A stretch of 64,000 bases of DNA from positions 741,666 to 805,665 of the forward strand of contig NW_018404790.1 in NCBI RefSeq assembly GCF_002113885.1, read 5' to 3'. Source of the stretch: Mizuhopecten yessoensis (taxonomy: Eukaryota). Each line of letters begins with the position of its first letter. Within the stretch, counting starts at the first letter, position 1. The notes below the pieces were generated by a model. The model saw only the letters and a program-made list of their open reading frames with translations. It had not been told where the DNA came from and did not search any database. Position numbers and translations under genes: made by a program. Shown one piece after another: positions 1 to 64,000 of the stretch.

Positions 1-337
1 GAGCCGGTGGCCTTGTTGACCGACCAGTAAGGTGTCCTTAGTGTTGGCCAGGAATCAATTAGCATGTGAATGTCTGATCATTAGGGGGGAGTCCCACGCA
101 TCTGTTTATTCAACAGCTCGGACACCCGGGACTGACCATTCCACAAATTAAAAGTCGTGTGCATACAGGTATGGACACGTTTTTCTGCGATTTTGTCAAC
201 GATCTGCTACTATTGGGTGAAGGGTAGAGACCCGTGAGACTGTTTATTTATCGAACCAAGTTATTACTTAAAGACAAATACATGCTATATATGCTATATA
301 ATATATGATATATGCTATATGATATATGCTATATAAT

Positions 338-460
338 AAACAATCTCCCTCAAATCTTACCGCAAAACATTATTGATTCGAAACAACAATCAATCTTCCT
401 CAAAGACCACAGACAAATCTTATTGATTTGAAATACACACCAATCTCCCTCAAATCTGAC
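338..460. repeat. Degenerate ~50-bp tandem repeat (about 2.5 copies)
   Basis: caatctccctcaaatc...ttattgatt(c/t)gaaa recurs at ~341, ~391 and ~442. Confidence 0.55.
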
Positions 461-1084
461 TATACTATTTATAACTCAGCGTATTTGTTTCTATTGTTTT
501 AGAGGTCGTAACCCAGAGTGTGAATCGCTACTCCTTTTTTAAATGACGTCACTCTGAAATTTTATCGAAATTGAGCCCTTTTTCGTCAGAAGTTGGGTAC
601 TTCCGTTCAGAAAGCCTGTTGCCTAAATGTCACGCAAGGTTCAAAGTCATGTCTGAATATTAATGTCTTGTTATTCCAAAATGAACCCAAAATATATACA
701 TTGATATTAGTTTTAAATCATGACAAAAGCAACCGTTATATTTAAATATATACAAATTTATTTCCTTTGATGAGGTCAAAACTGTGTTTACAAACGCCAT
801 AGATACAAAATAAACACTATCACCATGGATACGTGTAAACAAATGAGTTCTATCCATATGTAAAGTTGTGGAAATGTCTGTTCGAAAAACCATCATTATT
901 ATGCGCCTCTGTTGCGGAGAATAAATAATATCACAGATAAACAATGTTTACGCACATGGAGGTATTCCAGTTTTTCGTTATGATTCTTGCTGTGTTAGAG
1001 TGAGGTATAGACCGCATGTCAAGTTCTGATCTGATGTTTAATGTCAGGTGAACTGTTACATTACACCTACCATCCTCTTCCTGC

Positions 1085-2206
1085 TCATTTCTTGAAATGT
1101 ATAAAGCATCCGCCACATGCCTCCGTACATGGTTGTATGCAACAGTTGATGATGAGGCTGTAGATCTTCTGGCAGAGTCCACAGTTGATCTCGAAGACCT
1201 TCATGCATGGGGTGATGAACCAGATATGGTAGAAAGCAATGTAGGCGAACTCACAGCCCCATTCCGCTGCAATACAGATACCACAGAAGAGGGTGAGGAT
1301 CTTGTAGCAGAGTCCCTTCCACAATTCGAAACAGGTGTAGGACAGCTTCCAGACGCAGTCGATACTGTGGGTACCATCGGGCTCACCCAGGACATCGTTA
1401 AACAGCAAAGTCTAAAAGGGAAGAGGGAACACATTTGTTTAAATCGGGGTCATATAAGGCTGCGTATTTAAAACAAAATATTACGAATGGACTTTCTTGA
1501 AAGACTTAGAATATTGACTGTCTGGTAACCTAGCAACAGTATCAAACACTGAGGCGAATCCAGACTTGTCTAGGGGAGGTGTGGGGAGGAGCGGAGGATG
1601 ATTGTGGAAAACTTCCGTCGTCCCCCCCCCCCCCCCCCCCCCCCCCCCCACGAAAAAAATAATTGACAAAAATATAATTAAATAATGAACACTGAGATGT
1701 GAGTTAAACAAAGTTACAAATAGTCTATGTCCACATCCCGCTGCTGAAGAGTTCACAGTGTTTGTCCGCCAATTAATTAAAACTTCACATAACTTTTTTT
1801 TTTTTTTTTTCTCACAAGAACAAAACTAAAAAATATTTAATTGACAAAACTATCGGAAGTGTGATATCGCCAACTGTTGTATGTCTCTGTAGTAAGGGGT
1901 TAAATCGCATTAATAAATCGCATTAATAAATCGGATTAAATCTCTGATCATACACATGAATTTAAAATTTGACATGTACAGAACGCTTTTAGAAGCATTA
2001 AGAAAATCGGATGTTTTAGCGAATCGACGAAATCAGTTTCTAAAGTAATAATCTGACACGCACACACAAACAACATTTTCTGTAAAAAGTTCTATTTTAA
2101 AATATATATTTCCATTAAATTAAAAATCAAATTGATTACTTACCCCTAAATGGCTGTTAAGGCTATTGGGATCCCTAGCAACTAAATCAACTTGGTCGTC
2201 AGACAT
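1085..2206 (-). CDS. CAV: Caveolin-like protein, copy A, 129 aa; complement(join(1085..1411,2144..2206))
   Basis: Exon 1 is ATG..GGG|gtaagt (MSDDQVDLVARDPNSLNSHLG). Acceptor is tttag|ACT. Exon 2 reads TLLFNDVLGEPDGTHSIDCVWKLSY...HIWFITPC...FKK-TGA. It matches caveolin motifs RDPxxLN, the FEDVIAEP-like signature, THSxDxxWK, and HIWxxxPC. The intron is phase 0 and in frame. Symbol is family level only. Confidence 0.95.
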
Positions 2207-4439
2207 GGTGTTAGATGGCGTCTATAGTAACGTCTGTAATGGATGAGCTCGTAAATCGGACTGATCCACAGTGGCCAGGGTCAGTTTTAATACCTAGTGT
2301 CTTCTGGTTGCGTAGGAACAAGCGCGAGACAATTTAGATCAATCAAATTTGGACTGACCACTTAGTTGCCGTAGTGGAACATTGGTATAGCATAAACAAA
2401 AGGGTCAACATTTAAATCAATTTACATTGCTTTAGGGCTGAACATTTGAAGGACATGGTCAATGTATGATATTGACCACTGCATTGCTTGTCTAAGGACT
2501 AGATTAAACAAACCACACTGTTGTGTAGTGTTGTTTGGAAACGGGGGCTAAATATAACGGTCTTCCATTCTCAAGTTAAACACTGTTTGTATGATATTGT
2601 GTGTTAAGTGATTTGGCATACATCTGTATCTTTGTAGACTTATTTAGTACTGGTTTATTTTTTTACGAAAATAGTCTTGTTATGACTGAAACATTGTTTT
2701 AGGGAAAATACGGTTTTCTTTTTTTGTCTTCTGCCTTTAACTTAAAGCCCTTGTACCCCTCCCTCCCCCTCTCTCGAATTTTAACCCCTCCGTCTTGTAT
2801 CTACCAGGTATATGCTGCACGTCTCCGACTGATATCTTGGCATAAACACCCCACTTTGACACTCTCAGCCACGGAAAGTTTTAATAAACTGGCAACTTAT
2901 GTCGGTCACATTTTATCTCGGTCAAACTTTGTCCACGATGGTTTCTAAACCGTCAACTTCACGAAGCATTTGTTTTAACATGTCGTTAAATTGTATATAC
3001 CGGTACAAGAACGCAAAACACATTCGAAATAGTTATAATAAGTAATTCTTACAGATATCATATATTTCATAGGTACTGTCATATCATAAAGATGTTCGCT
3101 GGGAAAATCATGTCGTATTATTACGCCAGTCTTAAAATGTTCTCCGATGAATATACCAGTATCATTATATAATCCCTTAATTTCTACAGTAATTATATAT
3201 ATATGTAATTCAATGATGTATCTATTTGTACAGCCTCCGAATTAACATACAGGAACCCGTCAAATTATTCCGGAGAATGTTTGTGTAGGATATGTACCAA
3301 ACTTGACCGTTTCTCCTTACAATGGTCAGATATAGATATTCCTCGTAACATAATCGATAATTTATTCAGGTATCACCCGTCTTACGTCATCAAACTAAAG
3401 AAGACATATGTGTTGAAAAGGAAATAATAATTCATTATATGTTGAGAAGCGCAATGGCTGGTCAAGAATCTGATCGTTTAAACTCCAACCACAGAAATTT
3501 AAGAAACTCTATAGCTGGATGTTTTGAGCTGTACAATCGCTATTGACGTTATAATCGGGACAATTTCCGATCGTCTTCATTAATAATTAATCTTCAGCTT
3601 CCATGGCAATGCTATGAACGGATTTTGATATTGCATACAAAGAAAACGTTATGATTTTTAAATTGCACTTCCCAAGTTAGAATAATTATCTTGTGGTTAC
3701 TGATTAGAAGGGGCGCGGAAGAGAAAAAGGAAAATATTATACTATCATCATTATCATAAAAATTACCATAAAATGATTGGGAGAAAAAGCGTCTGTCTTC
3801 ATGTGTCTTAACCGTGATTTATACAAATTGTAATATTATTTAAACATCAAAGTATTCGAACATGTAATTACTCATTTGTTGATGTCTGTATCAAGTAGAA
3901 ACGTATTTACCATTCTTTATGTTTTTCACTTTTCATTGTGAGTAATTATCACGTCATAGTAGCATTAGAGCGTAAGCCACGCCGCTTTAATACTATACTA
4001 GTTTAGGTGCTTGATTGTGTTATTGTTTGTTGTAGTAGAGGTAATATGTATTGTCCTGTCCACCTAATATTGTCAGGGCCACACTGTCAGAAATCAAGCC
4101 GGTACGGGTCCTCTCTTGTCACCGACATAAGGAGCTTACGAGTACCGAATTCTGCGGACGAGGATTAATTAACAGAAATAAGGACTTAAGCTAACTACAG
4201 TTTTACCGGCGTCTGATATTGAGTACAAAACGGAGAAAGATTTTTTTCTGTAAAAATTCAATACACTCGATATAATTATATACTTGGTAGACATTATTTA
4301 TCTAACATTCAATTTTACAAACAAAATTACAAACATAGTCAATGAGTCATTATGACGCTCGTATAAGTCAAACAAGATATACAGTGTATTAATATGTTAA
4401 AAGATGGCAGTACCAGCGTTACCTTGGATGTCAATACCA

Positions 4440-5480
4440 CACACGACATACAGGTGGATATTGTATACATACTGTATTATTGGAGGGTAACAGCACCAAG
4501 AGTCACCCTTACCGTGCTACTGTCGCTCACGACATGAATTAGATTCTATATTCAAAACATTATATGTGTTAGAGAGTGATAGTACCTAGAGTCAACCCGG
4601 CGATGTTACTGTCGCACATAACATACAGTTAAATATAATATAAATACTACAATTGTTAGAGGGTGATAGTAACTAGAGTCACCCCGGCGATGTTACTGTC
4701 GCACATAACATACAGTTAGATATAATATAAATACTACAATTGTTAGAGGGTGATAGTACCTAAGGTCATCCCGGGGATGCTAACATACTGTTAGATATGA
4801 TATAAATACTACATTTGTTAGAGGGCGATAGTAACTAGAGTCACCCCGGCGATGTTACTGTCGCACATAACATACAGTTAGATATGATATTTCACATAAC
4901 TTTGTTAGAGGGTGATAGTACCTAGGGGCACCCCGGCGATATTACTGTCGCACATAACATGCAGCTAGATATGATATAAATGCTACATTTGTTAGAGGGC
5001 GATAGTACCTAGAGTCCCCCCGGCGATGTTACTGTCGCACATAACATACAGTTAGATATAATATAAATACTACATTTGTTAGAGGGTGATAGTACCTAGG
5101 GTCACCCCAGCGATATTATTGTCACACATATCATAAAGTAAGATGTAATAGAAATACTACATTCATTAGAAGTGGACAGTGCATTGGGTCACCCCGTGGA
5201 TGTTGCTGTCACAAAGGAAATACATTTAGATATTGTTTAAATACTAGATATATTAGAGGTTGATATTACCAAGGGTCACCCGGGCAGGTCGAGGTCACAC
5301 AGAACATTCGTTATATATTAAATAAAAGCTACATTCTTCAAGGGTTAAAACACCTAGGGCAGCCCATTGATGATGCTGTCACAAAGGACAGGAATACATC
5401 AGAAGCCAATAGTGTCTAGGGTCAGCTGAGAGTGCCACGGCCATACAGTTAAATATTACATTAGTTGGAGGTTGACAGTA
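4440..5480. repeat. 87-bp minisatellite array (~11 copies, homogeneous centre, degenerate edges)
   Basis: gttagagggtgatagtacctagagtcaccccggcgatgttactgtcgcacataacatacagttagatat... recurs at 4655, 4742, 4817 (after a deleted unit), 4904, 4991 and 5078. Confidence 0.92.
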
Positions 5481-6039
5481 CCCAGTTTCCCCAACTTTTT
5501 CACAATCACTCGAAGTGATATCCGAGGGGTGAATCTAGGTACTTTCACCTTGTAATGGGTATAAAATGTATCATTGTATCATATCAAACGTTATGATAAA
5601 CAAAGGTTTGGAATGTGTATATATAATATTTATTGACATGAATTTCAACAAAATAACATTAGACATTGTAAAGATAATTTACATACTGGTGTAAAATACA
5701 ATGAATGCTGCTAACAATATGACTCGGTCACTCTGGAAAACCGTAAATATGGTGACTACAAACCAAACGAACGTTACACGCATCGACTTTGCGCAGTAAA
5801 CATTTTTTACGGTCACCCGTTACTAAGCCGTTGTCTAGCACACTTCCATTGATTCAAAGTTAAACAAAAGTTAAGGTCATGGTCAGGGAACATGTTTAAC
5901 TGAAACATTTACCTACAACATTTAATACAGTACTTAACATGCCATATTTTCATGTAGTGCTAATTTTACAACTTTCCGTCTTTTTGGTGTCAATGTATTG
6001 TATTTTTTAATTGCTGTTCGTCCTTGTTTAGGTCAGGAA

Positions 6040-9000
6040 TGGTTTCAATGTTGTGGTCAAGTAACCATGTATCCACTCCCAGGTATTGTCCTGTTAAATG
6101 GTCAGTTCTTTATAGGTGACCTACAATGGAATCTGTATACAAAGGTATATTGACGTTACATACTTGTCAATGTACAGATTGGTCGAACTTGTATTTGATT
6201 GTCCACTACCCTTTTTACTGCCTTCTCAAAGAGAGTCCAGCTAGTGATATTTACCTATCGGGTGGAGCGTGTAGAAAACCAATAGGAAATAGTTCATTGA
6301 TATCGTCAATTATTAATAGAAAAACGAAATAATGTAGTTTGTTTTAGACTTACCTCATTTTTACATAAATAGTGTATATCAAACAGTTTTATTAGCATTG
6401 TTTCTTTAATTCATTTAAGTTAACATTGATTGTTTTGAACTCATTTTATGATATTAAAAGAGACAACAATATACCAACTACTATACTGATAGTAAAACAC
6501 TGCCTCTCATTTTATCTTTATTATGAACAAACTGATTCGCCTATAGTTAAAATTCGTTTGCCATGCAATTGACAGATTGACAGAATTTTAGGCATTCGGA
6601 ATTTTAATGTTTGAAAAAAATAAAAAATGCAGGGGCGAACTCGGAAATTTAACATTACAAAGCCCACACTTTACCAATACTGCAAAACAAGAAAAATACA
6701 AGCAAAACACAAAAATGAGTGTCTAGTTTATGAACCACAAAGCATATAGAAATTAATAGGGGAAGTTACTATAAGGCCAACAAGTTACTCCTTTTAGTTG
6801 CTTCATCATCTACATAGAAGGGAGGATACTCTAAGTCGAAACAGTCTGATTGGAACTCTCCTTCGCGATTATAACTGATACAGCGGTACCCTTCACCTTA
6901 AATAAAACATCACTCATCTTACAGAGTTATTTTTAGTTCGATTTCCAATTTATAGTGCTTCCTAGATAGAATCAAGTCATCGTGAGAAATAAGTGTCTCG
7001 ATAGTATAACTGGGCCAATTCATCTCATTGTGGTATAAATATTTAACAGTCTCGATTGTCCAGCTAATCTCTTGTTGAACTAAGCTCATTTACAACTTAC
7101 GATTGTAGTATTTCCACAATACTTTAGTGTAAGTCCGATTCTCATTGCTTTCATACAAACATACCCACGTTTTGCTTTGTGAATGAAAACCATGTACGAA
7201 GAAGGTGTGTTTACTAGGTACTGAGGATATTATACTATCATGCTTATCTGTCTTTATTTGAGAGAAGGATATACGTGTATTTTGTTTACATGATTACTGA
7301 GAATGCTATTAATCTCACCCTCTGTAACCCAGTAGTGGTGAAGTTTGCTTTTCGTCTGGTCAGTTTTATTTGTGCCATAGTGTTGTGGCAACCTGGTCAG
7401 TGTTTATGGCGCTTTTCTTTATATATTACGTCCGAAGGCCTTTGCTTTTAACCCTTTCTTAACACATAACCGATTAATGAACATTCTTTAAAGGGCGAGT
7501 ACTAATACGAGGTATATGGTCATTGTAATGCCATATTTATGAGTGTTAGCACACCTTACGGTTTCTGAGTTCCATCGCAACCTAACCGAAATCAACAACT
7601 ATGACCCATGCTTGTTAACCATAATGGATAGGAATTTTAATTAAAAAGTTTCATTTTTGCTCTCACGTTAGAATCAGTACTGTCATATGAGAGCCCAATG
7701 TACTGTTTTTACTCCTGTTTCGGAGCCAGCATTGAGGCTTGGTAAGACTGATGTAATTAAAACCGGGGTTTATAACACGTTCGGAACGCATACTTTTGCT
7801 ATTGCGATTACGACTTTACTCATGTTCTGTATACAAGTGGCAGAAAGATGTGAAATTCTAGGAAAAAAAAGAAATTTCAAACGATGATAAGAATAATAAT
7901 TTATTTTCCAATCAACTCTTCCATGTGCGATCGCTGTCTTTTCTACAGCCACCTTTTCAACTGACCATAAATGTGTCCAAATCATTTTCTTTGTGAGTGG
8001 TTAGATGTGAATATTTTTTCTCATATTCGGTATTCGTTTCATTTGCGCACACATTCGATATTAAAGGAAGAATATCTCGGTACTTAATAATTATAGATAC
8101 ATATGTATATAACTACAGCCATTCAAATTGATCTATAAATAGCAATTTTAAGTATATGTTGTTGTTTTAGATATTTTTATTTTCCATGTTACATATTTCT
8201 TATTTGCAATTTTTTAAAGATATATATATTTCGATGTTTTCCCGACACCTGTAAATAGTGACGCAATGTCGAACAGCCGTTCCCTGTTCAATTACGCTTA
8301 CCTGGCTGTCAATGGATTGGTCAAGTAACATTCCACTGCCAGGTATTGTCCAGTTAAATGGTCAATTCTGTTAAAATGACCTACAATGGTATTTACAAAG
8401 GTGTATTGAATTTATATTCTTGCCAATGTATAGATTGGTCGTATATTGATTTGAAAGCTACCCTTGCGGTTCTGGATAGAATATTTACAAATCGGTTGGT
8501 GCGTGTTGAACTTAGTCAGAACATCTACACGTAACATTCACTATGCTACGCAATTGGTGACTTATTCATTCTCTTTGATGTAACCAATAATGTACTATAT
8601 ATACGTAAAATACCAAAACAATGAGTAAAAATACACCTCGTGCTTTGAAAGTACAACATTTGATAAAGCGCCCTATCTAGCTAACAAAAGCCACTCTAAA
8701 GCGCGTTACAGTACATAGATATACAATTAATACAATTAGCATATACCTCAATCAATACAATGCTTGAGGAATTTGCAGGAGCTGCCTTATCAGGCGCTTC
8801 CTACTAGTCCTATGTCACCTGGCTAATATCTCCCTATGTGTGTATGCCTGTGTATGTGTTGGAGATGTAATGTGTTCTGTTTGTAGTGGGACCGTGCTTC
8901 CAACGGCATCATTTATTGTGCCACCCCACTTGAATGCTACAGCACATCCACCCGGACCAATGTATACACCACCTGGGTTGTTGGAGTTGTGTGGGCAGGA

Positions 9001-10830
9001 GAAAAACTGTTATTTATTTCTCTTGAAGTCGACATCATATTCTCATATTATCTTTGACAGAATTCACATGTTTGAATTCCAAAAACATCTTAAATATGAC
9101 CTTTTATTTCTAGTTTCGTTCATGTTCCAAATGGTAAATGTGGACGTTCCGGCATTGCACATTATGTTCGATTCGAATCATTCTTAAGATTTTCATTTTG
9201 GCAAAACTCATCCCGTGTTGTTTGGGTAACATTATGTCCCCCTCCCGTAGTGTATAAAACACTATGACGAATATAGTAGGATAGACAGAGAGAGATAAAC
9301 ACTATATAATGTAACCTGTAGGTATAATATAAAATGAAAAGCTTGTAAAACAAACAGTTTACCTTATAATGCAATCAGATACGCTCCAATCACGAAAAAG
9401 GTAGCATAATGATGAAAGGGGGAAACAAACTACCCGAATGTACACTTAAATAATGTTAATTGAAGGAGAAAATGTGATCAGGAGAAAAAATCTCATAAAA
9501 CATTGGACATGTAACGTAAGGCGTTTAAGTAACGTCAGCGAGTACGGTCGTTATAAATATATATACAAAAACAAGACACTAGGAGTTTTTATGCTTATAA
9601 CAATTACAGGAAGACGGGTTACGACACAGTATTCAGGTTGGTGATACTGGTACGTGTATCCCTTTGTTCATGTTGTGTCAGACCTCAGGAACAGGAAGTT
9701 GTAGTCAAATGACTTAATGTCTCATTATTTGGCGCAATTATTACATTTTCTTTTTAAATAAAAATAGTACACAGTGCAGACCTTTATCGTTTTGATCAGA
9801 GGGAGGGAGGCTGATTATCCTTTGATACTCCGGTATTATAACAAGTGGTTCTTATACATGGTCCAATAAAATAAAGCCTGTAAAATAATTAAATATCTGT
9901 TGAGAATATTGTTAGATATACATATCTTAGCAGGTGACATTTCATCTATCTCTATGCGTTTATTAATCAAAACAAAAATCAAACGAGGTGTCTGCGTCAC
10001 GTCTTGATTTAAGTATTTAACAGCCTCGATTTGCTTGCTTGTGAAACTAAGCTGATTACAAGTTATAATTTTGATATTCCTACCAGACTTAAGTGTAAGC
10101 TCTGTTCCCACTGCTTTTACACAAACATATCCTTATTTTGTTTTGTGAATGAAAACCATGGACCAAGTAGGTGTGTTCAAGGTTCCGAAGGGGCATCTGA
10201 CCGTTAAAACTCGCTTTCATATAGAAAATGTATTCATGTGAATTAGCAAACATCCTATTCCAACACCAACTTCGTGTCTCTCTTTTAACGGAAAAGGAGA
10301 AATGTTTTTATTTACCGTTTACATTTTCTAAGGATTCCTTTAAAACCAAATTTATGGAACCCCAACGTAGGAATAGGTTTCGGTTTGCTGGGGTCAGTTT
10401 TGTGCCACAGTGTTGTGGCAACCTGGTCAGTGTTTATGGTGCCATTTCTTTACAAATTACGTCCGAAGGCCTTTGACCCTAATCCTTTGTTAACACATAA
10501 ACGTTAGATATACATTCTCTGTAGGGAGACGACTAGGTACAAGGTTACTGTAATGGTATTTTATTAGTACGCTATACGATTTCCTACTTACATCGCAATC
10601 CGATCGAGAAAACAGAAGTAACAACATTAAACCTTATCTTCAACCTTGCCTGGAAACCATATTGGACATAAATAATTTTCAAAAGAATCCGTTTTTTAAA
10701 ATTTTGTTCCTTCCGATGCTTCCGAATAAGAGCAATTTGTAATGTTTATATTCTGTTTGGGAGAAAGTTTCTTCCTCATAAACGGAGTTTATAACAGGTT
10801 TGGAACGTTTTATTAATTCAAATTACAAAA
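6040..10830 (+). repeat. Old direct segmental duplication of non-coding DNA (6040-7800 vs 8310-10810)
   Basis: Collinear homologous blocks: 6050-6300/8315-8510; 7025-7215/10005-10180; 7355-7610/10390-10650; 7760-7790/10780-10810. Confidence 0.85.
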
Positions 10831-10957
10831 GATGTCGTACTCCTTCATTGATATAAAGTTTCCAGGATTTTATTTCTCAAAATAAGTCAGTAAACAAAAT
10901 ATGAAAATGTGATATTTGCTCGTTTAAGTGCTGTCGTTTCAATTGACCTTTCAAANC

Positions 10958-11000
10958 CACACACACACACACCACCACCAACACACACACACACACACAC
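10958..11000. repeat. (CA)n microsatellite, interrupted
   Basis: cacacacacacac accaccacca acacacacacacacacacac. Confidence 0.9.
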
Positions 11001-11199
11001 TTCTCGCTATTCTTTTTATATGCGCAAACACTACCTACGAAATTATGTAGAAAAATATATGTTTATCGTTATTCAAGATTCATAGTTTCTTTCAATATAC
11101 ATGTAAATTTTACGGTTTTAGTTGTGTTTATGTTGTGTGTGACATTCGTGTTTTGCCCATTGAATGTATGAAGAATCAATCAATCAATTTGATAATGAT

Positions 11200-11590
11200 G
11201 CTCAAATGAATGAGAATGAATGAATATCGAGGACTGTTAATGAATGAATATGATTGCATGAATATGCATTAATTTTATGCATGAATGAATTAAAATGGAA
11301 AACAAATGTGAATAAATGAATATAAATGAATGATTATAAATGAAACACTAAAAGAACGAATAAATACAAGAACGAATGAATACAATTGAACGAATGGATC
11401 TTTTAAAGTGTAAATATAAATGGAAAAAAATATCAATGAATCTATGTAAAAGAACGAACGAACATGCGTGATTGTAAAAATGAACAAACGTATAAATGAA
11501 GGAATGAACACGACTGATTGAATGAACGAATAAACGAAAATAAAGATAAATGAATATAGATGAATGAATAGCACATTGTCATTCCATGAA
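11200..11590. repeat. Degenerate (GAAT/AAAT)n low-complexity tract
   Basis: Repeated aatgaat/aatgaa/aacgaa words. Confidence 0.75.
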
Positions 11591-12110
11591 TATCTTACAA
11601 GACATCAGGCGGACGGCGGCGAATGAAGTGACAGTTTGAATTTTCCGGCATGACTAGTTAGTGCAAAGAAGACATGAACAGGACATTTTTTATAATGCGC
11701 TCCTTTAAATAAAAGACCCTTCAAGTATAGCATACATAAAATCAATCCACGTTTGAACATTTTCATATTTATATCATTTGCACATTATTGAAATAATAAA
11801 ATAAATCACTGTGCCAAAACTTGATACGACATGATACAGGTAAACTAGATGTAATTAAAGCTTATTTCAAGCAATAGAGCGAACAATACAAAAAATGTAC
11901 TGTGGTCAGTACAGGTAGTGGTAGCGGTCAATACTATAAGTACATATATGGCATTTTACCTTAAGCTGTCGCTAGTCCGTTAGTCAACCTGATGTTGTCA
12001 ACGACAACAGTGACCAACAAATGGCGTTACTTTAAAACCAAGAACCTTCAGCGAATTGTCACTCGACAGTCGACACACCAAGGTATCAACATCTCACAAA
12101 AACCACAACC

Positions 12111-13217
12111 ATGTCTGACGATCAAGTTGACTTAGTTGCCAGGGATCCCAATAGCCTGAACGCCCATTTGGGGGTAAGTTCTTTTTTATTTATAGGTAAT
12201 TGTAAGCATGGATTTTATCAAATTATGCAGTGTTTCTTTTTATAAATGTTATACGTCACATATATAGAGACACATTATTCAAATATATCTTTGTACTGTA
12301 GAATACACGTATTAAACCAAATAAACGTGAGTTTGAGAAATAATGAGATTTGTTTAATATCAGATTCTACCTTTGATTATTAATAATGGTAAATGAGACT
12401 TTTTTCAATAAAATTTAATATAGAAAGTGATTAACAGATATAAGTTGATTTCAATCGTCGATATCTTGATAAGGAGGGCATACAAATACTATCCTCGGGT
12501 ACACATTTAGTCGGAGTAAGAAAATCAGCAAACATTGGTTCCGACACTTACTACTAGTTTTCATTCATACCCAGTAACGTCGTTTCTTCGAGATAACATG
12601 TTCGTGATGGAGCCGCGATGTATATCATCCTCAATGTTAAGAAAATGCAATTCGATCACCTACTTTATAAGCTTCGCGACTTTATTTTTAATACATAAAC
12701 AATATCTTCTTTTGCGTTATGATGTGTTTGCCTGTTCTGTAGAAACTATACTGCATGCTGTTGCTAGGTAACAAGACAGTCAATATTCAAAGTCTTTCAA
12801 CAAAGTCCATTAGTAATATTTTGGTTTAAATACGCAGCCGTTTATGCCTTTATCCCGATTTTAACAAATGTGTTCCCTCTTCCGTTATAGACGTTGATGT
12901 TCAATGATGTTCTTGGTGAGCCCGATGGTACCCACAGTATCGACTGCGTCTGGAAGATGTCCTACACATGTTTCGAATTGTGGAAGGGACTCTGCTACAA
13001 GATCCTCACCCTCTTCTGTGGTATCTGTATTGCAGCGGAATGGGGCTGTGAGTTCGCCTACATTGCTTTCTATCATATCTGGTTCATCACCCCATGCATG
13101 AAGATATTCGAGATCAACTGTGGACTCTGCCAGAAGATCTACAGTATGGTGATCAACTGTTGCATACAACCATGTACGGAGGCTTGTGGTGGACTCTTCA
13201 TTCATTTTAAGAAATAG
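12111..13217 (+). CDS. CAV: Caveolin-like protein, copy B, 129 aa; join(12111..12173,12891..13217)
   Basis: acaaccATG start; MSDDQVDLVARDPNSLNAHLG|gtaagt ... ttatag|TLMFNDVLGEPDGTHSIDCVWK...FIHFKK-TAG; same exon sizes as the other copies. Confidence 0.95.
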
Positions 13218-14610
13218 AAACATTAAGTGTCTTACAGACTTCAATATACTACGATCTTTCATGTAATGAACAATGATATTGGATATTTGTTACCGAGTAT
13301 TGTTGCTTCCTTACACACGCTGTCGACATGGACATCTTAGTTGAGATATTAATGAAAAGATTTGCATTGACAATATATGTTGAAATGTGATATTATTGAT
13401 ATTAAACTATGGTGTTTAAATGTTTCTCTATTTTGGATTATTTATTTACTTTGTGGCCAATGTCATGATGTTCACATTTTTCAATTTTAGGTGCTTTTCT
13501 CTGTAGGATAAAATTCATCACGGTGCAAACGTTACTGGGTTTTATTTAAAGATGACGTGTCATAAATCATTCACGCTACGTGATTTTCCCTATTGGATTC
13601 TATGTTCTTAAGTACATATATCTGACTTCGATTTCCGTCAAAAACATGAAATTTGTCACAAAGCTATAGAATTATCCGCCCTTACTGTTAGTAATAAAGA
13701 TATCATTATTACGGTATATCTTTTATGTTTGGATGGAAAGTGATATCTAGATAACTGAACTACGGATGATTATATGAATATTACCAGGAAATAAAGCTGG
13801 ATCGTATCTAACAAGATGTTAAATTTTATCAAAATTGGAAATCAAAAGAAAGCCAGGAAATGACTTTGACATTGAAATCAGGATAACCATATTCATTTTT
13901 GGGGGTATACGGTATATACCGAAAACAAAAAAAAAAAGCACCCGAGCTGATTTTTTGCAAAGTGCACACATTTTTTCGGTATATATTTTACCACAATATA
14001 CAAATTTACATACATTATTTCTATTCTACTAAATGGTCTGCTGTGATATCATCTTGCTAGTGAAATTAAATCGAGACATTACGGGATAAATATTTGCACG
14101 CGCAATGAAATAGCCTCATTTACGTAATTGGTCACATTGCCTAAAACGGCACTGAAGTAGATACCAAAGCACATTCAATAGCATTTCCAGTTGGTAGACT
14201 AGATATAATCAACATATGTTTGTATATCATGGTGGGATTCAAAAATATTACGAACATAATAAACTTATGCCGCAGCTGCCTTCGTTTATAACTAAAAAGA
14301 ATTTTATCCAATACATGCATTTTATTTTAACTTCGTTTTGTATTTTAGAAATAATGTGCATGAACTTTGGTGGAATATAAAACGAGGTTGAGAAAATACC
14401 AATGCTGCGTCAGCTTGAGTGAATAATTTTTTAACATTTCCGAATCCTGAATTATTATATAGACTCAAAAGTAAATACATGTACCCTCATTCGACATAGG
14501 CAACTAGTCCGATGGCTCACCGGTTTAGGTCTGCAATACGGAACAGGCTTTTAGAAGAGAATTTCACGGTCATGGTATATTGCGAAATGATACACGTACA
14601 TGGTTATTTC

Positions 14611-14759
14611 AGAGTTAAACTGCTTTAAGGTGCCATCCATAGGCAATATGAATGCCCACTGCATTACAGAAAAATTACATCCGGTTCATGTTTTATTTTC
14701 CTGTAATACAGTTGGCATTCATATTGCCTATGAATGGCATATTAAAGCAGTTTAATTCT
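14611..14759. mobile_element. Long imperfect palindrome, part of a non-autonomous (Crypton-like or MITE) element
   Basis: agagttaaactgctttaaggtgccatccataggcaatatgaatgcc...ggcattcatattgcctatgaatggcatattaaagcagtttaattct; arms about 65 bp. Family assignment is inference. Confidence 0.65.
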
Positions 14760-15268
14760 TATTTTTACAGATCCATGCGTTTCTGTCCTTAAAAAGATAA
14801 TGACTATATGAAATATTTGAATATCCCGCCAATATCCTCTGAAATGTTGACCTGTTTCGCCCCTACGCACGCGCATTGTCCTGTGATGGAAATTGCCGAA
14901 AATAGTCCGTGGAAAACAACAAAAATTACAGATGTTTTATGTCAATTTATGTCGATACGTACAGTTTTATTTGATAGTTTTCATTGTTATGATCATAAAA
15001 GTGCATTTAAAGCACAATGATAACATTAGCACTACTGCTCATGAACATCGCACGTTAATTAAGTCACACCGCGGAGGTATATTTGTGAAATCTACAAATC
15101 AGTAATTCGGTAGCGGTGGGAAAACGTTTCGCCATCCATTTATTTGTTGAAATTGAATTCACAATTGCTGAATGTTGAGCTGGCAAAGAGCCCCGGAGTA
15201 GACATTATATTGCGGTGGAGTACCCACACGGTACATGGGCTATGAAAGTAACAACATTGAACATTGCA

Positions 15269-15703
15269 TTAAAGGAAACACCATTCTCGATATCCAGGGG
15301 CTACGCACACTTTGCTTACTACACCCCTGGAATATATCATAGCAAAATTGAAGGCACGAAGATAGCTTTTTAATTGGTCTCAGGAAAAAAACAACTAACC
15401 AATCGCTAGGCTGATACCTGTCCTTTGAAGATTACAAAGGAGAGACGCCCGACTTCAAAGCCTGTCAATTTTTACCGTTACGTGACCGCGAGATTCTTAT
15501 GATGTATATCAAAGGATCGAACTAGTCTTCTCATATTCAAGGGGTGTAGAGAGCAAAAGTGAGCGTATCTTCTTGATATCGAGGATGAGGAAACCCGCAC
15601 CACTGCCAAAATTTTAAACTATGAACTGGAATCTTTTCCCGGCATTGGTATAGGGGTGATAGATAGAAACCCGTACCTTACGTAACTGTATATGGACCTT
15701 TAA
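15269..15703. mobile_element. Possible Kolobok-like non-autonomous DNA element
   Basis: Bounded by TTAA-AGG ... CCT-TTAA, with internal inverted words attctcgatatc / gatatcgaggat; termini only weakly complementary. Confidence 0.3.
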
Positions 15704-16287
15704 GCTGATGAGTTTATGGTTTTTACATGTTTCTTTTGAATTGTTAAAAAAAGAAAAAGAAACTTTTCTCATTTAAATGAACGATGATTTTGAAATATAA
15801 CAGTTAACATTATTTCATAAAGCAGGAAAAACTATTATTATCCTTTACGCCATCACAAACAAAATAATCTGCATTCTTTTATCATAAAAAATATCAGAGA
15901 GCATCGAACAGAATTTGCTGGAACTAATACTAAATAAAGTATGAAGAAAAGTAAATGTTGGGGCCTTCGCTTTCTTTCGTGATTTTTTTTTTCATGAATC
16001 TCGATTTACTCCAGTTTTAATACGCCCTGTGCGCTTCCATCCGGGTCAGTAAGAGGGGCAATATCAGGACGAACGTAGACAGAGGAAGGCCATGAGAAGG
16101 AGACACCAGAGCCAATCAACAAATCAAAACGAGCAGCAAACTGAGTCAAACTGGCATTTCAATAAGCAAACTGTGTCAGATAAATATGTCTAACGGTATT
16201 ATAGAACTACCATATCTACTGGGCAATAAGCTTGGTAATACCAAATACTTCTGGGTCAAACATGCAAACTGAGTCAAAAAGATATGG

Positions 16288-17348
16288 AAGCAAGGCAAAG
16301 AATTGCAAGGCGATCCATAGTCTCCCACCGGTAATGATTTCTATATTTTACAAACAGTACTTTTATGTCAGGATGTAACCATTTTTAGGAAAGTATCCTC
16401 ATACATACTTCTTGCACTCTGCCATCCAAAGACGTCCTTGTACACAAAAACTGGTTACTCCAGGTGAAGTAGTATAGAAGATATGCCCCGGAAAATCATT
16501 TTCAAAAGTGAAAGTCATAGGTCACAGTGACCTTCTTCTTGCACACTGCACTCCGGCATCCCAATATGTCCTTGTACACAAAAGCTGGTTACTCCAGGTG
16601 AAGTCGTATAGAAGATATGCCCCGGAAAAACATTCTCAAAAGTGAAAGTAAAGGTCAAGTAATAGGTCACAGTGACCTAATTCTTGCACTATGCACTCCG
16701 CCAACCCAAAACGCCCTTGAACACCAAATCTGGTTACTCCATATGAAGTATTATAGAAGATATGTCCCGAACTAACTTTTTCAAAAGTTAAAGTCAAAGG
16801 TCAAAGCATATGTTACAGTGAGGTCATAGTGACCTTCTTCTTGCACTCTGCACTCCGCCATCCCAATATGTCCTTGTACACAAAAACTGGTTACTCCAGG
16901 TGAAGTCGTATAGAAGATATGCCCCGGAAAACCATTCTCAAAAGTGAAAGTAAAGGTCAAGTAATAGGTCACAGTGACCTAATTCTTGCACTATGCACTC
17001 CGCCAACCCAAAACGCCCTTGAACACCAAATCTGGTTACTCCATATGAAGTATTATATAAAATATGCCCCGATCTAACTTTTTCAAAAGTTAATGTCAAA
17101 GGTCAAAGCATATGTCACAGTGAGGTCATAGCGACCTTCTTCTTCCACTCCTCATTCCGTCTTCCCAAGATGTCCTTGTACACCAAATCTGGTTAATCCA
17201 TGTGAAATAGTATAAAAGATATGCCACGGACAAACTTTTTCGGAAGAAAAGTCTGAAGGACGGACGGACGGACGGACGGAGTGCAAACCCCTAATTCCCC
17301 CCCCCCCCCCCCCCCCATGGGACCTGGGAACCGATGGGGGACTAATAA
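16288..17348 (-). mobile_element. Helentron/HINE-like non-autonomous element with internal ~150-bp satellite arranged as a 302-bp dimer
   Basis: Minus strand reads ttattagtcccccatcggt...(GTCC)n microsatellite (17258-17280), then tandem repeats (e.g. ccttcttcttgcac at 16531 and 16833; acgcccttga at 16711 and 17013), ending ccggtgggagactat...cttgctt. This is the typical bivalve HINE layout. Confidence 0.8.
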
Positions 17349-17860
17349 GCAAATCGAATACCAAATATGTAAATACGCAAACTGTTTAAAACATCTATGG
17401 AGAAGTATCCAACAGGAAACTAGCTCTTAAAGTATGTTTTGTAACGATAACTACATTTTTTTATTACATCATTTTCCTGAGATATATCTATAACGCTTGA
17501 TAGCACAGAAATAGTCGTAAGGAATGTGTTAAGGGTTTGGGGGTCAATGTTTAACAGTGAACCAGGGCTAATGGCAATAGCAGTTTAACATAGCAATGAT
17601 TTTAACAATAGGAAGTATGATAATCACCTAAGTAGCTTTGGCCCCACGAGGTGGTCCACTGGAAGGTTCAATCTCGGGAATATAATGGTCCAGTCTGTTA
17701 CTGCCCACCCAGTTGTACATCGGTGCTAGGTACGCGCTGTCTCTCTTCACATCAAAATACTTACACTTCGGACACAAATCGCCATTAATTGCAGACATTC
17801 GGTGCTGATCGGAAGGGCGTAGTGTCAAAACGGTCTCATCCTTAAACATCCACTAGTATT

Positions 17861-18877
17861 ATGGCTGACGACCAGCTGGATCTGGTGTCCCGGGACCCGA
17901 ACGGAGTTAACGCCCATTTAGGGGTTGGTATCTTCACTTTTAATATTATTTCAGCAATATTCTTATATACTAAAAATATCTGATTTATTAATTATGTAAC
18001 CAATCATTCTTTTAGTTTTATACAGTTTCATTAGGAAAAGTTTTATCAAAAAAGACTATTACTTATTTTTATCGCTTTAGACATTAATTTTATTGATTTT
18101 GTCCACCATTCTATTGTTTTTGTAGTTTTAGTGTGTACTTGTTAGGTTTATTGGGATAAGCGTTCTTTTAACATAAAAATTAATTTATGATTTTCTTCTA
18201 TGTGTGTAATGGGTGTCTTCGGGGCGGTATGTTTGGATATTTACTTCCTTTACAAAGCGCGGATCTGATGCCGAAATTTGAGTGTTACCTCACTGAAACA
18301 CAGTTACGAAGGCGCCAAACACAGTATCCCGGTCACATTATACTAACAATGGGTTAGCCAAATGTTGCGCTTATCTGAGGTGTTTCGAGAAGGAAACGGG
18401 ACGAAAAAAAAGCAAAAAGAAACCCATACACACAGTTTGAGTGCAATATTTGCTGTAGAGTTATGTTTAAGTTTATAATCTTTAAAAGTAACGAATGGAA
18501 AAAGGAACCGTGCCAATGTTATCTGACCGTAAATTTTGTTTTATTTTAAGACACTTTTGTTTAACGATGTCCTTGGTGAGCCCGATGGTACCCACAGTAT
18601 CGACTGCGTCTGGAAGCTGTCCTACATGTGTTTCGAATGCTGGAAGGGTCTCTGCTACAAACTCCTCACCCTCTTCTGTGGTATCTGTATTGCAGCGGAA
18701 TGGGGCTGTGAGTTCGCCTACATAGCGTTCTATCATGTATGGTTTCTATCCCCATGCATGAAGATATTTGAAATCAACTGCGTACTTTGTCAAAAAATCT
18801 ACGCCACTGTCATTAACTGTTGTATGTTGCCATGTTTTGAGGCGCTAGGGGGATGTTTCATACACTTTAAAAGATGA
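17861..18877 (+). CDS. CAV: Caveolin-like protein, copy C (most divergent), 129 aa; join(17861..17923,18551..18877)
   Basis: MADDQLDLVSRDPNGVNAHLG|gttggt ... ttttaag|TLLFNDVLGEPDGTHSIDCVWK...FIHFKR-TGA; intact frame; donor is GT but weaker than in the other copies. Confidence 0.92.
18240..18400 (-). mobile_element. SINE fragment (Meta-domain-like) in intron of caveolin copy C
   Basis: Reverse complement tagtataatgtgaccggg...ttcagtgaggtaacactc resembles the conserved central domain of molluscan tRNA-SINEs; a related degenerate piece lies at ~8780-8970. Confidence 0.5.
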
Positions 18878-18894
18878 TCGATTTGTATACCAAC

Positions 18895-18895
<1 letters not shown>

Positions 18896-18926
<31 letters not shown>
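18896..18926 (+). repeat. (GAT)10 microsatellite in 3' UTR of caveolin copy C
   Basis: tgatgatgat... begins about 20 nt after the stop codon. Confidence 0.9.
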
Positions 18927-18928
<2 letters not shown>

Positions 18929-19401
18929 TTCACTTCTGGTTCAAATACAACCTTTTTTCAATGTATAATTTATAATAACTTGTTCTACAGTTTACTTTAA
19001 TAATATTGAAACTATTATGTCACATTAATGTATACCATATCAGTTACCATTAAATTAGCACTTTTCTCTATGAAATGTCTTTGTGTATTGTAACAGAGTT
19101 ATCAATTATCAATCGGGAACCGTCGGCAGGAGGATTTTCTCGTTTACGAAAAGTGCCGACGGTTCCCGATTCCGAATTATCTTTCTATCACCATTTTGTA
19201 TATTTGACCTTGTGACACACTGTTACCGAGCTTAGAATCTCTCGCGGGCGTATCCCTAGTGAGTGTGCGCTCGATTTACTCTCCCGGAGAATCGGGTCAG
19301 ACATAATACCAATCGAGTATTTTAGGATACTAAAACACTGAACTGTTTTAGAACAATGAACTACCTATATAATTGTGTCCACGGAAAAGGAGTAAACAAG
19401 T

Positions 19402-20709
19402 GAAATCATGTGTAAAGCATAATGGGGGTTATTCTGACTATTTCACAAATACGATTGGTCTTTTTCAGGGTGAAATATTATCACCGATTTTGTACACCAT
19501 GTACGTGAACGATTGTGAAATACATTTTATCAAGGAAGGATGTCCTTCAATTGAACTTAATTTGATTAATATTTTTCTGTTGATGTACGCTGACGATATG
19601 GTTTTATTTGCAGAAACACCAGAAAAACTACAGGAAGTTATGGATGCTCTGAAAGTATATAATAACAAGTATAAGCTTACATTAAATACAGAAAAGACGA
19701 AAATAGTAGTTTTCAGGAATGGTGGCATAATACGGAATAACGAAAAGTGGATATATGATAACATAGAGCTGCAAGTTGTTAATCAGTTCAATTACTTAGG
19801 AATGCTTTTCAATTATAATGGTAAATTTAATGTTACACAAAAANNNNNNNNNNNNNNNNNNNNNNNNNNNNNNNNNNNNNNNNNNNNNNNNNNNNNNNNN
19901 NNNNNNNNNNNNNNNNNNNNNNNNNNNNNNNNNNNNNNNNNNNNNNNNNNNNNNNNNNNNNNNNNNNNNNNNNNNNNNNNNNNNNNNNNNNNNNNNNNNN
20001 NNNNNNNNNNNNNNNNNNNNNNNNNNNNNNNNNNNNNNNNNNNNNNNNNNNNNNNNNNNNNNNNNNNNNNNNNNNNNNNNNNNNNNNNNNNNNNNNNNNN
20101 NNNNNNNNNNNNNNNNNNNNNNNNNNNNNNNNNNNNNNNNNNNNNNNNNNNNNNNNNNNNNNNNNNNNNNNNTATTTGAGAAAACCTATCAATAATTTAT
20201 ACAAAAAATACTTAACACGTTTTAGATTAAGCTCACATAGTTTAAATATTGAGCAAGGCAGGTACAGAAATCAACCAAGAGAACAACGACTTTGTACATT
20301 CTGTAACGCTAATGATGTTGAAGATGAATTCCATTTTATACTTAAATGCAAATTTTATGAGGATTTTAGGCATGAATATATTAAACCTTATTTTTACAAA
20401 CGACCATGTGTTTTCAAGTTAATAAAACTGTTCAATACCAAAATCGTTAAAGATCTAAATAACCTAGGCAAATTTTTGCATTTAAGTACAAAACGACGAA
20501 ATAATATTGTTTAACTAAATATAATACTGCATGTTCTGTATGTTATACCCACATACAGGTATATTGTGTTTTAATAATCTATGTTATGCATTGTACACTA
20601 TTGCACCAACTGTAATTTGTGTTATACATTGTGATATCTTGTACATAAGTATGTCTACTCACCGATGTGTTGTAAACATAAGGAAATAAAGAATCTGAAT
20701 CTGAATCTG
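19402..20709 (+). mobile_element. 5'-truncated non-LTR retrotransposon (RTE-X-like LINE), RT and C-terminal CCHC region
   Basis: RT motifs GLFQGEILSPILY and LMYADD, plus FNYLG. After the N gap: RLSSHSLNIEQGRY...RLCTFC...EDEFHFILKC. Ends with AATAAA and a (GAATCT)n tail. Candidate 8-bp TSD aaacaagt at 19394-19401 and 20710-20717. Confidence 0.9.
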
Positions 20710-21519
20710 AAACAAGTCTTTATTTAATATACCACTTATATTAGTAAATAAATCGATATGTAAATCATTGATCGATTTGACACGTGTGCATACAGATGTG
20801 CACAACTTTTACCGTCGTCAGATAGTTATAAGGAAGTTTGATGTGATAAACGGTTAGATTTTAAGGTGCTCTCACAGCAGTCTGACGGTAGCATGGTTCT
20901 TTGTGAACGGTTACATTTAAGATATCTCCGGACACTTCTTTCCCGTGAATATATTTCCAAACAAGATCACATGATAATGTCACCATAATAATGGCAATTT
21001 TATTTGTTCATGGTTTCTATTAGCTTTTACAATCTTAAAATTCATATTGAAAAAAAAAAATCAGACTCTATTTTTTTTGTCGCATAACATGCTTACGTAA
21101 CTGCAAATATTCAAAACACTCGATAAACGGAAAAGGTCAAAGGTTCATGCATGATTAGTAAATGTCGCGGCAAGGTTAAACTGAGAACCCTTGGATTAGA
21201 ATATTGAACCCTCTTTTGCCGCGTAAAGAAACCATGTATCACTGGTAAGCTCGCAGGCCGTCCAGGATATCAAAGTGATCAAAACACAATGAGATTTTTA
21301 AATAAAATCATGCTGTGCGAATGTTTCGCTCAACAAAATAGAAACGCACAGCTTAATTTGTAGAACTATATTTCATAACTATAAGAAGTAAAATATAAAC
21401 CGTAGTGATTTCTTCAAATTGATGCAAGTGTGAACGGGGTAACTGAATTTACTTACACACCACGTCATTTAAATTCCGAACTTTTTTCTTTCATTTATAC
21501 ATTTTATACGGTAATATAT

Positions 21520-22142
21520 GTTATTATATGACTGGTGCTAATTCCCAGCCCTGATTGGAGGAGCGACGTCATGTAACGAGCCTGTAAATATGTTACAGAC
21601 CTCGTTCTATAAATAGGCCTGGGAAATTTCCCAGACATCGATTAACAGCCAATTGCAAACGAATCACCTGTTACAGACCTCGTTCTATGAATAGAAAAGT
21701 GTTACAGACCTCGACACATACATAGAAAAGTGTAACAGACCGCTACTAAAAATAGGCGTAGGTAATTTCCCAGCCAGTCTGTAATTCTGTTACCAATCAC
21801 ACTACTGAATTCAACTACAAATGAATTATCTCATCAAATTCTGAACATCTATTTTGAGTCTGAAATTTAAAAAAATTGTGTATGTTATTTTGTATTTGAG
21901 GTCCTTCACTCTGTGATTCCAAAATGGTCCATGCTATCCATGTGTTTATGACTTGAAAAAAATATTAATCTCATTGTAAAATATCATATAATGAAACAAT
22001 TGTTGACTTCAGTTTCGGTCTATCCCTGATTTACGGACCTGGTCTGAACAATATTCACCTCGGCCTTCGGCCTCTGTGAATATTGTTCAGACCAGGTTCG
22101 TAAATCAGGGATAGACCTCACCTGAGGTCCATACTTGTATAA
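21520..22142 (+). mobile_element. Non-autonomous element (Crypton-like) with internal short repeats and a terminal ~125-bp hairpin
   Basis: Hairpin at 22005-22129 (ggtctatccctgatttacggacctggtctgaacaatattcac-ctcggccttcggcctct-gtgaatattgttcagaccaggttcgtaaatcagggatagacc); repeated tgttacagacctcg units; second copy at 28530-29092. Confidence 0.7.
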
Positions 22143-23352
22143 CGTAACATCGCAACGTCATTTCGGGGATCTAGGAACTCTTTCATGTGAAAATTTGCTC
22201 ATGACTAAATCATTCGGCTTGAGCGACCTTGTTGAGAAAAACAATGAAGAAACAGTGGTTTAATTTTCGAATGAGCTATAACGTAGGCGACTCTACTTAG
22301 AGGATTTTTCGACAGTGAAATGTGAATTCGAGTGATAATGATTCGGCAACATGAAAATATAGGCAGGCGTTGACACCCGCCTAAGGATAATATTTTTAAG
22401 GATATGAAGTCTAAAAATGTCCAAGTTTTGACTTAGCCAATCACAAATAACGTCAAAAAACGTGACGACATGCGTGATTGACTAAGCAAAGTTTATGACG
22501 GAGATCTGCATTAGCTAGACCCGTCACGTTTTTTTTTATTTCATGGGTCATTAACGATTAAAAAATATGAAAGGATTTTCATTAACATGTAATGGGAGGA
22601 GCATTGTGTGTCATAATTACAACCCGAAGGACAGGGACCTATTGAAAAATGGGGATTTGGAAAAAACCCAGCGGTTCATGATGATATTAAGCGTTGTTTC
22701 AGAGAACTTGTAAGAAAACAAACAATCAAACTTTGAATTGCATGCATACAGAAATTACGGGGGGGTTATCCTAAGTTATTTGTTCACGACAGTTTTACAA
22801 CTATATTTACATAAAGCGAAATAAGATAATATTATATGAACTTTAAAATACTGATTTCTAATATTGAAATATAGATACGTAAAGGAAAATTTGGATGGAA
22901 TTTTTTTTTATAGAGCGGCAATCATTTTTTGGTTCGAAATTCATTAATGAGTGTCCTTATAAGTTGTTCGACCTGTCACCTTTCTGGTCGTTAGTGTTGG
23001 GTATACACTGACCAGTGTCCACTCTGTTAATGGACTTGTCACCAGTGGTACACGGAAGCGTGCAGCAGGGAAGTAAAACAATCTGGCCCCGGTTATCTGC
23101 CCTTGACTGCTGGCCCCGGATGCTTAGAAGGTGGTTAGATATAACCCGTTATTTGTTAGGTAACATTTTCAAAAGTGAACACAATAAAACTTAAGAACGT
23201 GTGATATCATTTCACTGCTATAGACTTGTTGAGACAAATAAGATTGACGTGTTTTATTTTCCTTTGAAAGACCTTGTTTTCTTACTGGCAACAGTTTGAA
23301 TTTTTCACTTACCAGTTAAAGTAGTGTATTTCCATTTGCTCTGCATTGCCAT

Positions 23353-23542
23353 TATTCCGTCTTTGCGTATTGCAGAGTTATCTTCTCTTGGAAGCAGGTA
23401 TTGATTGTTACGTCATTGGTTTTTGCGAGAAAATTACGTCGTTTTCTCAAAAATTGATGACGTTACTCTCACAAACAAGTGACGTAACAAACAATACCTG
23501 CTCCTAAGAGAAGATAACTCTGCGGTACGCAAAGACGGAATA
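23353..23542. mobile_element. Palindromic MITE (~190 bp)
   Basis: tattccgtctttgcgta..gcagagttatcttctctt ... aagagaagataactctgc..tacgcaaagacggaata; complementary over nearly its whole length. Confidence 0.85.
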
Positions 23543-23909
23543 TAACCTTACCAAACAAAATTGAAAGATATCATATCATAATTCTCACATATTTCCCATT
23601 GGTGTCGTGATATGAAGAACATTTTCGTGACGTCGTGGTAACCCATCCGTGCTACCGGATTGAAAAACCCAATTTATCAATGTAACTCGCAACAATTTAT
23701 GTAGTTATGCTGTATAAAAAGGTGAATATCCTCACGGTGGAATATATTGATTAAATTGTTAAAATTAAATTGATGATTTTGTGTTTATTACCACGAACTG
23801 TATTGTTTTTGCCGGGAACGGTCGCGTGTACCCGTGACGTCACAAGAACATGTTCCATTGACAGATAGCGCGAAATTTGACTTTGAAATACGATTACGGG
23901 TTGGAAATA

Positions 23910-24045
23910 TAAGTATTAAACTGCCTTCTTTGGAAAGTTATTGTTCTAAAATTCTGACAGGATTGCAGACAAATTAATCATAACGCGCGTTATTCAATTT
24001 GTCTGCAATAACAATAACTTTCCAAAATGGGCAGTTTAATGCTTA
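23910..24045. mobile_element. Imperfect palindrome, end of a Crypton-like/MITE element
   Basis: taagtattaaactgcc..tttggaaagttattgtt ... aacaataactttccaaa..ggcagtttaatgctta. Confidence 0.65.
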
Positions 24046-24169
24046 AATAACAAAAATTATGGTTCTAACAAAAATACTTTATGGAGTCGGCGCCATGTTT
24101 TCTTGGTCTCTTGATAAAAAATGCATTACAACCCGTTCTATTTCAGCGCATTAAATACAATTTAACATG

Positions 24170-24760
24170 TACGTAAAATGTTGTGCATCGAGGTGTTTGT
24201 TTTTATTCTGACTCTTTATTACGGAGTTATGACCCTTTGTTGAAAAATCATTGTCCAGACAACTCCTCAAAAACCACTGGGACAATTTCAACGTAAGTTT
24301 CAGATATGATACAATCCCCCGATGTTGTGCATTCAGGTATTATTTTTTTATTCTGACCCTTTTTATGGAATCATGATCTTTGCTGAAAAATCCTTGTCAG
24401 TTTAACTTCTCCTAAACTTCTGTGCCGATTTCAACGAAAGTTAGCAGATATGGGATCAACTCCCTGACGTTTTGCATCTAGGTGTATTTTTTCATTCCAA
24501 ACCCTTTTTAATGGAGTTATGGCCCTTTGTTGAAAAATCCTTTTCGTGTCTTTGCAGATATGATAATTACCCCCTGTCATCATGTAGTTGTGTACTTCCT
24601 ATTTATTATTTCAATTGTTTCATCTCCATTTAGGAACTCTTTTAGGGGGAACAATTTTTCCGTATTTCATTTTTTTGATATGGCGGCTTATGTATCTGTG
24701 TATTGGATGGTGGAACACACAAAGTAGGTCAATGTGACCTGTTGTTTACTCTTTTTACCT
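24170..24760 (+). repeat. Degenerate ~145-bp tandem repeats (HINE internal satellite remnant)
   Basis: ggagttatg(a/g)ccctttgttgaaaaatc at ~24223, ~24367 and ~24513. Confidence 0.65.
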
Positions 24761-25299
24761 CAGCCTCTCAAAAGTTTGTTTGGGTCATATCTTTTACTAG
24801 TTCACCTGGACTTACCAGATTTGGTAAGCAAATATGTTTTGACACGGGGAGTAAAATAAGTATATACAAAAATAGGTGTTCAGCTCAGTAAATAAACAAA
24901 TGATTAATGGTTGGGATAACATTTTGCCTTTGACTTACAGCTCTAGTTAGAACAGTATTACCCTGGCAACTGGTTACAAGCGTACCCCGAACTAGATTTG
25001 TTAAATGAAAGAAGAGGCAGAAACTCTTGTGTTATGTGACTATTTTTTTATTTACACATATCTCTCTGACATGACTTTGTGTACAATTGTCTGCGTTTGG
25101 CACTTTGGTTCAATAGCTGGAGACGTGTCATATCGGCTTCAAAACTTATGACGTCATGACATTGCGCATGCGTGCACAATCTTTTTACGTCGGTCATAAA
25201 TAGTCCGTGTAAATTCGTGTGTTGTTTTTCATTTCCATTATAAACATATTGATACGGTACTGAAAATGTTCACCGTCTCCGCCTGTTTGATGATGTTTC

Positions 25300-27863
25300 T
25301 TAATTCTTGAAATGTATAAAGCATCCGCCACAAGCCTCCGTCAATGGCTGTACGCAGCAATTGATCATCATGGCGTAGATCTTCTGGCAGAGTCCACAGT
25401 TGATCTCGAAGACCTTCATGCATGGGGTGATGAACCAGATATGGTAGAAAGCAATGTAGGCGAACTCACAGCCCCATTCCGCTGCAATACAGATACCACA
25501 GAAGAGGGTGAGGAGTTTGTAGCAGAGTCCCTTCCACAATTCGAAACATGTGTAGGACAGCTTCCAGACGCAGTCGATACTGTGGGTACCATCGGGCTCA
25601 CCCAGGACATCGTTAAACAGCAAAGTCTAAAAACAAAATGAAGACTATTTACCATATTACCATTAATACCATCATAATCAACCGGTAAATTCCCCCTCCT
25701 TTCACCCTTTCCCTCACTACTTCCCATTCCCCTTGCTGTTTTCATGTCAAACAGTAAATTGTCTATGAATGCATGCTGAACATTTTTGTCATCACGTGTT
25801 ATATCTTAAGTGTAACTGTGTGTTGCATTTTCGGAAGAGGGCCTAGTAAGTTGTCAGAACTTGTACCCAATCCGGTAAAAATGGGGGTTGGGGTGATAAC
25901 AATCCTTAGCGTTGTCCGATAAAACGAAATTACAAAGCAGTTTCAGTAACGAATAATATTAAGGTGTACCATATTTAAATTAATTTCCGTTTCAATAGAT
26001 ATTTCAATAGATGTTTAAATAGGAGCACGGTAATATTTAAGTATTTATATCAGTATAATCATTGTTTAAATGTTTTATTTTATCTTTTTTTCTCTGTGTC
26101 GTTTCCCTAGGGGAATTTTAAACGAGTTAAATCCGATTATCAAGATATCAGTTCAATTTGTATTACTTTGAGTCCTACGGTGCATAAGTACATTGTAAGT
26201 CGTCAGCTCGCGCCACCGTTCTTACCTTTAGGTATTTTTAAACTGAGTACGGGTGGAAAGTGGCCATTTTACACTCTTTTGTAATAAATTAAAACAGTGA
26301 CATGTACAACTTATTTATGGGCTATTCTAAGATATCTAGTAAGAATGGACCATGGTTTATTTATTTTTTGTTTGTTTAATATTTATTTACTCATTCATTT
26401 ATTTTTTATTTTTGTTTATTTATTTATGTATTTATTGATTGCTCTCGGTGGACAGCAATCGTATTAATTTATGCGAGTGGTTACCCGTAGTATTATTTTT
26501 GGTGTAAAATTTTCTTATTTCAGAAAGAAAATTCCATGTGTATAATCTCCGTATATCAGTAAAATAAGGGCACTTAAAAATGAAATCAAGTAGGTAATCT
26601 ATATCCCCATTAACAAAAGAATTCATTTTATATTTCGATCATTCTATATAATATATTTGACGATATTTTAATTTTGGTATTAATTATAACCTAATTTATG
26701 TAGAAAAATATATAGGTTTGTTCAGCACATTACCTTTGTAGTTCCCCTGTTTGTGGAATGTTATACTTTTTTTTATCTCTAATATTGTTAAAAATGTCAT
26801 AGTTATCCATGGTATTATTTTTGGTGTAAAATTTCCTTATTTCAGAAAGAAAATTTCGTGTGTATAATCTCCGTATATCAGTTAAAATAAGGGCACTTAA
26901 AAATTAAATTAAGAAGGTAATTGATCTATATCTTTAATATTGTTAAAGATGTCAGATATCGTCAGCATGATTGTGATAGAATGATCATCATTAGTTTTCT
27001 GGACTTGCCATATACTGAGCGAATTCGGATCAATCCACAGATAATTTTACACACCCCACTCTTTACCATTTACCCCAGTTTCATTTAACTGAGAATTTCT
27101 AAAGCAGAGTGTTCAGTTTTAACCAATATCTGATAACAGATCAATGTACTCGTTATTTGAAGCGGTAAGATTCCCAATTCCCGTGCATCTTCCCTTCTCG
27201 TCCCCACAAATGTCTTCAGTCACTTACCTCAGTTCAATTTGATTTCGATATTGGTTAGTTCGATATTTTTGTCGAAGATTTGTTTTATGTTTTTCATTAT
27301 TTAAACTTAAATACGACATTAGCATTTTTTCGTGTTTTTACTATAATCCTATAAGCTAAGTTTATTTCTTATTCTGGTCTCGCAGAAAGCTTTCTGCAAT
27401 GGACTCATGAATACACGAAAAATAAGTATAATAATACGTTTTCTATCCCGTATACAATTATGCTTGATTTTTTTTCTTCTTAATATTTGGTGCTTTTGCC
27501 GCTCTGTGATTTGAGCAAAATTCTTAATTTTACAGTTAGTATCTAGTTGAGTTTTAGGACAATTTTTATGCTATGTACTAAAATAACATTTCACGACAAA
27601 TTACTGCTTCTGATCTTATTGGGGGGAAAACATGAATACATTTATCCGAAATTCATCACAGACCGAGTCCTGTTTTTTACTGGCTAAAATTTACTATTTA
27701 TTACAATAATAATACTAAACGTACAGAACTTCAAAAGAGGAAATAAACATTTAGGTATTATTTAAAATTAAACAAATCATAGAGTAATAAAATAACTTAC
27801 CCCCAAATGGGCGTTAAGGCCGTTGGGATCCCTGGCTACTAAATCAACTTGGTCGTCCGACAT
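25300..27863 (-). CDS. CAV: Caveolin-like protein, copy D, 129 aa; complement(join(25300..25626,27801..27863))
   Basis: MSDDQVDLVARDPNGLNAHLG|gtaagt ... ttttag|TLLFNDVLGEPDGTHSIDCVWK...FIHFKN-TAA; same structure with a longer (about 2.2 kb) intron. Confidence 0.95.
26432..26925 (-). mobile_element. Decayed LINE 3' remnant with local ~110-bp duplication, in intron of caveolin copy D
   Basis: FIFKCPYFTDIRRLY...KLIRLLSTE resembles the C-terminus of the LINE at 20176-20514; 26490-26600 is repeated at 26812-26920. Confidence 0.55.
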
Positions 27864-28529
27864 GGCTGCGTTGTACGATGCGTGTCCTTTTAGTGTCCGT
27901 CACGAAGTGGTGATAGTAAAAACGGTGCAGTGTACTCTGTCGTCTGTAGCAACCACAGGTTTGTTCTTTAGTTACCGAAAGAGGATTAAATCATTAACGC
28001 TATGTCGGAGTTGATCACCCTCGCTTATGTTGTTAAGCTGTTGTGTATATATAGTAGCGGGTCCCGTCACGTTTGTAAGTACGTTTTGGCCATTCAGTGT
28101 TCAATGGCGAGGCTTTTAGATTAAATAAATACCTTCAATCACTATAACAAGAGAAGGAATTAGTTAATAAAAATATGTCAGACCATAAAATTGTAAAAAG
28201 TGCTTTATATGAAGCCAAATTAAGCTATACTATAGAAGGTTGTATAGAAAAACGAAGAATAAAAACAACATTCTAAACAAGAGATATTCTTTTATAGGAT
28301 AAACGGTAGAGTTTTCATGGTTTTGTCATGAGTCTGAAATAGCTGTGTACCTATGACATTGCTTAAAACAAGACGAATAGGACATTAAAGATATTAATAA
28401 TTGGAACAAAAACATTGCACACTATGAAGGGTGTCACGATACGCCAAGAGTGTATCGTGTACGATATTATTCAATTATAGCCTTTGACTGAGGTCAATAC
28501 CTGGATTTATCAACCCGAGAAAAGATATA

Positions 28530-29092
28530 TTAACAGTGTAACAGACTTCGATCTATAAATAGAAAAGTGATGCAAACCGCTACTAAAAATAGACCTGCGT
28601 AATTTCCCAGACATCGAATCAGCTGCAGACCTCGTTCTATAAATAGAAAAGTGTTACAAACCACGACCTATAAATAGAAAAGTGATGCAGACCGCTACTA
28701 AAAATGGGCCTAGGTAATTTCCCATCTAGTCTGTTATTCTGTTACCAATCACACTGCTGAATTCAACTACTAATGAATTAGCTCATCAAGTTCTGAACTA
28801 TGTAATTATTGATGATGTCGATTGTGCAAATAATATTTACTTCAGAAATTCAAGTTTTTGTGTATGTTATTTTGTATTTGAAGTCCTCTCTGTGATTCCA
28901 AAATGGTTCACGCCCTCCATGTGTTTACGACATAAAACAATATTAATCTCATGGTAAAATGCCATATAATAAAACAATTGTGGACTCCAGTTTCGGTCTA
29001 TCCCTAATTTACGGACCTGGTCTGAACAATATTGTTCATACCAGGTTCGTAAATCAGGGATAGACCTCACATGAAGTCCATAATTGTATAAT
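28530..29092 (+). mobile_element. Second copy of the 21520-22142 element (hairpin loop deleted, small insertion)
   Basis: Long near-identical stretches, e.g. ctgttaccaatcaca..ctgaattcaactac and cagtttcggtctatccct..tttacggacctggtctgaacaatatt. Confidence 0.8.
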
Positions 29093-29216
29093 ATTGTTTT
29101 AATATTTGAAATGATTGCTATGCTTGTTGCAGCTGCAGATCTCATAAAGGTTGGAAGAAATACATAACAAAGGATATCGTGAGATATGATAATTTGTGGA
29201 ACCTGATAATTTGTTA

Positions 29217-29393
29217 CAGCTATATTTGGATCTAAACTAAGGTGTTCAGAGTAATTTTACGCGTTTTAGTGGTTTAGATCAACTTTAGGATATATCATCA
29301 TTAGGGGTGGATTTTTTTTACCGGAAGTCGATTTAATTCCTTAAAACGTGTAAGATAACTCTTAACGCCTCACTTTAGGTCCAAATATAGCTG
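29217..29393. mobile_element. Tc1/mariner-type MITE, TA-flanked
   Basis: TA|cagctatatttgga ... tccaaatatagctg|TA with degenerate internal complementarity. Confidence 0.7.
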
Positions 29394-32244
29394 TAACAAA
29401 TGCTCACGTCCCTGTGCGAAGGGGTAGGGGGCGGGGAGTAACCTGTATAGGTGGGTACTGACTTACTTGTATACCTTACAGCGATAGGCTGGGTTAGTTG
29501 ACATGGTGGCCAAGATTGGGTACAGTCCATCATAATCAGAATCCCATATGTCCACAAGTGAATGGTCAGTGGACGGTCAGTGGACGGTCATTGAGACGTA
29601 TAAAGCCAGTGGTGTGTACGTGTCTCGGCAAAAGAACAATTGGTCAGGTAAACACCGCCTCCTTAGGACGTAACCGGTGTGTAATTAGTGGAGATGGGAC
29701 GAATTGGATTTGAGCAAATGTATACACTGTAGCAGCTGTCGGTGCTTCACTTGAGGAAAACTTCTATTTTATTTCTAGGTATACTTAGAAATAGAATAGA
29801 ATCTTGTTGTATTATTTTTATCTAAAAGATAATAAAAATAATTTAGATAAAAATAATGCAACAATATACTGTCCACATTATATCATGTCCGCCTGATGTT
29901 AAATGTAAGCTCGGAATAAGATTTAATTGCTATCTACGTCCGTGGTTGTACGCAGGATTTGTTGTTGACAGAGGGAGGTAACTCTAGCTTACCTCATTGA
30001 GAAGTCCGGTAAAATTGTAACAACACAATGATTTGACAATGAGCAATAACGATGAGCATATATATGTTTTAAGAGTTGATAGTGTATACTTCCCTGCTTC
30101 ATTCAAATATCTTGCATTTGTTTTAGACTTAAAATATTACAAATACCCTCATAACAAAAAAAACCTACTTTTCCCTTGCATGGGCAGTTCAATATGTAAA
30201 CAGCATTAGTTACATAAACCACGGATTTTATTTGTCGCAGGTTATTCCGAGCGTTAACGTTGAAAATAAACATTTAGCATTTGTAACCGCTTGGTCAAAA
30301 ATACCATATTTTAAGATCATCTGTCACTAGGCACTTAACCATTGTTGAACCTTTTTTTTTTAATTATTTACCTTATTCGCGTAGGAACTTATTGAAAACC
30401 TACATAAAAATACAATATGTTTACGTAAAATGTAAAGAAGGAAGAATTATAACTATGAAATATGGTATTACATGTATAAAGGTACAGCATGGTAAAATGT
30501 GAAGACCCTTATATGGGTATAATTTCAAGCTCAAGTAATAACTTCAATATCATACGAAAAGAATTGGCTGCCCAAGGGCGTAAATCTACTTTTGTATTAT
30601 TCTTGTTCTCTTAATTTACAATTAAATATCAAAACAATGCTCCATCTTTTTGATATCGTACTTATTATGGAAGTCAAATCTGGAGGTAAAATACAAAAAA
30701 GGTTCATCTGAACTTTTTGCAAGAAATTATTTGTGAAAATGTCATAAAATCATAATATGATATACTGTTAATTATGAAGCTTCCCCTTGGAGGTAACCAG
30801 CAACCGGTTTAGAAGGATAACATATAATATTACGGATTTTTATATAATGAAATCTTTATTGTTTCAAACAGTTATGGGTTTTAGTAAACTTCTGTGGTGG
30901 TAGAAATGTTTGTATTGGTTAACACTGTAAGGGTTGGTATTTATACAATTTAGGAGTTTTGGAGATACATGTATTTGGTTAAATCTCTACAGTGTTGGAA
31001 ACCAAAAGGTAATTATGATATAGAGATACAATTATTGATCAGGGTGAACAACCTTCGATAGATAGTTCGCCGAATTGTTTCCATGTAAACGACTTTTGGT
31101 ACAATATTTTCTCATCAACGTTCCAGTAAAGTATAGAATATGTCTGACCAGATTAAGTACTTCTTAACATTAATTGGCACTGTAAGATATAAAAAAAAAA
31201 TACTAGAGAACTACGAGATCGGAAGGAATGCAACCCACATAAATGAAAGATGAATTTTACTTTCTATAAATATGTAGTAAATTTCCAAATCTTAGAGCGC
31301 GGTTAATTGAAAAAAAAAAAAAATATTGAAAAAAATCTGTCTGAAATGCTATTCAGTTGTTTACAAGTGTCAAATATAGAAAACAGCTATGTATGTTAGG
31401 GAAATTAACTTTGAATTCAGGATTCAGAACCCCTTAACTAATTATCTTGTATATAATGCACATCGATCATCTCTATATATTCTCTAAACATTGCCTTTTG
31501 CATATCTTGTACTTACTGATGGGCCCACGGCTCAAAGTTTGAATAAATCTTGACATTTGCGATGTAATGAAAAGTGAAGATTACAAAATCATTTTTCCTT
31601 TCTTTGTCCGCACGAAATCAGCTTGAAAATAAAATTTTGTAGGAACAACTATCAAAATAAAACAACATTCAATCAACTGTGATTGCATAAGTTGAAAATT
31701 ATAGACAACGAATTAACATTTTATGTTTAAAAAATAATTGATATCAAGGTAAGTTAATGAGGTTTTACTTAAAAGAACTTGAACTTGAACTTCTTATCAA
31801 CAATAATTAAAGATTGGATTGACATGCAGTTAGCTTTATTAGTATATTACAGCTGTGATGTTATAATAATTCATAATTGTAAAAAAAAACCATAACTATT
31901 TTGACTTCTGATAGATAATTGAAATAAACGTATCCTTTTTACCTTTTAATATATGTATACCATCTCCTGACGTGTCATGGAATAATATTCGTTAAGTAAA
32001 GTTTTAAGTTTCACAAGAAGTATTGCATTGTGTATCTGGATGTGGGACGGTCGGGTGGGCCGGGTGGGACGGGTGGGGGTACTATGAGTAATCGTCTGTA
32101 TACTGGATACTGTATTCACCTACATCTTTTTGAAACAGACTTTAACCAATTTGTTATTAGGTGTGAAGAAAGAAATGTATGCTAGTTAACTAGGTATTTC
32201 AGAAATATATGCTAGGCGAGACTAAACCTATTTCATATGTCACT

Positions 32245-32398
32245 CACAGGGGCACGTTACAAATGTCTGAAATACACACATATGCTATACTGATATGGGC
32301 CACAACACACATAAAGATACATGTATGTTTATGTGAGTTGTGACCCATATCAGCATAGCATATGTGTGTATTTCAGACATTTGTAACGTGCCCCTGTG
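32245..32398. mobile_element. 154-bp near-perfect palindromic MITE with 7-bp TSD (tgtcact)
   Basis: cacaggggcacgttacaaatgtctgaaatacacacatatgctat ... atagcatatgtgtgtatttcagacatttgtaacgtgcccctgtg; tgtcact at 32238-32244 and 32399-32405. Confidence 0.9.
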
Positions 32399-35300
32399 TG
32401 TCACTCGACCCGGGACGTTTCGCCTATCGATAAAGAGTGTATACACACTGTGTCGAATAGTGTTTTGTTTGTCTTTCTTGTTTTATTTGATTCTCTATAT
32501 TTGAATTCAAATACTCGTTACAAAGAACTGTAATTCTGTAAAACAGCAGCGTAATGTGTGATGTGTATGGAACATTTCTATAGAAAGGGACTTATACAAC
32601 TAATCGATGATAGTGACAAAGAAACTTATCCTTGGTGGTAGTTTTTCTCTCTCTAAAGTTGAGCTAATTACATTCAGCCTTTAACACAAAGAAACGTTGA
32701 TACATGAAATTCAGTTTTACTACGGTAGGTTATGTATAGAATTATGTAATAAATTCTATTAAAAATGTATACTTAAAAAAAATATATATATATATTATCA
32801 AGCAAGTTTGGGTGTTCTTTATATAACGCACAGGTATTTTGGGTTCACCACCCTTTATAATTGTCTGTGACATGCAGTGTAAGACTGTACATTTTGTATA
32901 AGAATAAATGAAGTGTAAATCAGCACATTGTTTCGTCGTTTCGCCACGAAAAAACCCGAGATTTAGTAACTTCGAATGCTCGACATTTCGTGTTTTCGCC
33001 CCGGTTGGTTATTTTTCGTCTTTACTGGGATGGGGAAAGACGAAAAACACGAGTTAGGGTTAGTTAATTCTGGCCTTCTGGCCTTTTCGCTATTTCGTCT
33101 TAATTCTTGTCTTTTCGGGGTAAAAAGACGAAAGAACCTAATTGTACCAATTAGTCAACGTACATTTTATCCTATACCAGAGTCTAGAATATTTCTCCTA
33201 ATAGACATTTTAATTACCTTCATTGTAATCAAAGATGAACATCTTCAAAAAGAAATACAATCGATAATAATATGTCACGAATATTACTAATTAGGGATAT
33301 CTAAACCACGGAATTAGATTTGCTATCTAAGTCCGTGTCTAAACCCATTAAATACCTCTTCATGTAAAACTTAATTAAAGGGTATTATCTGTTGTTGTCT
33401 CGCCGCAACGAAGGGGCAAAAGCGAGATTTAGGAGGTTTTTTCCCCGGCGACGGAAGCTCCGCAAGACATTCATATTTAGCTCCAACGTTTAGGTTCCGT
33501 TTGTACGATGCTAGGATAATCGTGCTTGGATCCCTGTTACAGATGACAACCTGGACACATTCTATGCTGCTGATGCTGAGTGTGACCTGTAACCTTTATT
33601 TCAAGGTCCATTGACTTTGCTGATACTGATTTTTCACAAATATCTTTTGAAATGTTTCTTTTGGAAATATGTCTGATTTTTTTAAAACTTTTTTTTTATT
33701 ATGTGTGTGTTTCTTTTTTAATTTTCAAAAGGACATATAATTGGAAATAAAATATTTGTTTTCAAAATGCTGTCAATTTCCTTTCTTAATCGTGTACATT
33801 ACCTGACAAAGCGAACACAGCAAGACATCCTGCAGAATTCTTGTTTTTAACACATTTACATCACTTTCATTCGCCAAGCTTTTATGCTCATCATGATCTG
33901 TGTGTGAAAGGAAGGTGTCCTTGTTTATTTCACTTGTAGCCATTTTACTCCAAGTCTGTGATTACTGAAAGTCCATACTTTATGGTATACTGTCCAATTC
34001 ATCAAAATACAAAATGTTTAAACTGATAAAAACAAATCTAATAGCAATTTTGTACAGCCAGTACGGACTTAATATTGAAGCATACAGATGATAAAAGGCA
34101 TGGATACACCTGTGTGACTCATTCAAAATTAGAACTCAATGTTCTTTAAAACCATGAAAATAACGTTTGTATCCCGAACTGATTTCTATATTCAACATGT
34201 TATATGTATATTGCAATGGTAAGTTCTGTTGTCTATGCCCCATGCCTCGTGAGTTGAAACTGTTTAAAAGTTCGACCTTGTAATTCGGTAGAATTGATTG
34301 AAGACAGTCCGGTTATAACAACGACTGGAACACTCAACATACACATCGATGATCTATATATAGGTGGCTGATATATGTGTTACCAAATCACTTCCCTTAA
34401 TTCTTGTGGCCGAGTTAAATTTAGGTATCATCGTCAGGGGCGATGGTACATTATTTTGTAGTCTAGTGGACACTGGTCACCTACCTATTGCTCTGTAATA
34501 ATACCGGTGGTCTAGGTCTTAGGTGAGGCAGAGAGGTATAATACATGTATTATACGTCTCTGGGTGAGGTAATTGACATGAGGGACGGCCCGGGTACACT
34601 ATCCAGTATACAGACGATTACTCATAGTACCCCCCCNNNNNNNNNNNNNNNNNNNNNNNNNNNNNNNNNNNNNNNNNNNNNNNNNNNNNNNNNNNNNNNN
34701 NNNNNNNNNNNNNNNNNNNNNNNNNNNNNNNNNNNNNNNNNNNNNNNNNNNNNNNNNNNNNNNNNNNNNNNNNNNNNNNNNNNNNNNNNNNNNNNNNNNN
34801 NNNNNNNNNNNNNACCCCCCACCCCCGGCCTACCCGACCCTCCCACATCCAGATACACAATGCAAGTTGCATCAAACGGTTTAGTCTCACCTAGCATATT
34901 CACATGGCAAGACACTTTATAGTACAGACTATAGTTTACCTGTAATTAAATCCTATTGTTCTCTAACTGATACCAAATCTCACCTAGCATACATAATACC
35001 AAATGTATGCTAGGTGAGACGACACCCATCAAACAGTGTCTACAGCAGTCGTCATAGACTGAACGTCCCGGGGCATACTCGAATAGATTTATTGATTGTG
35101 ATTTAGTACTCACAGGGACGTTTTATTCGTCCAATGCAAAGCAACACTGAATAGTACAACCACGGAATTATCTAAGTCCTTGGTACCACATGAAATTTAA
35201 TTTGCAATGTTTACTGGTATTGGAGATAACTTGGACGTTTCTTTAATTCTAACACAGTATATATATACGTATCTGATTAATAGGTGTCCGTAACAAAATA

Positions 35301-36179
35301 AAACTTAGCTCCAGGGATGAAGCCCGGATCCCCGGGGGGTAGGGGTATAGGAGGCGAAGACCACACCCTTCCCACAGAAGCTGTATATATTTTTAAGCAT
35401 GGCAGGACCAGAAAATATCAGTTATCTGCGAAGTTATGTGTCAATAATAACCACGCTAGATCAGTTTGTTAGATAATCCACAGAATTAGATTAGATTGTT
35501 ATCTAAGTCCGTGGATAATCTAATTCCGTGGTTATAATAGCTGGTGAAATGGCATATGATAGCTAATCAAACTTTCGTTATCGTGGATTTAAACAATGTC
35601 CTTTGGTTCCCATTACATTTCTACAGGGACACGGTACCTAAGTTAAAAACTAGAGTTTACGAACCATCACTGGAGTTGAGGCTATTAATTACATAATTTT
35701 CTGTCAATCTTACATAATCGAAGATAGAGAAAGTCGATCTAACGTTATATATATAGGACTTATTCGTTGTAAAAAGTATTTTCTTTATGATGCATTTCAT
35801 GGTAAAGTTAATCTTTTAGTGTGTTCCAGCCGCGGACTCATTGGTTCCTTAAGAATAGTCAAAAGGTGCGATTTAATATAATATTCTTAGTCCCAGAAAG
35901 ACGGAAAGGGCGGGCTACCGTTAGACCCAATAGAATGGACGGGTATTGGGCAGATATTATAAAGCATCAGTCTAAATCAGTGAGCAGCAAGACAGCTAGC
36001 GAGGTGGAGATGGTGAGAGGATTCTGTCAATATTACTGTACACTTGGGTATACTTCGTAAGATCATATTCCGAAGCTATCAGACGCTGTGATACACGCGT
36101 TCACACTCACATCACTTCACTGGAGTGATTATTGCCGAAAGGGGAAATAAGAGTGAAAACGAGGCTGTAGGTATTCAAC

Positions 36180-39100
36180 ATGGCGACCATGACACACAGA
36201 CGACCGTGCTTGGAGCTATTTTTGCTTGTTTTCGTAGCCTGTATATTACAACCTGGATATTCTGAGACTCTCCCAGAGTTAAGTGTGTAAGTACAATATA
36301 GTCATTACTTTATAGAAGTTTTTGTCGTCATTTTTACCACCTTAACATCGTTTTCCAGCCACTGGATCTTACCTCCGCCGATGATACCCGAGCCTGCGGT
36401 TTGTAAACAGTCATCAACAGTCACTAACGTTTGAGTACTGATGGCATGTGGTATTTGTTGAGTGTTCTAACTTCTGAAATAATGCCCATGCAATGCCACG
36501 AAATGTCAATACCGTACTGAAAGAGTTTGTTTACTATCCGATCTGTCACTTGTGATTTGTCCCAGTGATGAGGGTACGTTGTGAGTGTGAGGTAATGGTG
36601 AGGGTACCGGCGAATGGGTTTATGCGAGAAGGGAGTGAATAGGTCTTGTAGTATCATACTATGCAATAATGAAGACATACATATTGCATTTAGATTATCA
36701 TGCTAAACCCTTTTAGGTAAGATAGACTATTACAGACACTATGTTATAATTAATATCATTTGCTTGGTAAAATGTAAATACATGCACTAAATGGTGTACA
36801 TTTGGAATCTTGGTTAGGTACGTTGGCCAGATATATTCTGAGAAATGTGGTGACACAGATGATTATATTGTGACAGTGTATTTTGATTATGAATCATTTC
36901 ATCATCATTTGTCTTTCAGCTTTAGATTCATACCAGTTTCTTTAAAATGAAAAAAGTACTATTTTATGTATCTTTTCATCATTATTTGTCCATTAGTTTT
37001 AGTTTCATTGGTTTCTTTTAATTGGAAAAAGGTGACACAGGGTGTACTAATAGTTTACCAATAAAACATAGATAAAATATACTTACCAATAGTTTAAGTA
37101 ATGATACAACAAAGAATGTTCAGCTAAAATTAGAATGGTAGGGGTCAGTGATATCCAAGTGTAGCAGAACTGGGCTGATCAACGTCGACTAGGTAGCTCA
37201 GTTGATAGAGCGTCCGTCTCAGAGTTTGGAGGGTCCCAAGTTCGAACCTTGGTCTGGCTGTTACATTTTCAATTTCTACTGTTACAAATTTGGTGAGCTT
37301 GCCAACCCTTGTTTCAAGCATTGGGAATACGCTTAGCAAGGTGATACTTGAACATGGGTTGTAAATAGTTGTGTCTTCGGGGGCAAAGATTTTGATAAAG
37401 GAGGGAGGAGTTTAGCTGGACTGGGTCAATCGTTGGTGACCAGGTAGCTCAGTTGGTAGAGCGTCTGTCTAGAGTGCGGAGTGTCCCGGTTTCGAACCCT
37501 GGTCTCACTCAGGCCATTCCATTTTCTCTTTCTCTTGTTACACAAACATGAAGTTACAGTTTGGTTAGAAATAATACTCGGTATTTTCAAGTATCCAAAT
37601 ATATCCATCATCACATGTGATATTAACAAATATTAATATGGGGGGGGGNNNNNNNNNNNNNNNNNNNNNNNNNNNNNNNNNNNNNNNNNNNNNNNNNNNN
37701 NNNNNNNNNNNNNNNNNNNNNNNNNNNNNNNNNNNNNNNNNNNNNNNNNNNNNNNNNNNNNNNNNNNNNNNNNNNNNNNNNNNNNNNNNNNNNNNNNNNN
37801 NNNGGGGAGGGGAGAGGGGTATTATTGCCAATCCATTAAGAAAGACAGACAACCTCTTTACCTGACATGATTTTAGTAGTAAAGTTGAGACACTGACATG
37901 TATTGAGTATTTGCACATCAGCTGATTGTCTCGTTCATTATGTCACAGTTTTGTTGTGTTAACTCAAAATATGTATGCAGATAAAGAAATAATTCTCAAG
38001 ATAAATGCTTCATTTTTATGAAGAAACATATATATATATATATGTGTACTCGGGAATAGTTCGACCATTAATGACATGTCATGGGGTTGTCAGTGATATT
38101 GCTTGATATGAATAGTCCATGGAATTCACTAAAAAACTTGTCCAACACAGATAAACACAGCTAGTGTACATGTTTAAGACATAACATGGTATTAATTTAA
38201 GTTTTAAAATATCATGTACATCTCGCCACCCCTCTGATGAATATGTTAATTGTATATGAATACAAGATCAATACACTAATACTCTGTCTGGACCTTTGGG
38301 ATGCGGTTGCTCATTGATCCCTTGTATATATCGTATATATATATGAGTCACAATAATTTCTATCAAGCTGGTATAGTCTTAGTTAAATGAGCAGCATTAG
38401 ATAACTATTTGAATAACAGTGTACTTGTACTGTATATATGGGGCTTGAGGTTTCTGTTATTTATTTTATCATATATAACTGTTAACTCTCCAGTAATGAC
38501 ATGGAGAAAAATTAGATATTGCCATTTGATCATAATAGTTTTAAGTTACTGAATATTTTTTTATGAAAAGTTATGAAATTTCAAAAAATGAATGGGGCTG
38601 AGCATGCTGCATTTGCAGGCAAAATACTAGCTAACATTGCTATTGAGAAATCTTATAATACAGTGTTATAATTAATATGTTGTTTAATGGAAAAATAACG
38701 CTTTCAATCACCTTGTGGACTTGCAATATGGATGGCTGTTATTAAATAATCTCAATGGTGATTGTTACATATATATATAAAATGTTTGTAAGTTATACCT
38801 GATAAGTGATAGCCGTTATACATTATCTAATGTACTTTAAAACATTTTGAGTTATTCTGTATATCCAATATGAGATCCAGTACTTGTATATATGGCATTG
38901 TGTAGGATGTATTTCAGCAATTATGTTACGTTACAGATAGCCTTCGAAGAGGCAGCTGTACATTATTAACTTATTTACCCCTGAAATTTCATAATGAACT
39001 TTTCCAACCATTGAATTTGAAGAGTATATCACATTAGGTTTGATTTGTGTCATCAATTTTGGCATAGGATTCACCAGCTCACTATTATAACTCATGGGAA

Positions 39101-42100
39101 GTAGGATTCACTGAAGTTATGATTATGCATTTAAGTGATATATTCTATAATTTTTAAGATACGATATTCATAATTATTTTTACATCATGTATAACAATTT
39201 TGTACAAAGCTCACAATTATTGCTTCAAAGAAATTCCTCACTGTGTGGGACACATTTCAAATGAATTCCAATTAATGGTATTGTGAAAAAAACCACAGTT
39301 AATTATCAGCAATCCTACGAGAGAAACAATAGCTACACATATTCAGATTAACCTTATAAGTCACTGACAGGTCTTAAACCACAGACCAGGCCAATTATCA
39401 GCTTAGATATTAAAGCTTTGAACGGATGACCAATTTTTCACACATGGCCTTGTGTCATGCACACCATGCTTACCCATGTACACATATAATAGATTTTGGA
39501 GAAACATTACAATTTTACCTCACAAAATATATACCAAAGAAATATCGCATTTGTTTAACTCGAATACGTACATCTACCCATTCTTTAGCTATAGAAGTTG
39601 GAAGGTATAATAATATACCTAGAGAACGTAGATATTGTAAACAGTGTAACTCCCCCTCTGAATTAGAGGACGAATTTCATTTTTTATTGGTCTGTTCTAA
39701 ATTCCAAAATCTCAGATCTCGTTTTATCAAAAGCTATTATTGGAAAAAACCATCTGTGTTTAAAGTCGTCCAGTTATTGAGTGTCCATAATATTAAAGAA
39801 TTGTGTATACTAGGAAAATTCATATATGAGGCAAACAAATTAAGGGTATTATAATGGAATATGATTGTTTTCATCCTCTGTACATTGTCCATGATTTGTT
39901 TAAAAAATGTTTTGTATACTGATGGGCCAATGGCCCAAAGTTTGAATAAAACTTGAAACTTGAACTTGAACTGTGGAGCAATTAGATACGAGATCCTCAG
40001 TCCAGTGATCATGAGGATTAGTTAATAATTAGTCTGTAATGTAGGTCAATTATTGATACCAAAATTATCGTGTGCTGCTTGGGATTCAGCCAGCATCAAG
40101 ATTTATGATTGCGTTAAGATGTAGGTGGCAGGCAGGTAGGACTCGAGATCTAGGACTCAAAGAAATTGTAGTTACAATAGATGGGTGTTAACATATATAT
40201 TTTCATATAAATATGTGTGTGATATTTTAACTTAAAACTTAGAACATGTAAGACTTACTTGAGCTTATGGTTACAGCTAATGTAACACAATAATAAGAAT
40301 AACAAATTTAAACCATATAACATTCCACTGGTCTTCCAAGTTTGGAGGAAACACTTTTTATTTACTTATCAAAATAGCAACATTCCTGAACCCAGTGCCC
40401 AAAGTGAGTCCCAGATATTATTCCAGCTTGTGCTTGATCCTGAGGTATACTATTGTCCCGGCCAGTGCCCCAGGTATTGTAACACGGGGTGGGGGCAGGA
40501 TCAAACTTGCTAATACAGTACATTTCACCTAATATCACGTCTGCTAATGTCATTTTTCGGTTATTATCATGTTTTTTGATGCACCGTTTTTCCTGCTATA
40601 TAATCTATGCAATTCAATTCTTTTATTATCACCTGATTTTATGTCGATTTCTCTTAATATCACTTTATTTTGGCCACTGTCACTAAAAAAATACAGGTAA
40701 ATGATGGTAATGATTCATGATAAATGCCCTGGGGACCTTCTGTCACACCCTGGACACATTATGTAAACAATGCCGCAGCCTAACAGGGTATTTTTTACAC
40801 CTGGCTGACTGTCAAACAATAGGTTACACCTGGCTGACTGTTAAACAATAGGTTGACTTACATACTTGTTAACATCATATTCACCTGTGGTTGGGGGAGC
40901 TAGGACAGTCTAACATCTGTAAACTTTTCTAATGCCAATTGCAAGTGTGATGTATTCTTTCAACTAATTATAACATGTGTACTATCTTCGATTACACACT
41001 TGCAGCAAATATCTAAGGAAATTAACCTATAAAAAGATGTTAATAGCGAAAGAACAGTATTTATATATCAAGATATAGGTAAATATTTACCAAGTCTCAT
41101 GTTTACAATTGAATCTTATTCTATATATATATATACATCTATGCAGAACTGGACGGCATATTTATCTCATTATTAATTAACAGTAGACCAGTTAGCCAGT
41201 GTATCTTTATTGATGTATAGCACGCTCTTCAGGGGTGAGATGTGAAGCACATTACACAGGGTTTTCAATAGACCCTTGAGGATATGATTTATCTTATTAA
41301 CAATAGAATAAATAACAGTCTATAGTATGAAGAAACCTCATCAATTTAAATTTGAGAATTCTCGGCCAATCTTAAAAAAAGTGTTTTTTGAAGGATCCCT
41401 ACTCGCATTGGCATGTATTTTTTGTTATTTTCAAAAAAAAAAGAAATCTCATATTAGTATTATTTTAAACACCAACTTTCATTGATTTACAGCAAGGTAA
41501 TTTTTTCTTTTACTGAAAGTTCCAAAAAAAGGTTTTGAGTAGGTGCCATTTTCAGTGAGTCCATATTGGAAAATTGCAAACAAACAATTTTTGAAGGAGG
41601 GTCCTAGATATATACATGCATGCTCCCTTTGCAATGAAGTACAATAGTGTTGAGAACTGAGATGAGAAGACTTGCGCACAGTATTATAAATAAGGGCTTG
41701 CTCCTTACACTTGTTTTTTGAATTGATTGCATCTGATATCAATATGTAGGTGTGCGGGTATCGAGGCAATTTTTATATTGCAATACATTGTTTTGCTAGA
41801 AATTCTGTATATTTTTATACGTCCGTCAAATTTGATGAGAGTATTATGTATGGTATAGGGTTGTCCGGCCGGCCGGCGTAATCTTTTGTTTGTCCGGCAA
41901 TGTCCTCCTACATTTTTCGACCTTATCTCTTTGAAACTTGGTATTCATCAAAATCATGATATGAAGTTGTGTCTCCCTTAAAAGAAATTTGATTCAACAA
42001 TTTTTCCAAAAGTAATTGCCCTTTGTTTATTTCAGTATTTGATTTTTGTCCGGCAATGTCCTCCTACATTTTTCAACAGATCTCTTTGAAACTTGGTATA

Positions 42101-45100
42101 CATTATAATCATGATATGAAGTTGTGTCTCACTTAAAAAGAATTTTGATTCAACGATTTTTGCAAAAGTAATTGCCCTTTGTTCATTTCAGTTTTTGATT
42201 TTTTGTCCGGAGATTTTCTCCTACATTTTTTATAGCATGTCAGCTAACCAATCTTAGAATGATGCAGATCTGATTTCAATGTAAGAAAGTATATAACACT
42301 ATTTGACATTCAACGGGCGTATATTGTTCCGCCCCGCGGTACTCTTGTTAATAATTTTATATAGAAAACACAAAAGGTAATCATCATTTCAGCAAGATTA
42401 AATGGTAAATTGAAAAATATTATATATATTTATATTATAGAATAAAATAATAAATCTGTCAGATCTACCGCTATATTAAATATATATATACATGTATAGA
42501 GATTTGGAAGTTATTTTGGATAACTCAATCCCATTATAGCATTACCAGGGCATTTCTGTCAGATTATTTCACAATTGTGCCCAAACCCTCCAAATATGTT
42601 TGCTGTATATTGCCATTTAAAAAACTATATTGTTATATATATTGCCAGACAAATATTGGCATTGCAGTATTATTGCCCACCCCTGCTCAGATGTAGGCTA
42701 TTGTTTGTACATATGTTATAACTTGTTATTGTCTTGCTCTTTGTCTTCTTTAAATTGTTATGTAATTACAAAAGGGCAATGCTCGAGGAATAGAATTGAA
42801 TATTTTGTAAATATGCACTGTGATGTAACCTATAGGCTTCAGCTTGTGCACTACAAATTACCATTGTGTGAATCTATATTAGGCTGTGACAATTAAATTA
42901 CTTCTGTAAACAGTTGTACTTTAGACCTATAATATACTTTTAAATTGCTTTTCAGTGTGCAGAAGTGGGCCGAGAAGTTGGATAATGACTTTGAAAAAGT
43001 TGCTGTGGATGGTACAGGCAGTACAGTGCTGACAAAGGTAAGATACACCAATCAAGATTAGTGAACAACACAAGTTGTACCTGCTGGGGGCTGTAACATT
43101 CCTTACTACCTTATCACATTCAATTTATAGCTATTGATCACCTGATTACCTAGGGGTCAATTCAATACTATTTAAATAAGGTTTGACAAGCAAAAAAAAG
43201 TCTCAAGCAACAGCCATCATATAGAGCCTGACAAAGAAAACAGAGTTGTTAAATTACCAACAGACTGAAAAGTGAATAAAACATGATGTGACCACCAACA
43301 ATCTGACAAAGAGAACAGAGATGTGACAACCAACAATCTGACAGAGAGAACAGACATGTGACAACCAACAATCTGACAGAGAGAACAAAGATGTGACAAC
43401 CAACAATCTTACAAAGAGAACAGAAATCTTACAACCAACAATCTGGCAAAGAGAACAGAGATGTGACAACCAATAATCTGACAAAGAGAACAGAGATGTG
43501 ACAACCAATAATCTGACAAAGAGAACTGACATGTGACAACCAACAATCTGACAAAGAGAACAAAAATGTTACAACCAATAATCTGACAAAGAGAACAGAG
43601 TTGTGACAACCAACAATCTGACAGAGAGACCAGACATGTGACAACCAACAATCTGACAAAGAGAACAGAGATATGACAACCAACAATCTGACAGAGAGAA
43701 CAGACATGTGACAACCAACAATCTGACAAAGGAAACACACATGTGACAACCAACAATCTGACAAAGAGAACAGAGATGTGACAACCGACAATCTGACAAA
43801 GAGGCCAGACATTTGACAACCAATAATATGACAAAGAGGACAGACATGTGACTACCAACACTCTGACAGAGAGAACAAAGATGTGACAACCAACAATCTG
43901 ACAAAGAGAACAGAAATGTTACAACCAACAATCTGACAAAGAGAACAGACATCTGATGACCAACAATCTGACAAAGAGAACAGACATGTGACAACCAACA
44001 ATCTGACAAAGGAAACACACATGTGACAACACAAAATCTGACAGAGAGAACAGAGATGTGACAACCAACAATCTGACAAATAAACAGACATGCGACAACT
44101 AACAATCTGACAAAGGAAACACACATGTGACAACCAACAATCTGACAGAGAGAACAGAGATGTGACAACCAACAATCTGACAGAGAGAACCGAGATGTGA
44201 CAACAATCAATCTGACAAAGAGAACAGACATTTGACAACCAACAATCTGACAAAGAGAACAGAGATATTACAACCAACAGTCTGACAAAGTGAACAGACA
44301 TGTGACAACCAACAATCTGACAGAGAGAACAGACATGTGACAACCAACAATCTTACAAAGTGAACAGACATGTGACAACCAACAATCTGACAGAGAGAAC
44401 AGAGATGTGACAACCAACAATCTGACAAAGAGAACAGAGATATGACAACCAACAATCTGACAGAGAGAACCGAGATGTGACAACAATCAATCTGACAAAG
44501 AGAACAGACATTTGACAACCAACAATCTGACAAAGAGAACAGAGATATGGCAACCAACAGTCTGACAAAGTGAACAGACGTGTGACAACCAACAATCTGA
44601 CAAAGAGAACAGAGATATGACAACAAACAGTCTGACAAAGTGAACAGACATGTGACAACCAACAATCTGACAAAGTGAACAGACATGTGACAACCATCAA
44701 TTTGACAAAGAGAACAAACATGTGACAACCAACAATCTGACAAATCGAGAGAGGACATGACAACAACTATAGCAAGGAGAACAGAGGTGTGACAGCGAAG
44801 AGTCTGACAAAGAGAAGAAAATGTGATAACAACTACATATATAGAAAGGAGAATGGAGGCACAACCAACGCAAAAAGGAAATTGACAACTAGCAGACAAG
44901 TTAGCATTGCAAAGACAAATGAAACTGACAACTAGCTGACAAGTTAACATTGCAAAGACATGAAACTGACAACTAGCTGACAAGTAAACATTGCAAAGAC
45001 ATGAAACTGACAACTAGCAGACAAGTTAACATTGCAAAGACAAATGAAACTGACAACTAGCTGACAAGTAAACATTGCAAAGACAAATGAAACTGACAAC

Positions 45101-48100
45101 TAGCAGACAGTTTAACATTGCAAAGACAAATGAAACACAGTTTAACATTGCAAAGACAAATGAAACTGACAACTAGCAGTCAAATTAGCATTGCAAAGAC
45201 AAATGAAACTGATAACTAGCAGACAAGTTAACATTGCAAAGACAAATGAAACTGACAGCTAGCAGACAAGTTAACATTGCAAAGACAAATGAAACTGACA
45301 ATTAGCAGACAAGTTAACATTGCAAAGACAAATGAAACTGAAAAATAGCAGACAAGGCAACATTGCAAAGACAAATGAAACCGACAACCAACAGACAGTT
45401 TAACATTGCAAAGACAAATGAAACTGACAACAAGCAGACAGTTTAACATTGCAAAGACAATTGAAACCGACAACCTGTAGACATTCTGCCAAAAGAAATG
45501 AGATTGACAGGGAAGAGAGTTGCATGTCAACATACACTGTCTGTTGATACCTTCCCCAGCGAAATGCTGAGCTTTGCATCCCCATATATATATAGCTCTG
45601 TATATGGTGAGGACTGATGGGCAATCAGTCGGGACTACATTTAGGCACTTCCAACATGTTGTCTGACACAGGCTAAACATAATAGATGTCTTACAATCAA
45701 TTACTATCATAGAACAGTCAGCTTTGCTTCACTTCTGTCTCTCCAGAGGTAATTTGTTACAAATTGTCATGTGTATGTTTCGATTGGAACACACAGGCAT
45801 GGCTGCAGTATACCTACTACTGATCATTGAAAGTGAATACTTCAGCTTAAAATCAATGGTATGTTACTTTGTATATCATAATATATTAGTACTCCTTAAG
45901 CTTCATGGAGGTCATGTACCTACAGTACATTTCACTTAAATGCCACACTGTTTAATGTCACTTTTCATTTTATATCATGTTTTCTTGAAACTTTGTTTTC
46001 CTGTTTAATCTATGTTATATGTAACTTATCTTAAAGTCCCCTGTCCACTTAATATCATTTGGAAAACATGCTGGTAGATGAGGAAAGGAACCCAGGGTTC
46101 ATGTCCTGGGAGTCGGGTGTCGCTCCAGCAGTGGTGTAAAAATCCACTTGCCCAACACCCGGGACAACGAGATTTAGCACTTGAGCAAGTGCAACAAACT
46201 GGCCCTCTTGGCTATCTGAACTGACTGTATTGTAGTGTGATATACTCAAATATTCTTCTTCTGTATTATTGGATTTCTAATTAAAAGTCTTGGCAAGTGC
46301 TTTTGAAAAAAAAGAATTTTGACAGGGGTGTAATTTTTTTCATGTTTTATGTAAATAATATTATGGCCAAACAAGGTCAATCACCATATCTTGCTGATTT
46401 CTAAACAATAAATCAGCCTGACTAAGTGACTTTCTTGTGAAGTTCACCTGTTTGTTTGCATTGTATGTAAAGTTCAGTCCATTAGAGTTAAAAATGAGTT
46501 CTTTAGCTATAAGCATTTGAAATCTTGAAATTAAATTAGATTATATATTGTTATGGTTATGTAGCCATAAAAGTGGAAGGTTTTCTTTGAACAAAAAACC
46601 AATTGATTTCAAAAGAAGATGAAAGAATATTTTTCAAACAAAACTGTGCAAAATTATGTATCATGTAGTTTATGATAATTTGTCATGTTTTGTTTAAAAT
46701 GATCTGTGGGACACCCAGATAACATGCATGCATATATATATATGTCAATGTCTTGATTTATTGGGGTTTATATGTGTTGATGTCCTGATTCACAAACATA
46801 TTTCCAATACTGAATTATAGATGTTAAAAATAAAAGTTTCACTTCCTGTAATGTTTTAATTGAATGGTGAATTTGAGCACTTCGTCCCATGGACTGCATG
46901 CTCATTATGTAGGTTGTACTCAAACATTATTGTAATCGATAAATCCAATGATTTGATCTGGTAAGCATTACATCTCAATTTACATTCAAGCATAATTATG
47001 GATAACCATATCAGATTGTTAAAGTAATGAAGGTCCATTTTTGACATTGGCTTTTGCGGGGACGTAGACACAAAATAAACAAAAAATGAATTGATATAAT
47101 AAGGTGATTTGCTTTCATTAAATCCTTTAACTGTTTAAAAATATTGTAATCAGAGTTAAGACCAATTTGTTTCACATCATATGACTGGCCAATGCAATGC
47201 AACACATGCTCCGAAACATCTCATCCAATGACATTTCTTGCTTCAAATCAACAGGTAGCTAGCTATAGGCTAAAGTAACAAATTAAAGCTCCTGTTGTCG
47301 GCACTTGCAGAAAACTATGTCAAACTTGAAACTTGAAAAGCAGTGATTAAAGTACGTAACAAAGGTGGTACTAAAATCAAAGTAGTATAATTATAAAGCT
47401 CCAGTTAACTTATTAGTGTCAACAATATATAGGTATAACAAATAAATTTGGCCCATTGTTGCTAGAAGCCTGTGAATGCTAACTGCAGATTGATCCAGGC
47501 ATTCTTGATCACACTTTCATAAGGCACGTATATTGGTTTATAGATATTCACCCAGTGTTTTAGCTACATATTTCAATAAACTAAACAAACAACAGGTGTT
47601 CATTTCGCTGTCAATCCCGATCTTATTCCAATAAGTAATCCTTCATAAGTTTTCATTCGGTTTCTTTGAAACCTGGTAGTAGTTAGTGTTAATTGCTATC
47701 ATAAATATAGCTGTAAAATAATATCTCTCCAGTCAACTTTCTCCATGATTTTTTAGCCCACCCTCATCTGATGGTGGGTTATTCAAATCATCCTGCGTCC
47801 ATGGTCCATCCGTCCATCTTTCGTCGTCCATCCTTAAACAATTCTTGTTATCGCTATTTCTCATGAAGTACCGGAGGGATTTCTTTAATTTTATATGTAG
47901 GTTCCCCTTGGTCCCTAGTTGTGCAGGGCAACTTTTGAGACTGATCAGATAAACAACATGGTCGACAGGCAGCCATCTTGGATTTTGATAGTGAAGGTTT
48001 GTTATCGCTATTTCTCGGAAAGTGCCTGAGGGATCTTTCTCAAATTTTATATGTAGGCTCCCCTTGGTCCTTTGTTGTGCAGGGCAACTTTTGAGACTGA

Positions 48101-51100
48101 TCGGATAAACAACATGGCCGAAAGGCAGCCATCTTGGATTTTGATAGTGAAGGTTTGTTATCGTTATTTCGCGGGGAGTACTTGAGGGATATTTCTCAAA
48201 TTTGTTATGTAGGTTTCCCTTAGTCCATAGCTGTGCAGGACAATTTTTGAGACTGATCGAATAAACAACATGGCTGACAGGCAGCCATCTTGGATTTTGA
48301 TAGTGAAAGTTTGTTATCGCTATTTCGCAAGAAGCACCAGAGGGATCTTTCTCAAATTTTATATGTAGGTTCCCCTAGGTCTGTAGTTGTGCATGTTTAA
48401 TTTTGAGACTGATCAGATAAACAAAAGGTCCGACAGGCAGCCATCTTGGATTTTGACATTAAAGGTTTGTTATCGCTATTTCTCAGGAAGTACTTGAGGG
48501 ATCTTTCTCAAATTTGATATGCAGGTTTTACTTAGTCTTTCGTAGTGCAGGTTAACTTTTGAGACTGATCAGATTAATAAAATGGCTGACAGGCAGCCAT
48601 CTTGGATTTTGATAGTGAATTTTTGTTATTGCCGTTTCTCAATAAGTAGTGGAGAGATCTTTCTCAAATGGATCAAAAATGGCTAAAGGAAGAAGTATAT
48701 ATGTGAAATGACAAATCTCACTTTGAAGGTTGTCTTTATACATAACAGTATTAAGTTTCGATCAAAAGTTACCTCAAGGTGCATTTACTGTTAACATGAC
48801 TCGATCAAACAGATTAGAGAAAAGAAGAGAAAAAATCGAACTGACAAAGAACTAAGGAAGATGGTACAATGGTGGGTGCAAAGATCCCTCTTTTGTTTGT
48901 TTTAATGGAACTTTATGAAGGTTTTTCCTGTCATGAGATTGATTAAAAAGACAGAATTGTAGACAGTATGATACATTTCTGTGTATAGCCAGTATTGGAT
49001 TTAAGCATCAAACTGCTCAGTCGATATGTATATATAGAGCCACAATATTCCACCATCCAGTGCTACTGATATTGATGAGCAGATTTTGTATGTTACAACC
49101 CACATGACCAATAGTAAGCTATTCTGTAGGCCTCTTAGCTCTTCTCCTGTTAAACATTAAGGCTTTGCGATTGTAATAGAGTATTGATTTTTGGTGGAAA
49201 CCTTATTGAATTTTACTTTGGTTTTCTGCTGATTTGCATTGATATTATTACTGTAGATTCAATCTTGCATCCGTCTGATTAAAACTAGTGTTATTCTGAT
49301 GCAATTTTGTTGTATGTCCTGGACAGGAATATCTGATCTAGAGTGCACATGTATATATATTAAGCCCTGTTACAAGGTGCACAGAGTATAGTCTGTTCGT
49401 TTAGTTCTTCTGTCTGATGAAAAGTTCCAAGGGTTGATGACGTCTCCCAGTGTATTTTGTATGTTACACCAAGGGTGATGACACAAGATGTCCTAATCAT
49501 GTTTAAGTTATGATTGACTGCCAGTTTGTAGGGGTTCCCTGACATGGAAACATTTTTAGATTCTCTTATGCCAAGGGGTGTTAGGATAAGAAAAATCCAC
49601 CTGACAAATTTTCAAATATGTAAAACCTGAAGTTTGCTGAGTTTTTTTCTCTCACAAATTAGGAAATCTTGGGCTTGGTATTTCCTTATCCTGTACCTCT
49701 GGGCATGTCAAAAAAGTATTGTTACTACATATACAAGACATGAAATCGTTTGTAAGATAGAAATTTCCTACACCCTTTTAATTGTGCTGAACAATTGATT
49801 CTATCATACACATACAGGAATGAGATACATGTAGCTACTATCTATGTGGGTAACACACAGTGCTTTAAGCTACACAATACTTCACACTTCACTGATACTC
49901 ACTGATAGCCATGGTACAATCACATTATAAAATCTGCAAAATTTTCTACAATTATCTTGGCATGTAGAAAAAGCCTATGCCCATCCTTTAATGCCTTCAA
50001 GCTTAAGGTATCAAGTTTTCAGAGTGACCTGCTATTTTTCAAGTCAAGACAAACATGTACAGTACACTGCATGTAGATGACACCAGTTGTGACATCAATG
50101 AATGCATGTAGATGACACCAGTTGTGACATCAATGAAATTGCACACAAACATTTGGTACACACTTTCCTTAATGTCCTGTAATTCTAATGGGATAATATA
50201 GAAACTGTTTGCAAGTCTAAGGAAAACCTTGATTTGCACTTCCGACAAGACCTCTGTTCACAAAAATAGAAATAGTTAAATATTCAGAGTCTGCTAATAA
50301 GTTGAAATAATTAAATAGAAATTTAAAAAAAAGTACCTGAGATTATTTTTTTTATTTAAGTAAATAATGTCTAAGATTAATAAAATTTTGATGAAATGAT
50401 GTTAGGATTTGTTTGCATTTCTTGCAATTGGCACAATCAAATTTTTGAGACGGATTGACAATCTAAAGTTGGTGGAATATTTTTGTCATGTAAAGGGGAA
50501 AGATGTTGTCGTCATGTACTTGAATTGTTTTTTAAAATGATGTAGTTCTTGTGGAATATTACAGTGGTTCCCCACTGGGATTGCTGTGGTTGTCAAAAGT
50601 GCTTGAGGAAAATTGAACCAACATCCATTATTTAACCTTCAACCCATGTTCACATTAATCCGATTTTGAAATTTTTGCCTAAATAAAAATATGTCACATT
50701 GCGTGTTATATCGTTAAAGCAGTACTAATAAGGTCTGGAATCCCCCGGAGGTGTACCTGGAGTATAATTTTGAGTTATATTGTCCATAATAAAATTAACT
50801 ACAAGACAATCATGTTATATTGTAATAGTACTTTTGAAAGTGACTCGGGGAGTTGACAATAAAATTGTCCAACAAAATTTAATAAATTTTCCGACTTGGT
50901 ACACCATTTATCACTAGACAGCGCCCTTAATTTCCCTTGGCTGATATTTCAGAAAAAATATAAACGTCTGCACTCAAAGAGTCTAGCTGTTCTGCACCAG
51001 TTTGGCTTTATTTTAACTAGCTAGTGTAACCAAATTTCTCATGCATGGAAGAATGGATTTTATGTATATTCATTATCTGTTAGTTTGTACTGAAAAAAAA

Positions 51101-52156
51101 TGTGGACAAATTTCTATTAAGATTTCTTTTAAAATTATATTTATTCCTGATGTGTACCTATAAACGATTTATACCAATCATAGTCACACTGCTAGTGACA
51201 AACATCTTTTGCTTTATTCCACTTGTGATGAAAATGTTTGAGAACGGTTCGTTAATATTGGTCATGGTTATGACCCCTAAACCTTCCTGTGAACATAGGC
51301 GTGGGCAAATATGGTGTTGAAATTAAATTTTTCATATTTACTTTCATTGTGACATCATAATTCACAAGGTTTTACCCTGGTTTAAAAGAAATTAGGTGTA
51401 AAGTTATATTCATCAGGCATAATATTATTATAGTTTTTAGTATAAAATGTTTCTCAAGATGATGCCCAAGGATCCTTGTACCCCTGCCAAAATATAACTA
51501 AGTGTTGGAAACTGCTTTTACTGGCATGTCTTGATAGCTCATTTCTGAAAGAAAACCATACCTTGTGGGACTTTTATAAAAAGTAATAAATACGAAATAA
51601 ACGGTGAACAAAATATTTTTGATTTGAACCCTGGACTTCCACTTGTTATACTAATTAACGCTTTAACGGATTGAGCTACCGGAACAACAGATGTTTCCTG
51701 GCCCAATTGTGCTACAGTTATATCCAAACGGAAGTTAAGGGGAGGTTACTGTATATTGGGAAAACCACAGTACAGTGGGACAGGGATCCTTAACTGATTA
51801 CTCTAGTTCCTGTTAGTTACTTTGAAAGAATATGGACGTATCTTACCTTGACTAGTTGGGAAGCCTGCACTCTCATTAGACTAAAGTTACTGAAATGTCT
51901 ACTTTACGAAATGTCTGTGTAAGTACAAATCATGGTGTATTGAAGTAAAACCCTGGTACCTGGTATATCACTTTTGTGTGACTGTCTACAAAATGTCTAT
52001 CATTATCATATTTAATTTTGTTTCATTATTCAGAATTATCAGAGATTCTATGATGAAAGGATCGTGAAGTTTGGCACAGTGAACAGTATGACCTTGGTAA
52101 CCGAGATGGCCGAGAAGCTGACCACAATGTTGGGTGGAAAAATGGAGTCTCTTCGG
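36180..52156 (+). CDS. CACNA2D: Voltage-dependent calcium channel subunit alpha-2/delta, 5' part; join(36180..36286,42956..43037,52034..52156,...continues beyond window)
   Basis: Exon 1 encodes a signal peptide, MATMTHRRPCLELFLLVFVACILQPGYSETLPELS, ending GT|gtaagt (phase 2). Exon 2 (ttcag|82 bp|gtaaga) gives VVQKWAEKLDNDFEKVAVDGTGSTVLTK. Exon 3 (ttcag|123 bp|gtaagt) gives NYQRFYDERIVKFGTVNSMTLVTEMAEKLTTMLGGKMESLR. Phases are compatible. The sequence resembles the alpha2-delta N-terminus (human CACNA2D1 IKSWVDKMQEDL...SGVNQL...[27 protein letters not shown], from memory). CACHD1-type relatives are not fully excluded. Confidence 0.8.
37165..37545 (+). mobile_element. Two tandem tRNA-derived units (~250-bp period), SINE-like
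   Basis: A box tagctcagttg(a/g)tagagc and B-box-like ttcgaacc at 37190-37255 and 37443-37505; acceptor stems do not pair properly. Confidence 0.7.
39490..39971 (+). mobile_element. 3' fragment of RTE-X-like LINE in alpha2-delta intron 1
   Basis: RIRTSTHSLAIEVGRY...RYCKQC...LEDEFHFLLVC...KPSVFK; AATAAA followed by an (AACTTG)n tail. Confidence 0.85.
41812..42350 (+). mobile_element. Helentron/HINE-like element with 156-bp internal repeats
   Basis: Sub-terminal inverted repeat tatacgtccgt / acgggcgtata; ggcaatgtcctcctaca at ~41896 and ~42052; 3' ...ctcttgtt end. Confidence 0.75.
43225..44830. repeat. 35-bp minisatellite (~44 copies)
   Basis: caacaatctgacaaagagaacagagatgtgacaac; period 35 (43331, 43366, 43401...). 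Confidence 0.95.
44875..45485. repeat. 43-bp minisatellite (~14 copies)
   Basis: ttaacattgcaaagacaaatgaaactgacaactagcagacaag; period 43 (45361, 45404). Confidence 0.93.
47750..48900 (+). mobile_element. Helentron/HINE-like element with five to six 156-bp satellite units
   Basis: Starts tttttagcccacc..ggtggg, then a (GTCC)-like microsatellite; tgttatcgctatttc at ~47846, 48000, 48156, 48312 and 48468; ends ggtgggtgcaaagatccctc..ttgtt. Confidence 0.85.
51618..51685 (-). mobile_element. tRNA-derived SINE head, degenerate
   Basis: Reverse complement ccggtagctcaatccgttaaagcg...ccagggttcaaatc (A and B boxes). Confidence 0.55.
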
Positions 52157-53499
52157 GTAAGTGCAGGAACATTTCTTAACTGTTGTGTCTTTGTCAGGAA
52201 TTCTTATTTGTAAAGAGCAAATTCAACTTTTTTCCACGAATCACATGTTCCTTTCTTTAAAAGGCACATGAGCAAAGAGACTTGTGTCTCAGTCAAATCC
52301 AAGGGCCTTTGTGAGGCACAAAGAAAGAAAATTGGCTTGAATTTCAAAATCTTCTTCTTCAGACCGAGAAGTCCTAGAATCAAATACTCTTCATATATAT
52401 GGAAATGTCTAAGGTGCTTTATGAAGATGGTGAATTTCATTATCCCTGAGTCATCCCTTCCCTGCAGGCTGGGGAAGGGATAGATAGGAAATAGGAATTT
52501 TATACAACATTTCAACCAATCTCTGATGTCGTGTGACTCCCCTTATCGATGTGTATTTACTGGATACAACAAACTACCACACATGGCTGTATTCTATGTA
52601 TGTTAAACATGTGCATTTGACATTGTGTTGTTACAGCCTATGTGGCAACCAATAACTTTTAATAGCTTGAATACTAATTACCTCGTGGAATTTCATAGCC
52701 TATCACCATGGTTAAAACAATAAAGCTACCTATTACTTCTGTCTGAGCTTTGGGACCTACATTTACCTGTGCAACTGTCTGACTGCCATGATGCAACTAA
52801 GCACAGATTAATGAAAAGGGCCGATGAATATGCTCCCCTAAGGTCATACTATACCTGTGATAGGAAATTCTAGAGACATCCTTATGATGCAGCATTTCTG
52901 GTGTCAAGCAGGTCAACCATGCAAACAAATGGGAGATTCATTGGAATAGTAAAAGTCTGCAGGTTACGACCACAGTTTTTGGGTCTGACCTGTATGTAGC
53001 TACAAGATGTGAGTGAGCATGACTTTGCAGGTCTCTATCTGCTAGAGATCTCGGGATTGAATAGTTGATTTTGAAATAAACACAAAGTTAACGTTCATAC
53101 ACTCATGATCAGAATTTGATTAAAATGTTTTTTCATGTTCCAGGATTTGATTCAAACGTTTTTATGTCCCGGCCATTTTATGATGATGCAGTATTTCCCA
53201 TGTCTGTCTCGTCATGTCGTGTCCCCTCTCGATTCACTGATTCATTGCTTTCAGCTGCTACATTCAGATTTTGATAAAACTTTATACTATAAGGTCAAGT
53301 ACTAGAATACCTTCAAAGGAACGGTTCCAAGGTCAAGGTCACTATTATATAGATTATTCTTCATGGAGATATTTGTCCACAATTTCAGTGATATCACTCC
53401 AGTAACTTCATTTGTTAACAGGTTTTGTTTGATCAAATTTTTACAAAGGTCAAGGGTATGTGAATATTTCAAATACTTTGTACTTTGTGCTTCAGGAAC

Positions 53500-54252
53500 T
53501 AATGGTCACCAAAACGGGGGATATTAATTTGGGTTTGTCTGTCTGTCTGTCACGCTTTGTTTCCGTGCAATAACTACAACAAATAATAGCTGATTTTCTT
53601 CAAACTTGGTCACAGAGTTAAATGCCTTAAGGGCTTGGCCAAGTTTGATGACCACCTTCAGCGGACCCCATTTGGTGGAGTTATGGCCCCTTGAATAACG
53701 AAAAACGTCATTATCTGCCGTTTCTGTTCATTAACTCACGCAAATATTATCCGATTGTCTTCAAACTTAGTAACAGGGTTCAACACAATAAGGGCTCGAC
53801 AGCGTTTAACAACCACTTTAATTGGACTCCATTTGGCAGAGTTATGGCCCCTTGATTAACGAAAAACTTCATTATCTGCTGTTTCCGCCTAATAACTCTA
53901 GCAAATATTAGCCAAATTCATTCAAACTTGATAACAATGTTTGTGTTCCTCTGTCTTTCCACCTATCTCGGGCACTCTTTCGTTTTTGTGTGATAATTTC
54001 TGTAGATATTGTTCAGATGTTTCAGCCGAATTCCGTATGCACATCCGACTCATGCTAAGTTTGCCAACAGATGTGATTTGTGCATATTTATGGATAATCA
54101 ATGAGGTATAGGGCTTTTTTTCCCCTTCAAGTTTCAAGCTATACATTATGTCTCAACAGCAGGATACTCACATGTTTAAACCTGACCTCAATAACGTTAA
54201 CCTACAATATGTCCTGCAAGCGGGGGATATAAATTCCACAAATTTGCTTGTT
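53500..54252 (+). mobile_element. Helentron/HINE-like element with ~160-bp repeats
   Basis: cgggggatattaattt..(GTCT)n start; gagttatggccccttga repeated (~53677, ~53839); ends cgggggatataaattccacaaatttgcttgtt. Confidence 0.7.
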
Positions 54253-55029
54253 TTCAAATTACTTTCAAGTTCTGCTATTTCAAGGCAATTTTTTCTGGCT
54301 TTAATTTGCAGCAACTCATGTATCAACCTATTGTGGACTTCTGAACCTTGTTTTAGACTCCTACAACCATAGCAAGCATCCCATCCCTGTACAGCCTGCC
54401 CCATGTTCTTCTACTTGTCCGCGCAGCGAAGTCCTTTACCGTAATTTATTGTGTCACATTAAAAATGGGAAGTTTGGTATGTTTTGCAATTGTTCAAATT
54501 TTTAAAAAGTAGTGTTGGTTTTAAAGAACCTAAAACACTACATTTTTGGCCGCAGTATTTTGTTGGAATGTGGATTGCTTACAATTGTAAAACTAATCAA
54601 TTATGTTTTATCTAAATGGACTGTGTGGTGCATGTATGTGCACAAATGGAGTATTTATTAATTTAGAATGCATTATATTGACAATTGATATTTTGCACCA
54701 GCAGTCAAAGTAGGGTGTATGTTAAAGTGAAATGTTGTGTTCAACACCTTCTAGCTAAAAGTTACATCATACACAGATGACAGCTGTACATTTATTACTC
54801 TAAAACCATCCATCTGTAACTTTGCCTGTTGTTGTGATTTTTTTTTCTTTTTTTTTCTCTTCTCTTACTATAATAGCAATGACTAGATAAGCATCAGTTA
54901 CAATGGTGCAGTGTTTTGTCAGTGTCCAGGGACTGTTATATAAAACCATTGCTGTGCTGTTGGCGAAAGTACTCTTAGGCTAACATTTGTTGTGTTGTTG
55001 AGTATAGAAGTAATTTATGAGGCACATAG

Positions 55030-55380
55030 TCTATAGTCTAGTGGTAGGATGCCGGGCTCGTGACGAAAGGGTTTCGAGTTCTGGTCACGTTACGGCACGT
55101 GCACTCGCACTGTATCTTTGAATAAGATACTTTATGCCGCTTGTTCCAGTCTACTAAGCTGTAAATGAGTACATGGTTGGGCAGTGCTGGAATTGTTGAA
55201 TGCTTAAGCTGTGAGCGCCAAAAATGGCAGCACCGGCTGTATATGCTCCCTAGGGAGTTGAGAAAGGTATTGGCTGGTTGCAAAGGCTCTATAACCACAG
55301 ATAATAATTTGTGAACCACTTTGAGACGACCTACAAACTAGGTTTTGATAAAGCGGTATATAAAAACCACGAATTATCCT
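55030..55380 (+). mobile_element. tRNA-derived SINE with CORE-like centre and L2-like tail
   Basis: tagtctagtggtagg (A box), ggtttcgag (B-like), gtatctttgaataagatacttta...gctgtaaatgagtac, tail ccactttgagac...taaagcggtatataaaa. Confidence 0.6.
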
Positions 55381-56157
55381 TATTTACTGTTAACTGGTAG
55401 TAGGTTAAGCTTTATTGTAATAGGAATACATGGGACAAATCGATGGATTAAGGAATATGACAAATTAATGCATTATGGTATTTTAAAAAAGCTATTGTTT
55501 TTCAAATTTAACAGAAAACTTAAAATAATCAGTTTAGGATACTCAAATTTTAAACGGAAACTTTGCGCTGTAATAGGGTATTTCAAATTCAAAAATAATT
55601 TACCACCGGTAATGTTATCATTGTCAGTTCAAGGGCCAGGGCTAACTACATACTCTTGAGTGATATAAGCTTCAATCTGTCATGGTAGTGACATCTTCAG
55701 TGTAATATGATCCCATTCCCAATATTTCTGAACATTGGTATTATTTCAAACAATCCTTTCCTTTTTCTCCATAAATCAACAGAAAAGTTTGAGTGACCAG
55801 TGAAATCAAATCATAGTGAGGTAGACTACCTAGGTAACGACTAAATTGTAATTAATCTGAGAAGTATCCAACCATCCTTACCTTTGATGCTGGTGAAAAA
55901 TACATTTAACACACATTTGTAATAGCCACGTCTGGTTCATCATTTCTTATCATCCAAGGTGGTTATGCTACATTGCATCTTAATTGAAATGACAGTTTTT
56001 ATCTAAAGCTATGATTGGAATGATGTTCATTTGACTTCATTTTTCTCTCATAACAGTTTCACACGATTTATCAACAGCAGAATCTTTTTAAGGAAAAAGT
56101 GATAAATAATTGCACATGTAGGAAATGTGAACAATTAAGTGAAGCAGATTGTAAAGG

Positions 56158-58272
56158 TCTGTATCCTCCTCCTTTGGAGAGAGCTGAAGGAGTCGATCGA
56201 TATCTGTATCTTGGTCCGTTGGAGGGGGCTGTAGGAGTCTGTATCTTGGTCCTTTGGAGGGGGCTGTAGGAGTTTGTATCTTGGTCCTTTGGAAGGGCTT
56301 TGGAGTCTGTATCTTGGTCCTTTGGAGGGAGCTGTAGGAGTCTGTATCTTGGTCCTTTGGTAGGTGCTGTTGGAGTCTGTATCTTGGTCCTTTGGTAGGT
56401 GCTGTAGGAGTCTGTATCTTGGTCCTTTGGAGGCAGCTGTAGAAGTCTGTATCTTGGTCCTTTTGAGGGAGCTGTAGGAGTCTGTATCTTGGTCCTTTTG
56501 AGGGAGCTGTAGGAGTCTACAACTACAGACTACATGTATCTTATTTGCCCTGTAGAGGGAGCTGTAGGAGTCTACGACTACAGACTACATGTATCTTATT
56601 TGCCCTGTAGAGGGAGCCTTGGTCCTTTTGAGGGAGCTGTAGGAGTCTTTATCTTGGTCCTTTGGAGGGAGCTGTAGGAGTTTGTATCTTGGTCCTTTGG
56701 AAGTGCTTTGGAGTCTGTATCTTGGTCCTTTGGAGGGAGCTGTTGGAGTCTGTATCTTGGTCCTTTGGAGGGGGCTGTAGGAGTTTGTATCTTGGTCCTT
56801 TGGAGGAAGCTGTAGGAGTCTGTATCTTGGTCCTTTGGGGGGAGCTGTAGGAGTCTGTATCTTGGTCCTTTGTAGGGGGCTGTTGGAGTCTGTATCTTGG
56901 TCCTTTGGAGGGGGCTGTTGGAGTCTGTATCTTGGTCCTTTGAAAGGGGCTGTAGGAGTCTGTATTTTGGTCCTTTTGAGGGAGCTGTAGGAGTCTACAA
57001 CTACAGACTACATGTATCTTATTTGCCCTGTAGAGGGAGCTGTAGGAGTCTACGACTACAGACTACATGTATCTTATTTGCCCTGTAGAGGGAGCCTTGG
57101 TCCTTTTGAGGGAGCTGTAGGAGTCTTTATCTTGGTCCTTTGGAGGGAGCTGTAGGAGTTTGTATCTTGGTCCTTTGGAAGGGCTTTGGAGACTGTATCT
57201 TGGTCCTTTTGAGGGAGCTGTAGGAGTCTTTATCTTGGTCCTTTTGAGGGAGCTGTAGGAGTCTTTATCTTGGTCCTTTGGAGGGAGCTGTAGGAGTTTG
57301 TATCTTGGTCCTTTGGAAGGGCTTTGGAGACTGTATCTTGGTCCTTTTGAGGGAGCTGTAGGAGTCTTTATCTTGGTCCTTTGGAGGGAGCTGTAGGAGT
57401 TTGTATCTTGGTCCTTTGGAAGGGCTTTGGAGACTGTATCTTGGTCCTTTTGAGGGAGCTGTAGGTGTCTGTATCTTGGTCCTTTGGAGGGGGCTGTTGG
57501 AGTCTGTATCTTGGTCCTTTGAAAGGGGCTGTAGAAGTCTGTATCTTGGTCCTTTTGAGGGAGCTGTAGGTGTCTGTATCTTGGTCCTTTGGAGGGGGCT
57601 GTTGGAGTATCTTGGTCCTTTGGAGGGGGCTGTTGGAGTATCTTGGTCCTTTGGAGGGGGCTGTTGGAGTATCTTGGTCCTTTGGAGGGGGCTGTTGGAG
57701 TATCTTGGTCCTTTGGAGGGGGCTGTTGGAGTATCTTGGTCCTTTGGAGGGGGCTGTTGGAGTATCTTGGTCCTTTGGAGGGGGCTGTTGGAGTATCTTG
57801 GTCCTTTGGAGGGGGCTGTTGGAGTATCTTGGTCCTTTGGAGGGGGCTGTAGGAGTTGGTATCTTGGTCCTTTGGAGGGAGCGGTAGGAGTCTGTATCTT
57901 GGTCCTTTGGAGGGTGCTGTAGGAGGCTGTATCTTGGTCCTTTGGAGGGGGCTGTAGGAGTTTGTATCTTGGTCCTTTGGAAGGGCTTTGGAGTCTGTAT
58001 GTTGGTCCTTTGGAGGGAGCTGTAGGAGTCTGTATCTTGGTCCTTTGTAGGGGGCTGTAGGAGTCTGTATCTTGGTCCTTTGAAAGGGGCTGTAGGAGTC
58101 TGTATCTTGGTCCTTTTGAGGGAGCTGTAGGAGTCTACAACTACAGACTACATGTATCTTATTTGCCCTGTAGAGGGAGCTGTAGAAGCCTACAACCACA
58201 GACTACATGTATCTTATTTGTCCTGTGGAGGGAGCTGTAGGAGTCTACAACTACAGACTCCATGTATCTTGT
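56158..58272. repeat. 35-bp G-rich minisatellite with a 31-bp variant block and ~54-bp variant units
   Basis: gtatcttggtcctttggagggggctgtaggagtct; 31-bp variant at ~57580-57850; explains ORFs 56662-58199. Confidence 0.95.
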
Positions 58273-58909
58273 ACTGAAGACAGAGCTGACTTCACTGTGA
58301 TGTCCTCTGGGACAGGAAGCCCCCATCTTTTATAGCATGGCAACACCAGGCTGTTGTGGCAGGTCATCCTAATGGGTGTGATGGGATGCATGATTGACAT
58401 GCAGGGGAATTTCCAAGGTCATATTTCATTAAAGGTCACCAGAAAGATATCGACCACCATCAAATCTCAGCTCATGTGAAATGCCCATCTTTCAAATCTG
58501 TGGTTTATGGTCTTTTTAAAGTCAACTGGGCCATCCCTGCCCAGACATCAATTGTGACTGGGAATTGCAACCATTTACGGAATATAGGATCAAACCTGTA
58601 GGTCAGCTATTTTAGAAATATGTTGGAAAGGACACTGAGAAGCTGTTGAAATATAACCACACACAGTAGTCTCAGCAATGTAAAGCTTGTCCTAAAGTTA
58701 CACATATATCATACTGTCGACTCTCAGCGAAGCAATAAAGTCAGATCTGAAAATGTCTCTTGAACTCTTGAAGTCTTGGAAAGGTAAATGAAGAAGTCTT
58801 GTAACTGTCACCAGGGTTAATTGTAGGTCTCGGAGGAAAAACAACTTTTGACTTCTGAAGCATTGTGTGATACATAGTATCAGTGCAGTTTAACTGATTA
58901 ACACTTATG

Positions 58910-59655
58910 TGACCAATGTGATAATCAATAATACAAAAGGTCACCAATGTGATAATCAATAATACAAAAGGTCACCAATTTGATAATCAATAATACAAAA
59001 GGTCACAAATGTGATAATCAATAATACAAAAGGTCACGAATGTGATAATCAATAATACAAAAGGTCACGAATGTGATAATCAATAATACAAAAGGACAAC
59101 AATTTGATAATCAATAATACAAAAGGTCACCAATGAGATAATCAATAATACAAAGGTCACCAATGTGATAAACAATAATAAAAAAGGTCAACAATGTGAT
59201 AATCAATAATATAAAAGGCCACCAATGTGATAATCAATAATACAAAGGTCCCCAATGTGATAATCAATAATACAAAGGTCCCCAATGTGATAATCAATAA
59301 TACAAAAGGACAACAATTTGATAATCAATAATACAAAAGGTCACGAATGTGATAATCAATAATACAAAAGGGCACCAATTTGATAACCAATAATACAAAA
59401 GGGCACCAATTTGATAACCAATAATACAAAAGGGCACCAATTTGATAACCAATAATACAAAAGGTCACCAATTTGATAATCAATAATATAAAAGGTCATC
59501 AATGTGAGAATCGATAATACAAAAGGTCACCAATGTGATAATCAATAATACAAAAGGTCACCAATTTGATAATCAATAATACAAAAGGTCACCAATTTGA
59601 TAACCAATAATACAAAAGGTCACCAATTTGAAAATCAATAATACAAAAGGTCAAA
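58910..59655. repeat. 31-bp AT-rich minisatellite (~24 copies)
   Basis: aatgtgataatcaataatacaaaaggtcacc. Confidence 0.95.
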
Positions 59656-59749
59656 AATATAGATACTGTATTTCCTACTGTAATTAGTGCCCAGTGCACA
59701 TAAAAACTGTCTGGAACTGTTGACTTGGTGTAAGTTAATGAAGCTAGCT

Positions 59750-59900
59750 ACACCTGGTTCCTGTGCTTTGTCTCTACTCTTCAGTTGATTGATCAGTGTC
59801 TACATGATGTTTGTCAGTTATAACTGACACCTGGTTCCTGTGCTTTGTCTCTACTCCTCAGTTGATTGATCAGTGTCTACATGATGTTTGTCAGTTATAT
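59750..59900. repeat. ~77-bp direct duplication
   Basis: acacctggttcctgtgctttgtctctact..cagttgattgatcagtgtctacatgatgtttgtcagtta occurs twice. Confidence 0.85.
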
Positions 59901-62900
59901 ATGACACACTCATTAAACTACATGTACATAGAAGCATGTTGTAGTTATTAGTGGCCCATGCACAAACAGGACCATTTCATTAAGGCATGTTACTTCTTTA
60001 CGCACTGTTGCAGGTTTGGCTATAGTGGCTGTAAGCTTCAGTTCATTAGAATGTGATGCTGTGGCCCCAAGCTCAGGGTGCACATGATGCCATAGATATG
60101 GATGCTGTTCATTATAGAGTTTAAGCATGTACCCGATTAAACATACCAATACTGTTTAAGCAAGGTGCCATTCCTCGTAAATTATTGATCTAAGGGAAGA
60201 AACACCTTGTGTGAAGGATAATTAAGGCTGCTCCAGACACTTAGCTGTACACAAACGGTCTGTTTTATGTTCCCGATAAGAAAGAACAAGCACAATCAGT
60301 GTTAACACTGGTTTGTATCTTATCTTGCCATACCTGTAAATCTCTCTCCCCCCCCNNNNNNNNNNNNNNNNNCCCCCCCATGCCTAGGTTATTTCACTGG
60401 ACAAAGACACCAACAACATTGCTGATCATTGATGTAGCATCGCAAGATAAAAACCAATCATGGGGACGCTATTAAATCTTTTCTATGCCAATATTTTCTC
60501 TCCAGGGCTGATGATGTGCTAATCACGTTGTCAAATTCAAGCTGCAATTATTCTCAGCCTTGAGCTGGTATTCTGTTTGTTTGGCTATAAATCTTCTTTT
60601 TTTTTCAAAACAAAATTGCAAAGGGAAGATTCAAACCATTTCACATGCATGTCACTTTCTCATTTAATGTAAGACACATGTCTAGCATAAAGTATTAGCT
60701 GGAATCGTTTCCAACAGTCATTACTGTATCAATTGAAAGTTTCAAATATTTTTACATTCCTTCCCTCTTTAAATCTACAGCACAATATAAAATATTAAAC
60801 ACAACTTCTTCTCTTTCTAAATCTACAGCACAATTTAAATATTACAAAAGAACGATAATCCCTCCCTCGTTACATCAACAACACTATAAAACACTAAACA
60901 CAACACCTCAGTATAATCGATAACACAACTTAAAATATCAGATAAAAAATTGTGTTTCCAGAACTTTGATTGGCAAGACATGATCATGTGTGGGCTTAAA
61001 TCCTTGTTGCAAGGTTTGCTAATATAATGATGTAGCATATTAACCCCCATGTGTCTATTTTTGTCTTGCATGTGACCATATGGACTTCATGATATATGTC
61101 AACTTCGAGTGCTAGCTGGAGTCAAATGTTAATAATGGGTATAATGGTTATGTAGCTTTAAGAATCTTCATAAAACCTTCTAAGGCCTAAGTTCCTGATA
61201 TTTGGCTATGAGGTACCCTGCACAGATTGCTTTAAGGGTTTTCATATAAATGACCTTTAAGAGACTTTCAAGGTTACATTGGCCATTAACATTGTTTGGC
61301 ATGAAGAAAACAACACCAAGTATGCTTCTGTGATTAACCCTGGAATATAATCCTACCCCTGGGGACATAGTTTCTGATCATTACGTTGAAATGATTGAGA
61401 TCTGCACCCTATAACATTAATATACATGATGTATATAGATCTCAACCAGATTTTATGAAGCATCCTTGATTCCAAAACCCAAAAAGGGGAAATATTTGTA
61501 AGACTACTATTAATGAGAATATTTTGCAATGATTGCTTAAATATCCAGGTGAGTGAACCGCAGGCCCTTTGAGCCCCTTGTTTGAAGATTGAACTTAGCT
61601 TAGACTAGCTAAATCAGCTTCAATCTGTAATAACAGAAATGATTGTTTAACCACACAAAAAACACTGTCATGGATTCAGGTCCACATTTAAACACACCAG
61701 TGAATGTTCAGGTGGTCATGGAGATGTCCTTGCTGAACTGTTCGTAGCTATATATATAGTCAGGGTTATATCCAGGTTTAAATAGGCCAAGTATTAGCCA
61801 TTGATAGACCTTCGTCAGCACAGCTTTGATTCATATTTTTCCAAGAACTGCATGTGGAAGGGCCTACACAAATAATCTCTGTCATATAATGGCAAGACAC
61901 AACATACAGCTGGCACAAGGCATTGTTAGTACACATGTAGATGGCAAATAACCCTAAGAAATTCTATAGAGAGATTCCTTTAATTTCTATTCTTAATTTC
62001 CTTTTGGAGATACACTTTTTTTCTTTCAAGGAATGACTATCAAAACGTCATAAAAGGCCACAGTTTGTAGCCGAGTTTAGAATTTTTGTTAAAGCAAATT
62101 AAGCTAATTGATACTCTGACATGACCATTAGGACACAGATTCCTACAATTAAGGCGCATATATTCCTGGGTTCCTATTAGAATACAGTAACTATCCCATC
62201 CAGGAACATGGAAAATAGCACAAGATGCACAACAGTATCTGTATGAACTAGGTTAGGTATGTTATTGATCAAGGAGAAATTTTACCACAAGGACTTCAAG
62301 TTCTTCATCCAAAAATATAAAAAAAATGGGTTCTCAAGTCAATGATGAAAAAAAGGTTTTCAGCTCACCTGGCAAGGAGTCTTTAAATTACTACAACTTC
62401 AGTTAGAATCCTGTTCAGTGTTGTATTAAATGAAGGTAATGGCTAACCTGGGGGCTGAGATGTGGGGTTCAATACGGGAAATGAGGTGGGGGCTATAGGG
62501 TATGGGGGAGTGAGTTTGGAATTTTATTATTTTTAGAACTTTTCCATAAAAGTGATTTGGGAACATATTTCACACGGAGCTCCCTAGGGCCAAGAGAATT
62601 CAAAGTCATGATTATAAATGAGAAATGTATGTTTCATCTAGGATAGAGGCCAAAGGGCAGGGTTTAATATGGGAAAAGAGCGTTTGAACAAAAAATATGC
62701 TTCTACAGTATTGTCATTTTGTAATTGTTCTGACTTAAATTTAGTATGGAGCATCCCTGGGCTATATCTATTCAACTTCCTTATAGTGCCCAGCTGGAAT
62801 TATTACCTCATAACCTAAGCAAAGTAGAAAAGTATTTGATAAATACATGTTACCATGCTGTCTTCTGTTTATACATTGAGTACACTACTGGGACTGGCCA

Positions 62901-63201
62901 GGGTAGATACATGGGGACCTATAGTGATTTACAATACATGGGGACCACATGTGTACTGCCTAGCTGTTGTAAGTATCTGAGTGGCCTAACATTGGGAAGT
63001 GATTAGTATGTCTACTGGAGCTGAGGCTGTCTGCCATTGATCCCTGTGTATATGTACATACGGCCATAACATTACATGATCTCCAGTGCTATCCTGTGAT
63101 TTCGGCAGCCACAGATCTTAGGCTGGACAGCTTTATATCATGAGTGTTTGAAATATGTGTTACTAAATCTTGATTAAAGAGGGACCATTTTTTTCCTGCA
63201 A

Positions 63202-63530
63202 TATAGTATAGTGGAACCTGTATTGTGTGACCACCATTAAGTGGTATCTTATTGCAGTAGCCGGGTTACAAAGTCAACACTTATAGTATAGTGGAACCTG
63301 TGTTGTGAGACCACCATTAAGTGGTATCTTATTGCAGTGGGCGGGTTACAAAGTCAACTTATATAGTATAGTGGAACCTGTGTTGTGAGACCACCATTAA
63401 GTGGTATCTTATTGCAGAAGGCAGGTTACAAAGTCAACATGAAAGTTAATGGAATGGGGAATCTGAAAAGTGGTCTTTGAACGTAGGTGATCTTGTAATA
63501 GAGGTGGTCTCCTGAGCAGGTTACAATTAC
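63202..63530. mobile_element. pogo/Tc1-like MITE with its left 80 bp triplicated
   Basis: tatagtggaacctgtgttgtgagaccacc x3 (63202, 63282, 63362); degenerate right TIR ggtggtctcctgagcaggtt at ~63503-63522. Confidence 0.65.
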
Positions 63531-64000
63531 AGTAGCTAATAGTACGAGCTGAAGGTTCCTGGTGTGGGTGTGGAAACTAACCAGTAAGGATGTCCCAGTG
63601 GTGTGTTAGGCTATAATTACTGTAATATTGATTAGCCACAGAGCCAAATTAAAGGACAATCACTTTATTGCCCTGTCACAGAAAATCCACACGGAAACAA
63701 GGCTATAGTAAATCACAGAACAACACAAGGCAAAGCAAGCAATCAGGCTAGGGCAGTTTATTGTGACATACATATGCATATTCCTGTGTAATGTATACCC
63801 CCTGCCGAGTCCAATCAAACCTTGATAAACTTAAAAAATGTACTGTGAAAGAACGTTATTATTTTGATAAAGCAAGTTATAACATGTTTACCAGAAACTG
63901 ATGTTTGGTTATGTACCAGATAATATTTCATACATGTACAATTATTGTGTACTTTGTAGATTTGACTAGATTTAACTCCCAGTGTAAACTTCATGGATAC

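What the first reader, a model, noticed from the sequence alone, without database searches (positions are those of the whole stretch)
1085..27863. Cluster of four intact, minimal, cysteine-rich caveolin paralogs in a -,+,+,- arrangement
Seen: four complete two-exon genes with identical exon lengths (63+327 bp, 129 aa) and canonical GT-AG splice sites, with no stops or frameshifts, within 27 kb. A/B are head-to-head and C/D tail-to-tail. The N-terminus is only 10 residues before RDP. Known: vertebrates have three caveolins, and cavins, needed for classical caveolae, are vertebrate-specific. Inference: a lineage-specific, dosage-amplified caveolin subfamily with unusual chemistry, possibly forming hetero-oligomeric discs with a non-caveolar function. 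This is the best candidate for an undescribed system in the window.
Basis: partly seen in the sequence, partly recalled or inferred. Interest (0 to 1): 0.78.

Follow-up and report, generated by a model that had tools for sequence, protein, structure and literature searches.

The report
Scallop cluster of four short caveolin genes
Four intact, already annotated caveolin genes of the Yesso scallop sit here in a cluster that other scallops share; they belong to an uncharacterised, mollusc-wide, cysteine-rich "core-only" branch of a known membrane-protein family, so they are real and mildly interesting, not a new system.

Summary
Four two-exon genes (63+327 bp, 129 aa, GT..AG, order -,+,+,-) lie at 1085-27863. 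Each is a strong Pfam Caveolin match with 13-14 cysteines. The N gap (19844-20172) lies between genes C and D inside a reverse-transcriptase remnant and touches no caveolin exon.

The genes are not undescribed. Their products are identical to four Mizuhopecten yessoensis RefSeq/GenBank proteins named caveolin-1-like. The same -,+,+,- cluster exists in Ylistrum balloti, and its B-C-D part in Argopecten irradians.

- **Selection:** the copies are under purifying selection (dN/dS 0.08-0.24).
- **Concerted evolution:** exon 2 is homogenised within species while introns and flanks are unalignable, which points to exon-limited gene conversion.
- **Family size:** the genome holds at least 30 caveolin exon-2 matches in two large arrays.
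- **Age:** the A-D type is an old molluscan orthogroup (oysters, mussels, clams, gastropods).
- **Shared traits:** high cysteine content (9 positions at least 82% Cys), a Pro110-to-Cys change, a missing N-terminal tail and a truncated C-terminal beta-strand are clade-wide, not scallop-specific.

Most likely they form caveolin-type membrane-embedded oligomeric discs. That step is inferred; expression, oligomer state and cysteine chemistry remain untested.

The scan held one related note on this same window (s1-517227).

The parts
2144..2206 (-). Gene A exon 1 (21 codons, Met to Gly; carries the pin-motif-like D-L-V-A-R-D-P-N-S-L-N)
   Evidence: prefix of P0103 = XP_021347651.1; aligns to human CAV1 48-64
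1085..1411 (-). Gene A exon 2 (108 codons + stop; 14 Cys)
   Evidence: suffix of P0103
12111..12173 (+). Gene B exon 1
   Evidence: prefix of P0100 = XP_021347606.1
12891..13217 (+). Gene B exon 2 (13 Cys)
17861..17923 (+). Gene C exon 1 (donor GTTGGT, weaker consensus)
   Evidence: prefix of P0110 = XP_021347608.1
18551..18877 (+). Gene C exon 2 (14 Cys); the most diverged copy, with positional orthologs in Argopecten and Ylistrum
27801..27863 (-). Gene D exon 1
   Evidence: prefix of P0104 = XP_021347652.1
25300..25626 (-). Gene D exon 2 (13 Cys)
1412..1542 (-). Last ~131 bp of the gene A intron: the only non-coding stretch shared between copies (87% identical to the end of the gene B intron). 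Read as a gene-conversion tract running into exon 2.
12755..12890 (+). Matching last ~136 bp of the gene B intron

Best explanation
The locus holds four functional paralogs of a molluscan caveolin subfamily in the Yesso scallop (Mizuhopecten yessoensis).

Shown here:
- Each protein is essentially the bare caveolin domain and aligns without gaps to human caveolin-1 residues 48-169.
- That span covers the pin motif, hook/signature motif, scaffolding domain and spoke region.
- Each carries 13-14 cysteines, and Cys replaces the human Pro110.
- The four-gene cluster, with the same order and orientation, is shared by other scallop genera.
- The coding sequence is under purifying selection.
- Exon 2 is kept nearly identical among copies within a species while introns and flanks are unrelated. 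The best reading is concerted evolution by gene conversion limited to the homologous exons.
- The subfamily has orthologs in oysters, mussels, clams and gastropods with the same cysteine pattern.

Inferred, not shown:
- Like human, sea-urchin and choanoflagellate caveolins, the proteins assemble into spiral, amphipathic, multi-protomer discs embedded in the cytoplasmic membrane leaflet.
- These discs probably have a reduced central beta-barrel or none.
- The cysteines probably serve as small hydrophobic packing or membrane-contact residues, and some as S-acylation sites.
- Because cavins were not detected, any membrane remodelling would be cavin-independent.
For: - **Gene models:** define the exons and splice sites.
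- **Family:** Pfam Caveolin scores E 4.6e-39 to 5.8e-37 over residues 4-127 of 129.
- **Closest structure:** there is an ungapped alignment to 7SC0 human caveolin-1 residues 48-169, E 3.2e-29. The match to the sea-urchin chain 9DN0 is only E 2.4e-4.
- **Fold:** 7sc0 is the only Foldseek hit of the AF2 model, which has pLDDT 76.
- **Identity to annotated proteins:** the models are identical to RefSeq proteins XP_021347651.1, XP_021347606.1, XP_021347608.1 and XP_021347652.1.
- **Conserved cluster:** the same arrangement occurs in Ylistrum (A, B, C, D positions) and in Argopecten (B, C, D).
- **Selection:** dN/dS is 0.08-0.24. dS is 0.17-0.37 among A, B and D and about 1.1-1.3 against C.
- **Identity step at exon borders:** identity falls from 93-99% in exon 2 nt 1-220 to background level at the exon borders.
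- **Grouping by species:** the exon-2 nucleotide tree groups copies by species (Myes A/B/D 97/93; all four Ylistrum copies 99.6/98) despite conserved positions.
- **Clade-wide cysteines:** positions 40, 48, 56, 64, 67, 74, 98, 111 and 112 are Cys in at least 82% of 45 molluscan sequences. Nearly all 98 hits have 10-14% Cys.
- **Old orthogroup:** the A-D type forms an orthogroup with bivalve and gastropod members, separate from the other scallop paralogs, with 96/99 support.
- **Truncated tail:** most other paralogs in this genome end in a tail like F-S-N-I-T-I-N-K-K, whereas A-D stop at F-K-K.
- **Published basis for the disc model:** Porta et al. 2022 (PMC9094659) and Han et al. 2025 (PMC12330381).
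Against: - **No expression evidence:** no expression data could be reached. The short Logan/ENA contigs carrying relatives proved to be genomic exon-2 fragments with intron read-through, not cDNA.
- **Oligomerisation not shown:** the A+C complex job gave no verdict. The AF2 monomer is one long helix with pTM 0.33.
- **Cysteines are not on one face:**
  - The four Cys in the first helix are spaced exactly 8 residues apart.
  - On an ideal alpha-helix that spacing does not put them on one face.
  - In the helical-moment test, Cys behave like bulky hydrophobic residues (mean offset 76 degrees) rather than lining a single face.
  - So 'all cysteines are membrane-facing acylation sites' is not supported.
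- **Acylation sites only partly kept:** of the three acylated human cysteines, only Cys133 has a Cys at the same column (49% of the clade).
- **Conservation argues for more than acylation:** near-invariance (98-100%) of several Cys suggests a stricter structural or chemical role.
- **Cavin absence is weak:** that search was a six-frame exon-wise scan whose controls could not ring.
Confidence: 0.8

Rival explanations
1. The copies are assembly duplicates or collapsed/expanded haplotypes rather than four real genes.
For: The assembly is fragmented (82,659 contigs) and has gaps in the window. Exon 2 of A and D is 98-99% identical over its first 220 nt.
Against: Introns differ in length (732, 717, 627 and 2174 bp). 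Introns and 600-bp flanks do not align, apart from about 136 bp between A and B. The same four positions and orientations occur in an independent assembly of Ylistrum, and three of them in Argopecten.
Confidence: 0.01
2. A, B and D arose by independent recent duplications in each scallop lineage, not by gene conversion among old copies.
For: Protein and nucleotide trees group A/B/D by species. dS among A, B and D is low at 0.17-0.37.
Against: - Order, orientation and approximate spacing are the same in Mizuhopecten and Ylistrum. This includes the head-to-head A/B pair about 9-10 kb apart and a neighbouring canonical-type caveolin convergent to A.
- Copy C groups across species in Mizuhopecten and Argopecten.
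- Introns and flanks of A, B and D are unalignable. That is not expected at dS 0.17 if whole genes had duplicated recently.
Confidence: 0.08
3. The conserved cysteine array is a metal- or redox-active site rather than a packing or acylation feature. It includes two C-x-x-C pairs, a C-C pair and a C-x-x-x-C-x-x-C run near the C terminus, which would converge at the disc centre. On this reading the proteins act as membrane-bound thiol or metal buffers or sensors in metal-accumulating molluscs.
For: Several Cys are conserved at 98-100% across bivalves and gastropods, higher than is usual for acylation sites (my knowledge). A conserved E-x-x-C-E stretch lies in the former intramembrane domain. The beta-strand that forms the hub in human caveolin-1 is missing exactly where Cys are densest.
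Against: No Pfam family other than Caveolin was found. Cys occupy columns that are hydrophobic in human caveolin-1 (F99, F107, I117, I141, I144, V155, L159, V163, I166). Cys behave like hydrophobic residues in the helical-moment test. This fits burial in lipid or protein, not solvent-exposed chelation. No experiment is available.
Confidence: 0.1
4. Most copies are transcriptionally silent or decaying duplicates, with only one working gene.
For: No expression data were available here. Copy C has a weaker donor site, GTTGGT. Two related copies elsewhere on the scaffold carry in-frame stops.
Against: All four are intact with dN/dS 0.08-0.24. Intact copies sit at the same positions in two other genera. 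All four are RefSeq models.
Confidence: 0.05

Closest known systems
Human caveolin-1 (PDB 7SC0, 8S complex; Type II-CAV of Han et al. 2025)
   Same: There is an ungapped alignment of residues 5-126 to human 48-169, at 41% identity in the Foldseek alignment and E 3.2e-29. It covers the pin motif R-D-P-x-x-L-N, a signature motif variant F-N-D-V-L-G-E-P, the scaffolding domain, the former intramembrane domain and the spoke region. Pro132 and Cys133 equivalents are kept.
   Different: - Human residues 1-43, including the Tyr14 region, have no counterpart.
- The protein ends at the equivalent of human residue 172, so the 170-176 beta-strand that builds the central barrel is cut to about 3 residues.
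- There are 13-14 Cys instead of 3.
- Pro110 is Cys.
- Glutamates sit at the equivalents of I114 and Y118.
- Cys143 and Cys156 are not at the same columns, although Cys flank them.
Other caveolin paralogs of the same scallop genome (arrays on C76743:270-356 kb and C1463:657-738 kb)
   Same: They share the Pfam family and mostly the same exon-2 structure, and most are also Cys-rich with 11-17 Cys in exon 2.
   Different: They are only 38-58% identical to A-D and fall in a different major clade. Most keep a longer tail like F-S-N-I-T-I-N-K-K, the beta-strand equivalent. Two canonical-looking copies (L001, L002) have 7 Cys and keep the I-P of human 109-110.
Amphimedon queenslandica atypical caveolin (Han et al. 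2025, PMC12330381)
   Same: It is a caveolin predicted to lack the C-terminal beta-strand and barrel. The paper reports less regular complexes for it.
   Different: It belongs to a different clade (atypical, no pin motif). The scallop proteins have a pin motif and are far closer to human caveolin-1.
Annotated orthologs: caveolin-1-like / caveolin-3-like proteins of Argopecten, Pecten, Ylistrum, Crassostrea, Mytilus, Mya, Dreissena, Gigantopelta, Patella
   Same: They have the same length class (about 125-135 aa), the same Cys pattern and the same C-terminal F-x-x-F-K-K end. Identity to A exon 2 is 61-90%.
   Different: None of substance; these are the same orthogroup. I found no functional study of any member in the held literature.

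Membership tests
Caveolin (Pfam PF01146) | Profile match above the curated gathering score (25 bits) | tested here: met
   127-134 bits over residues 4-127 of 129 for all four proteins; 108-115 bits for exon 2 alone
Caveolin (Pfam PF01146) | Signature motif (human F-E-D-V-I-A-E-P, residues 68-75) | tested here: met
   F-N-D-V-L-G-E-P at residues 25-32, aligned column for column with human 68-75; F25, D27, V28, E31 and P32 are at least 90% conserved in 45 molluscan sequences
Type II-CAV (Han et al. 2025) | [quoted passage not shown] | tested here: met
   Residues 6-17 align to human 49-60 with R-D-P and L-N identical; R11, D12 and P13 are invariant in the clade. The match is much stronger to human caveolin-1 (105 bits) than to the 159-residue sea-urchin Type I chain 9DN0 (24.5 bits)
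Type II-CAV (Han et al. 2025) | C-terminal beta-strand forming the central parallel barrel (human 170-176) | tested here: not met
   The proteins end at the equivalent of human residue 172. Only F-K-K follows the last aligned column, whereas other paralogs in the same genome keep a 7-13 residue tail. Whether a short barrel still forms cannot be told from sequence
Caveolin (functional definition) | Assembly into a multi-protomer amphipathic disc in membranes | not testable with these tools
   Only monomer folding was available; the two-chain complex job returned no verdict
Caveolin (functional definition) | S-acylated cysteines on the membrane-facing surface (human Cys133, 143, 156) | tested here: inconclusive
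   The Cys133 column is Cys in A-D (49% of the clade). The 143 and 156 columns are Leu and Ile, with Cys at 141/144 and 154/155 instead. The helical-moment analysis does not place all Cys on one face. Acylation itself is not testable here
Classical caveolae system (caveolin + cavin coat) | Presence of cavin (PF15237) genes in the same genome | tested here: not met
   No match in the 988-Mb genome. This is a weak negative because the scan is exon-wise in six frames and the controls could not ring

The most novel reading that the evidence does not exclude
Molluscs maintain a distinct 'core-only' class of caveolin that builds barrel-less discs. A near-invariant ladder of cysteines (four of them spaced exactly eight residues apart in the rim helix, plus a dense C-terminal cluster converging on the disc centre) would replace the beta-barrel hub. 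The ladder would do this through dense S-acylation, inter-protomer thiol contacts or bound metal, giving a cavin-independent membrane scaffold with chemistry not seen in any characterised caveolin. The scallop four-gene cluster, kept uniform by gene conversion, would supply high dosage of it.
Probability: 0.15. Interest if true: 0.6.

Novelty: new member of a known kind. Interest (0 to 1): 0.33.

Why it matters
Caveolin structure-function work rests on a few vertebrate proteins plus one sea-urchin and one choanoflagellate structure. This molluscan orthogroup is a natural minimal caveolin: pin motif to spoke region and almost nothing else, with the barrel strand cut off, Pro110 replaced and about 11% cysteine. 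It therefore gives a ready-made test of two questions.

- Is the central barrel needed for disc assembly and membrane bending?
- What do conserved cysteines do in a monotopic disc?

The scale of the family in this scallop (at least 30 copies against three in vertebrates) does not appear in the literature I could search. Nor does the clear signature of exon-limited gene conversion in a cluster conserved across scallop genera. Both are of interest for bivalve gene-family evolution. None of this changes the classification: these are annotated caveolin genes.

Tried and rejected
- **Complex prediction:** a two-chain job with A (P0103) and C (P0110) scored 0.00 and gave no verdict, so it counts neither for nor against binding.
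- **Expression evidence from short contigs:**
  - I looked at short public contigs that carry complete relatives (P0004 on Logan/ENA contigs of 1.1-1.3 kb).
  - Their N-termini are translated intron ending in the acceptor.
  - They are therefore genomic exon-2 fragments, not cDNA.
- **Earlier scan notes:** searching them for 'caveolin' found nothing. The place search gave one note on this same window.
- **Literature:** searches on caveolin with scallop, yessoensis, bivalve/expansion/tandem, oyster and mollusc/paralogs found no study of this subfamily or of the expansion.
- **Cysteine facing:** a helical hydrophobic-moment analysis meant to place all Cys on the membrane face was inconclusive, with 7 of 14 in the hydrophobic hemisphere.
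- **Fold search:** the AF2 monomer returned only 7sc0 at TM 0.31, because the monomer is modelled as one straight helix.
- **Cavin search:** the result was negative but weak.
- **Rejected readings:** assembly duplication and pseudogenes; see the rival explanations.
  - Exons were searched by reference. For whole proteins I used the database entries P0100, P0103, P0104 and P0110, which match exon 1 as prefix and exon 2 as suffix.
  - For dN/dS the codons of the two exons were counted in one tally inside a script.
  - The N gaps were not filled or looked up.
  - Nothing in the window looked human.

Full report
**1.

ORF listing and direct reading show four exon-2 frames with caveolin-like translations at 1085-1411 (-), 12891-13217 (+), 18551-18877 (+) and 25300-25626 (-). 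A tblastn of the exon-1 peptide of copy A against the window located the three other first exons.

The checked models are:

| Gene | Strand | Exon 1 | Exon 2 | Intron |
|---|---|---|---|---|
| A | - | 2144-2206 | 1085-1411 | 732 bp |
| B | + | 12111-12173 | 12891-13217 | 717 bp |
| C | + | 17861-17923 | 18551-18877 | 627 bp |
| D | - | 27801-27863 | 25300-25626 | 2174 bp |

- Each exon 1 is 63 bp and ends in phase 0.
- Each exon 2 is 327 bp with the stop, so every product is 129 aa.
- Donors are GTAAGT in A, B and D and GTTGGT in C. All acceptors are AG behind a pyrimidine tract.
- Ten residues precede R-D-P.
- All 13-14 cysteines lie in exon 2.
- Pfam Caveolin is matched at E about 1e-32 by exon 2 alone and about 1e-38 by the whole proteins, over residues 4-127 of 129.

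**2. The assembly gap**

The N run 19844-20172 lies in the C-D spacer, 967 bp beyond the stop of C. The ORF that appears to run through it is a reverse-transcriptase fragment (RVT_1, E 3e-18), so a retroelement remnant is interrupted by the gap. No caveolin exon borders the gap.

In Ylistrum and Argopecten the C and D exon-2 segments are 3.1-3.4 kb apart with nothing between them, against 6.4 kb here. This fits a retroelement insertion rather than a hidden gene.

**3. Whose genes these are**

The window is G000:C1463:741666-805665 of a 987.6-Mb, 82,659-contig genome. The word search with exon 2 of A returned 98 Pfam-Caveolin proteins. All of the named ones are molluscan.

The 90%-identity cluster of the best hit holds fifteen proteins:

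| Species | Proteins in the cluster |
|---|---|
| Mizuhopecten yessoensis | 4 |
| Argopecten irradians | 4 |
| Ylistrum balloti | 4 |
| Pecten maximus | 3 |

A script showed that each window model equals one database protein, with exon 1 as prefix, exon 2 as suffix and the same length:

| Gene | Session id | Accession(s) |
|---|---|---|
| A | P0103 | XP_021347651.1 / OWF53214.1 |
| B | P0100 | XP_021347606.1 / OWF53215.1 |
| C | P0110 | XP_021347608.1 |
| D | P0104 | XP_021347652.1 / OWF53217.1 |

A second GenBank model for copy C, OWF53216.1, has 119 aa and differs from my model. So the genes are already annotated as caveolin-1-like.

I sent no self-made spliced sequence to any search or fold. 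Whole-protein work used these database entries.

**4. The cluster is conserved in scallops and evolves in concert**

- **Ylistrum:** contig look-ups show the order (-)(+)(+)(-), with a 7-Cys canonical-type caveolin convergent to the A-position gene. The same holds here, where L001 lies 4 kb left of the window.
- **Argopecten:** the B, C and D positions are present.
- **Selection within the window:** dN/dS is 0.08-0.24. dS is 0.17 (A-D), 0.33-0.37 (A-B, B-D) and 1.1-1.3 against C.
- **Non-coding sequence:** introns and 600-bp flanks give no blastn match, except the last ~136 bp of the A and B introns at 87%.
- **Segment-wise identity:** it falls from 93-99% in the first 220 nt of exon 2 among A, B and D to background level directly outside the exon.
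- **Exon-2 nucleotide tree:** it groups Mizuhopecten A/B/D (97/93) and all four Ylistrum copies (99.6/98) by species. Mizuhopecten C pairs with Argopecten C (98.6/79). The protein tree agrees as far as it is resolved.

Conserved positions, species-wise clustering and unrelated introns together are the signature of gene conversion confined to the homologous exons. Independent duplication in each lineage is the weaker alternative.

**5. The family is far larger than four**

A six-frame Pfam scan of the whole genome gave 30 matches over the curated cut-off.

- Eleven lie on the window's scaffold between 657 and 767 kb. They include the four here, the canonical-type neighbour L001 and two copies with in-frame stops.
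- Sixteen lie on C76743 between 270 and 356 kb, all on one strand.
- Single copies lie on three other contigs.
- Nearly all have 11-17 Cys in exon 2.

A tree of these copies with molluscan proteins splits them into two well-supported clades (96/99).

- A-D fall with proteins of oysters, mussels, pearl oysters, clams, unionids, a protobranch and two gastropods.
- Most other scallop paralogs fall in the other clade.

So the A-D type is an old molluscan orthogroup that was amplified to four copies in scallops.

**6. What the proteins look like against known structures**

P0103 aligns without a gap to human caveolin-1 (7SC0) residues 48-169 over its residues 5-126, E 3.2e-29. The sea-urchin chain 9DN0 scores only E 2.4e-4. 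The numbering is therefore scallop position + 43 = human position.

The domain limits come from Porta et al. 2022 (PMC9094659) and the revised scheme of Han et al. 2025 (PMC12330381). Against them, the scallop proteins compare as follows.

*Present*
- The pin motif, said there to be restricted to Type II caveolins.
- The hook with the signature motif.
- The scaffolding domain.
- The whole spoke region.

*Missing*
- The N-terminal variable region: human 1-43 has no counterpart.
- All but three residues of the 170-176 beta-strand that forms the central barrel.

Most other paralogs in this genome keep a tail resembling the human F-S-N-V-R-I-N-L-Q-K. The truncation is therefore a trait of this orthogroup; the clade consensus also ends F-x-x-F-K-K.

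*Other differences from human caveolin-1*
- Pro110 is Cys (87% of 45 molluscan sequences).
- I114 and Y118 are Glu.
- Of the three acylated human cysteines, only the Cys133 column is Cys here.

*Structure prediction*
- The AF2 monomer (pLDDT 76, pTM 0.33) is one long helix, residues 37-126.
- Foldseek finds only 7sc0.

**7. The cysteines**

- **Shared across the clade:** high Cys content is not special to these four. Nearly all 98 relatives have 10-14% Cys.
- **Conserved positions:** nine positions (40, 48, 56, 64, 67, 74, 98, 111, 112) are Cys in 82-100% of 45 sequences from bivalves and gastropods.
- **Human counterparts:** these columns are uncharged and mostly hydrophobic in human caveolin-1: G83, T91, F99, F107, P110, I117, C133, I141, I144, T154, V155, L159, V163 and I166.
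- **Helical-moment test:** Cys behave like bulky hydrophobic residues (mean offset 76 degrees for both) and unlike charged residues (123 degrees). Only 7 of 14 lie in the hydrophobic hemisphere.
- **Spacing:** the exact spacing of 8 in the first helix does not keep one face on an ideal helix.

I conclude that the cysteines line non-polar surfaces, facing lipid or neighbouring protomers. I cannot say how many are acylated.

**8. Mechanism, with its status**

- **Shown:** family membership, domain content, selection, conserved synteny and exon homogenisation.
- **Inferred from established caveolin structures** (three cryo-EM 11-mers):
  - assembly into an amphipathic spiral disc embedded in the cytoplasmic leaflet;
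  - a reduced barrel or none;
  - action without cavins (no PF15237 match, a weak negative).
- **Untested:**
  - Hetero-oligomers of A-D are plausible at 83-95% identity.
  - The one complex job gave no verdict.
  - No expression evidence could be obtained, because the short public contigs with relatives are genomic, not cDNA.

**9. Literature**

- I found no paper on this subfamily, on the cysteine pattern or on the bivalve expansion.
- Han et al. 2025 used molluscan genomes in a linkage-group analysis and list two Pecten maximus caveolins.
- An oyster single-cell study lists one caveolin as a specific marker of a haemocyte cluster (PMC12064177). This shows cell-type-specific use of at least one molluscan paralog, which one being unknown.

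**10. Verdict**

This is a real and correctly described gene cluster, but it is an annotated member of a known family, conserved across scallops and part of a much larger expansion. The features worth follow-up are the core-only architecture without the barrel strand, the near-invariant cysteine ladder, the family size and the clean case of exon-limited concerted evolution. Interest is modest (0.33). The classification is a new member of a known kind.

Noticed in passing
window 19373-20514 (N gap 19844-20172 inside): A reverse-transcriptase (RVT_1, E 3e-18) ORF fragment is interrupted by the assembly gap, and a 112-aa ORF with no Pfam match follows it. This looks like a retroelement remnant inserted in the C-D spacer, which is 6.4 kb here against 3.1-3.4 kb between the C and D exon-2 segments in Ylistrum and Argopecten.
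   Followed up: partly
L001 = G000:C1463:735835-739215 (about 4 kb left of the window): A canonical-looking caveolin exon lies convergent to gene A. It has 7 Cys, keeps the I-P of human 109-110 and keeps a beta-strand-like tail G-I-T-I-T-M-K-K-E. A similar 7-Cys exon lies convergent to the A-position gene in Ylistrum (L031).
   Followed up: partly
G000:C76743:270874-355800 (L003, L006-L009, L012-L018, L023, L024, L030): A second array holds 16 caveolin exon-2 matches, all on one strand within 85 kb. The copies at 297k and 301k have identical exon-2 translations, and several matches contain a stop. Together with the window's scaffold this gives at least 30 caveolin matches in the genome.
   Followed up: partly
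L025, L026 = G000:C1463:666-667k and 657k: Two caveolin copies of the short-tail type carry in-frame stops and a shared 8-residue deletion. They are probably pseudogenes at the far end of the same scaffold cluster.
   Followed up: no
L027 (G000:C875:577657-577983) and L029 (G000:C5557:722416-722739): Two long-branch caveolin copies group with the A-D clade but have long open C-terminal extensions of more than 30 residues. The placement may be a long-branch artefact.
   Followed up: no
window 56203-58136; 43286-44830; 58912-59653; 47845-48669; 16512-17241; 4567-5285: Several satellite arrays are present. One is a 35/103-bp G-rich array of about 55 units that causes the GC 0.48 and strong GC-skew peak at 56-58 kb. 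Another is a 35-bp array of 44 units with strong AT skew at 43-45 kb. There is also a 31-bp array of 24 units, plus 156-, 145/302- and 87-bp arrays. The long ORFs listed at 43-45 kb and 57-58 kb lie within these repeats.
   Followed up: partly
window about 1617-1652 (- strand), inside the intron of gene A: A homopolymer run of about 35 G sits in the intron. It may be a sequencing or assembly weak point.
   Followed up: no
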